A stretch of 64,000 bases of DNA, taken from a virus. The DNA lies in the IMG/VR virus record IMGVR_UViG_3300046782_000608, one strand, 5' to 3'. Under the pieces are notes generated by a model that was not told the origin of the DNA, ran no database searches, and saw only the letters and a list, made by a program, of their open reading frames with translations. The position numbers and the translations under genes are program-made. Of this stretch, positions 1-64,000 are shown in pieces. Every line of letters starts with the position of its first letter. Position 1 is the first letter of the stretch.

Positions 1-180
1 GGAAAGCAACCGGGACCGGTCCCCGACCTTCGGATTCCGCGCCAACCGCCACCCATGCGGCAACCGCTAAAGAACCGCTACGGAGGCCGCTGAACCGGGA
101 AGCAACCGCTCGCTGTTAGGATATCTAGGCTAGGCAAACCGGCTATCAGAGCGCCGCCGCGCGCGACCGGAAATTCGGGC

Positions 181-206
181 AAAAGAAAAGCGGCCCAAAG
201 GCCGCT
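181..206 (-). terminator. Rho-independent terminator after the SprT-like gene
   Basis: Minus strand reads AGCGGCC-TTTG-GGCCGCT then TTTCTTTT, about 30 nt after the stop at 235. Confidence 0.75.
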
Positions 207-234
207 AATCTCTAATCGGGACCGGGAGCGGCGC

Positions 235-624
235 TTATAGATCTAGGTCTAGCACTTGCCCCTTTTCAACGCGCTTGCGACACGCGCTTATGTTATGCGT
301 CCGAATAGGCTTCTCGCCTAGCCGTATCATCATTTCTTGCCAAGGGTAGTCATGCCCGCTATGCCCGCGCACGCAGCAATCCATAACGTGTGCAAGCTCA
401 TGCAAGAAAGTCCCGATGTGCTCGCGCGGTTCCGCTTGCAACAAACCGGGATGAAGCTTAATCCGCGACCGGTTAGCATTCCCTGCGGTTGTCTTCAAAC
501 GGAAATCATATTCAACGGGAACAAGCCAAAGGGTCGGGAACTTTCCCGACTCATAACTCATTGCCCGTTCAATAACCGGAACAAGCTCTAATTGTTCCGC
601 CAATTGGCGAACCGTGGTTGTCAT
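235..624 (-). CDS. SprT-like zinc metalloprotease, C-terminus QVLDLDL
   Basis: IKLHPGLL...TFLHELAH...GHDYPWQEMMIRLG matches the SprT HEXXH...H..W pattern; GGAAAG RBS upstream. Confidence 0.8.
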   Translation of the reverse strand: MTTTVRQLAEQLELVPVIERAMSYESGKFPTLWLVPVEYDFRLKTTAGNANRSRIKLHPGLLQAEPREHIGTFLHELAHVMDCCVRGHSGHDYPWQEMMIRLGEKPIRTHNISACRKRVEKGQVLDLDL

Positions 625-673
625 TGCTTTCTTTCCTGTTTGTTGGGACTTTGGGATTTATTGGTTTTTGTAG

Positions 674-832
674 TTAGCAACCGGAGCGCCGCGCGTCAGC
701 CGAAAACAGATACCGCCCGCGTACGCTGGTCACTTTGGGGAACCGGGAAGCCAGATAGAAACTACCGCCAAACCGGCCAAGGCGAAAAAAGAACAAACCG
801 CCTACGCGGCGGAATTTGATTTGGTTTGCCAT
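674..832 (-). CDS. 52-aa hypothetical phage protein (MANQIKFRRVGGLFFFRLGRFGGSFYL...)
   Basis: Hand-translated ORF below the track cutoff; GGAAAGGAAAG upstream of ATG. Confidence 0.55.
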   Translation of the reverse strand: MANQIKFRRVGGLFFFRLGRFGGSFYLASRFPKVTSVRGRYLFSADARRSGC

Positions 833-1033
833 TGTCAACTTTCCTTTCCTAGTTTGTTTCGTGCAACGTCATAACGCCAAGGCGAAACAAAGCAACTTGC
901 CTCCAAGTTTCGCCGCGCTTCAATTGGCGCTTTGCCATAGTTGAAAGCAATGCGCGATAATCTGAGTCCTGCCGCACAACGTTGTTATCAATCGCGCGGA
1001 TCGCTGCGGCAAATTCCAGATACGTCATTGCGT

Positions 1034-1201
1034 CTAGTTCCCCTTCCTATTCATCATTTCCGCGAGCTTGCGGCGAAAGAAAGAACCGCCAAATTCCGGC
1101 GCTCCGTTCCGTTCGGCAAGCTCGGCGATCCGCGCGAGCTTAGCGGCAAACTCCCGCTGTTGCTGCGTCAATTCGTAAGCCACATTTGAGTCGGTTTTCA
1201 T
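1034..1201 (-). CDS. hypothetical protein (MKTDSNVAYEL...)
   Basis: ORF track 1034..1276; start trimmed to the ATG with an upstream purine-rich RBS. Confidence 0.5.
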   Translation of the reverse strand: MKTDSNVAYELTQQQREFAAKLARIAELAERNGAPEFGGSFFRRKLAEMMNRKGN

Positions 1202-1287
1202 TGCAGTGTTCCGTTTCCAATCCAACGGAACAAAAATAGGCGCTTTTGCGCCAAATTGCAAGCCCCAACTATTCAAATTTGATCTAA

Positions 1288-1761
1288 TTAGAAGACTGAA
1301 ATCCCCGCAAAGAACCGCGCGACCGCCTCCGACTTAGATTCGGGCAACTTAAATAAAACTTCCTGCAATCCTGCCGAATGCAAGCGCTTGCTTCGCTCAA
1401 CTGAAGTATTGATCCGTTTGGCTACCTTATCCCAAGAATTGATTGGTCGCCCAGAAATCGGATTTACTAGCAACCGAAGATGCAACACTCGCCGCCGGAG
1501 CACAAGCGAGCAATAATTCGGAAATAATAGTATTTCTTCCATTATAGGAATTTCATCTTTACTTGGCGCTGGCACCCGAATCCTATGCTGGGCGCGGAAT
1601 TCCAATACTTGCCAAGCATCGATTGCATAATCCGGCCAAAGCGCGCGCGGTTCCGCCGGTTTTATCTTTCCGGTTGGCATTGCAATAAGTTTCGCTCCGG
1701 CCCAATAAAGCCAAGTTTGCAGCAATTCAGTATTTAATTCGCCACTATTGGCTTCGCTCAT
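1288..1761 (-). CDS. DUF6362-like protein, putative transcription regulator with C-terminal HTH
   Basis: WPDY...PAPS...MEEIL...RRRVL..R...SWDKVAKRINTS..RSKRLHSAGL pattern typical of alphaproteobacterial phage DUF6362; ATGA overlap with the upstream gene. Confidence 0.55.
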   Translation of the reverse strand: MSEANSGELNTELLQTWLYWAGAKLIAMPTGKIKPAEPRALWPDYAIDAWQVLEFRAQHRIRVPAPSKDEIPIMEEILLFPNYCSLVLRRRVLHLRLLVNPISGRPINSWDKVAKRINTSVERSKRLHSAGLQEVLFKLPESKSEAVARFFAGISVF

Positions 1762-2216
1762 AACCGGATAGTTCCCGTTCCAATCCATTGTAATAACGGA
1801 ACTTCCGAATCCAGGGCAGCACTTAGAGAAAGCTTAGGAAACGGGGAACCGGGAACCAAATTCTTAACTAACACGAGCGGCTTTACTGGCTTGTCAAATA
1901 CTGCCCGAACAACGGGGCAATAAAGATCAATCAACTTCTGCATCGCCAACGGGGTGTAAGTGTTCTTTATTTCAACTACTATAATAAAACCCAACTTATT
2001 GTCAAAAATAATCGCGTCTGTAGAGCAAGCGCCGGAACCAAAGTCAGAGTTATAATAAAACCACGGATTGTTTTCTAATTTCATTACTTTGGGCAACACT
2101 TTACGGAGCATTGCTATAGTCGCGCGCTCATACTTCAAACCAATATAGCCGCGACTATTGCTAGCGCGACTTTGATGCACCTTGTCTGGCGCACGGGAGG
2201 CGGAAAGAATTACCAC
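1758..2216 (-). CDS. PD-(D/E)XK restriction-endonuclease-like protein
   Basis: G.KYE helix, STDAIIF, VVEIKN catalytic arrangement. Confidence 0.6.
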   Translation of the reverse strand: MVILSASRAPDKVHQSRASNSRGYIGLKYERATIAMLRKVLPKVMKLENNPWFYYNSDFGSGACSTDAIIFDNKLGFIIVVEIKNTYTPLAMQKLIDLYCPVVRAVFDKPVKPLVLVKNLVPGSPFPKLSLSAALDSEVPLLQWIGTGTIRL

Positions 2217-2231
2217 TAAATTAGGCCGGAA

Positions 2232-2378
2232 CTAGGCCGCGAGCGGTAATTCTTTCCTGTCTTCTGGTCTTTGCGGCGCGGTTACTTTGGCGGTCCCGTT
2301 CCGTACAAAGTTCCAAACAATAGGCCGGCGAACTTTGCTTTGAAACGGAGTAACGATCTTAGTTGCTTCGGTCTTCAT
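2232..2378 (-). CDS. 48-aa hypothetical protein (MKTEATKIVTPFQ...)
   Basis: Hand-translated; fills the gap between neighbours and overlaps the upstream stop. Confidence 0.4.
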   Translation of the reverse strand: MKTEATKIVTPFQSKVRRPIVWNFVRNGTAKVTAPQRPEDRKELPLAA

Positions 2379-2559
2379 TTCTTTGTCTCCTATAGAATTG
2401 AACTAGTCCAACAAACGTCGGATCGAGCTCTAGTTCGGCAATGTTCTTTTCTGTTCTGCCAGTCTTAGCGGAAACTTCAAAAACGGAACAACCATCGGCA
2501 AATAGTCTTGCCGCCTTGTGGTGCTCGCTTCTAAGCCGCTCTAATGTAGTGTTTGACAT
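2359..2559 (-). CDS. small HTH DNA-binding protein
   Basis: HHKAARLFADGCSVFEVSAKTGRT...DPTFVGLVQFYR, HTH-like pattern. Confidence 0.55.
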   Translation of the reverse strand: MSNTTLERLRSEHHKAARLFADGCSVFEVSAKTGRTEKNIAELELDPTFVGLVQFYRRQRNEDRSN

Positions 2560-2640
2560 AACTTTGTCTCAAATTGCAACCATCGGGACCGGATCCAGCG
2601 AGCTAGGATAGTAAGGTAAGCCATGCTGACCTATTTTGAC

Positions 2641-2670
2641 AAAAAAGAACGGGGACCGTTTCCGGTCCCC
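2641..2670 (-). terminator. Rho-independent terminator
   Basis: Minus strand GGGGACCG-GAAA-CGGTCCCC (8-bp stem) followed by GTTCTTTTTT, intergenic. Confidence 0.75.
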
Positions 2671-2737
2671 TATTCCTTTCCTGCGGCGCTTACCAAAACC
2701 CATAGCATTAGAAGTGCCAAGGCAATGATAAGCTGCA

Positions 2738-2920
2738 TTAGACGGTCGCGCCGCGTTGCCAATCGGCAGCAATTAAGAACGCAACCGTTGCCGCCGGAGC
2801 AACAACGTCCGGTCGCAATGTTCCGCGCTTTTTGGCAACGAAATATTCCAACAATTCAGCCGGAATGTCCCGAATGCCATAGTCGCGCGCGAGTTTGATT
2901 CGCACGGTATTGGTAAACAT
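2738..2920 (-). CDS. hypothetical protein (MFTNTVRIKLARDYG...)
   Basis: ORF track; start trimmed to the ATG with GGGAAAGG RBS. Confidence 0.5.
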   Translation of the reverse strand: MFTNTVRIKLARDYGIRDIPAELLEYFVAKKRGTLRPDVVAPAATVAFLIAADWQRGATV

Positions 2921-2997
2921 TGCAACAGCCTTTCCCATGTTTGCAATGAGAAGCGGAAAGCGGGGCATTGCTGCCCCGCAATCCAACCGGGCTGTTG

Positions 2998-3462
2998 CTA
3001 CAGATCGCCCAGATCGCCCAATTCCGCAGTCGCGCCGCCGCCGCTCCCGCGCTTGGCAGGGATATAACCGGCGCTGGCAACTTCGTCGCCAAACTTCACC
3101 ATCAACACGTTCCGATATTTGTCGGAAAGTATCGTGTTGGTGATGGCTTCCTCCGAAGGGTTTGTGACACCCTTGGCGGTTGCCGCGTCCCTGATATACT
3201 TCCGCACGCTATCCGCAGCGGCGAAAGTCTTCTCAAAGAGGCTTACGCGGTCGCGCCCAGCCTCTTTATAACCGGCATTAAACGCGCGCACGATCATATC
3301 GTGCAACTTGTCTGCCGCGTCGGGACCGTGCGCTTCGGCAACGGTTGCGAGTTCCGGCATGTCGGGGATGCGAATGAACTTCCCCGCACCGTCCTTGTCA
3401 ACGGTCGCAAAGTATGCAACCGGCTGAACCCACACAACCGAACCATTTTCCGATTTCGCCAT
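2998..3462 (-). CDS. hypothetical protein, first gene of the leftward unit, C-terminus ELGDLGDL
   Basis: 154-aa ORF with GGAAG RBS, protein-like composition. Confidence 0.7.
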   Translation of the reverse strand: MAKSENGSVVWVQPVAYFATVDKDGAGKFIRIPDMPELATVAEAHGPDAADKLHDMIVRAFNAGYKEAGRDRVSLFEKTFAAADSVRKYIRDAATAKGVTNPSEEAITNTILSDKYRNVLMVKFGDEVASAGYIPAKRGSGGGATAELGDLGDL

Positions 3463-4225
3463 TGTAACAACTTCCTTACGTTGTGGGATGAAACGGCAAC
3501 CGCGTTTTTAGGGTCGCCTATCCCCTTGCCATAGTTCCGCTATGGCGCGGCCTTACTCTCTATCCTAGCCGCTGAAACCACCCAACTTGCCCTTGCTAGC
3601 GTTGCCCCTTTCAGGGTCGCGTGCGGCGCTTGTGGAGGGCACCGCGGGATTGAGTACTAGACGGTTTTGCGGCGAGGCCGCTATGAGGCGTTTCGTGTCG
3701 TTTCGTTAGGTGTAAGATATAGATTGCTCCGGGAATTGCAAGCGCCGCGACCGGGTTTTATGCTGAATTAGATCAAATTTTATCAGTCTGGCGCTTGCCG
3801 CGAAAGGCCGGCCTAGTGGCGTCGGGGACCGCTAGCGGCCTCGGGCATCCCTGCCCCATATGGTGACAGTATATAAGGAACGCGCGCGCGTGCGCCTTTT
3901 TTGGCCGCTAGTCAATCCCCTATCGCAAAAAAGATGGTTAACAAACCGCGCGGCCTCGGGGACCGCTAACTTTGCATACAATTTTATCTAATAGAGGATT
4001 GCAATACTATTCCGTTTCTGTTATTGTAATGTTTCGGTCCCCAAAGAAATGTAGACCCGGAGGCGACGAATGCCTATCCTTATGCTCTATTTGAGCATAT
4101 TGGACCGGGGCTCTTACGATTGCTCCGTTAGTAGTTATGCCGGTTTAAAGCTTTTTGTAAATTTTAAACCCTCGCGCAACAAAGCAAAGCAATGCTAACA
4201 AACCAATATAACAATAACTAACAAT

Positions 4226-4437
4226 ACTACAACTATAACTACAACTAATACTACAAAGAACTACAAAGAACTACAAATACAACTACAACCATTCTTTTGA
4301 CTTAATACCACCAAACACTAAAATCACAATAACAAACCAGCTACAACTACAACTCGAGTATTACTCCAGTTGGACTACAACCACAACTCCATTTCAAGAT
4401 CCAAAGTACCAAAAGCACAACTACAACTACAACTACA
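4226..4437 (+). repeat. ACTACA short-repeat tract (11 exact copies), very G-poor
   Basis: Copies at 4226, 4238, 4250, 4260, 4270, 4282, 4346, 4374, 4420, 4426, 4432. Confidence 0.85.
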
Positions 4438-4470
4438 ACCCACCTATTGGACCAGAATCGGAGGTACCCC

Positions 4471-4683
4471 GTCAGAACAATGTAGCGATGTTTTGGTAGT
4501 AGTACGTCAGAACAACGTAGCGACCCGTCAGAACAATGTAGCCGGGCGTCAGATCAATGCTAGTGGCCAATACAGGCGGTTGCTAACAAGGGGCGTCAGA
4601 ACAATGCAGGCGGTGTCAGAACAATGCAGGGACCAAACTAGGGGGTGCCAGAACAACGTAGCGGTTGGGGTGTCAGAACAATG
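4471..4683 (+). repeat. array of eight GTCAGAACAATG-type direct repeats (iteron-like)
   Basis: Copies start at 4471, 4506, 4527, 4548, 4595, 4615, 4647, 4672; spacings 35, 21, 21, 47, 20, 32, 25. Confidence 0.9.
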
Positions 4684-4705
4684 TAGCTATGTTTTGGATC
4701 AGCAA

Positions 4706-4928
4706 GTAAAAACCATACCATAAAACCACCTGTCAAAAGCCTATACAAGTCGAGGGGGCCGCCTCCCCAGTCTGCCAGAGGTGCCATACTAATAAAAAAA
4801 AAAAAATAATATAATACCCCCTATAGGGAGTATGGCGGTGGCCACCCAATCCAACCCACGTCAGGGTGCGGGCGACCCCCTAGACTTGACAACTGTTTTT
4901 CATTATGGTTTTATGCCCCTGTTTTTAC
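4706..4928. promoter_or_regulatory. 58-bp-arm imperfect inverted repeat around a poly-A tract and CCCTATAGGG palindrome (twin divergent promoter or origin element)
   Basis: Arms 4706-4763 and 4871-4928 align without gaps, 39/58 complementary by hand count. Confidence 0.7.
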
Positions 4929-4956
4929 AACTCTCAACTTATCTCAGGAACCCCCA

Positions 4957-5562
4957 ATGCGCCTAACTCAAGAACGAATAATCGCAATCATAGACTACGC
5001 AGTAAAATACAGCGACGCAATGATTGAAATTCGAGAGCGAATCGTCCCCGAACTACGACATATAAGTTCAACTCTAACCGACGGAACCCAAAAAGAAGCA
5101 ATTGATAACGTCTGTCTATTCATACTCAATCTAACCGAGATTGACATTACTGCTATAAGGGATCTTGCAATCGAAAAGGCCCATTTCAACTCAACCCGAA
5201 TTAAACATAACGAATATATGCGAAGCGCCTACTATCGTCGGAAAGCAAAAAACGCTCATAGCGCAAATCCTCTCGATTTAGGAATGGAATCACCAGGTAT
5301 CAATGACGATCCAATGGCAGCACAACGCGAAGTCTACCTAACTAATACCCGTCAGAACAATGAACATCCACGTCAGAACAATGTAGCTATAGAAGAAGTT
5401 CCACTCCTCGCTCGGATTGAAGCCCAAGCAGCCGAGTATGAAAAATCAAACCAGCCAACACAAAACTCCCCTTCCGAATCCGAGGAAGCCCTTAAAGCAA
5501 AATTCGGTCCCGACTTCCACCCACTTCCGGCCCGAGTTGGATTAAAAAGGAACCAAACCTAA
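4957..5562 (+). CDS. hypothetical protein, first early gene; contains two internal GTCAGAACAATG copies 21 bp apart
   Basis: 201-aa ORF with AGGA RBS; motif copies at 5351 and 5372. Confidence 0.7.
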   Translation: MRLTQERIIAIIDYAVKYSDAMIEIRERIVPELRHISSTLTDGTQKEAIDNVCLFILNLTEIDITAIRDLAIEKAHFNSTRIKHNEYMRSAYYRRKAKNAHSANPLDLGMESPGINDDPMAAQREVYLTNTRQNNEHPRQNNVAIEEVPLLARIEAQAAEYEKSNQPTQNSPSESEEALKAKFGPDFHPLPARVGLKRNQT

Positions 5563-5921
5563 TGGACAACCCCAAACCCGACCTCCAAGTTACCCCAATA
5601 TCTGATCCCAATCCTTGGATTCCAATTCAAAACCCCCTCGACCTAAAACACTTAGGCAAACTTATTGAAGAACTCAACGAAGCCGGCTCGGCAACCGCCC
5701 GTTGTATAATTCAAGGCATAGACGAGGTTGAACCTGTTACTAAAAAATCAAACCGCACTTGGCTTCAAGAAGAACTTGCCGATGTTATTGCAAACATAAA
5801 TCTGGTCATCGAGCATTTCAAACTTAACGTTCCTGCCATCGAAGCACGAATTGATCGCAAATACGACCATTTAAAGAAATGGCACAACATGCTAAACAAC
5901 GACGATCATAAGTTGGACTAA
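5562..5921 (+). CDS. MazG-like nucleotide pyrophosphohydrolase
   Basis: LGKLIEELNEA...LQEELADV, EExxE...ExxD metal-binding helices. Confidence 0.75.
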   Translation: MDNPKPDLQVTPISDPNPWIPIQNPLDLKHLGKLIEELNEAGSATARCIIQGIDEVEPVTKKSNRTWLQEELADVIANINLVIEHFKLNVPAIEARIDRKYDHLKKWHNMLNNDDHKLD

Positions 5922-5925
5922 AGCG

Positions 5926-6246
5926 ATGAGAACCCGTCGTTTCTTCAAAATAACCGAAATAGCTCTCCTGCGAAGATTAGCCGCCGAAGGAAAGTCTCAG
6001 AAGTTCTGCGCCGACCTCCTAGACCGAAATCCTGGAACCATCGCCCAAGCTGGGAAACGATACGGAATTTACTTCCATGCCACAACCGGAAGACCGAAAG
6101 CAACTGAAGCCGAACGCGCCGAACAACGCCAACGACGCGCCGACGCTTGCAGGCGGTGGCGAGCGAAACAAGGCGCCAAAGTAATGCCACAAATGGCTCG
6201 GTTCCCACAGATAGAACGGTTTGACGATCCCAGAGTAATGATCTAA
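5926..6246 (+). CDS. HTH domain protein
   Basis: LAAEGKSQKFCADLLDRNPGTI, HTH-like, plus a basic tail. Confidence 0.55.
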   Translation: MRTRRFFKITEIALLRRLAAEGKSQKFCADLLDRNPGTIAQAGKRYGIYFHATTGRPKATEAERAEQRQRRADACRRWRAKQGAKVMPQMARFPQIERFDDPRVMI

Positions 6247-6263
6247 AGAAGGATGTCAGAACA

Positions 6264-6401
6264 ATGAATGCCAATATCTCACACGAGGCTACAAGAGCTA
6301 AGCATAAAAAACTTATGAACATTTTAGGGACTATACAGATAATTCTCGTTGTAATATTATTAATATTAAAATTATATAATGCTTACCATCACACTTATTA
6401 G
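6264..6401 (+). CDS. 45-aa single-pass membrane peptide
   Basis: Hand-translated MNANISHEATRAKHKKLMNILGTIQIILVVILLILKLYNAYHHTY; ATG lies inside the GTCAGAACAATG motif; AAGGA RBS. Confidence 0.55.
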   Translation: MNANISHEATRAKHKKLMNILGTIQIILVVILLILKLYNAYHHTY

Positions 6402-6416
6402 AAAGACATCAGAACA

Positions 6417-6776
6417 ATGAACGCTCTCGATCGACGAATAAAGTATGCTCTAAACTACGTCGCCGATATGACCTATTGCGGCGCAGACGCCGAATGGCAT
6501 TTCAAGAAAGACTACAATCCCCAAATAGTCCTCGACACTATCGAAATACTAAAGCCTAATTCAACAATAAACATTGGAACCGAAACCACCATTTGCCCTC
6601 GATGCAATAACAAAGTCGAATATGACTTCATCATTAGTCGCGGATATTTCACTAACGGTAGAATCCTACCCTCCCTCGACTACGACCTAATCGCCGACAC
6701 CATATTCCATTCCGAATGTTGGAACAAACAGATAGAAGAGTTTCCGCCTGCATTTAATACAAAGATTGAAAAATAA
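6417..6776 (+). CDS. hypothetical protein with a CPRC motif
   Basis: ORF track; ATG inside the TCAGAACAATG motif. Confidence 0.6.
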   Translation: MNALDRRIKYALNYVADMTYCGADAEWHFKKDYNPQIVLDTIEILKPNSTINIGTETTICPRCNNKVEYDFIISRGYFTNGRILPSLDYDLIADTIFHSECWNKQIEEFPPAFNTKIEK

Positions 6777-6963
6777 ATAGTGCTAAGTGTGACAATTTTG
6801 CAACACAACCTGGGATTGAGTAGCCATCATTTTATTCAACTTATAATACTGCGAACTTTTGCCGCATAGCCATACCCCTTGTCCTTATGCTACCGTCTGG
6901 CTCGGGCGAATTCCGCCAGCACCCCACCCGGAACATTGTTCCGATAACATTGGAAACGCGCAA

Positions 6964-7203
6964 ATGACCGTTCCAAGTCTAAAATCCCAAAATGACGAAA
7001 AAGTCTACGTCAGAAAGCTCCGCCTAAACCAAGGCGGATATACAGACCGTGGAGATTACTACGGTACCGGTTTACCGTTATATGAGTGTTGGAATAATGA
7101 AATATACCAAACATTCCGCGCCGACGATCGTTCACATGCAATAGAGCAATTACGAGACTGTTACAAAGGCCAAGATATAAAAGTCTATAGGGAGGGCAAC
7201 TAA
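6964..7203 (+). CDS. conserved hypothetical phage protein (VRKLRLNQGGY..GDYYGTGLPLY)
   Basis: ORF track 6859..7203, start trimmed; TAATG coupling to the next gene. Confidence 0.6.
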   Translation: MTVPSLKSQNDEKVYVRKLRLNQGGYTDRGDYYGTGLPLYECWNNEIYQTFRADDRSHAIEQLRDCYKGQDIKVYREGN

Positions 7204-7916
7204 TGCCAGCCCCAATCCAAAGCCAACTAACAAATTCCTATCCCACCCCTCGGCAATTCTGGATTTATCGTATCCCCAGCTATATTCGGGGGAAAGATCC
7301 AAAGAATTACAAACCATCCCGCAAAGATGGGTTGCCAATGCTTTGTATTGGCCAATCAGCACAGCAAGCTCGCGAATCAATACGCCTTTTAAATGAAGGC
7401 CCGAACGAAACCCATTTTATTCGTATTCATAGAACCCCACTAGCCAATAACAAAAATTCCCGTCCAACCGGACATGGAATTGCCCGAAGTGAACCGCTTG
7501 CAGTTCCTGAGATTAACAAAACTCCAATTCCAATCCAAGGCCAACTAATAATCCAATGGGACGGAGCTACGCTTCGGGTAGAAGCTCCCGGTCGCAACGG
7601 TTCTCGGCAAAAAGTAGAGGGTGTTTACCTTTCCGACCTTCCACTTGAAATGCAACACTCCCTGCTTTCCCAAGTAGAAGATGCTCGCGACCGCAACCGG
7701 GCCGAACTCCTTGCAACCCAACGCGAAAACATTGCTTACGTTGCCGGCGCTCGGGGAATGGGCGTAGAATTCGCCCGCCAGATTTGGCCATCGGCTACCA
7801 TTACTTCCCGAACAATGCGCGCCCGATTGGCAAAAGCCGGCCAATATGATCCGATTTCCGGTAAAATCCGCGGCGAAACAAAGCCCCAGAAAGAAATCCT
7901 AGATCTGGACCTATAG
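7203..7916 (+). CDS. hypothetical protein, C-terminus KEILDLDL
   Basis: 237-aa ORF, GGAGG RBS. Confidence 0.75.
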   Translation: MPAPIQSQLTNSYPTPRQFWIYRIPSYIRGKDPKNYKPSRKDGLPMLCIGQSAQQARESIRLLNEGPNETHFIRIHRTPLANNKNSRPTGHGIARSEPLAVPEINKTPIPIQGQLIIQWDGATLRVEAPGRNGSRQKVEGVYLSDLPLEMQHSLLSQVEDARDRNRAELLATQRENIAYVAGARGMGVEFARQIWPSATITSRTMRARLAKAGQYDPISGKIRGETKPQKEILDLDL

Positions 7917-7932
7917 GGAGGCAAAGAACCAA

Positions 7933-8193
7933 ATGTTCCGCAAACAAATGATTCCGCCAATCTCAACTATCCATGCCGTTAAAGAGCTTCCACCCGGAAG
8001 CCAATCCCTTGCTGCCAATTCTGGCAACGCACTTCAGTTCTTCCTAGAACATACCAATCATCCAGACCAACATTTCGTCCAAATGATGCACGAAGCAATC
8101 TTATTCGGTTTCTTCATCTATCTCGGCAAGGACGCTCTTCAAATAACCCAACTCGGATATTTGTTCCTAACTCCCAAATCCAAAGGAAATTAG
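7933..8193 (+). CDS. hypothetical protein
   Basis: ORF track, GGGAGG RBS. Confidence 0.6.
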   Translation: MFRKQMIPPISTIHAVKELPPGSQSLAANSGNALQFFLEHTNHPDQHFVQMMHEAILFGFFIYLGKDALQITQLGYLFLTPKSKGN

Positions 8194-8194
8194 C

Positions 8195-8503
8195 ATGACC
8201 GATTTCATGACCGAACTTCCGCGCCGATTTCATGCCCGAGACAAAATCTCGCCCCAATTTACCCGAAGACATTACATTTGGCTCACAAATGCTATGCGCC
8301 AATTATTAAGCAATTTTACCGTCCCAGATAAAGATAACGTTTGGAAATCTGATGCAGAAGAAATTTCCAGTCATCAAACAGACTATTGGGCTGTACAACG
8401 AGGTATTGAAATCTTTGCTGAAATACTCGCAAACGACAACCCCCGTTTCAACAAACAGCAATTTCTCGATAACATCTTCAACCCAACTTCGGAGCCAAAG
8501 TAA
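8195..8503 (+). CDS. hypothetical phage protein with a DNPRFN..QFL motif
   Basis: ORF track; motif recurrent in phage early genes. Confidence 0.65.
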   Translation: MTDFMTELPRRFHARDKISPQFTRRHYIWLTNAMRQLLSNFTVPDKDNVWKSDAEEISSHQTDYWAVQRGIEIFAEILANDNPRFNKQQFLDNIFNPTSEPK

Positions 8504-8736
8504 TGACCGTTCGCCGAACAAAACATCCAATTACTGGCAATTTTGAAGATGCCATTTGGTTGGAAGATTATTTTGGAAGAACCCAAATTGGAATCAAATT
8601 CCAAAGCGGTGAAATTTTCCGCGCCGACGACCACGATTGGCAATTCTTATCTGAGGGAATTCCAATCAACTTTACTATCGCTCGAACCAATTCCAAAATA
8701 ATCGTACAATACAAGTCTGATCTCCCACAAGAATAG
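8503..8736 (+). CDS. hypothetical protein
   Basis: ORF track; TAATG coupling. Confidence 0.6.
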   Translation: MTVRRTKHPITGNFEDAIWLEDYFGRTQIGIKFQSGEIFRADDHDWQFLSEGIPINFTIARTNSKIIVQYKSDLPQE

Positions 8737-8748
8737 AAGGCAGTCCCT

Positions 8749-8988
8749 ATGACCAACAAAGTTTGGCAAACATCCGTCTACGGCAAATCCCACGGAACCA
8801 AGGGAACTTACCATTTCCGCAACCTAGCCGATGTTCTCAAATCGGTTAAAGAAACTTGGTCCAAAGGCACCGTCAGAAAACTAAACATGGCCGACAACTC
8901 CCACGTTTGGGTCTACGAAAACAATGCAGTTGCAGTCGAAGCAATCCAAATCGAGATAACCATCCTCGACAACTGGACCCATTTCTAA
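8749..8988 (+). CDS. hypothetical protein
   Basis: ORF track; GAAGG RBS. Confidence 0.55.
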   Translation: MTNKVWQTSVYGKSHGTKGTYHFRNLADVLKSVKETWSKGTVRKLNMADNSHVWVYENNAVAVEAIQIEITILDNWTHF

Positions 8989-9035
8989 ACCCCAAAAAGC
9001 CCCAAAATCGGGAAACGAGAAAGGACCGTTCCCAA

Positions 9036-10646
9036 ATGGCTGAATTCCCAATGGACACTTTCGAACTCGAAAAACAAATCCGGCTCTTAACCGGCAAAAC
9101 TGTCGGCCCGAACCCGCGCGGCACTCCCGAAATCAGTGTTCCGTTAGAACCGGAAGTCCGCGACCTACTAAAAGCTTGGCTAACCAGCCTCGGCGCTGAT
9201 AACAATAAAAGTGATGTTGGCCTAGCCCGTTGTTATTCCGCAGGCCGCCAATGGGTCCGCAAGCGCCTAGTTAGCGGTGGCAACCAACCAAAAGAAGACC
9301 GCCCAATAATCGAGCTTGGCGGCTTTGGTCAAAATTCACTCTTAGATACCAATGACTTCGGTGAAACAAAAGCCCCCGAAGTTGTTCCCAGCTCAGTTCC
9401 ACAACAAACAAAACCTTCCCAACCATCGCCATCATCCAATCTCGACGATCTAGTTCTCGCAACCCGCGTTCGCGAAGCAACAAAACAACTAACATCCCAA
9501 GTTGCCGAGGCCGTGCGGATCGAAACAGCCCGTCAGATCAATGCATTGGGACTTGGAACCAAACTAACATCCGAAATCAGCACCCTCGTAACCAATCTAA
9601 CATCCACACTGGCACATTCAGTCACAATGGATGCAATAAAAAACAACCTTCCAGTCCGCATTGAACTGCAACTCCCAAATCGGGAAATTCGCCCGCTTTC
9701 AGAAGAACCCCGACACGAGAAGTTTGGTCAAATCCTCCGCTACCTATCCCGAGGCCGCCACGTTTATGCGGTTGGCCCTGCCGGAACTGGCAAAACAAAG
9801 CTTGGCGAACAACTCGCGCAAGCGTTAGAATTGGACTTCTATCCACTCTCTCCCGCCCTAACTCGCTACGAAGCATCCGGCTACCAATCCGCCACCGGCG
9901 AATACATTGGAACCCATCTGCGACGCGCGATTGAATTCGGCGGCTTTGCACTTATCGACGAAGGCGACGCCTGGGCAGCCGCAGCAATGTTATTCCTAAA
10001 CGCTCCCCTTGCCAACGGCTACTGTACCTTCCCAGACAAAGTAATCAAAGTCCATCCCGACTTTCGTTGTATGATTGCAGCCAATACCTTTGGCCGTGGG
10101 GCGGATCGCCAATATGTTGGCAGAAATCCCCTCGACGCCGCATCCCGAAACCGGTTTAAGTTTGTAGAAATCGGTTACGACCGAAAGCTAGAAACTATCC
10201 TCTTCGGTTCCGGCCAATGGGTCCAATACTGTTGGCGGGTTCGCGAAGCTGTCGAAACCCTCCGACTCCAACACGTTATTTCAATGCGGAACATTGAACT
10301 TTGCGTGGAAGACGCAAAATACGGCGATCCAACCGAAGAAATCCTCGACGCCAACATCTGGCAAGGACTTGAACCCGACCAGATCAACAAAATAACAAAC
10401 ATCGCCGGGAAAATTGCGGTTGATAAAGTCCGTCAGAGCTACGACGGATTTATATCCAACCTAAAAGCCGGCAGCATTTCAGAAGCAACCAATATCTGGG
10501 CCAGTGAAATCGGTATTTCCTATTCCGAAGCAAAAGAATGGGTCGAGAACTGCGCCAACAAACCCCCATCATTCATTGAATGGAAAAATATGCGCGAATT
10601 AATCCTCGGCAACAAAGACAAATTTGACGACGAGGAGGCCGCATAG
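9036..10646 (+). CDS. MoxR/CobS-like AAA+ ATPase with a long N-terminal extension
   Basis: Walker A GPAGTGKT, Walker B ALIDEG, HPDFRCMIAANTFGRG, LDAASRNRF arginine finger; start moved to the ATG after GAAAGGA. Confidence 0.9.
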   Translation: MAEFPMDTFELEKQIRLLTGKTVGPNPRGTPEISVPLEPEVRDLLKAWLTSLGADNNKSDVGLARCYSAGRQWVRKRLVSGGNQPKEDRPIIELGGFGQNSLLDTNDFGETKAPEVVPSSVPQQTKPSQPSPSSNLDDLVLATRVREATKQLTSQVAEAVRIETARQINALGLGTKLTSEISTLVTNLTSTLAHSVTMDAIKNNLPVRIELQLPNREIRPLSEEPRHEKFGQILRYLSRGRHVYAVGPAGTGKTKLGEQLAQALELDFYPLSPALTRYEASGYQSATGEYIGTHLRRAIEFGGFALIDEGDAWAAAAMLFLNAPLANGYCTFPDKVIKVHPDFRCMIAANTFGRGADRQYVGRNPLDAASRNRFKFVEIGYDRKLETILFGSGQWVQYCWRVREAVETLRLQHVISMRNIELCVEDAKYGDPTEEILDANIWQGLEPDQINKITNIAGKIAVDKVRQSYDGFISNLKAGSISEATNIWASEIGISYSEAKEWVENCANKPPSFIEWKNMRELILGNKDKFDDEEAA

Positions 10647-10648
10647 CA

Positions 10649-10870
10649 ATGGCCAAGGCAATCATCTTATCAATCCATTCCGATCCAGAACGAAAGTTCC
10701 TCTACAAAGAGCGAATTCGTCAAACTCAACGTTCTTGGAAAGTCCATCGTAAAACAAAGTACCATCGCCTCGCCGGATTAAGAGCAAAAGACATACAACG
10801 GCTATTCAAATTCCTCGAAGCCAGCCGTCACCGTCAGAACAATGCACGCCCGAACAATAATTGGTGCTAG
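10649..10870 (+). CDS. small basic hypothetical protein
   Basis: ORF track; 2 nt after the ATPase stop. Confidence 0.45.
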   Translation: MAKAIILSIHSDPERKFLYKERIRQTQRSWKVHRKTKYHRLAGLRAKDIQRLFKFLEASRHRQNNARPNNNWC

Positions 10871-10906
10871 AATCAATGCCCGACGATAATATCATACCTC
10901 AGAACA

Positions 10907-11341
10907 ATGCCAACTCGGAGACCTTCAATGCCTTATACCGAAGCTAATCTTACTGTATTTCTTTGCACGCCTCATAAGCATGGAGATTTTAATTATGAAT
11001 TGATTAGGCGCATAGAGCAATATGGTTTTCAAGTTCTATGTGCAGCTACTCACAATCCGCAAAACCGTTCAAATAAAGACATTTTTGTAAGAAATGTTGA
11101 ATTGATTCAACAATCACATATATTTGTCGCGGTTTTAAAGGATTACGGTAAAGATCTTACATGGGAAGTAGGTATGGCATACGGTCAGAAAATACCAACA
11201 ATAGGACTAAATTACAATGCTCTCGAAACGGACGTAATGACTTACTATTCATTAGATAAAATTGTTAAACCGGAAGAACTTGAATTGACTCTAAAAGAGT
11301 TTAACAAAAGAATCCAATATCGGATGCATCGCGATGGATGA
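10907..11341 (+). CDS. nucleoside 2'-deoxyribosyltransferase / DNPH1-like (NDT family) protein
   Basis: VFLCTP...IFVRNVELIQQSHIFVAVL...DLTWEVGMAYGQKIPTI; AT-rich; ATG inside the motif. Confidence 0.8.
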   Translation: MPTRRPSMPYTEANLTVFLCTPHKHGDFNYELIRRIEQYGFQVLCAATHNPQNRSNKDIFVRNVELIQQSHIFVAVLKDYGKDLTWEVGMAYGQKIPTIGLNYNALETDVMTYYSLDKIVKPEELELTLKEFNKRIQYRMHRDG

Positions 11342-12845
11342 TAACGCTCCTCAGAACAATGAACAAACCCCCGCGACTGCGACTGCGACTGCGGACATTC
11401 TTGCGGAAGCAAACCTTTGGAATCCGCTCTGGGTTTACGATCTATTCCCAATCTACCAATCTTCTTGGAATCGGATGCCAATTGCCGGTGCCGATTTCGA
11501 AACTGAAAGTTCACATGAACCCCAACCAAACCCCGAACCAAATAACAACCCTGAACAAGATTCTTCTAACAGTCCTGACGACGAAGAGAATTCTGACGAT
11601 GAATCTAATAATAACACTGATGATAATGACGATGATAGCCCAGATGAACCTGGCGACGATCAATCTGATTCTGATGCTGATTCTTCTACTGATGACGACG
11701 ATAACAACACTAGCGAGTCTGGCGACGATGACGATACTGATGAAGATAGAAATGGCGATAGCGACGACGGCGACGAAGATAGCAACGACGAAATAGAACC
11801 TGAAGATCAGGATAACTCCGATGCTAATGATGAGGATGGACCTGATCTCGATCAAAACGAACCCAACGACGAACCGGATAACACTAACGATAGCGATAAT
11901 CTCGACGAAACCGATCCCGATCGAAGTAATGAATATTCTCTGGAAGAGCCAAAACACGTCGAACCCAACCCAATACCCGGCCTAACAATAATGCAAACCG
12001 ACGCCGGCCTAGAATACATTCGTGAATTTAATTCCTGGGAAGATTTCGTCGAATGCGCCGCCGACAAATCCCTCTATGGCTGGAAGCAAACCTGTGAAAG
12101 CCATAATCCAAAACAAGGAACCGCCGGTGCCGGCGCAACCTGGACTGAAGCAATAGAAATGGCCCGATACCGCGGTTGGCCCGAAGGCCGCGAACTACTC
12201 TCCGACCTACTAACCAACATCACCCAAAAGAGCGAAAACTTTGAAATCTGGGCCTTTGATGTAGCTGGAATGTTTCCGGTTGTTCCCGCATTCCTTTCCG
12301 GCGACCCCGCTTGTATGATTGTGGACCCCGGAACCGATCTACGAACCCAATTTCCAATTATCCGCATCGACTACAACCATGAAGTTTCCTGGAACATAAC
12401 TCCGCAAGACATGATGATACGCGGCGCGGCAGTCTTATCCCTTGCAAACAATCTCGAAGCCCACGGTTTCCAAACGGAACTTCGTATCATCGCCAATTCC
12501 CAAGCCTATATAGGCCGCAAACCCGCTATCTTCCGTTATTCTATAATCTACAAAAAGCCTGGTCAATTCCTCGATATTGATCGCGCTGCCTTTGCTCTGG
12601 CTCACCCTGCTTGTATGCGCAGACTTGGCTTTGCGCTTCTAGAACAACACGCCGAACTTGAAGCTGGTTTTAAAGACAGTTATGGCTCTCCACTCCATTC
12701 CTCAAATGACCCCGACTCCGGTTCTTTTGGAACAATCTTCATTCCCGGCAGCCTTGGCCGCGAAACCGAAGCCAAGTCCCGAACCGTCGTAATGGCTGCC
12801 GCAGAAGCAACAACCTCCGCTCTCGCAACCGCCGAAGCAGATTAG
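11334..12845 (+). CDS. VWA-like (CobT-like) partner of the MoxR ATPase with a long D/E/N-rich linker
   Basis: About 140-aa acidic low-complexity tract, then FDVAG.FP.VP.FLSGDP.CM...RGAAVLSL...LEAHGFQTEL...FALAHP.CMRRLGF; position next to the ATPase. Confidence 0.65.
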   Translation: MDDNAPQNNEQTPATATATADILAEANLWNPLWVYDLFPIYQSSWNRMPIAGADFETESSHEPQPNPEPNNNPEQDSSNSPDDEENSDDESNNNTDDNDDDSPDEPGDDQSDSDADSSTDDDDNNTSESGDDDDTDEDRNGDSDDGDEDSNDEIEPEDQDNSDANDEDGPDLDQNEPNDEPDNTNDSDNLDETDPDRSNEYSLEEPKHVEPNPIPGLTIMQTDAGLEYIREFNSWEDFVECAADKSLYGWKQTCESHNPKQGTAGAGATWTEAIEMARYRGWPEGRELLSDLLTNITQKSENFEIWAFDVAGMFPVVPAFLSGDPACMIVDPGTDLRTQFPIIRIDYNHEVSWNITPQDMMIRGAAVLSLANNLEAHGFQTELRIIANSQAYIGRKPAIFRYSIIYKKPGQFLDIDRAAFALAHPACMRRLGFALLEQHAELEAGFKDSYGSPLHSSNDPDSGSFGTIFIPGSLGRETEAKSRTVVMAAAEATTSALATAEAD

Positions 12846-12858
12846 GAGTTTCATAAGA

Positions 12859-13260
12859 ATGATAGAAGAAAACAATATACTTGAGTTAGGCGATTTATCT
12901 TTTTTAACCAATTCATGGTTTCCACTTAAAATTTGTGCTGCACCTGACTGCAATAGGTATGTAGTAAGTCCTCATTTCACAACCAAATATTGCACTAAAA
13001 CATGCAAACACCGGCACTCCGCTCAACGCCATTACAAGCTTCGCCGTGAAATATATCGACGTAGCTATATTAAAAATAAAGAAAAGATTAAAGAGCATAA
13101 TCGCAAATATGCAAAAGAAAATCCAATACGAACAAAAGCTTTTAAATTACTTTCTGATAACAGAGTATCTAACGACCCACTAATATTAGCAGAACAAATA
13201 AAAATTCTACAATCCCGCGCAACCAAAATGGAGCAAGCATGGAATAGAGCATTAAATTAA
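12859..13260 (+). CDS. zinc-finger (CGNR-like) basic protein
   Basis: CAAPDC...YCTKTCKHR, AT-rich. Confidence 0.55.
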   Translation: MIEENNILELGDLSFLTNSWFPLKICAAPDCNRYVVSPHFTTKYCTKTCKHRHSAQRHYKLRREIYRRSYIKNKEKIKEHNRKYAKENPIRTKAFKLLSDNRVSNDPLILAEQIKILQSRATKMEQAWNRALN

Positions 13261-13278
13261 ATCAAACTTACCATCAAA

Positions 13279-13548
13279 ATGGAGCACACAATGGCTGACA
13301 CCACAGTTGTAACCAGCAAAGACGATTGCCAAGTAACACGAGTTAATACTCGTGAGATGATAAATGATCTTGGCACTCTCTTCAAAAAAGTAGTTTCGGG
13401 AGAAGCCTACAATAAAGATCAAATCAAAAGTGCTACCTCAGCAAGCAACGCAATAATGAAAATTGCGAAGCACGAGTTCGACGTATTCAAATACTTCGAC
13501 TCGCGAATGCCTTCGCAACCAACACTCAAAACAGTAGAAGAACAGTAA
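13279..13548 (+). CDS. hypothetical protein
   Basis: ORF track. Confidence 0.55.
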   Translation: MEHTMADTTVVTSKDDCQVTRVNTREMINDLGTLFKKVVSGEAYNKDQIKSATSASNAIMKIAKHEFDVFKYFDSRMPSQPTLKTVEEQ

Positions 13549-13644
13549 TTTATCTACCTAGACAAAAACTACCTGAGCATGTAGTAAAAAGGCTCTCCAA
13601 CCTCTGCCACCAAAAGAAGCCATAGCATAAAAGGAACCACACAA

Positions 13645-14028
13645 ATGCCATCCCTAGACCCCAAAGACCTCAAGTTCGGCCACTACTACATCGCCGATAT
13701 CGCCCACGCCCCCAACAACCCAATCCACCGTTGTATTGTTTCCGACGTTCGCGGCTACAACCTCAACGGAACCATCCTTACCGTAATGCGCTCTGGCTAC
13801 GAACCCCAATGCATGGCCGTAAACACCAGAAGCCTCGCCTATTTTAAAATAATTTGCGAAATAGAAGAAATGCATCCATCCAAAGACTGCTATCGGCTTA
13901 TCAAAGACATGCCAGAAATCGCCAGTGGTGTTTCACATAACTACAAACCTGGTGAGCCTATACAACCTTGGCCACCAATACCAAAATCACCAAGACATTC
14001 CGCTGAGTCCAAGAAAACCAAGAAATGA
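13645..14028 (+). CDS. hypothetical protein
   Basis: ORF track, AAGGA RBS. Confidence 0.6.
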   Translation: MPSLDPKDLKFGHYYIADIAHAPNNPIHRCIVSDVRGYNLNGTILTVMRSGYEPQCMAVNTRSLAYFKIICEIEEMHPSKDCYRLIKDMPEIASGVSHNYKPGEPIQPWPPIPKSPRHSAESKKTKK

Positions 14029-14064
14029 GCCCCCTTATAGGGCATTCATAGGGAACTTAGAACA

Positions 14065-14613
14065 ATGAATGAACCAAAATCCCGTTCCTGCGGCTCATGT
14101 TTTGCATGTTGCATATTCTTAGGCATAGCCGAATTAAAAAAGTATCCAACCCAAAACTGCAAACACCTAGACGGTTCTCTTGGACCCAATACCCGATGCA
14201 GCATCTATTCTTCCCGTCCCGAACCCTGCTCACGATACCGTTGCGGTTATATTGACGGTATTGGTTCCGACGAATCTTTCCGCCCCGACAACTCGGGCGT
14301 CCTAATAACCACATACCCCGATCCAGATAAACCATTTCCACTATTCCACACAACCATAGTTATCTGTGACGCTAAAAAGGCCGGAACAATCAACGATGGC
14401 AAACTTAGCCAAATCATAAAATTAATCCTTGAAACCGAACTTTGCACGGCGCTAAATGTGGTAAATTACTCTACCCTCGAAGTAAACCATTTCAGAGACG
14501 GTAAAATCTACCTTGGCCGCCTAATAAAAACTCCCGAATACGAAGGTTTCAAATTCGTTGCAGAAAATAAACCATTCGGTTCATATATGGTTCTCTCTAT
14601 GGAGCAAAAATAA
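14065..14613 (+). CDS. YkgJ / CxxCxxCC family metal-cluster protein
   Basis: SCGSCFACC...CKHL...CSIYSSRPEPCSRYRC. Confidence 0.8.
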   Translation: MNEPKSRSCGSCFACCIFLGIAELKKYPTQNCKHLDGSLGPNTRCSIYSSRPEPCSRYRCGYIDGIGSDESFRPDNSGVLITTYPDPDKPFPLFHTTIVICDAKKAGTINDGKLSQIIKLILETELCTALNVVNYSTLEVNHFRDGKIYLGRLIKTPEYEGFKFVAENKPFGSYMVLSMEQK

Positions 14614-14789
14614 TGGCAACCCGCGACGAAATAACCCGCGCCCTAGATGCTGTTCAAAAAGAACTCTATGACATTGTGCGCAAACATGCCATCGATATAC
14701 CCGATTGCGCGGTTGAAGAAATTGCAATCTATTTCGTTACAAAAGAAATCCCAACTCTATACGATTGGCATCCTCGTCGCCGCAGCTAA
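14613..14789 (+). CDS. 58-aa hypothetical protein (MATRDEITRALD...)
   Basis: Hand-translated; TAATG coupling. Confidence 0.5.
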   Translation: MATRDEITRALDAVQKELYDIVRKHAIDIPDCAVEEIAIYFVTKEIPTLYDWHPRRRS

Positions 14790-14805
14790 ATAGGGACTCA
14801 GAACA

Positions 14806-14913
14806 ATGAACCAACACTTCCACATGATACCCCGCCCCAATGATTTTATAAAAGCATATCTATTGATATTATTAATAGTATTAATCCTATCGATATTCGG
14901 ATTTTTTAAATAA
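14806..14913 (+). CDS. 35-aa single-pass membrane peptide
   Basis: MNQHFHMIPRPNDFIKAYLLILLIVLILSIFGFFK; ATG inside the motif, GGGA RBS. Confidence 0.5.
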   Translation: MNQHFHMIPRPNDFIKAYLLILLIVLILSIFGFFK

Positions 14914-14936
14914 CCCAAACCGAGAGGCATAAACTC

Positions 14937-15311
14937 ATGAATACCAAACCCGACCTAACATTCCCAATCGTCGGTGCGTTCTTTCGTCCGCCAGGAGTCT
15001 CAATCCTAAAGCACATTCCCCTAAACACTCCACTCATCCTACATGCCGATCCAAACAATCCAAAAGATCCCAATGCAATCGGCGTCTGGATCGCCAAGTC
15101 CGACATTCCATTCGACCGCATTCGCGCCCGCCCAGAAGTACAAGAAGCAATGGAATACAACCGCAACGATGAATTCCACCTTGGCTTCATCCCCGCAGCC
15201 GATGCTGAAAAGATCAACTACGACCGATCCCTAGCTATCCTCGCCCAATTCAAAATCGACCCCAACGGAAAACCAATGGTAAGAATGCTTTCTTTCAAAA
15301 AACCTGAATAG
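14937..15311 (+). CDS. HIRAN domain protein
   Basis: IVGAFFR...LILHADPNNPKDPNAIGV...LGFIP. Confidence 0.8.
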   Translation: MNTKPDLTFPIVGAFFRPPGVSILKHIPLNTPLILHADPNNPKDPNAIGVWIAKSDIPFDRIRARPEVQEAMEYNRNDEFHLGFIPAADAEKINYDRSLAILAQFKIDPNGKPMVRMLSFKKPE

Positions 15312-15323
15312 GAGGCCGCCCCC

Positions 15324-15764
15324 ATGCCAAAGTTCGCCATCATAAACACCGACGCCAAAACAATCGAACTCCACGATGTTCCCGTCTACACGGATGCTAT
15401 GAAACTTGTCAACCTAAAAAGGGGCGAAGTCGATTTCTGTTCCATCGGAGCATATCACGACCAAACATTCCACATCATTGTTTTCGAATTTGGCCTAATG
15501 CGCCCAAAGCAAACAACCTACTTTCGCCTCGGCACCCAATTATTCAACGGCAACGCAGTTATATTCGCTGCCGACCTCGAAGGTATTACAATCGATTTTC
15601 CTTCCAACATAGCCGAACATTGGAAAGTTTGCCCTGCATTCGAATGGTTCGCCTCTGCATCCGAAGTCGAAGCGGCAATAACCGCAAGCCGTGTCCTCCG
15701 CCCACAATCCGCCGTTAACGGCCAAGTCTTTTGGTCCTGGAACAAGAAGGAAACCCTCCAATGA
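15324..15764 (+). CDS. hypothetical protein
   Basis: ORF track, GGAGG RBS. Confidence 0.65.
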   Translation: MPKFAIINTDAKTIELHDVPVYTDAMKLVNLKRGEVDFCSIGAYHDQTFHIIVFEFGLMRPKQTTYFRLGTQLFNGNAVIFAADLEGITIDFPSNIAEHWKVCPAFEWFASASEVEAAITASRVLRPQSAVNGQVFWSWNKKETLQ

Positions 15765-16000
15765 ACCGAACCATCCTCGCAGCCACACTTCTATTCTCAA
15801 TCTCCACACCCGCACCCGCTGCCAACATCGATCGCGAACTATTCTGGAACTGCCTACTCCTCGGCTACACCCCCGATTATTGCATCGATGCAATAAACAC
15901 CTATCACCACGAAACAACTCAATCCGGAGTAACAATCCTTCGCGGGCAAGCTCCCAGCGGTTTTCAGCCAGAAGTCAAAGAAATTCCAACCGAGCGTTAA
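15761..16000 (+). CDS. putative exported small protein
   Basis: MNRTILAATLLFSISTPAPAA signal-peptide-like start; ATGA overlap. Confidence 0.5.
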   Translation: MNRTILAATLLFSISTPAPAANIDRELFWNCLLLGYTPDYCIDAINTYHHETTQSGVTILRGQAPSGFQPEVKEIPTER

Positions 16001-16110
16001 CAAAGGCCCATCGCGATAGCGACCACCACAACCGATCCCGACCCCCAATCCCAATTCGCCCCCGAAGTCTTATCGTTGGTCAATGCAATGCTAGAAATAG
16101 GATAAATCAA

Positions 16111-16287
16111 ATGGAATTTATACTAGAATTTCTCGGCCTGTTTGCATGGAGCGTTCTATGCTTCATTAGTGGAGCGGTGTTTGCAGCTAACAAATCAGTA
16201 GAAAAGTTTATAAAGCTTTTCGATAGAGAGAAATTAAAAGCCGCTTATATTGGTGATGAAGAAGATATTAAAAATCATCTAAAGTAG
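16111..16287 (+). CDS. small membrane protein
   Basis: MEFILEFLGLFAWSVLCFISGAVFAA hydrophobic N-terminus; AGGA RBS. Confidence 0.5.
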   Translation: MEFILEFLGLFAWSVLCFISGAVFAANKSVEKFIKLFDREKLKAAYIGDEEDIKNHLK

Positions 16288-16299
16288 GATTGATCTTCC

Positions 16300-16518
16300 T
16301 TGAGCGACAAACTCTACCATTTAATTTCCCTTGCGGTCATAGTGATTGGCCAGCTTGTATTTTCCCTTTTGTGGGCCACGACTACATCTGCACAATTAGA
16401 AATGCAAATAAAAATATCCGTTGCCTTCGCCGCCCGCATGGAACGTCTAGAAGAAATTTCCCAAAACCTCGCGCGCCCTGACGAAAGAATAAAGAACCTC
16501 GAAAAATCCCGCCAGTAA
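16300..16518 (+). CDS. small membrane/coiled-coil protein
   Basis: ORF track, TTG start uncertain. Confidence 0.35.
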   Translation: MSDKLYHLISLAVIVIGQLVFSLLWATTTSAQLEMQIKISVAFAARMERLEEISQNLARPDERIKNLEKSRQ

Positions 16519-16535
16519 AAAAGGAATCCATCCCA

Positions 16536-17012
16536 ATGCCCAAACCGCTCCTTAGCAAAACCGAAATAACCAAACTCGTAAAACTTGGCCGCGTCCACGA
16601 ATGTTTCACCCACTCCATTATTGGCACATTCGACGTTACTCTCATGAACGAAGTAGCCCCATATCTATACCAACGCTTCCAAGCCGACATCACCCCCGAT
16701 CTAATCTCCCAAGTAAAAGCCACCCGCGATTGGGACGCAGAGCGAGTCGCCAATATAACAATCGAAGAAGTTCTTCAACCAACTCTATGGATATTGGATA
16801 CTTCCGACAACACCCACATTCTAATCGACGGAACCCATCGAATCATCGCCAGCCTCGAACGATTTAAGTTCGCTAAATTCCACGGCTACATGGCAACTCT
16901 TGCTGACGCCATTCGCCCCGCCAACAACCTAATCGCGTCCCATGATTGGGGCCGCATAGAAGTCAAGAATGGCAAACTCTACAACCGCGAAACCGGAAAG
17001 GAAATCAAATGA
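16536..17012 (+). CDS. ParB/sulfiredoxin-fold-like protein
   Basis: HILIDGTHRI signature. Confidence 0.5.
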   Translation: MPKPLLSKTEITKLVKLGRVHECFTHSIIGTFDVTLMNEVAPYLYQRFQADITPDLISQVKATRDWDAERVANITIEEVLQPTLWILDTSDNTHILIDGTHRIIASLERFKFAKFHGYMATLADAIRPANNLIASHDWGRIEVKNGKLYNRETGKEIK

Positions 17013-17212
17013 CCGCCCAACAACCAAGTTTAAAACCCAAACTGCTCGCGGTAGCAATGAATAAAACCACAAACCTATCTACCATCCACCAGCCCCGATT
17101 TAATTGGAAATCTTTCCGCTTCGAATTTCTATTCTGGACCCTCATTATAATCTCGCTTCCATCCTTCGGCTTCCTCCTTCTACGCATCATAACCAGGATC
17201 AACCTCCCATGA
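17009..17212 (+). CDS. small membrane protein
   Basis: FLFWTLIIISLPSFGFLLL segment; ATGA overlap. Confidence 0.5.
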   Translation: MTAQQPSLKPKLLAVAMNKTTNLSTIHQPRFNWKSFRFEFLFWTLIIISLPSFGFLLLRIITRINLP

Positions 17213-17430
17213 CCGACAAAGAACCTCAAGTAATCGTAAAGAAATCAGAATCAAAAACCGTAAGTTACATCTTTCCATTCCCTAAAATCGAAGCACTTAT
17301 AATTGCTCACGCAAAGGAGATTTTCCCTGAGTTTCAAGGATTTTCAGATCGTCAAATTAAAACCACTATTAAAGGTGAAGGCGAGGATACAGAAATTATC
17401 TTGTCCGCATTCAGGGAGAAAAGCTCATGA
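17209..17430 (+). CDS. hypothetical protein
   Basis: ORF track, start trimmed to the ATGA overlap. Confidence 0.55.
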   Translation: MTDKEPQVIVKKSESKTVSYIFPFPKIEALIIAHAKEIFPEFQGFSDRQIKTTIKGEGEDTEIILSAFREKSS

Positions 17431-17786
17431 TCGACGACACAATCCGAACCCTATTCGTCGCCGGCGATCTAGACGGAATTCTATACCAAATAGAAATCCT
17501 AATGGAAGACCGCGCCCGCGTCCGCGCTGAAAATGACGCCCACAAGCATACCATCCATCGCCTATCAGTCGCTTTCGCCAACATCACCGAACCAAAAACT
17601 GGCCTTCCAATCAAAAGCCCCAGCCCAAGCCCCAATCCAAGCCCAAAACCAACTACCCCCGTCAGAACAACGGGCGCAAAGCCCGGCGCAAAGCCCCAAC
17701 CAAAGCCCCCCGTCAGAACAATGAATCCACCCAAACCCAAACCAAGCAAAGAAGCTCTCGACCTAGACCTCGATCTCGACCTATAG
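17427..17786 (+). CDS. Pro/Lys-rich protein, C-terminus KEALDLDLDLDL
   Basis: ORF track; contains two motif copies (17661, 17711). Confidence 0.7.
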   Translation: MIDDTIRTLFVAGDLDGILYQIEILMEDRARVRAENDAHKHTIHRLSVAFANITEPKTGLPIKSPSPSPNPSPKPTTPVRTTGAKPGAKPQPKPPVRTMNPPKPKPSKEALDLDLDLDL

Positions 17787-17796
17787 GAAAACCCAC

Positions 17797-18045
17797 ATGC
17801 CCGCCACCGAACTAACCAAATCCCAAAAGTCCGCCCTTCTTTGGTTCCGCAACCGTGGCGGCGACGGAATGTTCAATTACAACGGAACCCTCGTCGCTGC
17901 TGGCCAATTGGCCCCTGTAATGCGATCAACATGGAACATCCTTAGAGATCAAGGTCTATTAGAATCATACAGCCGTCTTCGCCTCCGCGTAACAGAAGCC
18001 GGCCAAACAATCAACCTATCCGACGTTGAAGAATCCCACTACTAG
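17797..18045 (+). CDS. winged-helix-like hypothetical protein
   Basis: LTKSQ.SAL.W...STW..L...GLL...RLRVTEAG pattern. Confidence 0.55.
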   Translation: MPATELTKSQKSALLWFRNRGGDGMFNYNGTLVAAGQLAPVMRSTWNILRDQGLLESYSRLRLRVTEAGQTINLSDVEESHY

Positions 18046-18064
18046 CACAAGGTATGTCAGAACA

Positions 18065-18781
18065 ATGAACTCCACTAAAGACGAACACAGATTCGGCGAG
18101 GTTATGCGAGCCTCATTTGAAGCGGCACTTGAGATAAATGCAAGGACTGAAAGAGAACGCGACGCCGCGCGCATCGCCCTCGTGCAAGCGCAGACGGAGC
18201 GGGATGACGCTGACCGCCGGCTAAAACTTCAAGATGCCCTGCTCGCTCAACTTTCGGAGAAGGTTAATTTCTACGAGGTTCAATACCAAGATGAGCAAGG
18301 CTTGAACGGCGCCCGTGAGGAACGAGACGCGGCTCTGGCTGAAGTAGAACGATGCAGGCGTATGCAGGTGGCGGCGTATCAAGGACAATTGCGCAGCGAG
18401 ATCGCTCTCGCGGAAGCGCAGAGGAATGAAGAGCTATTAGCGCAACAGATTGTCGATCAAGCGGAAGCTCTCGGACAGGAGAAGGCCGAAGTACAAAGAC
18501 TTACTACCGTTCTCGCGGAGCGGGACGCGGAGATCGCCCGGCTGAAACACGCCGTTCAGCAGTTGGCGCAGGAGATCGAGAACGTCATGAGGCATAACGA
18601 AGCCCCGCCTGGCGCTAACGCGATGGAGATAGCCACAAATGTTGAGCAGGAATGGTATGCCGACCTACAAGACGGAGAGTTTCGTGTCCCTATCAAGATA
18701 AGACTACGCTTAATCGCTAAGATCGCCCGCGCCATCGAGGCCGCCGAAGCACGCGGGCGAGCTACCAACAAAGCAAAATAA
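18065..18781 (+). CDS. coiled-coil protein with atypical base composition
   Basis: ERDAA repeats; start moved to the ATG inside the motif at 18056-18067; G>C unlike its neighbours. Confidence 0.65.
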   Translation: MNSTKDEHRFGEVMRASFEAALEINARTERERDAARIALVQAQTERDDADRRLKLQDALLAQLSEKVNFYEVQYQDEQGLNGAREERDAALAEVERCRRMQVAAYQGQLRSEIALAEAQRNEELLAQQIVDQAEALGQEKAEVQRLTTVLAERDAEIARLKHAVQQLAQEIENVMRHNEAPPGANAMEIATNVEQEWYADLQDGEFRVPIKIRLRLIAKIARAIEAAEARGRATNKAK

Positions 18782-19167
18782 TGCCCCGTAAAAACCGCAC
18801 CATTCGTCTCTACAAAGAACAACAAGGTATCTGTTGGATATGCAGCCTTCCCATGTTTCCACCCCGTAAAAACCCTAAAACAAGAAATACACACCCATTC
18901 GAAGCAACACTAGATCACCTAGTTCCCAAACATGCTGACGGATTAAAGAACACCGCTCGTCCCGCGAAAGCCGCCCACGCAAAATGCAATAGTTCCCGCC
19001 ACCACTATCCAACATCCCACCCCGAAGTCGAACGCCACATTCAAAATATGCAAAACAAATTCAAAAATTCCAATCTTATTTCTGAGATAAACAAAGCTAG
19101 GTCCAAGTTCTTGGGTATGGCACCTGCCACCGAAACCACGCTTGCGCCGCCACCCTCACCATGCTAG
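18781..19167 (+). CDS. HNH endonuclease
   Basis: QQGICWIC...ATLDHLVP...AHAKCNSSR. Confidence 0.85.
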   Translation: MPRKNRTIRLYKEQQGICWICSLPMFPPRKNPKTRNTHPFEATLDHLVPKHADGLKNTARPAKAAHAKCNSSRHHYPTSHPEVERHIQNMQNKFKNSNLISEINKARSKFLGMAPATETTLAPPPSPC

Positions 19168-19176
19168 GCTCCCCAT

Positions 19177-19413
19177 ATGGCACCCACTCTTGTATCAAAA
19201 GCAATGCCAAACAATCCTACAAAACGCCCAACCCCCGAAGACTTAGAAAGGATCAGAGAATTCCAGCTATCTATGGCCAGAACCGCCAGAGAAGCTAGCT
19301 TTGCAATGGAACGTCTAACGCGCGCCCTGACTGCCGGCGCTGCCGCGTTCCAAAAAGCCTTCGAAAAAGAAATAAACCGCAAACGAAAAGTAAGGAACAA
19401 TCCCAATGTCTGA
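19177..19413 (+). CDS. hypothetical protein
   Basis: ORF track. Confidence 0.5.
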   Translation: MAPTLVSKAMPNNPTKRPTPEDLERIREFQLSMARTAREASFAMERLTRALTAGAAAFQKAFEKEINRKRKVRNNPNV

Positions 19414-19732
19414 ACAACCAAACATCCCAACCCCAGAATACCATCCCAACGCTCTCCTGCTAGAGCTAACATTCAACGACCACGGCCATCTAATCGTCCG
19501 CATCCCCGACTCCATGTCCCAACGCGGCGGCAAAGTAACCCTAAGCCCCGGTTCCGTTGAAGCCCAACTCCGCAACATTCTCGACGTTGAAAACAAAATC
19601 AAAAAACACGAAGCGGCTTTCTACGGCGAACCAGGCGTCCGCGATCTGGCCCGCGATCTAAAAGCTGGTCGAATAAAAACAACCCGGATCGAGAAATCCA
19701 CCGCCCCGCTCGAACTCGATCTGGACCTATAA
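19406..19732 (+). CDS. hypothetical protein, C-terminus PLELDLDL
   Basis: ORF track, AAGGA RBS. Confidence 0.7.
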   Translation: MSEQPNIPTPEYHPNALLLELTFNDHGHLIVRIPDSMSQRGGKVTLSPGSVEAQLRNILDVENKIKKHEAAFYGEPGVRDLARDLKAGRIKTTRIEKSTAPLELDLDL

Positions 19733-19992
19733 GTTGGCTTGGTACAACCTTCCAATACTCCGAAGTACCCCCTTAGCAAAACAACGCCAAGAGGACGAAG
19801 AATATTCCAAATGGCTCGAAAGCGAAAAAGATCAATCAGAATGGCCAGAATGGGTTTATTCTCGTTGGCAAGCTGATATGTATGATACTTATGGAGGAAG
19901 ATAAGGTGAGCTACTTGGGTGTGCGATGGAAGATGCACTTAAAGAGGGAAACACAGTGAACCAACCCCGCCCGGACGGCAAAGGAAGATAAA

Positions 19993-20304
19993 GTGAGCGT
20001 TGTAACCGGAGTTACTCTTCATTTCAAAGAAAACTACACAGAGTCCGTTCTCCCGAAAATAAATTCTTGGCTTAGTGACCACGAATTTGGACCGCTGATT
20101 CCAGTAGAAAAACATTACGGAGGCAACAAACATCCTCAAATAATGCTATGCGGCGCGGGGTATAATTTCTTCTCCTGCGAAGAAGATTTTATCAATTTCA
20201 TAACCAAAGAATTATATTGGGACCACGATGAAAATCTAGTTTTAATCATAAATTCCGAGGATGGTCCAGCTAAAGTTTATAGAAAGGACTATACCCATGC
20301 ATGA
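19993..20304 (+). CDS. hypothetical protein
   Basis: ORF track, AAGGAAG RBS. Confidence 0.6.
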   Translation: MSVVTGVTLHFKENYTESVLPKINSWLSDHEFGPLIPVEKHYGGNKHPQIMLCGAGYNFFSCEEDFINFITKELYWDHDENLVLIINSEDGPAKVYRKDYTHA

Positions 20305-21010
20305 TCCACTAACCCAAGCTTTTCGCATCGGCAACTTCATAACAATCTGGCACAAAGACCCACTCAACTTCAAAGGCAAAGTTTGCCGGCGCGACGATGA
20401 TAGTTGCGGCTGGTTCACTCCCCCATATCCAATTTCCGAAAAAGAAAAGATCGAAAAACTCTCCGCTTCTCAATATCGCGAAATCTTTGCTCGTCAAGTA
20501 GCAGTTCGCGAAGACAAAAGTTACGCCTACATTTGCAACGAACCAGACTGTCGCAGCGCGATTTATTGGTCCTGGCGCGCCATCAAACACCATTACAAAC
20601 CCCGCACCGTTTGGCAATACGGTTGCAAATTAACTCTATCCGAACTCGAACATATTTATTCCCTCGCAACCTGCCCCGTTGATAACCTGCAAACTACTTT
20701 CCAACAAGTCAAAGACCCCGAAACATTTCAGAATTTCTTTTTCCTCGTATTCGCGGCATACTTGCGTCATTCCCGCCCTTGGTATCGCCACCCACGTTGG
20801 CATTTCTGGCATTGGCAAATCCAAATCCACCCCATCCAAACCTTCAAACGTTGGGCCTTCTCTCGCTGCGCTACTTGTAGCAAACGTTTCTCCTATGGCT
20901 ATTCGCCAGTAACTAATTCTTGGGATGGAACCGGACCGCGTTGGTTCCGATCCGAATCCGACGTTCACCATTCCAATTGCATCAATTATTCTGGAACCCC
21001 AAAGTCATGA
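20297..21010 (+). CDS. hypothetical Trp/His/Cys-rich protein
   Basis: ORF track, start trimmed to MHDPLT. Confidence 0.65.
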   Translation: MHDPLTQAFRIGNFITIWHKDPLNFKGKVCRRDDDSCGWFTPPYPISEKEKIEKLSASQYREIFARQVAVREDKSYAYICNEPDCRSAIYWSWRAIKHHYKPRTVWQYGCKLTLSELEHIYSLATCPVDNLQTTFQQVKDPETFQNFFFLVFAAYLRHSRPWYRHPRWHFWHWQIQIHPIQTFKRWAFSRCATCSKRFSYGYSPVTNSWDGTGPRWFRSESDVHHSNCINYSGTPKS

Positions 21011-21279
21011 TTACCAAACGCCTCCCAATCGATGAACTTATCGACCGCGAAGCCCACAAGCTCGCCCTGGCCGACTACATGCAGGAGAAAAACATAACCC
21101 CCAATAAAAACCTTCCACCCGATATCGAATCCCAAATCCAAACCCTCCTATCCACAACCGACGCCTACCACATCATTGCAAAGCAAAACATCCTAGCCCA
21201 AAAGGCCGCACACGATGAAGCGCTCCGCGCCATCGGTCTAAACCCGATTGAAGTTGATGCAATGGACCTCGATCTATGA
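21007..21279 (+). CDS. hypothetical protein, C-terminus EVDAMDLDL
   Basis: ORF track, start trimmed to the ATGA overlap. Confidence 0.65.
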   Translation: MITKRLPIDELIDREAHKLALADYMQEKNITPNKNLPPDIESQIQTLLSTTDAYHIIAKQNILAQKAAHDEALRAIGLNPIEVDAMDLDL

Positions 21280-21398
21280 CCCTCGGCGACGGAATAGCAA
21301 TTGTAGGCATAGCAGCAAGTATCGCAGCTATTCTAATCGTCCGAATAGTTTTGGATTATTTTTATACCAAAATTAACCTAGGTCTAAAAAAGGAATAA
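21276..21398 (+). CDS. 40-aa single-pass membrane peptide
   Basis: Hand-translated MTLGDGIAIVGIAASIAAILIVRIVLDYFYTKINLGLKKE; ATGA overlap. Confidence 0.5.
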   Translation: MTLGDGIAIVGIAASIAAILIVRIVLDYFYTKINLGLKKE

Positions 21399-21580
21399 GA
21401 TCAAATGGACCTCAACACCGACCCACTAAAGAAACAAGCCGAAGCTGAACTTGGACACCCAATTCCAAACGAATATTGGACCAAAGAAGTAAGAGATTTC
21501 TATAAAATCTGGTTCCACGGACGAAACTACGGTGCCGAGGGAACATTTGGAATGATCTGCGGCATCGAGGACTTAAAGCG

Positions 21581-21763
21581 ATGAACAAATACGACCAAGC
21601 CAACCTGGCCGCCCTAAAACGAATACAAGTAATTATTCGTGAATCCTATCCTTATCCCGAAGATGCAGAAGCTGAATTTCCAGATTTAACTCTAGCACTT
21701 GGCATAATTCTCGGAACAGCTGAATATGCTATCCGTGAAATCGAGAAGGAACTAAAATCATGA
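21581..21763 (+). CDS. hypothetical protein
   Basis: ORF track, GAGGA RBS. Confidence 0.55.
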   Translation: MNKYDQANLAALKRIQVIIRESYPYPEDAEAEFPDLTLALGIILGTAEYAIREIEKELKS

Positions 21764-21957
21764 AAAAAGTAACCCTCCGTGTCGATCCAGATGACTACGA
21801 ATATCTCCGCAAAATGGCCGAATCCAAGTTCGACTACGGCGGCCTCAATCTAATCATTCGCCAAGTCCTCCACGCCTTCGTTATCAATACCAAAGCTCTC
21901 GAACAAAAACACCATCAACAACAACAACAAGCTCCAGTTGCCGCCGAAGGAAACTAA
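21760..21957 (+). CDS. ribbon-helix-helix-like DNA-binding protein
   Basis: KKVTLRVDPDDYEYLRKMA...LNLIIRQVL. Confidence 0.6.
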   Translation: MKKVTLRVDPDDYEYLRKMAESKFDYGGLNLIIRQVLHAFVINTKALEQKHHQQQQQAPVAAEGN

Positions 21958-21961
21958 AAGC

Positions 21962-22168
21962 ATGGCTAACAACACCGAAATAAATCCTCTTCAAGCCAAA
22001 TTAACTCCATACGTCACCGCATTAAAACATTCCGCAGACACAGGAAATGCAAAAGCTAAACAAGTGATTTCTCTTTATAAGATGTATACACAGTGTCCAG
22101 AAGTCGGCGCAGCAACTCTATGTGAAGCTTTCTTAGAAGATTGGAAGAAAGAAACAGACAATGTCTGA
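21962..22168 (+). CDS. hypothetical protein
   Basis: ORF track, start trimmed. Confidence 0.55.
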   Translation: MANNTEINPLQAKLTPYVTALKHSADTGNAKAKQVISLYKMYTQCPEVGAATLCEAFLEDWKKETDNV

Positions 22169-22412
22169 AAACTATTCCGTTTGTCAGTTCTTCGAAGATG
22201 GCAATTACGAATTCGTGCGCCGATTTATATCTCCCGAAGAAGCCGTGAATGTCGCAATTCATTATTCAACTAGCATTGCAGCCAAAAACCACATGGTAAC
22301 CCGTGTAATAATAACCGACAGCGGCGACCAATGTAATTGGGAATGGAAATTCGATGAAGGAATTACCTTTCCCCCACAATTCGTGGGAAAATTAAAGCGA
22401 GGAATTCGATAA
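22161..22412 (+). CDS. conserved hypothetical phage protein (SVCQFFEDG...RVIITDSGD...EW)
   Basis: ORF track; family recalled from rhizobial phages. Confidence 0.65.
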   Translation: MSENYSVCQFFEDGNYEFVRRFISPEEAVNVAIHYSTSIAAKNHMVTRVIITDSGDQCNWEWKFDEGITFPPQFVGKLKRGIR

Positions 22413-22828
22413 TGCCAACCAACACTGGCGGCTTTGGCGGTGTAAGTGTCGGCAAACCAACCGATACAACCCCCACCCCCAAACCAAAACCCAATGAAAA
22501 CCTAACCGCGTCCCTACGCGCAACCCTTCAAATAGTCAAAGCCGAAGACGAAGACGATTCCGATCCAATCCCATCCCCGCTTAACGAAGCAACTCCCGAT
22601 TCCGTAAACATTCTTCTCGACCGCATTAACAACCATATGATTGAAGGTAAAATCCTCACCGACGCCGACCTACGGCTCGGGATTGATCTATATCGTTCCC
22701 AAGCACTCCGCTATGCCCAAGAACAAGAAACCAAAAAACCGCGCGCTCGATCCGGGGCTAAATCAACACTAAAGCAAGTTCTCGATCTCGACGATCTCGA
22801 TTTCGACGCGCCGGCCTCAGAACAATGA
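22412..22828 (+). CDS. hypothetical protein with near-terminal KQVLDLDDLDF
   Basis: ORF track; TAATG coupling. Confidence 0.7.
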   Translation: MPTNTGGFGGVSVGKPTDTTPTPKPKPNENLTASLRATLQIVKAEDEDDSDPIPSPLNEATPDSVNILLDRINNHMIEGKILTDADLRLGIDLYRSQALRYAQEQETKKPRARSGAKSTLKQVLDLDDLDFDAPASEQ

Positions 22829-23793
22829 CCCAATTCATTCCATCCCCAAACGGAGCTTTCAGCCCCGTAAATCCCTGGCTCCAATTAGCTTGGGACTCCA
22901 CTTCCTACAACGCCATCTGCCTCTGCCCCCGATACTATTTCTACAACATCATAATGGGCTATACCCTTTCCGGTGAAATGTCCCCCGATCTTAAATTTGG
23001 AATTCTCCTACACAGTTCCGCCGAACTCTACGACCGTGCAATGGCAGACGGCGCAGCGCACGAAGAAGCAATTCTACTTGCATTTAAATTTGCCATCGAT
23101 GCAACCTGGGACGAAGAATCAAAGCGCCCCTGGACTTCCGAAGAACCAACCAAAACCCGCAACACCCTTCTAAGAACAATAGTCTGGTATCTCGACAAAT
23201 ATAGAGACGAAAACTTAAAGACCCACATCCTCTCCGATGGCCGCCCCGCAGTAGAACTTCCATTCCGCTTCAGTCTTAACAATCTAGTTCTCGACGGTTT
23301 CAAATCGCCCGACGATGAAGAATATCTCCTTTGTGGCTATATCGATAAAGTTGTTTCCTGGAACGAAGAACTCTGGATTTCTGACATCAAAACAACCAAG
23401 TACGAATTAGACGAAATCTATTTTCGCCAATATACTCCCAACAACCAAATTTCTTTATATTCCATCGCCGGCTCGGTTGTTCTTCACCAACACATCGATG
23501 GCGTTATAATCGACGGCATCCAAGTCCTGGTAGGCGGAAGTAAATTTCTCCGAAAACAAATACCCCGTTCCCCATCCATGCTCGAACGGTGGTTGCAAGA
23601 CTTTTACTTCCGAATCCGCGAAGCCGAATTCTACGCCGAAAAACAATACTACCCCATGAATTCCCGCTCTTGCGGCTGGGGCCGGAACAAATGCCAATAT
23701 TGGTCCGTTTGCAGTTCCGAACCCGAGGCCGCCTTCGACATTCTAAACAACTACTACACCAAACGGGTCTGGAACCCGCTCGAACCAAGATAA
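22825..23793 (+). CDS. PD-(D/E)XK (RecB/Cas4-like) exonuclease
   Basis: CPRYYFY...FGILLH...VELPF...GYIDKVV...ISDIKTT...QISLY; C-terminal Cys cluster. Confidence 0.85.
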   Translation: MTQFIPSPNGAFSPVNPWLQLAWDSTSYNAICLCPRYYFYNIIMGYTLSGEMSPDLKFGILLHSSAELYDRAMADGAAHEEAILLAFKFAIDATWDEESKRPWTSEEPTKTRNTLLRTIVWYLDKYRDENLKTHILSDGRPAVELPFRFSLNNLVLDGFKSPDDEEYLLCGYIDKVVSWNEELWISDIKTTKYELDEIYFRQYTPNNQISLYSIAGSVVLHQHIDGVIIDGIQVLVGGSKFLRKQIPRSPSMLERWLQDFYFRIREAEFYAEKQYYPMNSRSCGWGRNKCQYWSVCSSEPEAAFDILNNYYTKRVWNPLEPR

Positions 23794-23805
23794 AGGAAAC
23801 AGGTT

Positions 23806-24042
23806 ATGTATTGGGATGAAATCAAAGAAATGGCTACAGTGATGGTAATTTGTCTAATAGGTGTAGCAATATTTCTTAGTCTAATTTTTGGCACTATAGC
23901 AACAATACATTACAAATCATCCTGCGTTGCTGCTAAAATATACAACCCCAAACACAATACCAACTATACCTGTTCCGATTTCTTCTGGGCAGGAGAGCAA
24001 ATAAATCAATCCACTTCAACCATCAACTTAAATCAAAAGTAA
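23806..24042 (+). CDS. small membrane protein
   Basis: VMVICLIGVAIFLSLIFGTIA segment. Confidence 0.55.
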   Translation: MYWDEIKEMATVMVICLIGVAIFLSLIFGTIATIHYKSSCVAAKIYNPKHNTNYTCSDFFWAGEQINQSTSTINLNQK

Positions 24043-24212
24043 GGAACTCAAACTGTGGACAAAAACGGCAATCTAACCGAAGTGGAAAAAGCCGAATTGG
24101 CCAAGTTTCTCGAAAAACTTCGCTCCTGGTGGTTGGACCAACTAACCCCAACAAGAGATTTGATAGATTCGTTTGAAAATCTACGCAAACTGTTAGAGAA
24201 GGAATAAAATCA

Positions 24213-24425
24213 ATGGCCCATCTATGCCACTGGCCCGAATGCAAGACCGAAGTTCCTGCTGGCCTGTGGGGATGCAAAACTCACTGGTTTCAGCTTCCAA
24301 AATACCTACGAAGCGAAATCTGGCGAACCTACGTACCAGGACAAGAAATAACAAAAACTCCAAGCGCAGAATACATCGAAGTAGCCAAAAAAGTCCAGGA
24401 TTGGATCAAGTCCCAACCAAGATAG
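24213..24425 (+). CDS. small zinc-binding phage protein
   Basis: HLCHWPEC...GCKTHWFQLP. Confidence 0.65.
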   Translation: MAHLCHWPECKTEVPAGLWGCKTHWFQLPKYLRSEIWRTYVPGQEITKTPSAEYIEVAKKVQDWIKSQPR

Positions 24426-24436
24426 GAACCAAAAGA

Positions 24437-24673
24437 ATGCACCCCGCGCGCAAACTTCTGGCCAACATCGTCGCCAATAACGTCGGAACTGGACCAATAA
24501 AAGGTCTCACCGATGAAAAGCTTATTGCCGAATGGCATAACTGGAACAATAAAATAACCAACGCAACATCATGGGGCGCTGCTCTTGGTGCCGCTTACGA
24601 GTTCCGAACCGAATGCGCCCGTGAACTAGCCCGCCGTAAAATCCCAATCCCAACATCCAAAGAGGAAGAATAA
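24437..24673 (+). CDS. hypothetical protein
   Basis: ORF track, start trimmed. Confidence 0.5.
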   Translation: MHPARKLLANIVANNVGTGPIKGLTDEKLIAEWHNWNNKITNATSWGAALGAAYEFRTECARELARRKIPIPTSKEEE

Positions 24674-24676
24674 CAA

Positions 24677-25690
24677 ATGCCATCCCTATTCGACTCAACA
24701 GCGGACGCCGCCAAGTTCCTACTAATCGGCAACCAAGGCGACGGTAAAACCGGGGCCAAAGCCGCCCTAGTCGCTATTGGCTACAAGCTCCGTATGATCG
24801 ATACCGACAAAGGCTTCAAAATTCTCAAAGCTCTACTGACCGACGAAGAACATTACCCCTACGCTTCTTACATGAAAGCTCACAACATCATTCCCGACGT
24901 ATCCTATAAACCAATTGAAGTTTCAATTGAAGAAACAACAACAATGGTAAAAGGTGTTTCTTGGGAGACCCTCGGCCCAACTTCTTCTCGCGCTTGGACA
25001 GAAGTAGTAAAGCTTCTCGGCAATTGGACCGATAATGGCAAAAAGTACGGTGGCATTACAGATTGGGACGAAGATACCGTTCTCGACTTCGACACGATGA
25101 GCACGCTTGCAGAAATAGCTAAAATTTGGGCGCAAGACCTAAACGGCCACATCGGATCAATGATCGACGAACATGGCCGCGACACCGGTATTGCCCAAGA
25201 CAAAATAAACCAACTCATAATGAAGATGATGAATCCAAGCGTTCTATGCAATGTCATCTTCACCGCCCACATCAAACGGGTTGATATGAGTACCGATGTT
25301 CCCCAATCACCCGAAGCCCGGCTGCGCGACAAGAAATCAATCGATCCCCAAGGCTTCCCCGCAGTCATCGGTCAAGCAACGTCCCCATTCGTTGGCAAAC
25401 GTTTCAACGACCAATTCATCGTAAAACGGGACGGCAATGGCCGAAACGCCGAGCGCCGTATCTGGACCGTTCCAACCGACAATACCAGCACCAAAACTTC
25501 CGTTTGGTTGGAAGAATCTTATCCAGTTGAAACCGGCCTCGCCTCTATTATCCAAGCTCTCCGCTACAAACCAGCCCCAATCGAATTCCTCGAACATTGT
25601 GCCGAATTCCACAAGAAAAGAACCCAAAACCCCAACCCATCCTCCAAAGACACCAAGCCAAGCAATCTTGGCGGTTTCGGAACCAAATAG
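24677..25690 (+). CDS. AAA_24 / Sak4-like P-loop ATPase (recombination)
   Basis: LLIGNQGDGKT, IDTDKG, VLDFDTMSTL, IFTAH; neighbours an exonuclease and an SSB-like gene. Confidence 0.75.
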   Translation: MPSLFDSTADAAKFLLIGNQGDGKTGAKAALVAIGYKLRMIDTDKGFKILKALLTDEEHYPYASYMKAHNIIPDVSYKPIEVSIEETTTMVKGVSWETLGPTSSRAWTEVVKLLGNWTDNGKKYGGITDWDEDTVLDFDTMSTLAEIAKIWAQDLNGHIGSMIDEHGRDTGIAQDKINQLIMKMMNPSVLCNVIFTAHIKRVDMSTDVPQSPEARLRDKKSIDPQGFPAVIGQATSPFVGKRFNDQFIVKRDGNGRNAERRIWTVPTDNTSTKTSVWLEESYPVETGLASIIQALRYKPAPIEFLEHCAEFHKKRTQNPNPSSKDTKPSNLGGFGTK

Positions 25691-25742
25691 GCGCATCAAA
25701 ACCAACAACCCTATCCTCATCCCAAACTAAGGAATCCAACTA

Positions 25743-26303
25743 ATGTCCGACACCCAATCAAACAACCCTCTTAGCCGTAATTACCGCAACCATAAGATCG
25801 ATTTCAATCCAGACGATCTAAAATTCCATGTCTCTGGCCCCGAGTTCGAACAATACAAAGAACACTACTGCACCTTTCCTTCATACGACGAAGCCAAAGC
25901 CAAGATCGACTCCGAAGTTTCCGCCACCGAAAAGATCACAATTCAAAACATCGTATTCGAAGAACACATAGTCGATCAAAAGGGTCAAATTCTCACAATA
26001 ACCAGGATTGATCGCCGAACCGGTGACATTGCAAATATTGACACCCAATATTTCTTTCCTAATGTTCCTTGGCTTCGCACTACAATCCAAAGAGCAACCG
26101 AGCTTAAAAAAGAATTTACCGAGTTAGAAACTCAGCTTTCTAAATACCGAATTCATAAATCCCGATACCATTCCCGCATCGACGCGGACGATTACCCAAG
26201 GAGAATAAAATCTCTTCAAGACGAAATAACAAATAAACGCGAGCTGGCGGAACAGAACGATCCAGCCAAAAATTCCAACGTCGTTATCCTGAACCAGGAG
26301 TAA
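25743..26303 (+). CDS. hypothetical protein
   Basis: ORF track, AAGGA RBS. Confidence 0.65.
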   Translation: MSDTQSNNPLSRNYRNHKIDFNPDDLKFHVSGPEFEQYKEHYCTFPSYDEAKAKIDSEVSATEKITIQNIVFEEHIVDQKGQILTITRIDRRTGDIANIDTQYFFPNVPWLRTTIQRATELKKEFTELETQLSKYRIHKSRYHSRIDADDYPRRIKSLQDEITNKRELAEQNDPAKNSNVVILNQE

Positions 26304-26311
26304 TCCAAGCC

Positions 26312-26809
26312 ATGTCCGACCCCGTAAACCTGCAAGAACTTCTCGACACAACCGATGCCGATTATCCCGATCGGCCCGAGTTGCCCGAGAAGAAGACCTT
26401 CTTCGGCAAGCTCACCGGAGAAATCAAGGCCGATGTTTCCAAGGAAAAGAAAACCCCGTTCTACCACCTTGGCATTCGGCTCACCGATCCGGGCAAAGAC
26501 GTAACCCCGGACGAGATGAAGGCCGTTACCGATGCGGGCTTCAATCTTTCCGATTACGACGCGGGGGTTGATTTCTATCTCACCCCCAAGTCGATGGTTA
26601 TGTTCCGCCGTTTCACGTCTTCCATCGGCCTCGACCCGAACAAGACCTATCGGGAAAAGCTGAAGCTCGACGGGAGCGGCAACCCGACCAACGAAACCGT
26701 TGAAATCCTTCGCGGGATTGACGTTATGTGCCAAACTCCGCCGAAGGGCGACAACGGGCGCGTCTACATCGCGAACATGAACATGGTTTCGGGTGTGAAG
26801 AAAGAGTAA
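26312..26809 (+). CDS. putative ssDNA-binding (OB-fold-like) protein
   Basis: Position after the AAA_24 gene; SKEKKTPF, FYLTPKS.VMFRRF pattern; codon usage of a highly expressed gene. Confidence 0.5.
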   Translation: MSDPVNLQELLDTTDADYPDRPELPEKKTFFGKLTGEIKADVSKEKKTPFYHLGIRLTDPGKDVTPDEMKAVTDAGFNLSDYDAGVDFYLTPKSMVMFRRFTSSIGLDPNKTYREKLKLDGSGNPTNETVEILRGIDVMCQTPPKGDNGRVYIANMNMVSGVKKE

Positions 26810-27111
26810 TCCTTCTTCATTCTTCGAAAGGGAAAACCGCTGCCCGCAATTCAGCAAAGTGCGGTTTCCTGCTGCCGCGATTGGCCAAACAAACCGGGGA
26901 ATGCCCTGAAATGACTTGGATCGAGACCGCCCAAGCTCTCGCGAGCAACACCATATAAAAGTCTAAAACTGAGCCGATCAGTATAACCGGTACTTAGGCA
27001 ACAAACTTTGGGACTGAAACGCCCATTTTCGCGAACCGCGAAAAAAGTTGCCCCAAAAGCCCATATGGATGATCCCAGTGGGCTTAAGGGCTGCAAAAAG
27101 GGAGTAAATTA

Positions 27112-27342
27112 ATGGATTGGCAACCAATCACAACTGCACCCAAAAACATTTTCTTAGAAGTTTGCGGGCCGAGCGGATACATCACAGTTCCAATACGTAT
27201 ACACGTTGCGCAATTTAATACAGCCTATAAATCCTCCACCGAAGAAGAAGGGCAATGGCGAACACATTCAAATAACCATTTTACTGACGATGGAGGAGAA
27301 CCAACACATTGGAGACATCTTTCTATCCCGAACGGATACTAA
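27112..27342 (+). CDS. DUF551-like protein
   Basis: MDWQPITTAPK...PTHWRHL. Confidence 0.7.
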   Translation: MDWQPITTAPKNIFLEVCGPSGYITVPIRIHVAQFNTAYKSSTEEEGQWRTHSNNHFTDDGGEPTHWRHLSIPNGY

Positions 27343-27346
27343 TACA

Positions 27347-27877
27347 ATGTCCTCCGATCCACATTGGACAACAAAGGTAAAAGAATTTGGGCTTGAATAC
27401 ATAGCAGTTAAATTAACTTACCCCGATTGGTCTTTCGCACAAATTGCCAAAGAATTAAAAATGAGCACAACGTCTGCACGCCGAATGTTAATTGTATCCG
27501 ATCATCTTTACGATCCAAAAATCGCCAACGCCCCAAGCTTTTCTGCCGCCTATGAAAGCGTGGATTCTTACGATAGAGATTGGAAAGCCTACATAATCGA
27601 CCTATATGCCCAATACACCAAAACCGCTTCCCTAAACCCAACTTGGACACTGGAAGATTTAGCCAAATTTCTAAACAAAAGTCCTCGAACAATACACCGA
27701 ATGCTAACTGTATTTAAACACCTAGACGATCCCAAAATATCCCACCTGCCAACCCTAAACAAAGCTTACCACGAAATAGCAACCGCCAAACAAGATCGAA
27801 CGACCGAGACAAAAAATCAAATAACCGAAGTAATCAACGCAATGATTCCAACCGAAAAGCCCAGAGAACCCCAATGA
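27347..27877 (+). CDS. tandem-HTH protein
   Basis: Two repeats of W....(I/L)AK.L..S.....RML.V..HL.DPKI...P....AY. Confidence 0.65.
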   Translation: MSSDPHWTTKVKEFGLEYIAVKLTYPDWSFAQIAKELKMSTTSARRMLIVSDHLYDPKIANAPSFSAAYESVDSYDRDWKAYIIDLYAQYTKTASLNPTWTLEDLAKFLNKSPRTIHRMLTVFKHLDDPKISHLPTLNKAYHEIATAKQDRTTETKNQITEVINAMIPTEKPREPQ

Positions 27878-28068
27878 ACCGCAAAGAATCCCAAACCCGC
27901 AACCACAACATCCTCCGCCTCAAAGGAATGTATGCCAGCGCCAGAATTCTAATGGCCCCAGAACTAGCCAAAGTTGTAATGGATGCAATCGATACCCAAC
28001 TAACAAACATGGGCGCAACAACCCCGGAGCAAGATCGTATTCGGTGGCGCGAGGAACACAACCTATGA
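27874..28068 (+). CDS. hypothetical protein
   Basis: ORF track; ATGA overlap. Confidence 0.55.
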   Translation: MNRKESQTRNHNILRLKGMYASARILMAPELAKVVMDAIDTQLTNMGATTPEQDRIRWREEHNL

Positions 28069-28379
28069 ACGTCACACAAGAACTACAAAAAGCCAAAAAG
28101 CCAAACCGAGAATTAGATAAGCTAATAGCAGATATTGTATCCTACTACTACAATATCGAGAGCGAAATTCCCCGTTTTACATCTGATTATACTTTTTCAA
28201 TAAAATATATCGAAAAAAGAGGATTTGATTGGGTCATGGGAAATGTAAATGGACAAGTAGGAGGAACACCTTATGCTCATGTTGGCGTTCCATACGACAA
28301 AAGCTCTTATTCCGGAACCCCTCTATTGTCTCTTTGGTTATCGTATATAAGAACTAACTTTGGGGATGAAAGGGAATGA
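28065..28379 (+). CDS. hypothetical protein
   Basis: ORF track; ATGA overlap. Confidence 0.55.
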   Translation: MNVTQELQKAKKPNRELDKLIADIVSYYYNIESEIPRFTSDYTFSIKYIEKRGFDWVMGNVNGQVGGTPYAHVGVPYDKSSYSGTPLLSLWLSYIRTNFGDERE

Positions 28380-29587
28380 AGATCGTTCTCTGCGGCGAAG
28401 CCTGGGGCGCAAGAGAAGCAAACATGCGACACGCTCTTGTCGGTCCATCCGGTAGAGAACTTACTCTCGAAATGGGCCGCGCCGGCCTCGCCCCATTCAT
28501 GAAGATCCGCTGTCGCAAATGTAAAGAAATAACCCCCTTCACCGGCAACTTCCACTGCCCAACTTGCAACGAATACCTCGCCCCCAACGAATTCAATCTA
28601 ATGCACCATTGGAAAGAACTAAAAGCCGCCAATTACATAGCTATCACAAACGTCTTTAATGAACAACCCCCATCCAACGACCTGGGCTTCTTCTTTGGTT
28701 CCGAACGCGAAACCCCGATGCCACCTTGGAAAGCAAGTAAGAAATCTCCCGGAACCCACCTTAAGGGCGAACATTACTACCATATCCTCCGCCTCTATGA
28801 AGAAATTTCCGCATACAAACCAAACTTAGTAATCGCAATGGGCAACGCGGCCTGTTGGGCACTGCTGAACCAATCCCCAAAAATCTCCGACATGCGAGGC
28901 TATATTGATTGGAGCACCCAACTATCCGTCAAAGTTCTTCCCACTTACCACACAGCCCACGTCCTTCGAAACAATGCTTTTCGCCCCACCTGCATTGCCG
29001 ACTACAAAAAAGCCCGAGTTGAAGCCGAATTTCCCGAAGTTCGTCGCCCCGAGCGCTGGCTCAATGTTATCGATCCAACCCCCGAAGGAATTGCTGAAGG
29101 TTACGCCTGGTTCCAAAAACCCGCAACCGCCTATGCCAACGATATCGAAACATTTCGCGACCAAATAACAATGGTCGGCTTTTCCCGATCCCCCCACGAC
29201 GCCCTAATTATAGTTCTTCGAGATTTCACCGCCGATAAGACTGGAAAATATATAACCGACATCGGCCCGGCTGCCCGTTGGAATGGATTTCCCGCCGGCG
29301 CCATCAACTATTGGCCAACACCCGAACTGGAATTCGATGCTTGGAAGTTAATTCAATTCGGCCTCGCCACCCCACAAGAAAAAATCTATCAAAACGGCGT
29401 CTACGATTGTTCCCATTTCATTCGTATGGGCCTGCACCCTCGCAACGTCGCCCACGACACAATGCTTTGGTTTCATTCCTGGATGCCAGAGCAACCCAAA
29501 AGCCTCGGATATCTTGGAAGTTTATTTACCTCGGACATAGCCTGGAAGCGTATGAGAAATCGCGACTCACTAAAGAGAGACGAATAA
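28376..29587 (+). CDS. uracil-DNA-glycosylase-like domain fused to a partial 3'-5' exonuclease (N-terminal half of split PolA)
   Basis: GEAWG...LVGPSG, ITNVFNEQP, VIAMGN, LPTYH (family-4 UDG); NDIETF (ExoI), QNGVYD (ExoII), HDTML. Confidence 0.85.
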   Translation: MKIVLCGEAWGAREANMRHALVGPSGRELTLEMGRAGLAPFMKIRCRKCKEITPFTGNFHCPTCNEYLAPNEFNLMHHWKELKAANYIAITNVFNEQPPSNDLGFFFGSERETPMPPWKASKKSPGTHLKGEHYYHILRLYEEISAYKPNLVIAMGNAACWALLNQSPKISDMRGYIDWSTQLSVKVLPTYHTAHVLRNNAFRPTCIADYKKARVEAEFPEVRRPERWLNVIDPTPEGIAEGYAWFQKPATAYANDIETFRDQITMVGFSRSPHDALIIVLRDFTADKTGKYITDIGPAARWNGFPAGAINYWPTPELEFDAWKLIQFGLATPQEKIYQNGVYDCSHFIRMGLHPRNVAHDTMLWFHSWMPEQPKSLGYLGSLFTSDIAWKRMRNRDSLKRDE

Positions 29588-29588
29588 G

Positions 29589-29813
29589 ATGCCCCAAGCA
29601 ACCGAAGAACTCCGTCGCAAATGGGCCACCGATGGTGAAAACGGTGGTGTTGGCGAAGAGAAAGCAATTCAATTCCTCCAATCCCACGGCTACCATCTAC
29701 AAAGAGATTGGCGGTGGAAACTCCCCGATCCAAAGCACCAAATCACCAATGCCGAATACGAAGCCATGTGTTTCCTCGTAGATGAATGGGATTTCGGAGG
29801 AATTGCATCATGA
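29589..29813 (+). CDS. hypothetical protein
   Basis: ORF track. Confidence 0.55.
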   Translation: MPQATEELRRKWATDGENGGVGEEKAIQFLQSHGYHLQRDWRWKLPDPKHQITNAEYEAMCFLVDEWDFGGIAS

Positions 29814-30274
29814 ACCACAAACTCGATACCGACACCCAAGTTTTCTTCTACGAAAATGATTTCTACGTCCTATCAAACTTCTCCGCCTTCACGCTTCAAT
29901 GGGAAGGTATCCGTTTCGATACTTCCGAACATGTATATCATTGGGAAAAATTTCCACAACATCCCCGCATTCAAAAAGAAATTCAATTTGCAAAATCTGC
30001 CCACGACGCTTTAGATATAGCTAATTATTGTCGCAGTCTACGATTACCAAATTGGGATGATATTAAACTTGAAATTATGTTTAATATTCTAAAAGAAAAA
30101 GCACATCAACATCTATATGTCTATAAAAAGCTCCTTGAAACCGGAAACCGCGAGTTAATCGAAGACTCTTGGCGGGACGATTTCTGGGGTTGGGGACCAA
30201 ACAAAGATGGCCACAACCATCTTGGCAAAATTTGGATGGCGATTAGAGAGGATTTACGAAATGCCCAACAATAA
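29810..30274 (+). CDS. NADAR (YbiA-like) family protein
   Basis: FFY...LSNFS...TSEHVYHWEKF...ELIEDSWRDDFWG.G...G.NHLGKIWM.IR. Confidence 0.9.
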   Translation: MNHKLDTDTQVFFYENDFYVLSNFSAFTLQWEGIRFDTSEHVYHWEKFPQHPRIQKEIQFAKSAHDALDIANYCRSLRLPNWDDIKLEIMFNILKEKAHQHLYVYKKLLETGNRELIEDSWRDDFWGWGPNKDGHNHLGKIWMAIREDLRNAQQ

Positions 30275-30461
30275 ATTAATCGACATTTCCGGCGAACTCG
30301 TCGTTCCGTTCGAAACCCCGCTCGCCTATCGTTTCTACGATGGCTCTCGAACCGAATGGATACCAAAGTCTCAATGCGAATGGGACGCTTCAGACCGTGA
30401 TCCAAATATTGGAACAATGACAATGCCCGAATGGCTAGCCCAAGAAAAAGGCTTCATCTAA
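30261..30461 (+). CDS. conserved small phage protein (ET..A...WIPKSQC...MPEWLA.EKG)
   Basis: ORF track, start trimmed. Confidence 0.65.
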   Translation: MPNNKLIDISGELVVPFETPLAYRFYDGSRTEWIPKSQCEWDASDRDPNIGTMTMPEWLAQEKGFI

Positions 30462-30673
30462 TGCAAACCCAACTAACCGCTTCTGCACAACAAGCAATAG
30501 AAGAAAATTTTAAAAACACACAAGAAGCTTTCATGTTACTAGATTTAATAAATACAGAATTCCAAAGTGATCCTAATTCGATAGCATGTTTTGATACTCA
30601 GATTATAGAACGTGTAAAACGGTGCGTAGCGCGAAAAAAAGCGTTTGAAGCAACATCTGTATTTGGAGGTTAA
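30461..30673 (+). CDS. hypothetical protein
   Basis: ORF track; TAATG coupling. Confidence 0.5.
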   Translation: MQTQLTASAQQAIEENFKNTQEAFMLLDLINTEFQSDPNSIACFDTQIIERVKRCVARKKAFEATSVFGG

Positions 30674-30677
30674 TAAA

Positions 30678-30854
30678 ATGGACGACATTGCTTCCTACCA
30701 ATCATCCGAAACCGCATGGCGATACGATTCCAGAGTTGGACGATTAAAAGAGAAAATTGAACAGACACAAAACTTGCTACAAACCCTCGAAGAAGAATTA
30801 AAACAACTCGAAGCAAGACCACCACTCTATCATCTTTTCAATTGGAGTGCATAA
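30678..30854 (+). CDS. small coiled-coil protein
   Basis: ORF track, GGAGG RBS. Confidence 0.5.
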   Translation: MDDIASYQSSETAWRYDSRVGRLKEKIEQTQNLLQTLEEELKQLEARPPLYHLFNWSA

Positions 30855-30856
30855 AA

Positions 30857-31084
30857 ATGGAGGACGACGGCCACATATTCATTTGTGATCCACCGCCAGG
30901 CGGCAAATACATTCTAACCGTTCCAGGAAATTTATCCAGAGAACAAATCGAACGAATACAAGAAATGTGGAATGAAGCAATGAGCAATCCTAAAACCAAT
31001 GTCATCATCCTTGAAGAAGGAATGACAGTACAATATCTTCCCTGCTCTCCATCCTGGCCCGACGCCGAATTCTGCGCCGCCTAA
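30857..31084 (+). CDS. hypothetical protein
   Basis: ORF track, GGAG RBS. Confidence 0.5.
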   Translation: MEDDGHIFICDPPPGGKYILTVPGNLSREQIERIQEMWNEAMSNPKTNVIILEEGMTVQYLPCSPSWPDAEFCAA

Positions 31085-31096
31085 GGAACCAACCCT

Positions 31097-31735
31097 ATGA
31101 CCGTCCTCTCAGCCCAATCAATCCGAAGACTTTGCGTTCCAAATTACGTTAGAGAATACATATCAATATACCACCATAAAATTTTAAACAGATATGTAAT
31201 AGACACTTTAGAAAAACCTCTCATTGCTCCATTCGTCGAACGCGGAATCCAGAATGGTAAATCCTTCGGCCTCAGTTCTTGCACCTACGACTGCCGTATT
31301 GCCGAAGAAGAACTAATTCTCGAACCAATGCCATTTTGGATTGTCGCTGAATTTCTACAACGAATGTCACATCAAGATTTTATGCACGCCGAAGAATATT
31401 CCGAATTTAAAGATCGAATTTCAAGCACCAATTATAAAGCACTCGCCTCTACTATCGAGCGTTTTGTATTCCCAGCCAACATCTGCGGTTCCGTTCTCGA
31501 CAAATCATCCTACGCCCGCGTATTTATTTCCGCTTTCAACACCCACCTAGATCCCGGTTGGGAAGGTTTCCTAACAGTCGAACTCATAAACTGTGGCAAC
31601 ACAACCATCCATTACAAACGCGGCGATCCAGTTTGTCAAGTCAAGTTTGAATGGCTCGACGAACCAACCGATCTTCCCTATTCCGGCAAATACCAAAACC
31701 AAGAACCCGGCCCCCAATCAGCAAGACACGAATAA
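31097..31735 (+). CDS. dcd: dCTP deaminase
   Basis: GLSSCTYDCR, KSSYAR, DPGWEGFLTVEL, GDPVCQ, YSGKYQNQ. Confidence 0.9.
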   Translation: MTVLSAQSIRRLCVPNYVREYISIYHHKILNRYVIDTLEKPLIAPFVERGIQNGKSFGLSSCTYDCRIAEEELILEPMPFWIVAEFLQRMSHQDFMHAEEYSEFKDRISSTNYKALASTIERFVFPANICGSVLDKSSYARVFISAFNTHLDPGWEGFLTVELINCGNTTIHYKRGDPVCQVKFEWLDEPTDLPYSGKYQNQEPGPQSARHE

Positions 31736-31741
31736 AAACAA

Positions 31742-33247
31742 ATGATAATCGCCGGCCACCAAGTCGAAATAGCAGGCGCTACCGACCCGATCTACAACGG
31801 CTTTGACTGTTGTGGTACATACCAAATCAACGATGCCCGCGTTGAGTTACGTCAGAACGACGACCTAATATACCGCTTCGAGCGCGCCCTAATGGGCGTT
31901 ACAATGGAAATGACCTTGCGCGGCTTCCTCGTTGATATGGAAGAACGCGAGCGGGCTATCATCGAACTTGGCAACAAACGCTCCAACACCTGGACCAATC
32001 TTTCCAATATAATCTCCGCCATCGGCTGCAACTTTACCGAAAAGCTTCCCAATTCCGGTAAGCAACTCCAACACCTATTCTACGACATAATGAAGTTGCC
32101 CCAAATCAAAAAAACCACAATGGGCGAAACCAAACTTCCAATGGACCGAGCTACGCTAGAAAAGCTCGAACTTTCCGACCCTTTCGCCGCCCCGATAGTC
32201 AATGGAATTCTAACCCACCGCGACCTAGGCAAATCACTCCAAGTTCTCGAAACCGAAATTGATTCCGATTGGCGTTGGCGTTGTTCCTACAACATTGCCG
32301 GAACCAAGACCGGTCGCTTTTCTAGTTCCAAATCTCCCTTCATGATCTACAATGAAACCGATCAAGCTTGGCGACAAACCGGAAACAATTTCCAAAACAT
32401 TTCTGAAATTCTCCGTCGCGTCTTCATCCCCGATCCTGGATACAAACTCTATGGTATTGATAAAGCGCAATCAGAAGCCCGCGATGTTGGTTGGTTCCTG
32501 GGAACCGTCCTGGGAGACTGGACTTATCTCAACGCCTGCGAGTCAGGCGATCTCCATACTTACGTTACACGCCTACTTTATCCCGAATGGGCGTGGACTG
32601 GGGATCTTAAAAAGGATCGTGCAATTGCCGAGCGGCGTTTCTACCGTTTCTTCACATATCGCGATGCCAGCAAACGACTCGGACACGCAACCAACTACCT
32701 GGGCGAACCAAACGAAATCTCCCGGCAAACTCGAATTCCACTCCATCTTGTTCAAGAGTTCCAAGACCGTTACTTCGCCGCATTCCCAATCCGCGAAATG
32801 CACCAATATATCATTGCAGTTCTTCAAACCGAAAGAAACCTAACCAACAGCTATGGCCGCAGGCGTGACTTCTTTGACCGCCCTACCGACCGCGAAACAT
32901 GGAAATCCGCCATCGCCTATATGTTCCAATCCGCAACCGCCGACGCAGTTAATCTTGGTCTATACCGCCTCTGGAAATACCAAGGAACAGAAGTCCAAAT
33001 CCTAAGTCAACTCCACGATGCCATCTATTTTCAATATCCATTCTGCTCCGAACGCGAAGAATTTGACATGTTAGAAAAGGCTCTCAACAATATCCAAGTA
33101 ACACAACACTCTCGCTCTGGACGCACCATGACAATTCCCGGTGAAATAGTCGGCGGCCAAAACTGGGCGCATCGATACCGACTCCTCGCTGATGGAACCA
33201 AAGAAGATTGGAACCCCGCCGGCCTAGATGGGATCAGACTACAATGA
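31742..33247 (+). CDS. polA: family A DNA polymerase, ExoIII plus polymerase domain (C-terminal half of split PolA)
   Basis: YNGFDC (ExoIII), TKTGRFSSS, NFQNI, motif A DKAQSEAR, motif B RDASKRLGHATNY, motif C LHDA. Confidence 0.92.
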   Translation: MIIAGHQVEIAGATDPIYNGFDCCGTYQINDARVELRQNDDLIYRFERALMGVTMEMTLRGFLVDMEERERAIIELGNKRSNTWTNLSNIISAIGCNFTEKLPNSGKQLQHLFYDIMKLPQIKKTTMGETKLPMDRATLEKLELSDPFAAPIVNGILTHRDLGKSLQVLETEIDSDWRWRCSYNIAGTKTGRFSSSKSPFMIYNETDQAWRQTGNNFQNISEILRRVFIPDPGYKLYGIDKAQSEARDVGWFLGTVLGDWTYLNACESGDLHTYVTRLLYPEWAWTGDLKKDRAIAERRFYRFFTYRDASKRLGHATNYLGEPNEISRQTRIPLHLVQEFQDRYFAAFPIREMHQYIIAVLQTERNLTNSYGRRRDFFDRPTDRETWKSAIAYMFQSATADAVNLGLYRLWKYQGTEVQILSQLHDAIYFQYPFCSEREEFDMLEKALNNIQVTQHSRSGRTMTIPGEIVGGQNWAHRYRLLADGTKEDWNPAGLDGIRLQ

Positions 33248-33459
33248 GCATCTATGGTCAAATAGAAGCAATAACTCTCGAAGATCGAAACCGATCATTC
33301 ATCGAGATTTGCAACATCGCTGCAATAATTGAACTAGAAGCCAACGGTCCAACAAGATTGCTATTCGTTGGCGGCGGTCATTTAGATATTTGCGGCTCCG
33401 CAGAAATATGGCGTAGAGAAGTAGCAATTGCTCGTATAAAGCAGGAAACTCTAGCATGA
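33244..33459 (+). CDS. hypothetical protein
   Basis: ORF track; ATGA overlap. Confidence 0.5.
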   Translation: MSIYGQIEAITLEDRNRSFIEICNIAAIIELEANGPTRLLFVGGGHLDICGSAEIWRREVAIARIKQETLA

Positions 33460-33857
33460 AAACCATGGACCCCGGCCACTACTATTTCCTCAACGACTAT
33501 TCCGGAGACAACCCAAACGAAACTGTATCGTCAGAACAATCACTACATTTCATGCACCGAATTGGACCAGGCTATCCTGGAAACCAAGATTCTCCATACG
33601 ACGGAACCAATTGTCAAGAAGTAATCCGCGCTTTAATTGCCCGGTGTAAGTATTTAAATTCTCAAATCCCATGCAACGAAACCCGCTCTATAATTCACAA
33701 CCTCCGAATATCATTATGGTTATTTGAATCGCGCGCTGCAAAAATACACGGATATAAATTTGACTATCCCATTTTTACCGCTATAGAAGACATTCCAACC
33801 TGTAGAACCTGCGGCCACATAGTATGCAAACACAAGGAACCCAAGGAGCCCAAATGA
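33456..33857 (+). CDS. Tad1-like (cyclic-nucleotide sponge family) protein
   Basis: GHYY.L...QSLHF...DGTNCQEVIRALIAR..YL....PCNE...I..L...L.LFE.R follows the Tad1 GH.Y...I.F...GT..E..I..L.DR...L....PCREN......EAL.W...R pattern as recalled. Confidence 0.6.
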   Translation: MKTMDPGHYYFLNDYSGDNPNETVSSEQSLHFMHRIGPGYPGNQDSPYDGTNCQEVIRALIARCKYLNSQIPCNETRSIIHNLRISLWLFESRAAKIHGYKFDYPIFTAIEDIPTCRTCGHIVCKHKEPKEPK

Positions 33858-34045
33858 AATTAACCGGCAACATCCTATTAACTATTCAATCTACCGAAAA
33901 TGTCATCACGTCTACTTCATTTGAAATCGATGAAGTAGACATCGAATACGAATACCGCGAACTCAAAACACCAGATGGAACCGTCTACCAAAAAATACCC
34001 AAAACACTAAAAATAACCGCCAAAAAAGAACTCTCTATTTTGTAG
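33854..34045 (+). CDS. hypothetical protein
   Basis: ORF track; ATGA overlap. Confidence 0.5.
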   Translation: MKLTGNILLTIQSTENVITSTSFEIDEVDIEYEYRELKTPDGTVYQKIPKTLKITAKKELSIL

Positions 34046-34059
34046 GAAAGTTTCAGCTT

Positions 34060-35256
34060 GTGTCTTCCGATTGGATTGAAAAGTTCCTAGACCTAACTTC
34101 CGATCTCTGGTCGCCGGAAAGCTTTCGTCTATGGGCCGCCATAGGAACCATTGCATCCGTTCTCGAACGTAAAGTCTATACCGATACCGATGCATTCGAT
34201 CCGCTCCGCCCCAACCTCTACATCATTTTAACCGGCCCACCCGCAACCGGAAAAGGCCAAGTCATTACAATCGCCCGCCAACTTCTCGGCTCCGTAAATG
34301 GTTTATTCCTCGCCCCCGACAATCCCACAAAGCGAACCTTCCTAAACGCCCTCCAAAACGCTCTCCGATCCAACATGAACGGTTTCGACCCGTATTGTGC
34401 AATGACTGCCCTAGTTCCAGAACTCTCTGTCCTAATTTCCAAATACGAAAAAGATTTCGTTGCCGACTTAACTCACATTTACGACTCTCCGCAAAAATAC
34501 ACCGCTCCGCGCCAAACATCCGATGACGTGGACATTGAACGCCCCACCCTAAACATCCTCGCTGGAACAACCCCCGATGCACTAAACGACATTATGCCAG
34601 AAAACGCTTGGGGCCAAGGCTTCTGTTCCCGCATTCTATTCATCTACGGTGCCCCGGTTAAAAAGTATCGAAACATCTTCAAGAAGAAAGACAATCTCGA
34701 CACCACCGAACTAGAAAAAGATCTAGCCGTTTGGTTCAAAGATTTGCACGGCCCGTTCATTTGGGATCAAGACGCAATGGATGCCTGGGATCAATGGTTC
34801 AATGTCAACGAAATGGCCCCAGTTCCCAACTACCAGCGTCTCGTCAATTACGTTGGCCGCCGCGACGTATTTCCTCTAAAGCTCGCGATGATTTCCGCAG
34901 TCTCCGCCGGTCACGGCAACCAAGTAATGCTTTCCGACTGGAAACGCGGCCTCGGCTGGCTACTAGAAGCCGAAAAAACCATGCCCGATGTTTTCCGCGC
35001 AATGGGCCAAAAATCCGACAACCAACTCTTAATCGACATGCACCACTTCGTTTGGATACTTTGGAAAAACGAAAACGAGCGCATTATTCTTCCTGGTGAA
35101 ATATATAGCTTCTTCTCCAAACGCGCCCCAGTTGAGCGAATTCCCCATCTACTAAAAACCGCCGAACAGCGCGGCTTCCTACTCGGGGCCGGCTTCGGAT
35201 CAAAAGAAGGCTACAAACCCAACACCCCCGACTTTGTGGAAAGGAATTCCCGATGA
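34060..35256 (+). CDS. DUF3987-like P-loop NTPase (putative replicative helicase-like)
   Basis: PNLYIILTGPPATGKG, ELSVL...LTHIYD, LNILAGTTP, QGFCSRIL. Confidence 0.7.
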   Translation: MSSDWIEKFLDLTSDLWSPESFRLWAAIGTIASVLERKVYTDTDAFDPLRPNLYIILTGPPATGKGQVITIARQLLGSVNGLFLAPDNPTKRTFLNALQNALRSNMNGFDPYCAMTALVPELSVLISKYEKDFVADLTHIYDSPQKYTAPRQTSDDVDIERPTLNILAGTTPDALNDIMPENAWGQGFCSRILFIYGAPVKKYRNIFKKKDNLDTTELEKDLAVWFKDLHGPFIWDQDAMDAWDQWFNVNEMAPVPNYQRLVNYVGRRDVFPLKLAMISAVSAGHGNQVMLSDWKRGLGWLLEAEKTMPDVFRAMGQKSDNQLLIDMHHFVWILWKNENERIILPGEIYSFFSKRAPVERIPHLLKTAEQRGFLLGAGFGSKEGYKPNTPDFVERNSR

Positions 35257-35678
35257 ACGATACAATCTATTACGTAGGGGCCGAAGTCAGTTTCGAATCC
35301 AGATTTTTATTATGGAAACACTTTGCCTATGAAATGCCTCGCCCACATGCCACAATAATCTATTCCCGTAAATGGTTCCCATACAGAACCGCCAAATGTT
35401 TTCCATTAATAATCGAGCCGCCATATTGGCTTGAAGTTTTAGAAGAAAGTTTAGTACTTAGATTTGAAAATCAACGTCTCTTTGAACGATATAATGAATT
35501 AAGAAATTTCTTCACTACAGCCGGCCATGAATATTTCAAATCTCACATCACAATCTCTCCACCAATATCACCAAACAAATGGGATATAACAAAACTACAC
35601 ACACCCAGATTTCCAATAACTCTATCCAACGAATATTATGGCACTTGGAAAGAAACCTCAAAAGGAACCCTGCGATGA
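35253..35678 (+). CDS. Acb1 / T4 gp57B-like 2H phosphodiesterase (anti-CBASS candidate)
   Basis: YVGA, HATIIYSR, LEV...LVL, HITIS, PITLSNEY are colinear with T4 gp57B YVAA, HSTICYSR, LEVW...LVL, HITLS, PVVLDREY. Confidence 0.8.
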   Translation: MNDTIYYVGAEVSFESRFLLWKHFAYEMPRPHATIIYSRKWFPYRTAKCFPLIIEPPYWLEVLEESLVLRFENQRLFERYNELRNFFTTAGHEYFKSHITISPPISPNKWDITKLHTPRFPITLSNEYYGTWKETSKGTLR

Positions 35679-35890
35679 TAAGCATCAAAGACAAACGAGT
35701 CCTAGAATTCGATTACGTAAACTATAAAGGTGTCGAAAGCCACCGAATAGTTTTAGTTTACGAAATCTACTATGGTGGAAACCAATATCACCCCGACCTT
35801 CAATGGTTCATGAAAGCTCTCGATATAAATAAAAAAGAAACTCGCGACTTCGCAATGAAAGACATGAAAAAGGTAAAGGTGGTAGCATGA
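35675..35890 (+). CDS. stand-alone WYL-like domain protein
   Basis: FDYVNYKGVESHR...YHP..QWFM.ALD..K...RDF. Confidence 0.7.
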   Translation: MISIKDKRVLEFDYVNYKGVESHRIVLVYEIYYGGNQYHPDLQWFMKALDINKKETRDFAMKDMKKVKVVA

Positions 35891-36450
35891 AACTCCTCGC
35901 CATCACCGGCGTCGCCGGCAGCGGTAAAACAACCCTCTCCAACCTACTATTCAATTGCGGCTGGACACAAACGAAGTTTGCAACTCCGTTAAAATCAATG
36001 TTATCATATCTCCTTAGATATCAAGGCATTGATACTACCACCGCGCACAGAATGCTCGAAGGAGATTTAAAAGAAACACCAACCTTATTTCTAAACAACC
36101 GCACTCCACGCTATGTAATGCAAACCCTCGGCACAGAATGGAGAGATTTAATCGACAAAAATCTCTGGGTCGATGTTTGGAAACGAAATATTATGAATCA
36201 TCCAAACTATCCCGATATCAAAATCGTAATAGACGACACCCGCTTCCATCACGAAATCAACACAATCCGCGAAATGGGCGGCATAATAATCCGCATCGAG
36301 CGGCCAAACAATCCCAACCAAATCGCCTCAACCCATATTTCCGAAATCGAAATGTCCGCCATCGTTCCCGATCTAACCATCCTAAACAACTCGACCCCCG
36401 AAAAGATGCTCGACCAACTCAGAACAATCATCGATTATACCGGGAGCTAA
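35887..36450 (+). CDS. deoxynucleoside monophosphate kinase (T4 gp1-like)
   Basis: ITGVAGSGKTT, FATPLK, PRYVMQTLGTEW, DDTRF..E, HISE. Confidence 0.88.
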   Translation: MKLLAITGVAGSGKTTLSNLLFNCGWTQTKFATPLKSMLSYLLRYQGIDTTTAHRMLEGDLKETPTLFLNNRTPRYVMQTLGTEWRDLIDKNLWVDVWKRNIMNHPNYPDIKIVIDDTRFHHEINTIREMGGIIIRIERPNNPNQIASTHISEIEMSAIVPDLTILNNSTPEKMLDQLRTIIDYTGS

Positions 36451-36455
36451 GCCCA

Positions 36456-37478
36456 ATGATAGCCCTCGAAACCATCGCCGACTCCATCGGCGCCAACGCC
36501 CCTCGTCTTTGGACTGTTAAAACAATATCCCCAACAATGACCCACCAAGAAACTCTTCGCCATCGAACAATCTATTGCGAGGACGCCCTTCGCGGCGATT
36601 TCGATTTCTCTTATTCAGTTTCATCAACCCGAGCCATTCCATTCACAAAAACACTCGCCGATGTAAGAACCACACCTGCAAAACCAGTTTTCTGGGGCGG
36701 CGAACAGCGCGGAATGCAATCATCCGATGAAGATTTATCAAACATCAAAATGCGATGTCCAGATGGAGGTTTAAGAACCCCCGATGAAGCTTGGGAGTTA
36801 TTAGCAAACATAAACGCGGATTGGGCACAATGTTTTGCAAATGCAGGCCATCATAAATCAACATCCAATAGAATTCTAAGCACCTACAACCACACCCATT
36901 GCCTATGGACAGGAACCGAACCCGGCTGGATGAACTTCTTTGGCCTCCGCCTCGACACCGGGGCTGATAAAACACTCCGCGCTCTAGCCGAAGCCCTCTG
37001 GAAGGAATGGAACGAACACAAGCCAACAACCCTCAAACCGGGCGAATGGCACCTACCATTCATCGAAGATCAAGATTACGAAAACACTATTCTATTAAAT
37101 CCACAATATCCGTTGGAAGTACAACGAAATTTAATAAAAATTTCCGTCGCCCGCTGCGCCCGCCTCTCTTACGAATCTTTCACAACCAACCGTCGCTCTA
37201 CAATCGAAGAAGACCTAGACCTTTACCAACGGCTTGTTGGCGGCCCAATCATCCACGCATCCCCCGCAGAACACCAAGCAACCCCCGATGAATATATACG
37301 CAATCCTTCTAGCCCATACGACGCTCCCATAAACCCAAGTCCAAGCAATTCACGCTATGCCTATTACCAATGGAAAAATCCACAACAATCCGGAAATCTT
37401 GGCCCCGGTTGGTGTCAATATCGCAAAATGCTTCCAGGCGAAGCCCTCGCCCCTCTTCCAAAGGAATATCAACAATAA
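36456..37478 (+). CDS. thyX: phage-type flavin-dependent thymidylate synthase (ThyX/Thy1-like)
   Basis: RHR...SVSSTRAIP, P.FWG...GMQ, HK...NR, WMNFF.LR, WHLPF, SVARCAR.SY, HASP.EHQATP. Confidence 0.75.
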   Translation: MIALETIADSIGANAPRLWTVKTISPTMTHQETLRHRTIYCEDALRGDFDFSYSVSSTRAIPFTKTLADVRTTPAKPVFWGGEQRGMQSSDEDLSNIKMRCPDGGLRTPDEAWELLANINADWAQCFANAGHHKSTSNRILSTYNHTHCLWTGTEPGWMNFFGLRLDTGADKTLRALAEALWKEWNEHKPTTLKPGEWHLPFIEDQDYENTILLNPQYPLEVQRNLIKISVARCARLSYESFTTNRRSTIEEDLDLYQRLVGGPIIHASPAEHQATPDEYIRNPSSPYDAPINPSPSNSRYAYYQWKNPQQSGNLGPGWCQYRKMLPGEALAPLPKEYQQ

Positions 37479-37532
37479 TCCCGGCCACCTTCCTACAACC
37501 ATAACCAAAAACCAAACCCGGAGTTACCTACA

Positions 37533-39554
37533 ATGACCAATGCCTGCCTTGTTAATCTCGACAACTATCGCCATATCCGCCTTCCGACACTATACCAAGA
37601 ACAGACCGGCCTTACCAAATATTCCCGTTGGCGCGATGACCTCGAACGCCGAGAGTTCTGGCCCGAAACTGTTTTCCGCTACTGGGATTTCATGTCAAAC
37701 CATATCCTCCACAACTTTGGTTATCTAATTCCCGAAGCCGACCAAATCGAAATATTCGAAGCGATCTGTGTCGAGCTTGCAGTAATGCCATCTATGCGAG
37801 CAATGATGACCGCCGGCCCTGCACTGGAACGCGATCACGCCGCCGCCTATAACTGCGCCTACGCTCCAATCGATCGCCTAACAACCCACAGCGAAGCATT
37901 CTATCTCACAATGTGTTCCTGTGGAGTTGGGTTTTCTGCTGAACGCCAATACACAAACCGGATGCCCCTGCTACCCGATTCCCTAACCGATATCAACTGG
38001 CGAACCATTGTTGTTGATGACGATAAGATTGGATGGGCCGAAAGTTATTTCGACTTGCTAACCCATCTATATCGGGGCGAACTACCACGTTGGGATACAT
38101 CCCGAGTTCGATTGAAAGGTTCTAGGCTAGTTACCTTCGGCGGGCGCGCGTCCGGCCCTGAACCCTTAATCGATCTATTCAACCATGCAGTCACAATCTT
38201 CCGCGAAGCAATAGAAAACGGTCAACGCCGCCTAACATCCCTACAACAACACGACCTTATGACAAAAGCATCCGACGTAGCCAATTCAGGAGGCGTTCGC
38301 CGTGGTGCAATGATATCACTCAGCAACCCATCCGACGAACGGATGCGCGATTCAAAGTCAGGCGAATGGCATCTTCGCAAACCCCACTTCCGCCTCGCTA
38401 ACAACTCCGCAGTCTGGACAGACCACCCCGATTCAATGCAATTCATGGATGAATGGATAGCATTAGTTCGATCCCAGGCCGGCGAACGCGGCCAAATAAA
38501 CCGCCGCGCCCTCATAGACCAAGCCCGTCGAACTCGTCGAATCAACGTAGATATGTGGGGCGACGACTACGGACTAAATCCCTGTGGCGAAATAATTCTC
38601 CGCCCCCGACAATTCTGCAATCTTACAACAAACATAATTCGAGCCAACGACGGCCTCGGAAGTCTCCTGCGCAAAATACGCCTATCAACAATACTCGGCA
38701 CCCTCCAATCAACCCTGACCAATTTCCGCTATCTCCGGCCCGAATGGAAAGCCAACTGTGAAGAAGAACGACTACTCGGCGTCAGCCTGAACGGCATTTT
38801 CGACAACCGTTTCATGGCCGGCCTCGATTACATCCGAAACGGAACTTTCACATCAGACGACTTTATCATCGATGGCGTGAAAGTCGAATTACCAAACGTT
38901 CTCGCCCGAATGCGCGATACCGCAGTCGCAGTCAATCGCGATTGGGCCAACCGCATCGGTATAAACCCCAGCGCCGCCATCACAACCGTAAAACCAGAAG
39001 GAAACAACAGTAACCTTGTTGATTGCCGCTCTGGCCTACACGGTGCACACACAAAGAACTTCTACATCCGAACAAACCGTGCAAACAAAGTTGATCGTCT
39101 CGCGGCATATATGATAACCCAAGGAGTCTACGCCGAAGACGACGTTAGTTCCCCCGAATCCGCATGGGTACTTTACTTCCCAATAACCGTCCCCGCTGGC
39201 GCAATCAGCCGTGAAGACTACACCGCAGTCGAACACCTAAAAATCTGGCAACTCTACCAACTCCACTACTGCGAACACAAACCAAGTGTCACGATCTCCG
39301 TCAAGGATCGGGAGTGGATTTCAGTCGGGGCTTGGGTCTACGAGAACTTCAACATGATAAGCGGTATTGCGTTCCTCCCCTATGCTGGCGGCAACTACCG
39401 CCAAGCACCCTACATCACTTGCTCCAAAGACCAATTCGATGAACTCGTAGCAAAAACACCCACAACAATCGACTGGTCCGGGTTTAGTGAAGACTCCGAC
39501 TACACCGAACAAGCAAAAGAACTCGCCTGCATGAGCGGGTTCTGCGAAATCTAA
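37533..39554 (+). CDS. nrdJ: class II (AdoCbl-dependent) ribonucleotide reductase
   Basis: PSMRAMMTAG, YNCAY, GGVRR.A, LNPCGEIIL, CNLT, ERLLGVS, TTVKPEG, C-terminal ACMSGFCEI. Confidence 0.92.
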   Translation: MTNACLVNLDNYRHIRLPTLYQEQTGLTKYSRWRDDLERREFWPETVFRYWDFMSNHILHNFGYLIPEADQIEIFEAICVELAVMPSMRAMMTAGPALERDHAAAYNCAYAPIDRLTTHSEAFYLTMCSCGVGFSAERQYTNRMPLLPDSLTDINWRTIVVDDDKIGWAESYFDLLTHLYRGELPRWDTSRVRLKGSRLVTFGGRASGPEPLIDLFNHAVTIFREAIENGQRRLTSLQQHDLMTKASDVANSGGVRRGAMISLSNPSDERMRDSKSGEWHLRKPHFRLANNSAVWTDHPDSMQFMDEWIALVRSQAGERGQINRRALIDQARRTRRINVDMWGDDYGLNPCGEIILRPRQFCNLTTNIIRANDGLGSLLRKIRLSTILGTLQSTLTNFRYLRPEWKANCEEERLLGVSLNGIFDNRFMAGLDYIRNGTFTSDDFIIDGVKVELPNVLARMRDTAVAVNRDWANRIGINPSAAITTVKPEGNNSNLVDCRSGLHGAHTKNFYIRTNRANKVDRLAAYMITQGVYAEDDVSSPESAWVLYFPITVPAGAISREDYTAVEHLKIWQLYQLHYCEHKPSVTISVKDREWISVGAWVYENFNMISGIAFLPYAGGNYRQAPYITCSKDQFDELVAKTPTTIDWSGFSEDSDYTEQAKELACMSGFCEI

Positions 39555-39574
39555 ACCAACATAGGTTGCAATCC

Positions 39575-39718
39575 ATGTGGCTCCGGTTCTGGTTCTTTGG
39601 CCACCCCTTCCACATAAAGGGCGTCCGTGTTTGGTGGTGCTATTTCTGCGCCGGTTGGGGAGTCGATCCAAGCGACGGTTCCGGCTGCCCATTCTGTTAC
39701 GGAAAAGGATTTCAATAA
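39575..39718 (+). CDS. 47-aa protein with a DnaJ-type CxxCxGxG zinc finger
   Basis: Hand-translated CYFCAGWG...CPFCYGKG; TAATG coupling to prim-pol. Confidence 0.5.
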   Translation: MWLRFWFFGHPFHIKGVRVWWCYFCAGWGVDPSDGSGCPFCYGKGFQ

Positions 39719-40656
39719 TGACAATCAATCTTCCTAACGGACCCGCCCCATTACCAATGTTAAATTTCGCTCAACCAGCAGCAATATTACCAATCGACTC
39801 TAAAACCAAACGGCCACGCTGTTTTAGTGGCGTCTACGGAGCCTCAACCAATCCAAAAACTATCCGTCGCTTATTTGCCGCCGCGCCCGGTTCCATAATA
39901 GCAGTTGCAACTGGAACCATATCAGGAATTGATGTGCTAGACATCGACCCACGCAACGGCGGTGATAACTGGCTTATTAATAACGCTTGGCTTCTACCAC
40001 AAACGCTTGTTCACCGAACCCCGCGCGGCGGTTGGCACATTATACTACGTCACGCAAATGGTATCGGCTGTCCCCAAACACTATCGAAGCTGGGCGTTGA
40101 TATAAAAGGCGATGGCGGCTATGTTGCTTGGCCACCATCAACAGGATATAGCATTACAAGAGCCACATCTATTAAAGAATGGCCACAAGAACTATTAGAC
40201 TTAGTTGAACAATATACAAAACCCCCACCCTCCCACGATTTCTCGATTGCCACTCTAAAAGAAACACTAATTGATTGGCCGCAAACAGTTCCCAATAAAT
40301 GTCCAGAAAATCGATATGCCCAAGCTGCGCTTCAGAACGCTTGGGCTGAATTAATACGAATGGGACCGGATAGCGGTCGCGGAAGCGCGCTCCATCGCCG
40401 CGCATTTATTCTAGGCGGCATGATTTGCAAAGGTTGGATCAGCGCAATGGAAGTCGCTGAACAGCTTTACAATGCTTCTCTAATTAACGGGCTTGTAGAT
40501 AAGGATAAACATTACCACGTTTTACGAGAATTATTTCGTGGAATGAACGCTGGACTGAACAAACCGTATAATTCGATAACAATCGAACACCCCGAAACAG
40601 ATACAGTGGAGCGTGGTGGTTTTGGGCACGGTTCAGCCCTATTAGATGATAGTTAA
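39718..40656 (+). CDS. bifunctional primase/polymerase (Prim-Pol) domain protein
   Basis: AVATG..SGIDVLDIDPRNGG, TPRGGWH, GVDIKGDGGYVAWPPS. Confidence 0.85.
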   Translation: MTINLPNGPAPLPMLNFAQPAAILPIDSKTKRPRCFSGVYGASTNPKTIRRLFAAAPGSIIAVATGTISGIDVLDIDPRNGGDNWLINNAWLLPQTLVHRTPRGGWHIILRHANGIGCPQTLSKLGVDIKGDGGYVAWPPSTGYSITRATSIKEWPQELLDLVEQYTKPPPSHDFSIATLKETLIDWPQTVPNKCPENRYAQAALQNAWAELIRMGPDSGRGSALHRRAFILGGMICKGWISAMEVAEQLYNASLINGLVDKDKHYHVLRELFRGMNAGLNKPYNSITIEHPETDTVERGGFGHGSALLDDS

Positions 40657-40660
40657 TTAG

Positions 40661-40689
40661 AAAAAAAAATTGGGGGCATAACGCCCCCA
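40661..40689 (-). terminator. Rho-independent terminator of the late operon at the convergence point
   Basis: Minus strand GGGGGC-GTTAT-GCCCCC then AATTTTTTTTT. Confidence 0.8.
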
Positions 40690-40709
40690 CCCAAACAAAC
40701 CTCTACCTT

Positions 40710-41303
40710 CTATTTATTAACCAACGAACCAGCAATTTCACGAGCGGCGGTTACAGCTACATTTTCGCTAGTTTCGTCAACCGGATTTTTCCAAGCAAGA
40801 TAAATTACACCAACAAATTTATCCGGTGTTGGCGGGATTGGTATTGCACAACCACGGCGCATTCCGCGCTCCGCAAGCCGTCTTGCAAGTGGCGATCCAA
40901 GCGGTGACAGATCAACGCAAATTGGATGTCCCTCTAAGATTGCTATCAAAGCTCGAACATCGGAAACGGTAACAATAATAGGCAATCGGCGCGGCGAAGG
41001 AATAATTGGCCGTTCACCATCATGCCGACGCGCAGCAATAAACCGCTGTGAATTTTCCCCTAAATCAACTGCCCAGATTTGAATTAAATCCGCATCAGTA
41101 TCCGTGGTTAGTTTATCAAGCGCTACTGGAATATCGGCAACCTTAAGTTCAATTTCACTCGGCGTCAAAAACGCCTCGATCAATTCAGCGCGCCTTTCAT
41201 ATAATGTCCAACCAACACCAAAAGTAATGGCTAAGATAAATATAGCCATTGCTTTCCAAGGCGTATCCATATACGCCAGCAGTTGCTTCAAAAATGAAGC
41301 CAT
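40710..41303 (-). CDS. membrane-anchored GAF-like protein, holin candidate
   Basis: N-terminal TM segment (AMAIFILAITFGVGWTLY), then CAIPIP...VGVIYLAW GAF-like strands; last late gene. Confidence 0.45.
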   Translation of the reverse strand: MASFLKQLLAYMDTPWKAMAIFILAITFGVGWTLYERRAELIEAFLTPSEIELKVADIPVALDKLTTDTDADLIQIWAVDLGENSQRFIAARRHDGERPIIPSPRRLPIIVTVSDVRALIAILEGHPICVDLSPLGSPLARRLAERGMRRGCAIPIPPTPDKFVGVIYLAWKNPVDETSENVAVTAAREIAGSLVNK

Positions 41304-41315
41304 GGAGAAACAAGC

Positions 41316-41726
41316 TTACTCCACAAACCATCCAGTGGCATCGGGGATAACATTATAACTTGCCCCGGCTGGCGTCACTGGAAGTCCCGTAACCCCCGTA
41401 TCATAATACGCCACCAGCCTGCTGGTACTTCCCGACCCAGTATCGATATACAAAATAACCGCATCAATCTCCGCGCCAGTTACCGAGCTTGCAACAACAG
41501 TTCCCGATAAGAACGCCGCTAAGTCCGTAACCGACTTACTTCCTGCGGCCCCCGTCGAGGCAATGATCGCCGCCCCCGCAACATCCGACAAAAACTCATG
41601 GGCATCATTGTAGGTATAGCTGGTTGTATTAACCAGCGCCGCCTTAACATTCCCGGTAAGCAAATTTGTATTCGCTCCCCCGGTCATGGTGGCCTTCTTG
41701 AACTTCGGATAGATTTTGTTCGCCAT
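41316..41726 (-). CDS. small virion/tail-associated protein
   Basis: VKAALV...HEFLSDV...LYIDTG...LVAYYDT..GLPVTP pattern of phage tail-associated proteins. Confidence 0.7.
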   Translation of the reverse strand: MANKIYPKFKKATMTGGANTNLLTGNVKAALVNTTSYTYNDAHEFLSDVAGAAIIASTGAAGSKSVTDLAAFLSGTVVASSVTGAEIDAVILYIDTGSGSTSRLVAYYDTGVTGLPVTPAGASYNVIPDATGWFVE

Positions 41727-41739
41727 CTACTGAACTCCC

Positions 41740-43182
41740 TTACAGGGTGATTGGAATTAACGAAATACTACCACTTACCCAGTTGCCGGCTGATGTTACA
41801 ATCCTAAGCGCGGTCAACGCGCCCCCAAGTATTGCGGTTCCGCCAGCTCTTGTATGATAATTGTGCCTAGTCCCCCCATACGAAACCCGGCCACCATGAG
41901 AACCGATAATTGTATAATGACTATTATCCCCAGCAGAGCTTATCAAAAACTCTCCCGAAACACCATGCGACGCATTGCCTAAAGAATTCGGGAACAAATT
42001 AATTGAACTATCGCTATCGCTGCCTCCAACTGTATTATTACTAACCGTATCGGCGGCGTGCCAATTCCAGCCATAGTTTGAGGTCGCCCAAGTTGGAGTT
42101 CCACCAATTCCGAACTGAAGTGTCGCCGTCGCGCCATCAGTAGCAGGAAGCAAATTTACCACAATCAACTTATACGCAACAAACGCGGCAATTCCGGTTA
42201 TTTGAATTGTTCCACTAGTATTGGCCGCCGAAACAGTTGTGGCCGTTCCATAAGCCCCGCTACTCCCAGCCGGTACAGCCCAAGTTCCATCAGCCTTAAG
42301 AACTTTTCCCGCCGCCGCATCCCCCGATGCCGGAGCTGGCACTAATCCTTTCGTTCCACCGCTACCACTATCCCCAACCATAACTGGACCAACAACCGAA
42401 TTAAACGTAAACCCGGTTGTTCCCATTACAATTGGACTTGCGCTTGCCACTACGTCAAAAATTCGATCCCCATTTACCGTCCCACCCGGACCAACCGGAA
42501 CAATATCTGCCTGGTTTATATTACCTGCACTATTAAAATCGCTCGTCCGAGTCAAAATATACGGGTGCGACCCATCCCCAAGCTGCGTCAACACAAACAC
42601 ACCATTGTTCGCCGGCGCGGCTTCGTACCCAATCAAATACCTATACCCAACAACCGGTGCAATCCCATCAACCGTTGGAAATGCTCCGTTGCTGTTTCCC
42701 GTAAGAGTTGCTCCAACCCCACCCGTTCCATTGTTATAGGTATTTGCCGGCAGCGCCGCAGTTGTAGCAACCGTTACCGGAGGATGCCAACCAATCGATG
42801 CAGGTGGAGTTCTAAAAGTTCCATCCCCACTAACAAACTTGGTTATATCCCCACCCCCAAGAGCATTAAACAGTGCCCCAAAATCACTTGGAATAATAGC
42901 AAAAACCCGACTTGTTCCACTCAAACTAATATGCCCAGTGGTTCCAGAATTGTTTATAATAGTGGTTGTTCGTTGAATTGTATCCATAGCGGAATAGGTG
43001 CCCAGGAATTCTTCCCAAGCCACCCCATCCCCACTCACCACACACATAAACGTAGTATCGCCAATACTCATTCCCGCCGAAAAGGCCACATTATCGCTGC
43101 TTACAAGTCCTGAAACAGTTATATCGCCTGTTCCAGTAGTTGTAGTCTGTTCGCGGGTCCGCGCCAGGATTTTAAAAGCCAT
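41740..43182 (-). CDS. tail fibre protein
   Basis: TTTTGTG N-terminal domain, V.VATTA...NG.F..T..R..D module, Gly/Thr/Ser-rich. Confidence 0.75.
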   Translation of the reverse strand: MAFKILARTREQTTTTGTGDITVSGLVSSDNVAFSAGMSIGDTTFMCVVSGDGVAWEEFLGTYSAMDTIQRTTTIINNSGTTGHISLSGTSRVFAIIPSDFGALFNALGGGDITKFVSGDGTFRTPPASIGWHPPVTVATTAALPANTYNNGTGGVGATLTGNSNGAFPTVDGIAPVVGYRYLIGYEAAPANNGVFVLTQLGDGSHPYILTRTSDFNSAGNINQADIVPVGPGGTVNGDRIFDVVASASPIVMGTTGFTFNSVVGPVMVGDSGSGGTKGLVPAPASGDAAAGKVLKADGTWAVPAGSSGAYGTATTVSAANTSGTIQITGIAAFVAYKLIVVNLLPATDGATATLQFGIGGTPTWATSNYGWNWHAADTVSNNTVGGSDSDSSINLFPNSLGNASHGVSGEFLISSAGDNSHYTIIGSHGGRVSYGGTRHNYHTRAGGTAILGGALTALRIVTSAGNWVSGSISLIPITL

Positions 43183-43183
43183 G

Positions 43184-43738
43184 TTAAACTACCCTTCCAC
43201 CAACTGATCCACCAGCAACAAACCCATCGTTATTGTCATCCGTGTCCGTGCCAAGCGAAGAAATAACCTGAACCTCGGGCGAAATGCTTGGGCTTCCTCC
43301 ACCAACAACCGAACTGTTTATAAGCGCTGGCAACCGAATATATCCATCAGCCGGTGCTACATCAACCGAAACCAACGCTGCGCTCGGGCTTCCACCACTA
43401 AGAATAGAAGAATTAATTAAACTTGGAAGTCTAATAAACCCATCGGGCGGGGCCTCAGCAATCCCTACAAACGCCGCTAACGGACTTCCACCTGCAAGCA
43501 CCGAAGTATTACTGAGCGCGGGAAGAACAATATCGTCAACAACTCCTTCATGGAAATAAACCCGCGCGTGCCCATCAACATCCAAATCAGAAACATTCGT
43601 AAGCGCCGGAAGCCGAATATCTTGCTCAACAACAACCGTTGGCGGACGAAGAATAGAGAAGTTGCCATGTGTCGGAACAAGAATATCCCCTGCCGCCGCC
43701 GTGCGTACAAATGCGGGTATTACATTAAACTTGTGCAC
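43184..43738 (-). CDS. repeat-containing virion protein
   Basis: Repeats of I.LP.L.NSS...GGSP. Confidence 0.55.
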   Translation of the reverse strand: MHKFNVIPAFVRTAAAGDILVPTHGNFSILRPPTVVVEQDIRLPALTNVSDLDVDGHARVYFHEGVVDDIVLPALSNTSVLAGGSPLAAFVGIAEAPPDGFIRLPSLINSSILSGGSPSAALVSVDVAPADGYIRLPALINSSVVGGGSPSISPEVQVISSLGTDTDDNNDGFVAGGSVGGRVV

Positions 43739-43743
43739 CCCCG

Positions 43744-44550
43744 CTAAACTCCTATAACCTGTTGGGCCGCAAATACAATCGACAACCCTGCCGCCACTGC
43801 GTCATCAGCCCCCTGCCGACCAACCCCCAACATATCAACGTCTGCAATCAAATTGACATCTGCATTAATCGTAACCGTTCCCGCATTACTCGCAATTTCA
43901 AAATGAACCGTGCCGATATTCGTTGAGTTCTGATAAATAACAAAATCCTGAACTGCCGTAGAAGCCGGGGTTCGCAAATGCGCCCGATGAAAACTTCCCG
44001 ACATCGGAACCACCGGTAGCAAAATCTTCCTGGCAATCGGTTCCTCATAAATCCGATCAACGCTTCCCGGAATATCCTTCAACATGCCCGGATAATAAAA
44101 CCCCATATCATAAACAATATTCTGGGCCGGCGCGAAAACAAACATTTCCTTATAAAGTACCACCGGTGGCGAGCCGGAAACCGCATTCTTATCAAACACA
44201 CCCGCACTAGTATGATTTGCCACCACAGCATACATACCAACGCCCGGAACTTGAAATATATCCAAAACTTCATAAAGCGTGGCCGGTTCCCAAATATCTC
44301 TCCAACGAAACTCCAATACCGGCAGCGTAAACGGTCCAATTGATTCACTATCGGACGTATTGAATGTAAGTTGCGTTTTATCATCAGATTGCGAAACAGA
44401 AACAATACTAACCGCAACCGGCGGACTAGCAATAACCGCATCGATCGCCGTTCGCAGTTCCCAAATATTATCGTCAACCTCGGTGGGTGTAAGGTTTGAC
44501 CCTTTACCCGTTCCCCATTTGGTTCCATCATCAGTCCGATAAACCGGCAT
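43744..44550 (-). CDS. tail spike/fibre anchor protein
   Basis: GKGSNLTPTEVDDN fibre-anchor-type start. Confidence 0.6.
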   Translation of the reverse strand: MPVYRTDDGTKWGTGKGSNLTPTEVDDNIWELRTAIDAVIASPPVAVSIVSVSQSDDKTQLTFNTSDSESIGPFTLPVLEFRWRDIWEPATLYEVLDIFQVPGVGMYAVVANHTSAGVFDKNAVSGSPPVVLYKEMFVFAPAQNIVYDMGFYYPGMLKDIPGSVDRIYEEPIARKILLPVVPMSGSFHRAHLRTPASTAVQDFVIYQNSTNIGTVHFEIASNAGTVTINADVNLIADVDMLGVGRQGADDAVAAGLSIVFAAQQVIGV

Positions 44551-44572
44551 TACCTGCGTGCTCCCATCCCGA

Positions 44573-45547
44573 TCAAACTACGACTTCGCCAGATTTATCC
44601 AATTTAACCTTCGAATATGGATGCGGTAAAGAGAAAGCATTATATGCTGCAACCGCTTCCGGGCTATCCCCCGGTTTCCCCCGCGGATCAAAAACAGGAA
44701 TTCTTTTCAAAACTGTCCAAATCGGGGTCGCCGTAGTCGATAATTTTCCATCAGCTTCAATCTTAAATTCCGTTCCTTGCGCGTAAGCATTTGCGGTTAC
44801 AAATTGAAATGTAGTTTGTAATAACCTAACTGGATTTGCACCTTCCAATGGAGGAAACGTCAGCGGCGCAAGATAAATATAATTATTCGCCGCATCAGCA
44901 AATATATCAATCTCTAACTGCTGCATAACTTTAAAATTAAATAATACCGACAAGCGATTTCTATTTATGTATTCATTTCTATACACCAAAGCAAACTCAC
45001 CAAGAGCCACTTCTTTTTCGGTAACAATTAGAAAAATCAAATCTTCCCCAACAATATTCACCGGACCTGGAACCAGCAGCGAAATTCCATCATACATTTC
45101 TTTTGTTATCATTCCCTCTAGCGGCGGATCAGCACGCCAAATTCCACCAATCGTTTCGATCGCTGAGCTAGTTGAATTAAGCGTTGCTTTCTGGGCATCA
45201 TAGTCGATAAAAGTCGTCGCGTCCCGATGTCTAGCAGTAATTCCAACAATCAGTGGCGGATCTCTATTAATATACTCTGCCAACGCTTCCGCACAAGCCG
45301 CCCCGTCCGCTCCAATAGCAACACCCCCAATAGAAATTCCAAACTTAATTTGGGTTCCATTAATCACCACACTATCGCCTTCTTTCGGAGCCGTTAAAAA
45401 CGTAAACGATGGCGGGCCGCCATTCGGAAGCGATATCTGCCCTTCCAATTCCAACTTAACCACCGGCGCGCTCGACCAATGAACCCTAGTAATAAGCTGA
45501 AATGGGTCCATCTGAACCGGATTTGCTTTGCTGCCTTCAGTAATCAT
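44573..45547 (-). CDS. tail tip protein
   Basis: ORF track; position in the tail module. Confidence 0.55.
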   Translation of the reverse strand: MITEGSKANPVQMDPFQLITRVHWSSAPVVKLELEGQISLPNGGPPSFTFLTAPKEGDSVVINGTQIKFGISIGGVAIGADGAACAEALAEYINRDPPLIVGITARHRDATTFIDYDAQKATLNSTSSAIETIGGIWRADPPLEGMITKEMYDGISLLVPGPVNIVGEDLIFLIVTEKEVALGEFALVYRNEYINRNRLSVLFNFKVMQQLEIDIFADAANNYIYLAPLTFPPLEGANPVRLLQTTFQFVTANAYAQGTEFKIEADGKLSTTATPIWTVLKRIPVFDPRGKPGDSPEAVAAYNAFSLPHPYSKVKLDKSGEVVV

Positions 45548-46167
45548 GCAACCGACCCGGTATCATCCCATTTCAACACAAACGTTTCAACTTCATTTCT
45601 CTTCTCTGGCGCACCAGTCACCGCCCCCGCATTCGATGCAAGAGTTGTATTCGGATTTCCATTAACAGGTGTTGCCGAAGCCCCGGCATCAGTTGAACTT
45701 ATTGTTGTTCCGAGGCTTCCATCACTAAATCCTGGTCCAGAAATAACACTCGGAACCGTCAGCCCACTCTGCGATGGCGCTCCGGGCGGCGAAACCAACT
45801 TCCCCTTCTGATTCCCCGGCGGAACATCAGTAGGCTGCCCGCTTTGGTTATCCGCAAATGGCTTGGGTCGCGAAAACCTAATTTCATTAATCCGTCTAAC
45901 ATTCACATTCTGACTAGCATCATCCGGGTTCTCCACCCGAATATCAGTTGTCTTACGATCTTTCTCTGTAAACCCTTTCTTAACATCAACCCCTTTTACT
46001 ATTACTCTAATTCCAGTTTGCTTCGTCTCGGGGGCACTACCCGGAGAACCCCAAGCAATAATAGCCCGATCCGTAGTTACCTTTGTAACCCTAGTAACGA
46101 CAACTTTCTTATCGTTGATGGTCCCTAATGGTTGCCAAGGACCGCGAACAATCTGTTCAAGAGCCAC
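45544..46167 (-). CDS. tail tip protein
   Basis: ORF track; overlapping start/stop with neighbours. Confidence 0.55.
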   Translation of the reverse strand: MALEQIVRGPWQPLGTINDKKVVVTRVTKVTTDRAIIAWGSPGSAPETKQTGIRVIVKGVDVKKGFTEKDRKTTDIRVENPDDASQNVNVRRINEIRFSRPKPFADNQSGQPTDVPPGNQKGKLVSPPGAPSQSGLTVPSVISGPGFSDGSLGTTISSTDAGASATPVNGNPNTTLASNAGAVTGAPEKRNEVETFVLKWDDTGSVA

Positions 46168-46172
46168 GCCGG

Positions 46173-48788
46173 CTACCCCGCCGCCAAATCAATAGTTTTC
46201 GCAATCGCCAACTTTGAAACATCAACATAAAATTCACTCAAAAACGCTCCACCCGTAACCGGAACCAACTCCAACAGCACATGCGGATAACAATTAGTCA
46301 ACACCGTCGCCGGGTCTAATGGTTGCTTCGAGATTGAATTCAATGCCCCCAATGCAATTCCAGCCGGTAATGGTATAGTTGCTGCGATCGCCGTCTTCTG
46401 TTGGTTGATCCCACCAACCAATTGACACCGCCTCACTACCGTCTGTGGAGTCATATTATAAAAATTAACCCCGTCATCCACAACTTCAAAATCATCAAAA
46501 GTCTCATAAACAATAGATCCGTCCCCAAAATCAATCGTCCCATCAACCTCAGTCTGATACCCGTGATCTACATAATTATCATTCACATAATTCCCCGCTC
46601 CAACAGTCGTGGGAATTGTTCCCCCATTCCCCACAGTACACCCAATTTTAATAACCACCCGCATCCCACCGTTCGCACTCGCGGAAATCGTATAGTCAAT
46701 CACCTTCCCCACCGCCGAACCGCCCGGAAGTCTGCTATCAATAATATGCACATTCTTCCTACACGAAACACTAATCCCCTTGTGCCAAGTGGTAGTCAAT
46801 GTAATCTCGACCGCTCGCGCCCGAACAATAAGTTTCGCCCGCGCATAAGCCAATAGGAACCGAAAGCTCTGTTGTCCCCGATCACTCTTGAAATAGGTGT
46901 TATCGCGCAAATCCCGAATCGGCGTGACGCCGCCCGGATCAATTCTCTTGCTAATCAAATCCGAAGATAACGAAAACGCTTCCACCGACGCCCGGCTATC
47001 GCTCGCAACTTGCTGAACATCAGCTTCCAAGAAGAAACTAACACTTTCCGTCCACTCTCGATTTGCTGAGAAATCCGCCAAAAATGCAATCTTATAAACA
47101 CTCAACTTAAACAGCGCATGGGTTTCTACATAACTTCCCTGCGCATCCTTGGCCGCCGACCCAGTAGGATTTCCCCAATCATCAACCGCTGCATCGTTGA
47201 AATCCTGGCCCGCTGAGAACGAAGTCGTGTATTTTGTAAGAATGTCCGTAGTCCCGAACATCCGTGTGCTTTCAATAATAATCGTATCCGCATTAACCTG
47301 CCATCCCGCACCGATGTTTTGAAGCGGCTTTGGCCAACTAGAAAGCAATCCACTCCCCTGGTATGCAGATATATTTGGCCGCCCGAACCGCGACCCACCA
47401 TCATAAAACACCTGTCGAATAGTGTCCGTCAGATCAACGGTATCGTTTGCTTCTTGTGTCCAAGTAACCGTGCCAGTCATATAAACCGCAGCCAGTGGCG
47501 GATTACCAATCTTATAATCCAAATCCGCATAAATGTGATCGTTTTCGCCAATAAAAAGAGTTCCATCTTCGCCCGATGTAATGTTAGAAATACTAACTTC
47601 CAATGTAGTCCTATCTGTATGCCAAAGGTCGGGCCGCGCTTCAAGAATTGTATCCTTATCATCAACCCCATTGCTATACCAAATTGGATCCCAATAAGGA
47701 TTAACCCGAAGTGTCGCCGCTAGAACGGTCTGCAAGTTTTCATATTCCGACGGCTTTGCCAAGAATTGCAGCGTAACTTCTTCATCTTTGATTTCGTCGG
47801 GAACCGTAACCAGCCGTCCATGGAACAGTGGAGTTATTCCACTAGGACTTCCATCTTCAACCTCTCTCCAACTCAACCAGCACCAAATATTCCGCCCCGG
47901 ATACAAATATCCCATATGTGGGTTCTTCAATTTAATTGTAAGCAGCGCCGCGTTGCCTTCCGATTGCTTTATGTCGATTGATAAAACTTCCTCGTCGTTC
48001 CTGGCATGAGCTATTTCATCAAACGTCCCACCATCAGGATAAATAATTCCATGATGAATCCTCAGATGCGCCTGCTTTGTAGAAACCGTCGGTAATTCAG
48101 AAAGCAAAAACGTATTGTCCGCTTCGAACGTTCCCAAAACAGTCCCCGACAACCCCCGCGCAAACAATTGATAAACATTTCCAATCACCAATCCAACCGT
48201 GCTGCCCAAATTGGTTATTCTATTCTGCCCAACAGTGGTCGAAAAAGTAAGCGTAACATCGCGCGCGGTTGCGTTATTGTTGTTATTCACTGAAATAGTA
48301 TTACTTCCAGTATAAGTCCCAATGGTTCCCGGAGAAGTGCTGCCGCCAGAAACATTATACGTCGTCCCCACAACCAACTTACTTGTATCATTCAGAACAA
48401 TGTCTGTTATCCCCGTATCCGATTGCAGCAACATTGCCAACCCTTCAGCCGGCTCAACACCCATAAAAAGATACGGCAATCCATTACTATCCCGACTATT
48501 CGAGAGCGTTCCAGAATAATCCCCTTCATAAACAAAATCTGAAATAACTTCTCCAATAGTTGCCTTATAAACCCTGCCCACAACCAACCCATCAACGCTT
48601 CGCATATTTGTAGCTTCGGTAACTTTCCTCCGCCAATTAATGCTTGGTAAGAAGTCCGCTGTGGTTTCTAACTTACCCGCCCAAATTTGACAAACCACTT
48701 CTGCCGATCCGCCCCATATATCACCAACCGTTACCAAATCAAACGCTGGTATTGGGGTTCCTCCAACCCAAGCGAAATAAAACGTCAT
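46173..48788 (-). CDS. central tail hub / baseplate protein
   Basis: 871 aa, two genes after the tape measure; WCWLSW...PLFHGRLV..P hub-like segment. Confidence 0.65.
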   Translation of the reverse strand: MTFYFAWVGGTPIPAFDLVTVGDIWGGSAEVVCQIWAGKLETTADFLPSINWRRKVTEATNMRSVDGLVVGRVYKATIGEVISDFVYEGDYSGTLSNSRDSNGLPYLFMGVEPAEGLAMLLQSDTGITDIVLNDTSKLVVGTTYNVSGGSTSPGTIGTYTGSNTISVNNNNNATARDVTLTFSTTVGQNRITNLGSTVGLVIGNVYQLFARGLSGTVLGTFEADNTFLLSELPTVSTKQAHLRIHHGIIYPDGGTFDEIAHARNDEEVLSIDIKQSEGNAALLTIKLKNPHMGYLYPGRNIWCWLSWREVEDGSPSGITPLFHGRLVTVPDEIKDEEVTLQFLAKPSEYENLQTVLAATLRVNPYWDPIWYSNGVDDKDTILEARPDLWHTDRTTLEVSISNITSGEDGTLFIGENDHIYADLDYKIGNPPLAAVYMTGTVTWTQEANDTVDLTDTIRQVFYDGGSRFGRPNISAYQGSGLLSSWPKPLQNIGAGWQVNADTIIIESTRMFGTTDILTKYTTSFSAGQDFNDAAVDDWGNPTGSAAKDAQGSYVETHALFKLSVYKIAFLADFSANREWTESVSFFLEADVQQVASDSRASVEAFSLSSDLISKRIDPGGVTPIRDLRDNTYFKSDRGQQSFRFLLAYARAKLIVRARAVEITLTTTWHKGISVSCRKNVHIIDSRLPGGSAVGKVIDYTISASANGGMRVVIKIGCTVGNGGTIPTTVGAGNYVNDNYVDHGYQTEVDGTIDFGDGSIVYETFDDFEVVDDGVNFYNMTPQTVVRRCQLVGGINQQKTAIAATIPLPAGIALGALNSISKQPLDPATVLTNCYPHVLLELVPVTGGAFLSEFYVDVSKLAIAKTIDLAAG

Positions 48789-49243
48789 GGACTTGTGCTC
48801 AACGTCTGTTCCTCGAACTCATACGACCATGAAACAGCCGCGCCGTACTCATCGGTTGATGTATTAAATCCCGTACAAACCATCACCAAGATTGGCTTAT
48901 AGAATGTAAAATCCCCTTCAGTCCTAGTGCTGCCCGAAACCGCGTTCCTCTCCTGCAACCCAGGGCTTCCAGTTGGATAACAGAGTTCCGCAACACAATC
49001 GATTGTAACTTCCATCCCCGGCCACAAACCCCCAATTGCAGGAGGATTAAGATCATTGCATGAAATCCTACTCTTATACAACTTCATCGACGGAATTGAC
49101 ATATCAATTAATCTTCCATTCACCGCCCGTTCCAATTTAATAGCCGGAGCGATCGGTTCAATGGTTTGCGTCAGCCCGCGCGCCGAGAACGGCGGAACTT
49201 CTGCCCCCGAAATCCGCAATTCCGTAAAATCATTAACTTCCAT
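48785..49243 (-). CDS. distal tail-like protein
   Basis: PFSARGLTQT...R.VNG.L...; directly after the tape measure. Confidence 0.65.
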   Translation of the reverse strand: MEVNDFTELRISGAEVPPFSARGLTQTIEPIAPAIKLERAVNGRLIDMSIPSMKLYKSRISCNDLNPPAIGGLWPGMEVTIDCVAELCYPTGSPGLQERNAVSGSTRTEGDFTFYKPILVMVCTGFNTSTDEYGAAVSWSYEFEEQTLSTSP

Positions 49244-49249
49244 CCTCTA

Positions 49250-51160
49250 CTACCTCTTCCAACTTGGCGATTTTCCCAAACTTATTAAATCACTCGTTCG
49301 GGCATGTTGAAGAAGACTATTCGCCGTTGCATCCGGGGCTACAAGATCAGCGTACTGTCGCCCTTCGATAAACAACGTAAATTTGGTTCGAGAATCAACC
49401 AATCCACCAGAACCCACCAAACCACCCGCAGCAAATCCCCTACTATTGCTTCGGATTGGTCGCCCAATTGAATTAATCGCTTCCAACAGTGGCAAATTTG
49501 CGCGGGTTCCAACTGCGTTTACAATGTACTCTCCATCACTAACCCGAATGGAATTACTATCGCTCGTTCCACTCCCGGCCCCCTTAAATAACCCGCCACT
49601 AGAAAACCCATCTGGAAGTGTGCCGAAGTTGGTCGAGCCGGTATCGAAAGAACCGCCACCCGTTGCCGGCGGGATAGCCGCTGACGCCACCACCCGACTT
49701 CCCGGAGCTTGAATATTAGTACCAAGAACATCATTAATAGCATTTGCAATACTTGTATAATAACTCAATATGCTATTCCCCGTCTCCTTTGCCGAAACTT
49801 CCAATTCTGCAAAGGGATTCTCCGCAGTAAATACTTTTGTAATATCATCCACAATTCCCGTCGCAAGAGCAAAACCTCCTACGGGATCAGTTGCTTGAAT
49901 TTGTTGTTGAATTGGTGGCCCCTGAGTGCCGCCGAGCATCCTAGGAATTCTATCTTCAACCCCCTTAGCAATATCAGCAACACCCTGAACTGTGCCTCCA
50001 AAAGTAGATTCTTTAATTTGTTTTTTCGTCTCAGCCAATGCACGATTTAAACCATCAACATCACCTCTATTAAAAGCTGCCGATATTGCTCTTCCAAGAT
50101 CATTAAACGCACCGATAGTTTCACCAAAATTTACCACCCCTTCTTTAAAGAATTGAGCAAGCCTATCCTGAAAGCCTTGAAATTCCGTATTAACTTCCCG
50201 AAGCCGCCTACTAAATGGATCAAGTGCATTTACATTTGCATCGCCCATTTTATTCTTAAACGCTTCCAAAAATCCCGCTGCATTCCCAAGGCCATTTGCA
50301 GCAAGATTTGAATTTTGCCCAATAAGGCCAACTTGTTTTGCAAGCTCAGTTGCGGGCGCAACGTTTCCTTTTAATAGTTCAGCTACAGCAGTAATAAGCT
50401 TATCAGACGAACCTGCTCCCAGAGCAGTATTAAGATTTTCTCCTGCCCGAACAAGCTTTCCAAAATCCACTTGCAACGGCAAAATACCTTCACGACGAAT
50501 TTGTTCAAATCTTTTAGCAACCTCTGCCGGAGCAAGTGCTAAATCACGAAATTTAGTAGTAAGGTCTGTTAATTCTTGTGCGGTTTTTGGACCAACAGCA
50601 GTTGGGAAATTAAGCCGTTGAGCATTGTCCTCGCCCCCACGAAGAACCGTCGGCCCTCCTCCAAGCGTATTTAATATAACTCCAAATCTTCTAACTCTAT
50701 CAGAGCTTTCTAATACCTTTTCACCTAAAACTCCCGCTTCGGCACCAATAGCTACAATTCCACCAAGCGCCAACTTTGATGGCGATATCACTCCACTGAA
50801 ACGACTTGCCAATTCCCTTAAAACATTCCCAACGCCGCCACCTTGCTGGAACAACTGAACAAACTGACCACCCTGTTGAGTAAAGGTTCGAAATGGACTA
50901 ATCCCACTCGCCAAGCTCGTAACAACGTCATTAATTTGGAATGTAAGGTTTTGCGCCGCATATCGAGTTGCTTTAGCGCTAACTTCAACCTGATTTAATC
51001 CGGTCTCAAACGTCTTTAACCCTTGGTTGGCTCTCTCCGCCCCTTTCTGGATATTTACTCCTAACTGTTCCCCAACCTTTGCAACCCCCTCCAACTGCCG
51101 CCTTGCATCATCGCCACCGATTATAACAATTCTTTGATTTATATTAACGCCCTGTGCCAT
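49250..51160 (-). CDS. tail tape measure protein
   Basis: QNLTFQINDVVTSLASG.SPF....QQGGQ motif; Ala/Gly-rich; C-terminal GF..GG...G.G..TSDS...VSDGEY.VN. Confidence 0.9.
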   Translation of the reverse strand: MAQGVNINQRIVIIGGDDARRQLEGVAKVGEQLGVNIQKGAERANQGLKTFETGLNQVEVSAKATRYAAQNLTFQINDVVTSLASGISPFRTFTQQGGQFVQLFQQGGGVGNVLRELASRFSGVISPSKLALGGIVAIGAEAGVLGEKVLESSDRVRRFGVILNTLGGGPTVLRGGEDNAQRLNFPTAVGPKTAQELTDLTTKFRDLALAPAEVAKRFEQIRREGILPLQVDFGKLVRAGENLNTALGAGSSDKLITAVAELLKGNVAPATELAKQVGLIGQNSNLAANGLGNAAGFLEAFKNKMGDANVNALDPFSRRLREVNTEFQGFQDRLAQFFKEGVVNFGETIGAFNDLGRAISAAFNRGDVDGLNRALAETKKQIKESTFGGTVQGVADIAKGVEDRIPRMLGGTQGPPIQQQIQATDPVGGFALATGIVDDITKVFTAENPFAELEVSAKETGNSILSYYTSIANAINDVLGTNIQAPGSRVVASAAIPPATGGGSFDTGSTNFGTLPDGFSSGGLFKGAGSGTSDSNSIRVSDGEYIVNAVGTRANLPLLEAINSIGRPIRSNSRGFAAGGLVGSGGLVDSRTKFTLFIEGRQYADLVAPDATANSLLQHARTSDLISLGKSPSWKR

Positions 51161-51163
51161 CTT

Positions 51164-51919
51164 CTATACCGCTTTCCCTACTGTACTGAAGATCAGCTGT
51201 GCTAGCCGCGCGTTATATAGCTCTGGCAAATCATCCCGTCCTTGCTCGTATATTGCAGAAATATTAAACTTCCTCCTGATCTCAACCGAACTAACACCAA
51301 CAAAAAGTGGTATCGAAACAGTCTGATAGCCACCTGCAACACCAAACGCGCGCCGAACCTGGGTCCGCCTAATATTCCTTTGTGCATTCAACAGTTGCGC
51401 CAACGTAACCTTGCCCGACTGTACAAACCGGCCCCGCGCCAACTTAACAAGCGTTCTCTTCTTCGACCGTGCGCTTGGCCGAATAATGTTCCCAACCAAG
51501 ATGTTCTTTCCACCCCGAGTAATTTTATGCAACCGCACCCCCGCCGCAATAAGCCTCGCCGGAGTTGTTGCTTTTCCATTAACCGAATTTGGCGCTGTTG
51601 CAAGAGGAATCCACAACAACGGTTTCCCCGCAGCATTTGCGCCTCGTTCAAAAACATTCGCTATATTATAACTATGAAACCCCCGCATAGTCAACTCAGT
51701 TACATCATTTGGCCCTGGAACTCTCGGAAAGATATAAGTCTTAAATCCAGTAACCCATTTTCCTTTAAACCCGGCCCCAGCAATCTCTGCCCGAGCTTTA
51801 GATTGGACTTGGGCCGCTAAGTCCTGAAACGCGCCCCGAGCCGCGCCAAAGATTGTTCCTTCAATCTGCTTCGCCGCATCCTTCCAATCTTGGTTTCGTG
51901 ATTCAACTTTAATTTGCAC
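51164..51919 (-). CDS. DUF6441-like tail/neck protein
   Basis: RAEIAGAGF...FP...G...LWIPL pattern of alphaproteobacterial phage DUF6441. Confidence 0.6.
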   Translation of the reverse strand: MQIKVESRNQDWKDAAKQIEGTIFGAARGAFQDLAAQVQSKARAEIAGAGFKGKWVTGFKTYIFPRVPGPNDVTELTMRGFHSYNIANVFERGANAAGKPLLWIPLATAPNSVNGKATTPARLIAAGVRLHKITRGGKNILVGNIIRPSARSKKRTLVKLARGRFVQSGKVTLAQLLNAQRNIRRTQVRRAFGVAGGYQTVSIPLFVGVSSVEIRRKFNISAIYEQGRDDLPELYNARLAQLIFSTVGKAV

Positions 51920-51920
51920 C

Positions 51921-52190
51921 CTACTTCACCATCTTCATAACTTCTTTCGGATCACCATGAACCGCAAGAACTTGGATCCTTAGTTGGTCCCTAAGTCCTT
52001 TACGATATTCCCGATCAATTATCTTCAACACCGCCTGAGTTTGCCTCATTGTCATATTCCAGGCAACTTCCCAGCCAAGATGTTTTGCTACTACAAAAAT
52101 GGCTGCGGCGAAATCATCTGCGGAATTGGTTCTAGGCTTCCGTTGGCCGTGCCCGGTTTGTCCGTTCCCGGGCTTTCTAACAAAGGGTTT
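51921..52190 (-). CDS. tail assembly chaperone GT extension (-1 frame)
   Basis: Open -1 frame from A-AAC-CCT (52190-52184) to TAG at 51921: ...DDFAAAIFVVAKHLGWEVAWNMTMRQ... Confidence 0.6.
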   Translation of the reverse strand, partial: KPFVRKPGNGQTGHGQRKPRTNSADDFAAAIFVVAKHLGWEVAWNMTMRQTQAVLKIIDREYRKGLRDQLRIQVLAVHGDPKEVMKMVK

Positions 52191-52540
52191 ACTTTCCTTC
52201 TCGCCTCCGCTTTCTCAGCAGAGCCCAATTCCATTATAGACTCAAAGATTGCAAACTGCTCCGCCTCGCTCAATCTCTCTAGTATCAAATCTTCCGTCGC
52301 TTTATCTCCACAATTACCCATTCCGGTAGCAATAACCGCGGGTATAAGCCCATCCGAAGTGGACTCATAAACATCGACAATATTCATCCCGGTTCCGTCA
52401 ATAAGTTTCTTTATATCCGGGAACCGTTGTATCAACTGCACCCATTCAAGGTTCTTAATACCCCGCACATTCAAGTCGCCACCACGAATTGTTATTGTTT
52501 TTGCCATAACTTCGGGCGGCGCGATATCAGGAAGTCCCAC
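52091..52540 (-). CDS. tail assembly chaperone G
   Basis: Follows the tail tube gene; slippery heptamer near the 3' end. Confidence 0.7.
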   Translation of the reverse strand: MGLPDIAPPEVMAKTITIRGGDLNVRGIKNLEWVQLIQRFPDIKKLIDGTGMNIVDVYESTSDGLIPAVIATGMGNCGDKATEDLILERLSEAEQFAIFESIMELGSAEKAEARRKVNPLLESPGTDKPGTANGSLEPIPQMISPQPFL

Positions 52541-52576
52541 CGGTAACTCCTATTTAAGGTGAACTTACGCTCTGGA

Positions 52577-53119
52577 TCAGATTGGCGGCGATCCCATTGG
52601 AATTTCAGCGCCCGCCGTAATCGGCTGGATATCGCCAAACTTCCCTGTAACCGTATCCGCGTTGGCCGTTCCTTCCAAGATCATTTCAGACCAATCTGCA
52701 TCAGCAAGCCATGCAAGCGCGCCGTTCGGACGTAGGCTTACATCATACAAATCAAGCTGGAAAGTTTGGCCGACTGTATTTTCCCCGATTACTCGAAGGG
52801 CGCCCCGAACTTCCGCATCGCTTCCAATCGGCGTCACCGGCGGGGAACCAACATTAGTTCCCATTGCCCACATTTCGAAATTCTCCGGGGAGAATTCGCT
52901 CATAGTCAACGCAACCACCAACGTCTTTCCGAGGTTAATAATCTTAACCGGAATCCGGGTCGAATGCCGGCGGGATTGATATTCCAACGTTTGCACTGTC
53001 ATGGTGGTGGTGAAAGTCAAACATTCCCCAAGATCGCGATAGCTTCCACTACCGGCTTTCATGTATTTGACAATTCCTTTGAACAGAGAGATGTTGTCAA
53101 CATTTGGAGAAGCAGGCAT
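52577..53119 (-). CDS. major tail (tube) protein
   Basis: KG.V...RDLGE...L...SRR...SE...EN...L.P.G...W....EG pattern and position. Confidence 0.75.
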   Translation of the reverse strand: MPASPNVDNISLFKGIVKYMKAGSGSYRDLGECLTFTTTMTVQTLEYQSRRHSTRIPVKIINLGKTLVVALTMSEFSPENFEMWAMGTNVGSPPVTPIGSDAEVRGALRVIGENTVGQTFQLDLYDVSLRPNGALAWLADADWSEMILEGTANADTVTGKFGDIQPITAGAEIPMGSPPI

Positions 53120-53134
53120 AACATACCTCCAAGT

Positions 53135-53596
53135 TTAGGTTAAGTCCGACAGCCGCAAGGGATAGGTAAACACGAACGTAAGATCGAGCCGTGGTTCTTT
53201 CGTCTGAGGGTCCGGCTCGGGAACTGAACAACCCCCATATCTTATTATTCCATTAGCTCCCATTATAGCTTGGAGCGCAGCATCATTGAGAATTGACGAA
53301 ATAACTCTCCGTCGAAACAAACTAGTAACAGCCCCCGCATCCGTTCCATCATCAGCGCGAAGTAAAATTCTAATCTCCGGTGTCAATTCCATAAATTGAA
53401 TTTGACTAAACCTCTTTATTCCTCCTGAAGGCCGATCCAAAGATGTCTCTTCGACCCCATCCATTATCAAAACTGCCGGTCGAGTCAATCCTGGAACGTC
53501 AAGCCGATTTCGTACAACCGCACTAATTCCAGTAACTCCCGCACAAACAACTGGCAACCGTTCTAAGATTTGTTCTCGAACATCTATCATAACCAC
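53135..53596 (-). CDS. tail terminator/completion protein
   Basis: REQIL.RL...RN...RPAV..DG.E; just upstream of the tail tube gene. Confidence 0.65.
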   Translation of the reverse strand: MVMIDVREQILERLPVVCAGVTGISAVVRNRLDVPGLTRPAVLIMDGVEETSLDRPSGGIKRFSQIQFMELTPEIRILLRADDGTDAGAVTSLFRRRVISSILNDAALQAIMGANGIIRYGGCSVPEPDPQTKEPRLDLTFVFTYPLRLSDLT

Positions 53597-53598
53597 TA

Positions 53599-53985
53599 CT
53601 ACCCACGCGCCAATAGATTAACCCGAACCAATGCCCCACCCCAATAGATCGGCATTATATCTTGAATATTCGCGGAACTTCCTTGCACAATAATCCGATC
53701 ATCCCGCTGCGGAAGCCCAAACGCCATTGGCGGCGAACCAATGCTCGCTTCCATCAAAATTGTTGGACTTACCACAATTCTAATGTCCCTAACCCCATCC
53801 CCAGCTAACAAGTCCTGCGGTTCACTCGACCGAACCCACGCAGGCAACACAACCGACATAACAACAACCGACGCCCCGGTTGTCGGATCGGTGGCCAAAC
53901 GTTCCAAAACAATACTTTCTCCGGTCCTTCCAATCGACCGTTCCAGCCGAGCAATCTTTCCCCCCGCGGTATCCATCACGCCCAA
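53599..53985 (-). CDS. head closure / head-tail joining protein
   Basis: L.R.I..TGE.I.L.R...P...DRI; position. Confidence 0.65.
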   Translation of the reverse strand: MGVMDTAGGKIARLERSIGRTGESIVLERLATDPTTGASVVVMSVVLPAWVRSSEPQDLLAGDGVRDIRIVVSPTILMEASIGSPPMAFGLPQRDDRIIVQGSSANIQDIMPIYWGGALVRVNLLARG

Positions 53986-54602
53986 CCTGGATCAGAATAA
54001 ACATCGAGCAAATCCATAACCGCTTTCTCAACATCCGTTTGATCGCGATAAGTTACCGAATCAATCTCAAACGTAGTTTCGCTCCGTACTGTTGGATCGC
54101 GCGAACCATACCAATATGCCTTTGACAACAACAGTGTTGCCCGAACCAATCCGCCAGGAAGCTTGTCAGGTGGTGGGCTTCCAGACAAATCATATCCTCC
54201 CGTGAAATCCACAACAATACTTGGCGCACCGATAATTCCACTAATAAAACCAGTATAATTAATTCTATATAACATCCCCTTTCTCGCATCATTGGCAAAA
54301 TCAACATCTTCAACCAACACTACCCCGTTCTCAACCACTGAAGCAATATTAGAAACTGGCCGTCGGGCCAAAACCAACGTTGGAACGTTTTCCCAAAAAC
54401 CAATATAATATGTCTGATTTATACCTTCGCTGACCCAAACCCGCCCAGTTAGATCCTCCACAACCCCGCTCGCCTGACTAATAATTTCGCTCAATCGGAC
54501 ATCAGAAGCATTGTTGGTAATATTCAATTCTGATTTAAGCGTATCCAATGTAATAAGATCATGGCTAACCGCGGGGGTGGTTACTTTGATAATTGAGCGC
54601 AT
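53976..54602 (-). CDS. head-tail connector (gp6-like)
   Basis: LITL..LKSEL.I....D..L...I..AS...GYD...LP..L..A. Confidence 0.75.
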   Translation of the reverse strand: MRSIIKVTTPAVSHDLITLDTLKSELNITNNASDVRLSEIISQASGVVEDLTGRVWVSEGINQTYYIGFWENVPTLVLARRPVSNIASVVENGVVLVEDVDFANDARKGMLYRINYTGFISGIIGAPSIVVDFTGGYDLSGSPPPDKLPGGLVRATLLLSKAYWYGSRDPTVRSETTFEIDSVTYRDQTDVEKAVMDLLDVYSDPGWA

Positions 54603-54606
54603 TTTA

Positions 54607-55029
54607 TTACTCCGTTACTTTTCTATCGCGACCATCCGCACCCCGTTTAACCGCGAGTGTCCAAGCCTTCGACCCACCGCCCGGTTTGTCTTTTGTCGGC
54701 TCATTACAATGATACAGGCTTCCACCCCAAGTCACCGTATCCCCCCGAACATATTCGTTATTCTCTACATACACTCCCCGATAAATTTGCATAGGAAAAT
54801 TAATTTCCCAAGCTTTCGGCGGAATCCCATTCCGAGCCAACGTGAACGTAACTTTACGTTCCCCGTCATACTTTATATCATAATCATCAAACCCCAAGCC
54901 GGGCGGCCCTGGCTTACCGCCTTCTCTTATAAACGCTCGAACTTCTTCCAGTGCGCGGGACGCAAGGTTTATTGCAACTCCCACCCCTTGCCAAACCGAA
55001 TAGCGCGGAAGCGGTATTTTATCAGACAT
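54607..55029 (-). CDS. head-associated hypothetical protein
   Basis: YRGVY....Y.RGD.VTWGGSL...WTLAVKRG.DG.D pattern. Confidence 0.6.
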   Translation of the reverse strand: MSDKIPLPRYSVWQGVGVAINLASRALEEVRAFIREGGKPGPPGLGFDDYDIKYDGERKVTFTLARNGIPPKAWEINFPMQIYRGVYVENNEYVRGDTVTWGGSLYHCNEPTKDKPGGGSKAWTLAVKRGADGRDRKVTE

Positions 55030-55030
55030 T

Positions 55031-56191
55031 TTAAGCCGCCTCTAACAGAATTAACAACTCGTCATCGTTTAGGTTTTGTTCACCAACTGCGCCGCCACCG
55101 ATAATCGACACCTTGGCCGCAACCAAATCCGTTGAACCAAATTCACCATCAATCGAAATAGAACCTAAAGAATTCCCACCTATCAGTTGTACCGTAACAA
55201 CAAATACCGCGCCGGGCGCTTCACCATCGATTATTACAATAGGTGGAATTTGCGGTAGCGGAATGCCGCTATTACCCGCAGAAAACCTAACCGCCACCCC
55301 AACAGCCGCAGCCGTTGACGTTCCCTGAGCAGAACCATCAGCAGTAATAGTTTCAAAATTATTATTTGCATGTGCTGTGCTAGTTCCGGCTGCACTTCCA
55401 GCCGCACTCGCTACACTTGATCCAACCGCAACATTTGTTGAAGATCCAACAACCTCACCGTCAAACTTTGCAATTGATGTACCAACACCATCAACCGCCG
55501 AAGTCCCATCGGAACTTCCTGCGCCCCAATGAATTTCAATAGAAATTGCAGAAACTAAACTAGAACCGACTGAACTTCCATCGCCGGCGAATTCTGCGAC
55601 ACCTGTTGCTTCTACATTACTTGTCCCGACCGAGGCTCCCGAACCCCAATGAACAGTAACACTATCCGCTGAAACAGAACTAGTACCGTTTGAACTAGCA
55701 ATAGTTGCAGCGACCGAACCACCAACCGCTTGAACAACGCTTGTACCAAATAAACTACCGGCCCCGCTTGCAACACTGGCCCCAATTCCTGCTACAGTTG
55801 AAGTTCCATTAGAACTTCCAGCCGCCGCCGCAACCGATGCACCGTTCGCAATTACTGAACTAGTACCAGTTGAATTTCCACTTGATGCTGCGACCGATCT
55901 TCCACCCGCAAGTACAACACCAATACCGACCGAACTCCCCACAGCCGCTGCAACACCAGCCCCAACTGCAACAACCGTAGCAATTCCAGAACAGCTACCA
56001 ACCGACGCTACAGTCGATCCACCAATCGCTGTTACGTTGACGGTTCCCGAAGAACTTCCAATACCCCAATGAATCGTAATACTAGTTGCAGAAACCGTTG
56101 CAATACCAATAGACGCACCAGCAGACGCACGAATACCTGATGGTATTTGGCCTAATGCCAGTTCGCCTACTGCGCCGAAACCGTCACTCAT
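55031..56191 (-). CDS. Ser/Gly/Ala-rich repetitive virion protein
   Basis: Many G.S.G.S.V.A repeats over about 300 aa. Confidence 0.65.
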   Translation of the reverse strand: MSDGFGAVGELALGQIPSGIRASAGASIGIATVSATSITIHWGIGSSSGTVNVTAIGGSTVASVGSCSGIATVVAVGAGVAAAVGSSVGIGVVLAGGRSVAASSGNSTGTSSVIANGASVAAAAGSSNGTSTVAGIGASVASGAGSLFGTSVVQAVGGSVAATIASSNGTSSVSADSVTVHWGSGASVGTSNVEATGVAEFAGDGSSVGSSLVSAISIEIHWGAGSSDGTSAVDGVGTSIAKFDGEVVGSSTNVAVGSSVASAAGSAAGTSTAHANNNFETITADGSAQGTSTAAAVGVAVRFSAGNSGIPLPQIPPIVIIDGEAPGAVFVVTVQLIGGNSLGSISIDGEFGSTDLVAAKVSIIGGGAVGEQNLNDDELLILLEAA

Positions 56192-56352
56192 TCGGGCGGA
56201 ACTATTGGTTTATCGCGTTCAGCGATCTCGGCTTTCAGTTTATCAATCTCCGTTTGAAGCTGAAAGTTTTGTACCTTCAGATTCACACACATGGCCAACG
56301 CCGCATTACGTTGTTCTTCTAGTGTGGTTATAATTACATCAATTTCCGTCAT
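56188..56352 (-). CDS. 54-aa coiled-coil protein
   Basis: Hand-translated MTEIDVIITTLEEQRNAALAMCVNLKVQNFQLQTEIDKLKAEIAERDKPIVPPE. Confidence 0.55.
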   Translation of the reverse strand: MTEIDVIITTLEEQRNAALAMCVNLKVQNFQLQTEIDKLKAEIAERDKPIVPPE

Positions 56353-56666
56353 GACGTTTTGGTTACCGGTGCTACTGGATCAGCAGCTACGACTGTGGTT
56401 GCACTTGCCGCTTCCACATACACCGCGCGTAAAGCGTCAAATTTACTGAAATCACCAGTCAATGCCGCTTGATGCGCCACCGCCAAATCTTCGTTGTCTT
56501 TCATATCGGCATTTACTTTTGCAACGCCCATAACGAGTTGCGTAACATAGTCCTGGTCGGTTTGCACACTTTGCTCTGCAAGCGGTAGATAGAAATTCGA
56601 CTTTTCGCGAGCATAGGTGATGCCAGCCAAAAGCCGCGGATCATCGATTTCGATTGTGAACTGCAT
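56349..56666 (-). CDS. putative fibre assembly chaperone
   Basis: Start trimmed to MQFTIEI; directly after the long fibre gene. Confidence 0.5.
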   Translation of the reverse strand: MQFTIEIDDPRLLAGITYAREKSNFYLPLAEQSVQTDQDYVTQLVMGVAKVNADMKDNEDLAVAHQAALTGDFSKFDALRAVYVEAASATTVVAADPVAPVTKTS

Positions 56667-56668
56667 TT

Positions 56669-59600
56669 TCAAGCTCCTGCTACTCGCCATTGTGCCGCAA
56701 ATCCGTTGTACCAAGCCAGAACATGATTGCTACCGCCACCAGCCGTAATGTTTGCTCCCCAAACAGCGGTGTTAGCATCATAAAACATGCACATCATACC
56801 GTCTACACCAGTAGGACGACTCGCGAAAGCGATCGGGGTTATAACTACCGATTTGTTTAAATTAACCGAGTCTGCATATACGCCATTCAAAACAGTAAGA
56901 GTGCCGGTCCCTCCGGGTGAAACGCCAGAACCAATAGCTACGCGGTCATCAAAATGAACGGTCCCAGCGTTAGTCCAAATCGCATAATCGTTCCCGCCAC
57001 CAGCCGCGGTTTGGCTCGCTACATAAAGCGCGATATTTGTTCCGATCACTCCGCCGCCTGTCTTTCCTGCGGAGTCGATATAAACACCGTAGCCGCTGTT
57101 TAATGTGCCCGAATGCCCATAAGTGTACTGGTGATAAGACGCTATAAGGTTCTGTACGTTTACATTGCCGCCTACAGTGCTGGCTTTCGTAACAGAGGCG
57201 GCGATTGATCCGGTAGTGTTGTTTGATGTCGGCGTATATGAAAATGTAGTTGTAAACGAAGTGGTCAAAGCGGATAGCGTTGGGCTACTGGAAACCCCCG
57301 TAGCTGAAAAATTCGATGATTGGCCCCCAACAATTAAAGGCGTGGTTATCGTGGGCGAACTATCGAAAACAAGCTTGCCAGTGCCAGTCGCTCCGGTACT
57401 AGTAACACCCTCAACCGTTAGATGGCCACTTAAATTCGTGGCACCACTTACAGTGAAATCAACGGTGCTGCCGCCACCTATATAAACTCGCTGGTTTGAT
57501 GTCCCGGTACCATATGGAAAAATGTATTGATTTGCACCATCGTTATACAGCGCTTGCTTTTGCGTTGCCCCGCCAACATACATATACAGAACATCAACAG
57601 CCATCCCAAAATATGTTGAAGCTCCGTTAACACTCCCGAAAGTATGCAAGGTATTACGATAATAATTTTGCTGGTCGCCTGCCCCGCCAAGGTATATTGC
57701 AACGTGGCCAGCATCGTCCCAAAGACGGGTGTAGCCGCTACCATTATCAACGACAACTTTATTGTTTGACGAATATGATCCCAACACACCAATATTGCCG
57801 CTAGTATCTACCCCCAACTTATTACCTGTCGAACCTGTAGACGTGTTTGCTGTGGCCAGACGGAAAATTCCGCTTTGCGAAAACGCCAGCCAGCCGCCGT
57901 CTGTTGTGTCTACAAGAGCAAGCAGTGGAGAACTCGAAGCCGATGTAATAATTGCAACTTCGTTGGGTACTTGTAAAGTACCCAATAATAGAGTATTTTT
58001 ACTAGCGTTAATCGAGAGTGCATCGGCCCCGGCGATTTGAAGTGTAACCGTCGAGCCGTTGATCCCAATATCTTTGTAAGCACCGGTGCCAGTATAATCC
58101 ACTCCTTCGATCTTTACACCGTTTGTTGAATTGGTTAAACGAAAAGTTGCATTGCTGGCATTATCGCTTGGGTTTATCAAAAGTCCAGTTGCGCCAGCCC
58201 CAGCCGCAACCTTTGGATATGCAGATGCTCCGAAAAGACTAACTGCATAAGTATTACCTGAAGACACATGCAAACCAGAAGCATCGAATTTTCCAACATG
58301 AACTGTCGAGCTAGATCCAACGTCAAATCCTATATAATTACCAGTATCGACCTGTATGAACAGTGGAGTATCATTGGTATATAGATAACCAGCGAGATTG
58401 TCAGACCCCATAGCCATGTAACGCGCAGAGGATGTTGGATAATCTCCATAGACAGCGATTTCGTTGTAGACGGACTTGAGCGAGGCTATACCCTGATAAC
58501 TGGCATTCGGGTTGGCCGATCCATCATAGCTTTGAGCAATAACTCCGGTCGTAATAAGACTGCCACTGAACTTGCCCGTGCCGGTCACGTCGAGAGTAGC
58601 TGACGGGTTGATCGAGGTGCTGCCGATCCCGACATTACCACCAAGTGGATTTATTAGTAGTCTACTTGGACTTCCACCAGCGGTATCTTGGATGACGCCA
58701 GTATATCCATAAGTGCTATCGTTGTAGTAACCCAACGAGAGCCGGTAAGCCGTATTGTCTGTTGCCTCACCTATCTGGACCTGCTTTGCAGTCGCAGCGG
58801 TCGTGGGGGTTGTCGCCGAATAGAAAACAGAGTTATTGCTATTGACAAGTATATCGCCCGAAGTGCTGATCGAAAATTTGGATGCGCTAGAGATTTGAAA
58901 GTCGAGACTGCTGCCGCCAATAATTAAAGGTTGATAACTTAACGCTCCGGTATTATCTACACCTTCAATATAAGCGCTACCGCTCGCTGTGGTCCACATA
59001 CGAATGGCTCTATTAGAGCCGTGTATTAATGCAGAAGTTGTAACACCATCTGTTGCAGCAATATCAAGACTTCCTGCCACATGCAAGCCAGCAGCATCAA
59101 ACCTTCCGATCTCAGTACTAAATCCAATGTCAAATGCTATAAAGTTCCCGGTATTGACCTGCAAACGAAGCTGACTACTATTGCTATATAAATAACCAGC
59201 GCCATCTTGATGCCCTATGGCTGTAAAGTCTGTGCTGCTGGTCGGGTAGTTTCCATAAACGGCTATCTCGTTGTAGACGGAATTGAGCGAAGCAATACCT
59301 TGAGTGTTGCCAGCATTTGGATTAACCGATCCATCATAACTTTGAGAAATAGCTCCGGTCGCAATCGTCGTACCGCTTAGCGTCAACGAGTTTATAGTAG
59401 CAGCGGTCCCGCCCAACGAAACAGTAGTCGAGCCAATTGTCAACGACGAATTAGTTAGCGAGAATTGGTTTCCCGTCAACGTTAAACCAGCACCAGCCGA
59501 ATAGGTGCCCGCTCCCGAAATCTGCGCGAAAGTCAACGCGGTAGTTCCAAGTGTAATACTAACGGTTGAGCAGGTCCATTGAGTGTTAGCGTTAACCGTG

Positions 59601-60700
59601 CCTTGTTGAACAAATAAAGTTGCTTGAGTAATCTCGGGTGCAGTGTCGGCATCGGTTGATCTAGTCCAAGCACCAGCCGCCGAGACATAAATACCATTCT
59701 GTGAGCCGGTGGTTTGATTTTTAACTAAAACTCGTGAAGCAGAAGTCAACACCCCATCGATCGTCTTTTCACCAGATAATGTTATATTCGCGGTGGTTGC
59801 AACTACGACCGGCAGTTTCCACTTCAAACCCGTACTAAAATTATCAACATAAGATTTGATTGCGCTCTGGGCAGGAACCAACGTTGCACTATTTGCGGCA
59901 AGTGTAGCATCAGTATCTATAACAGATGCAAGAAGGATCGCACCGGTTCCACTAACACCATTCGACAGATCGCTCGCCGCCAACGCTGACGAACCACCCA
60001 GGGATATCGCGTGGCCGGCTACCGTTACTGACGAATTAGCCAGCATCGTATTAGTAACAGACCCAGTATCGCCAGAAGAGATTAAGTTAAACGAACCTGC
60101 CGCTACATTCGGCAACTGAAAACTGGGTCTATTTGAATTAGGTATAGTTGTAATGATTTGTGCATAATGATTAGCAACGCCATCGCCCGAAAGAATTCTT
60201 ATACCACCTGGCGCAGATGCTGAACCGGCGGCTATAAGACCACCACTCGCGAAAATTGACCCATTTACTATAAGATTATTGGAAGTACCACTACCAATCG
60301 TAACCGTCGTGCCATCGTCAGTAATTAAACTATCAACTAGCCCAACAGCGCCGCTTGCTTTTGGAACTTGATTTAACGTCATCCCACCGGATAACGTCGT
60401 ATTTTCTGCAAGTGGTGTAAAGATAATCTGCGCGCTACCGGACAAGCTAATCGGCGTACCAACACCAGCCGTTGAAAGAAATACCGTGGTGCGAGTTAGT
60501 GTTGGTCCCGTTGAACTATAAGTTCCGCGCCCCGTCTCGCTGTTTGCACCGTCCTGGATTGAATAAGTTCCAACATCCCCATTAACTGCACCGGCACCAG
60601 CAGGCGTAAAAAACCCAACAACCGCTGCACCAATAGCAATCGCGCCGGTTCCCGTCGTTGCTGTCGTAAACCGGCAGAGATTAAAGGACTTATCGGCCAT
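56669..60700 (-). CDS. long fibre protein (1343 aa)
   Basis: TTATTGTG N-terminal domain, VVVATTANI...QNGIY...W.R..D module, GNVGIG fibre repeats, internal duplication. Confidence 0.85.
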   Translation of the reverse strand: MADKSFNLCRFTTATTGTGAIAIGAAVVGFFTPAGAGAVNGDVGTYSIQDGANSETGRGTYSSTGPTLTRTTVFLSTAGVGTPISLSGSAQIIFTPLAENTTLSGGMTLNQVPKASGAVGLVDSLITDDGTTVTIGSGTSNNLIVNGSIFASGGLIAAGSASAPGGIRILSGDGVANHYAQIITTIPNSNRPSFQLPNVAAGSFNLISSGDTGSVTNTMLANSSVTVAGHAISLGGSSALAASDLSNGVSGTGAILLASVIDTDATLAANSATLVPAQSAIKSYVDNFSTGLKWKLPVVVATTANITLSGEKTIDGVLTSASRVLVKNQTTGSQNGIYVSAAGAWTRSTDADTAPEITQATLFVQQGTVNANTQWTCSTVSITLGTTALTFAQISGAGTYSAGAGLTLTGNQFSLTNSSLTIGSTTVSLGGTAATINSLTLSGTTIATGAISQSYDGSVNPNAGNTQGIASLNSVYNEIAVYGNYPTSSTDFTAIGHQDGAGYLYSNSSQLRLQVNTGNFIAFDIGFSTEIGRFDAAGLHVAGSLDIAATDGVTTSALIHGSNRAIRMWTTASGSAYIEGVDNTGALSYQPLIIGGSSLDFQISSASKFSISTSGDILVNSNNSVFYSATTPTTAATAKQVQIGEATDNTAYRLSLGYYNDSTYGYTGVIQDTAGGSPSRLLINPLGGNVGIGSTSINPSATLDVTGTGKFSGSLITTGVIAQSYDGSANPNASYQGIASLKSVYNEIAVYGDYPTSSARYMAMGSDNLAGYLYTNDTPLFIQVDTGNYIGFDVGSSSTVHVGKFDASGLHVSSGNTYAVSLFGASAYPKVAAGAGATGLLINPSDNASNATFRLTNSTNGVKIEGVDYTGTGAYKDIGINGSTVTLQIAGADALSINASKNTLLLGTLQVPNEVAIITSASSSPLLALVDTTDGGWLAFSQSGIFRLATANTSTGSTGNKLGVDTSGNIGVLGSYSSNNKVVVDNGSGYTRLWDDAGHVAIYLGGAGDQQNYYRNTLHTFGSVNGASTYFGMAVDVLYMYVGGATQKQALYNDGANQYIFPYGTGTSNQRVYIGGGSTVDFTVSGATNLSGHLTVEGVTSTGATGTGKLVFDSSPTITTPLIVGGQSSNFSATGVSSSPTLSALTTSFTTTFSYTPTSNNTTGSIAASVTKASTVGGNVNVQNLIASYHQYTYGHSGTLNSGYGVYIDSAGKTGGGVIGTNIALYVASQTAAGGGNDYAIWTNAGTVHFDDRVAIGSGVSPGGTGTLTVLNGVYADSVNLNKSVVITPIAFASRPTGVDGMMCMFYDANTAVWGANITAGGGSNHVLAWYNGFAAQWRVAGA

Positions 60701-60703
60701 AAG

Positions 60704-61144
60704 TTAATCCTCAGTAACCAAACCGGCCGCAGTTGTCAACTGGGGAGTAACCCCGTTCCCAGTTACGATATTTGGTGTCACGGTTCCCGAATATAACAAA
60801 ACACCAGCACCGCTCAATGCCGTACCAATTCCAAAATGAGTAACAGTCCCAGAGCCACCAGTACCAGCAGGAAAATTAACCGCTGAGGTCAAATTAACAC
60901 TATTCCCACTTACCGTAAACCCAGATCCCGATCGGGCTACCGGAACTCGTGCATAACTCGTATAGGCCGCTTCGTTTGTAGTTTGATCTCCCGCTTCACC
61001 AGGATCAGCAGTATGCAATGACAAATACAAACTTCCCGCAACAGTGCTTCCCCGCAACCCCGTCGCATCGCCGATATTAGCTGCATTCGTATTATTAAAC
61101 AAAAGTAACAGAAGAGCATTTTCCCAAGAATTTGACTTACTCAT
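60704..61144 (-). CDS. small virion protein
   Basis: YLSLHTADPGE.G.Q..NE..Y..YAR...FP...G.VTH pattern. Confidence 0.7.
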   Translation of the reverse strand: MSKSNSWENALLLLLFNNTNAANIGDATGLRGSTVAGSLYLSLHTADPGEAGDQTTNEAAYTSYARVPVARSGSGFTVSGNSVNLTSAVNFPAGTGGSGTVTHFGIGTALSGAGVLLYSGTVTPNIVTGNGVTPQLTTAAGLVTED

Positions 61145-61147
61145 TCC

Positions 61148-61561
61148 CTAGCTCCCATTCTGGAAACGTAACGTTGAAGTGTTGAGTAGGAATTGCCCAT
61201 TAATAGAAACCACATCGCGACCAAAATCCACAAACGCAACTAATTCGTCCAACATAGCCAAACTATCATGCGACCTATAATAAACCGCGCCCGCACCTGT
61301 TATTGTAGACAACGACCAAGCAACCAATCCAAATAAAACCTCCAAATTATTATTCTTCTTAACCGACACTGGAACCAACAACCCGCCCGGCTTATAACCA
61401 ATACCAGATACTTCATAACTAATATTCGATCGCCGACTATGGGCTTCTTTATTCGGTACATAGTTGGAAGTCACCAGCATCACCTTAAACGCATCTTTAG
61501 TAAAATCAACATTCCCGCCAAGGGTGTCTTCAAGTATGGAATTATAGATCACTGATGGCAT
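61148..61561 (-). CDS. small virion protein
   Basis: FKVMLV..Y......H...EVSG.GY..GG...A.GAV.Y pattern; related to 41316..41726. Confidence 0.7.
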   Translation of the reverse strand: MPSVIYNSILEDTLGGNVDFTKDAFKVMLVTSNYVPNKEAHSRRSNISYEVSGIGYKPGGLLVPVSVKKNNNLEVLFGLVAWSLSTITGAGAVYYRSHDSLAMLDELVAFVDFGRDVVSINGQFLLNTSTLRFQNGS

Positions 61562-62671
<1,110 letters not shown>

Positions 62672-64000
62672 CTACAAGGGAATTGTTTGTAGTTTGATCT
62701 GGATTTGGAACAGAACTTGGGGCCGGATTTGGGTCCGAAGTCGAATTCGGGGCCGGGTTTGGCGGCGAACCTTTACTAAACGGATCAGCCGATTGATCCC
62801 GCTTTGCAAGGGCTGCAAGACTATAATTCTGTTGCTGCAAGTAAAGGGCATCGCCGCCAGTTTTCGGCGCAAGCCCAATTCTTCCTCTTGCTTCATTCGG
62901 TTCAATAATCGCCGAACTAACCCCATCGCTAAGATACTTCATCATCGTTGCTGCGTCCATACGCAGCAAACCATCCAAATCAAACTCAACAGTCCAGTCA
63001 TTCGGTAAATTCAATCCTTCATCGAGGCACAACTCAATTGCTTCAATGTGGATTTGCAAACAAGATTGGTAGTATTGAGTTTCCAGCGCGTCGATATTGG
63101 TATTTGTTGGAAGCGCGCCGACCCCCGCTTTATAGGCTGGAACCCCATAACTAGCGGCAATTGTTTCCGCAGTCCATTTCAATTGATCTATCAATTGTGC
63201 ATCAATCGGCGTAACTGACATCGGGTTATAAGTAAGCCCATCCCCCAGAACCGCCACAAATCCAACGTTACTTCCCGTGAACCGTTGTTGCCAATCAGCC
63301 TTAAGCCGTTCAGCGGTATCGTTGTCGATTTTTCCAGGGGCCGTCAAAATCCCCCCAGGATTTGCCCCGTTTCTAAAGAATTGTGCCGAATGCTCCTGGA
63401 TTCGAAGCCCTTGGGTTGCAACCAATCCATTTGCAACAATCGGACCCAAGCCACAAAGAGGATGAAAGAAACAATTCCAACGATCGTGGATGATTTCGCT
63501 CGCCGGCACATTTACGTTTTCTAAAATCCCCGCCAAGTTATCGGTATGAAGTTCATAGAAAACATCCCCACTATCCGCAACGAGCGGGCGAACCCGGCGG
63601 GGATCGAGAATATACAAACCAACAACAACATTGCGATTGTCACGTTCTTTTAGAATATACGTATTCCCCGCGTTCAGTTTACTATTCAACCAATTCTCGA
63701 AGAACTGAATTCTATTTTGAAAATGGTTTGGTTTTGATAAAACTGGCGACCAAGCGGGGTTCGATGCTTCTTCCCAAATATTAGCATCCGAAGTTTGCGT
63801 CATCAGCTTCATTCGCATCTTGGCAATATCGGAGCAAATCAAACTTATGCACCGAAAAACCGTTACATTCATAACGACATGATCGGCGCGAACTTCCAAG
63901 TTCCGTTGCCAAGCCCCAGCAAAAGGTTCTCGGATCAACGGCCACCAGCCACCACTACCCGCGCCATAGCCAACAATATTACTTGCGACCATTGGCGCGA

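Follow-up and report, generated by a model that had tools for sequence, protein, structure and literature searches.

A short word repeated on one strand of the early region of an uncultured soil phage: a putative binding site for a single protein

The question raised by this locus was why one short word should recur on a single strand among the early genes of a phage, in several cases as the start codon of a gene. The DNA analysed (the window) was ∼64 kb out of roughly 73.5 kb of an uncultured soil/rhizosphere phage. Both strands were scanned and 17 exact copies of TCAGAACAATG were located, 17/17 on the + strand, against a chance expectation of 0.02; 0/100 shuffles matched the observed number. 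Of these, 16 lie within 4472-22827 and the other is at 48392. When up to one mismatch was tolerated, 24 sites were found on the + strand and 1 on the − strand (1.13 expected in total). A strand-polarised motif of 16 exact copies at ∼4.4-23 kb had been described in a first-pass annotation; the two-strand scan agreed with its polarity and extent, and all 16 copies are real, the copy at 48392 having been overlooked. Comparable copy numbers on the minus strand or in late genes had been expected to speak against the motif. The minus strand held only the one near-match, with no exact copy, but the 47429 variant and the 48392 copy lie in a late gene. These outlying copies share the absolute orientation of all the others, and the exact one is preserved in relatives G001 and G002.

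The full element, YG-TCAGAWCAAYG, is 13 nt long and asymmetric. Copies of TCAGAACAATG occupy all three reading frames, as RQNN (5352/5373), VRTM (10834/17713) and SEQ-stop (22817), and the word is therefore a nucleic-acid signal. The frames and the ORF starts agree with the earlier description of such a signal, strand-locked and tied to the start codons of accessory early genes. This one-strand word joins a cluster at the early promoter, the starts of small early genes and the points of gene gain and loss (Table 1).

Table 1. Positions of the motif copies and associated features in the window (v, variant copy).
Feature	Position	Strand	Description
G-free (ACW)n / ACTACA tract	4190..4440	+	directly 5' of array; repeat families D1, D2, D5
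8-copy array	4470..4697	+	4472, 4507v, 4528, 4549v, 4596, 4616, 4648v, 4673
Control region	4706..4928	.	inverted repeat I1/I2: two promoter-like arms flanking a conserved core
Copy pair, 21 nt apart	5352..5383	+	inside first early gene 4957..5562; translated as RQNN
Start copy	6256..6266	+	ATG of 45-aa ORF 6264..6401 (28% GC); left end of cassette
Start copy	6409..6419	+	ATG of 119-aa ORF 6417..6776; right end of 45-aa cassette
Variant TCAGATCAATG	9533..9543	+	within AAA+ gene; variant identical to array copy 4549
Mini-cluster	10834..10909	+	exact 10834, 10899; degenerate at about 10849, 10869
Codon 6-9 copy, not a start	11351..11361	+	503-aa DUF7192 gene
Variant TTAGAACAATG	14057..14067	+	ATG of 182-aa ORF; exact copy in type B
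Start copy	14798..14808	+	ATG opens 35-aa hydrophobic ORF (29% GC)
Two intragenic copies	17662..17723	+	17662 variant AACG, 17713 exact; near 3' end of ORF 17427..17786
Start copy	18057..18067	+	ATG of 238-aa ORF (55.5% GC)
Stop + start copy	22817..22827	+	SEQ-stop of ORF 22412..22828, ATGA overlap; start of 322-aa exonuclease-like gene
Two outlying copies	47429..48402	+	47429 (CGTCAGATCAACG), 48392 exact; inside − strand late gene 46173..48788

The array (4472-4683) contains 5 exact and 3 variant copies of the unit YG-TCAGAWCAAYG-(T/C)AG, with GTAGCGATGTTTTGG as an extended tail on the end copies, at an irregular spacing of 17-47 nt (mode 21). Selection acts on the motif word and not on array geometry or spacers. 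When the window was aligned with sister strain type B over 4518-4683, motif columns were 64 same and 2 different, whereas spacer columns were 53 same, 21 different and 32 gapped (Fisher p=5e-5), and 10/10 listed strain SNPs in the array fell in spacers.

The same word and layout were found in five lineages (the window, L064, L072, L074 and L075) whose neighbouring proteins are 49-77% identical. Each has the (ACW)n tract at the equivalent position, an array of 7-10 copies, a sigma-70-like early promoter downstream and copies in early genes, with single copies forming the start codons of varying small early genes. Across 40 array copies pooled over lineages, positions −1 to +10 were essentially invariant. 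As the 13-nt word stays identical while neighbouring proteins fall to 49%, a function beyond homology is needed, and letter-for-letter identity in five lineages makes the word probably the docking site of one regulator. Array and motif are both missing in relatives L129-L132 (52-61% identity), and L129 does not contain the tract. This pattern of joint presence and joint absence upholds the earlier view that array and scattered copies are one system.

The core of the control region consists of A13, TAATATAAT and a hairpin, and the right arm carries TTGACA-17-TTTTAT, reading into the 4957 gene. In type B and L072 the core is kept and both arms are replaced; a similar core is also present in L129. 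In all lineages the early promoter follows the array, at a distance of 33-240 nt, the 33 nt being measured to the −35 in L074. Array copies and promoter hexamers gave 0 overlaps, and with this varying distance classical operator occlusion is unlikely. No conserved sigma-70-like promoter was found through the array in either direction. The array thus appears untranscribed, which favours action at the DNA level, although this is weak evidence because promoter calls were consensus matches only.

All seven ORFs for which the motif ATG had been proposed as probable start are opened by it: 6264 (45 aa), 6417 (119), 10907 (144), 14065 (182; variant copy), 14806 (35), 18065 (238) and 22825 (322). Two of these starts are uncertain, with the 10907 gene placed at 10928 in database gene calls and the 14806 ORF absent from them. 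The ORF opened by the 10899 copy is deoxyribosyltransferase-like (36% GC). GC outliers made up 4/8 motif-linked ORFs (28, 29, 36 and 55.5%, versus 47 ± 4.8% in other early ORFs), in line with the statement that several are compositionally foreign. In at least 12 different genes across lineages the motif holds one fixed register with the start codon. Copies at start codons have the extended form ATGAAY, and the motif occupies the SD-to-AUG spacer, the SD, where present, being 9-10 nt upstream. The homologue of the 119-aa ORF has TCAGAGCAATG at its start in L072 and the exact motif in L074, and the SEQ-stop/ATGA junction of 22817 is also used in L072 (4100) and L074.

Copies within genes are likewise retained. 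L064 and L072 preserve the nucleotide sequence of the pair in the first early gene, at separations of 21 nt and 27 nt respectively, so that the pair is conserved in three lineages; the flanking residues vary among R, P and C between lineages, and the sequences point to nucleotide-level constraint on the pair. The 9533 variant is retained in L064, and the L074 homologue is without it.

Of nine strain-level indel or mosaic events, 4 ended within 22 nt of a copy (p=0.002), as did 6/18 breakpoints (p=0.0004). Two low-GC ORFs form motif-ORF-motif cassettes. The 45-aa ORF 6264-6401 is missing in type B, where the junction has a degenerate copy and is not a clean site-to-site join, divergence running from 6250 onwards. 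Also in type B, an exact copy replaces a degenerate mini-cluster copy and starts an extra 65-aa ORF. The 11351 copy is the right boundary of a two-gene insert (10649-11333), and in motif-less L129 37 nt separate the neighbouring AAA_5 and DUF7192 genes. A mosaic junction at 5346 is intragenic and adjoins a copy. The suggestion of a recombination handle with breakpoints on the motif therefore held in part, for the four events near a copy and for the 45-aa ORF as a clean cassette, and failed for the 5/9 elsewhere. Operator and recombination handle, posed earlier as either/or, are not alternatives.

Given the observed copy number, strand lock, lineage conservation, start-codon register and breakpoint association, the motif is tentatively read as an orientation-locked putative binding site for one sequence-specific protein on DNA, with recombination as a by-product. 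YG-TCAGAWCAAYG would be recognised by one phage-clade protein, most likely on double-stranded DNA. The protein would load on the 7-10-site cluster in a non-coding control/origin-like region, between the G-free (ACW)n tract and the sigma-70-type early promoter, and would also occupy single sites along the rightward early operon. Orientation-dependent action at these sites may then damp the operon, as the L5-type repressor does at stoperators, the presumed effect being repression. Start-codon placement would be a matter of space in a tightly packed operon, since nowhere but in the 8-nt SD-ATG spacer is there space for an 11-mer that ends in ATG. Site plus ATG (with a further A, a TGA stop) would travel as a unit with accessory ORFs, and recombination would resolve at the copies because the diverged genomes share no other islands of identity, giving motif-ORF-motif cassettes and mosaic junctions.

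Several observations count against this binding-site reading. For the start-codon register and the use of a gene subset in one operon, translational control fits better than transcriptional roadblocks, which at single sites would also block the replication genes further downstream. The late-gene copies keep their orientation despite opposite transcription, unlike stoperators, and no signs of a temperate lifestyle were seen in this phage. Pfam and PHROGs scans of ∼65 ORFs gave no match to repressor, integrase, RegA-like, CsrA, transposase or serine recombinase families. The binders proposed at first pass (4957..5562, 5926..6246, 2359..2559, 21760..21957 and 27347..27877) gained no support: the counterpart of 5926..6246 is missing from the homologous stretch of L072, 2359..2559 is also retained by relatives without the motif, and 27347..27877 is the only one with helix-turn-helix (HTH) matches, which are weak.

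An RNA-level translational operator is unlikely. A phage RNA-binding protein would recognise UCAGAACAAUG in early-mRNA TIRs in a RegA-like manner, and the array, if sense-transcribed, would be a CsrB-like decoy. Every early-operon copy is in sense orientation, and the fixed register with the spacer filled, the ATGAAY extension and the presence of the site on only a subset of operon genes all agree with this; the irregular spacing and free spacers of the array resemble decoy RNAs. Against it, a conserved rightward promoter upstream of the array was not found, the one good match (4297-4324) having lost its final T in type B and being absent in L072 and L074, and the L074 array directly adjoins the early promoter, without an intervening terminator. 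Nor is there an initiation site for the word to control at conserved copies inside genes, for example the pair in gene 1, and the RegA and CsrA families gave no match.

Should no trans factor exist, a good initiation context could have been spread by illegitimate recombination and viable-junction selection, with the array as a duplication relic. The 21-nt modal unit and common tail TAGCGAT suggest tandem duplication, the mini-cluster 10834-10909 corresponds to type B exact copies around the 65-aa ORF missing from the window, and breakpoints fall at gene boundaries anyway. Such passive spread is improbable in view of a word that is invariant beside diverged proteins and changing array spacers, an array at the same place in five lineages, an intragenic pair conserved in three and a mosaic junction inside a gene.

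Dedicated cassette recombination, in which an unrecognised site-specific recombinase would use the 13-mer as its core site to capture and excise promoterless ORFs and the array as a multi-site binding platform, is quite improbable. Units of motif-ORF-motif with foreign GC do vary between strains or relatives (the 45-aa ORF, the type B 65-aa ORF and the deoxyribosyltransferase-like gene between 10899 and 11351), copies are strictly in direct orientation, and breakpoints are enriched near them. The SEQ-stop/ATGA word gives both stop and start, so a cassette swap stays viable. Against this stand the absence of any integrase, transposase or serine recombinase match in the ∼65 ORFs, the events away from any copy, the unclean junction left by loss of the 45-aa ORF, and selection on array copies that have no cassettes between them.

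Antisense control, in which a leftward transcript through the array would pair its leader of 8 x CAUUGUUCUGA with early-mRNA starts and shut off early mRNAs once the leftward (late) operon fires, is very improbable: leftward promoter-like hexamers occur in the arm adjoining the array in the window, type B and L072, all late genes lie downstream of the control region on the − strand, late mRNA would carry both outlying copies in antisense, and the genic variants at 17662 and 9533 match the array variants AACG and GATC, but the window hexamers score 8/12, under the scan threshold, no leftward promoter was recognisable between array and early promoter in L074 or L075, 11 nt is a short pairing, and the intragenic targets are left unexplained.

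Compared with published descriptions, the analogies drawn earlier with start-associated sequences and stoperators were apt. The closest known analogue is the start-associated sequence (SAS) of cluster K mycobacteriophages, whose function was still unknown in 2025 (PMC3203893; PMC12699233). Both elements are short, conserved and asymmetric, with ∼10-20 copies per genome nearly all in one orientation (PMC3203893; PMC12699233), and both are limited to the non-structural arm, at the starts of a gene subset, and conserved across sub-lineages. They differ in that GGGATAGGAGCCC includes the SD and is positioned a few bases 5' of the start codon, whereas the present word excludes the SD and includes the start codon. 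The upstream 7-10-copy array and conserved intragenic copies are further differences, no ESAS-type inverted repeats were noticed in the present phage, and host and phage group are unrelated, the present phage being uncultured and from soil.

Stoperators of cluster A mycobacteriophages (L5 gp71-type repressor) are likewise 13-nt asymmetric sites in >20 copies, and represent a proven orientation-dependent mechanism at the DNA level (PMC9283540, PMC6550527). The monomeric repressor binds asymmetric 13-mers and is active in one orientation only (PMC9283540). In both systems site orientation is strikingly linked to transcription direction. Cluster A, however, has one site over the early promoter, where the present phage has 0 copies on hexamers; its orientation follows transcription, whereas the two late-gene copies here do not flip; and it has no multi-copy array, while the present phage has no repressor or integrase match.

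The PeSL mobile regulatory cassettes of T4-type phages are likewise repeated elements placed on either side of variable small early ORFs, and indels that distinguish close relatives have their ends at them, so that the regulatory repeat doubles as a recombination handle; PeSLs are composites of promoter and terminator and much longer than the present word (PMC2839356, PMC4122927). The present element is 11-13 nt, carries the start codon and includes neither promoter hexamers nor a stem-loop.

T4 RegA sites cover the AUG of several early mRNAs and are loosely conserved, with no decoy array, and CsrA/CsrB uses a multi-copy decoy with irregular spacing. The AUG-covering sites and irregular array found here resemble these systems; the present phage differs in having no homologue in the scans and no support for sense transcription of the array.

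Iteron origins of plasmids and lambdoid phages consist of direct repeats at ∼21-nt modal pitch, beside an A+T-richer strand-asymmetric tract and between divergent transcription units; lambda ori is located inside gene O. The array shares the modal pitch, the adjoining tract, the divergent units and copies in the first downstream gene. It differs in its irregular spacing (17-47 nt), the putative origin has no initiator match, and iterons do not account for the dozen or so other copies that are fused to start codons across 18 kb. The genes that follow in L074 and L075 are of replication type (AAA_25; HTH plus primase).

Exact copies of the 11-mer TCAGAACAATG, which ends in ATG, were located at 17 positions in the window, on the + strand every time, against an expectation of 0.02 for 64 kb. 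Sixteen lie within 4472-22827 and the 17th is at 48392. The + strand family totals about 24 copies, made up of the exact copies, 5 with one mismatch and two-mismatch copies at 4648 and 47429. A scan of both strands allowing at most one mismatch returned 24 on + against a single one on -. Every early copy points the way its region is transcribed, and the leftward early operon holds none. The leftward genes hold just two copies (47429 and 48392), both retaining the + orientation, and G001, a relative spanning the remainder of the late region, contained no additional copy. Strand, frames and ATG starts had been described correctly in the first-pass annotation, which overlooked only the copy at 48392; it had also held that comparable copy numbers on the - strand or in late genes would count against its reading, a check that came out in its favour except for the two copies in leftward genes. 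Across copies the word is read in all three frames, and the constraint is therefore on the nucleic acid. Pooling of 40 array copies from five lineages (the window, the type B sister strain L064, and L072, L074 and L075) gave the consensus YG-TCAGAWCAAYG, followed mostly by (T/C)AG.

Coordinates of the word, its associated ORFs, strain events and the surrounding gene blocks (window positions)
Feature	Position	Strand	Remark
Small leftward genes	235-3462	-	
Non-coding region	3463-4956		1.5 kb
Array, five exact and three variant copies	4472-4683	+	repeat scan
Rightward early/replication arm	4957-40656	+	
Leftward structural genes	40.7 kb onwards	-	portal gene 62628-63992
ORFs opened by the ATG of the word	6264, 6417, 10907, 14065, 14806, 18065, 22825	+	14065, variant copy
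Intragenic copies	5352/5373, 9533, 10834, 17662/17713	+	
Copy at codons 6-9 of the 503-aa gene	11351	+	
DLDL-stop/GAYCTNGACCTATAG junctions	7180-7203, 7915-7933, 17780-17797, 19715-19734		several early genes
Event: left promoter arm replaced	begins 15 nt past last array copy		
Event: right arm and gene 1 N-terminus replaced	ends 6 nt before 5352 copy		intragenic
Event: 45-aa ORF	6264-6401, between 6256 and 6409 copies		missing in type B
Event: type B 65-aa ORF	between copies of 10834-10909 cluster		

At least 12 different genes start at a motif ATG across the lineages, seven in the window, one in type B (an extra 65-aa ORF), two in L072 and two in L074. One of the two in L072 uses a one-mismatch copy, and a third copy in L074 opens merely a three-codon ORF. 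In ordinary genes of the phage the ATG is preceded, at a distance of 6-9 nt, by a box of AAGGAA or GGGAGG. In motif-led genes the Shine-Dalgarno (SD) box, if present, is 1-4 nt upstream of the word, so that the word occupies the SD-to-ATG spacer. The word followed by A also provides a TGA stop in the upstream frame (SEQ-stop) within an ATGA overlap; L074 employs this overlap twice, and it also occurs at 22817 and L072:4100. In GC content, four of the eight ORFs linked to the motif are outliers (28, 29, 36 and 55.5%, against 47 +/- 4.8% for other early ORFs), which bears out the earlier remark that several are compositionally foreign. Of the 119-aa 6417-type gene, the versions in the window, L072 (one mismatch) and L074 have the word, and that in type B has a degenerate copy; apart from this gene, the word-carrying genes differ between lineages. 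The 6417-type family has a Cys/His-rich C-terminus, and a motif-led ORF at L074:2480-2680 (-) encodes two CxxCxGxG motifs, a DnaJ-type zinc-finger pattern.

The rightward arm encodes MazG-like, AAA+, exonuclease-like, split PolA, primase-helicase, thymidylate synthase and ribonucleotide reductase proteins. From near-identical contigs, which extend 710 nt beyond the left edge of the window and terminate close to 72.8 kb in window coordinates, a genome of ~73.5 kb is deduced, with ~9.5 kb of it outside the window. The phage occurs in numerous metagenome runs from soil and rhizosphere. Among cultured phages, megablast of 4-24 kb gave no relative at the DNA level, and portal and AAA+ protein searches returned distant relatives only. 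The sister strain type B (L064, L067 and L069, with G002 further right) was obtained through exact-protein look-ups and is 96-98% identical to the window and mosaic. L072, L074 and L075, all short contigs of 4-8 kb, were reached through homologues of gene 1 (4957..5562, 49% identical) and of the 154-aa leftward protein (73-77%). The five lineages form one clade, and their agreement thus shows conservation, not independent origin. Four further relatives, L129-L132, with a 152-aa leftward protein 52-61% identical, have genes and an AT-rich control core in common with the window; no tract, array, motif or other over-represented word was found in them. As both array and scattered copies are missing there, the two are present together and absent together.

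Scans for the word elsewhere were performed in several collections. An IMG/VR scan with a 16-mer gave only single chance matches, and one for two copies 5-30 nt apart gave four unrelated records. A metagenome scan with the MazG-like protein returned 46 loci that had just that gene in common, with the motif absent. Paired copies in a genome collection were found at 48 loci, all unrelated tandem repeats, with no prophage and no clue to the host.

The control region has the same layout in all five lineages. First comes a 154-aa gene pointing left, then non-coding DNA rich in GC that contains a conserved block of alternating CG, next the (ACW)n tract lacking G and 7-10 arrayed copies of one word, and finally a rightward promoter of sigma-70-like type, which is a consensus match (TTGACA or a near variant, a spacer of 16-17 nt, TAnnnT). 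Two variants recur in every array, one ending ...AACG followed by TAGCGAT and one containing ...GATC.... For these consensus-match promoters the distance from the nearest array copy to the -35 is ~33 nt in L074, 108 nt in L075 and 200-240 nt in the window and L072.

Alignment of the window with type B places the array's right part in a diverged mosaic segment, where columns were compared. Motif columns were identical at 64 positions and different at 2, both differences being from a degenerate copy to the consensus; spacer columns were identical at 53, different at 21 and gapped at 32 (Fisher p = 5e-5). All 10 of the strain SNPs listed within the array are in spacers. Three lineages retain the copy pair inside gene 1, with a spacing that changes from 21 to 27 nt and a preceding residue that is R, P or C. 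As motif columns and the gene 1 pair are constant and spacers, spacing and residue are variable, these comparisons indicate that the selected unit is the word itself, and neither the array geometry nor the encoded peptide.

Such invariance would need recognition by some factor, since the word is identical while neighbouring proteins reach 49% identity and spacers drift. Family scans of ~65 ORFs gave no repressor or integrase match as a candidate binder. Structure prediction of the conserved 154-aa leftward protein was unusable (pLDDT 56), and Atlas look-ups with this protein and gene 1 returned none above noise. A profile search with the 154-aa protein found 9 relatives only in 1.8 billion proteins, none of the 9 with a Pfam domain.

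We tentatively read the word as a DNA site, an assignment that falls somewhat short of probable. The array points to DNA because every lineage has it upstream of the early promoter and no conserved sigma-70-like promoter transcribing it in either direction was detected among the lineages compared (consensus-match scan). No RNA dataset carrying the early region or array was among the matches listed. Iteron origins consist of direct repeats in tandem, spaced regularly at about two helical turns, with an easily melted tract and an adjoining initiator gene. The 7-10 direct copies and (ACW)n tract of the five lineages are spaced at 17-47 nt, with 21 nt, the mode, in 10 of 35 intervals and changes of -26 and +6 between strains. 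By analogy, an iteron-like origin would fit the tract and array, their location between operons that diverge, and the replication-type genes found next in two lineages (AAA_25 in L074, HTH and primase-like in L075); the gene following in the window has no known function. A purely DNA-level role is harder to reconcile with the start-codon register of the word, its restriction to a subset of genes in one operon, and a promoter that no array copy overlaps.

Those start-codon copies would be explained by a translational operator for which the array serves as decoy. This is possible, as the word covers the initiation region of the 7 window genes and at least 5 more in relatives; however, no RegA/CsrA family match was obtained and the consensus scan showed no conserved sense promoter for the array. 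An antisense leader is likewise possible.

The first-pass annotation had proposed that breakpoints of gene gain and loss fall on the motif. The window was compared with type B contigs and contigs from four metagenome runs over 4.7-23 kb, yielding 9 indel or replacement events. In four of these, an end is 22 nt or less from a copy (p = 0.002 under random placement), so the proposal held in part, the other 5 being elsewhere; the excess over an 'any gene boundary' null would be modest. Loss of the 45-aa ORF in type B left a junction that is not a clean site-to-site product. In motif-less L129 the AAA_5 and DUF7192 (503-aa) genes adjoin, where the window has two ORFs between them, the second of which (36% GC) is flanked by copies 10899 and 11351. 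One event away from any copy, the stretch 19726-21006, is absent from type B strains and G002, which have 8 other letters instead. A single ORF among 45 early ORFs scanned matched HNH endonucleases; if this is the 249-aa ORF of that stretch, the event would be a free-standing homing endonuclease polymorphism.

It is improbable that these events reflect cassette capture, in which the word would be the core site and a putative recombinase would load on the array and insert or excise promoterless ORFs. The site itself would then give the upstream stop and downstream start, and the phage, apparently lytic, would carry an integron-like device differing entirely in site and enzyme. No recombinase family match was present in the ~65 ORFs, and integrons rely on the IntI tyrosine recombinase, attI and hairpin attC, unlike a 13-nt word with no inverted repeat. 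Recombination at copies would instead be a by-product of conserved islands together with selection for viable junctions, since 13 letters are too few to persist merely as homology. The same has been proposed for the PeSL repeats of T4-type phages (PMC2839356).

Other candidates were rejected: tRNA or Rfam elements (none found in scans), a T7-type or late-sigma promoter (with its ATG a genuine start codon, the word falls in the leader and not at -10), a leaderless promoter (TANNNT missing upstream), Chi, KOPS or uptake sequences (the word is too long, start-linked and was seen in no host genome), pseudo-ribosome sites in the array (L074 has no G-runs upstream of copies), selection of the GATC variant as a Dam site (genome-wide, GATC shows neither a deficit nor an excess) and Rho loading on the CA tract (YC dinucleotides almost missing).

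By defining features the element is not a member of the start-associated sequences (SAS), stoperators, PeSLs, RegA/Csr or integrons, nor a clear member of the iterons. SAS of cluster K mycobacteriophages resemble it in having nearly all copies in one orientation, outside structural genes. The 13-bp SAS word GGGATAGGAGCCC, however, is unrelated in sequence and has a different register, being upstream of the start codon and containing the ribosome-binding site, whereas here the start codon is inside the word; SAS also have no array. SAS keep their link to a gene family from one related genome to the next; here the 6417-type gene retains the word in three lineages and the other carriers vary. Known from mycobacteriophages since 2011, SAS still lack a functional explanation (PMC3203893; PMC12699233). 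Stoperators of cluster A mycobacteriophages are likewise ~13-bp asymmetric sites with >20 copies per genome, comparable with the ~24 family copies here, and a monomeric protein on an asymmetric 13-mer can act orientation-dependently on DNA (PMC9283540). They differ in including an operator copy over the early lytic promoter, where the nearest copy here is upstream of the -35. Stoperator orientation follows transcription direction on both arms; of the copies here, the early ones are co-directional and the two in leftward genes stay +. Stoperator phages are temperate and encode an immunity repressor that binds the sites; the ~65 ORFs scanned here, all from the window, gave no match to a repressor or integrase family. 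PeSLs also mark the ends of indels and replacements between close relatives, but are composites of an early promoter and stem-loop terminator, whereas the 11-13 nt word has neither hexamers nor hairpin and its flanks are not conserved. Of the analogues named beforehand, SAS in logic and stoperators in mechanism proved the nearest, while the SAS register and the stoperator promoter overlap have no counterpart and the orientation flip no clear one.

The element is an orientation-locked gene-start word, new in having the start codon inside the word, a conserved upstream array and natural cassette polymorphisms. The logic of SAS thereby appears in an unrelated group of uncultured soil phages, in a form easier to test: the start codon is in the word, the array is a ready-made probe or competitor, and pairs of strains that differ in a single ORF bounded by the motif occur in nature. 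Binding of array and gene starts by one and the same factor would make this a compact early-gene regulon, as well as a natural 'plug' through which newly acquired genes are expressed. Should the word be a site of recombination, it would represent a new gene-capture route in phages.

Several further features of the control region were recorded. The tract at 4190-4440 (~250 nt) is nearly devoid of G on the + strand and shows a three-base periodicity (ACT/ACA); its position is kept in all five motif-bearing lineages and L129 does not have it. From its composition it could be an unwinding element or single-strand binding track. A block of TATAAGGAAC with ~15 nt of alternating CG/CA is present in the window (3872-3898), L072 (~1676-1700), L074 and L075, conserved in all lineages inside an otherwise variable non-coding region. 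The alternating CG/CA is a form prone to left-handed DNA, and the window version is a hairpin with a T-run. The AT-rich core at 4780-4856 comprises a 13-A run, TAATATAAT and a short hairpin, flanked by inverted GCCATAC/GTATGGC; it is also in L064, L072 and L129:7090-7230, and is thus kept even without the motif. The promoter-like arms flanking this core are alike within one genome and unlike between genomes, and in type B both arms were swapped along with the N-terminal half of gene 1. Core, arms and gene 1 N-terminus look like a specificity module, a protein domain exchanged with its two sites.

A second recurrent gene junction, ...DLDL-stop, is encoded by GAYCTNGACCTATAG with GGGAGG directly after, and one end of the strain indel 19725/21007 is at such a junction. 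The palindrome GGAAC-N3-GTTCC occurs at 6926-6944, L072:5063-5079 and near 1858 in contig L073. It precedes the conserved gene at 6964 by ~30 nt, shares its non-coding gap with a TATAAT-like hexamer and includes the motif half GAACAATG. Its arms are conserved, and from lineage to lineage the middle triplet is flipped. A dimeric regulator acting at an internal promoter may use it as operator.

In L077:1-1110, beside a gene for a 154-aa protein 66% identical, 1.1 kb carries neither tract nor motif and repeats ATCATTTCGCA..AT, ACATTTCCC and long A runs instead; from this 1.1 kb, L077 may be a lineage with a different word. L014:6540-6800, from an unrelated AT-rich IMG/VR phage (G003), contains four TCAGAACA words between a divergent HTH-type gene and early genes. 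Two of them are the full 11-mer, 21 nt apart, and the cluster appears operator-like, with the same core word in an unrelated phage. The 21-nt pair is also in two more records, G004 and G006. Over 1-64000 of the window, GC skew is negative (C>G, + strand) in rightward and leftward blocks alike and is thus independent of the direction of transcription. From the left end onwards the cumulative skew declines steadily, and GTAC and GANTC occur at 0.26 and 0.49 of expectation.
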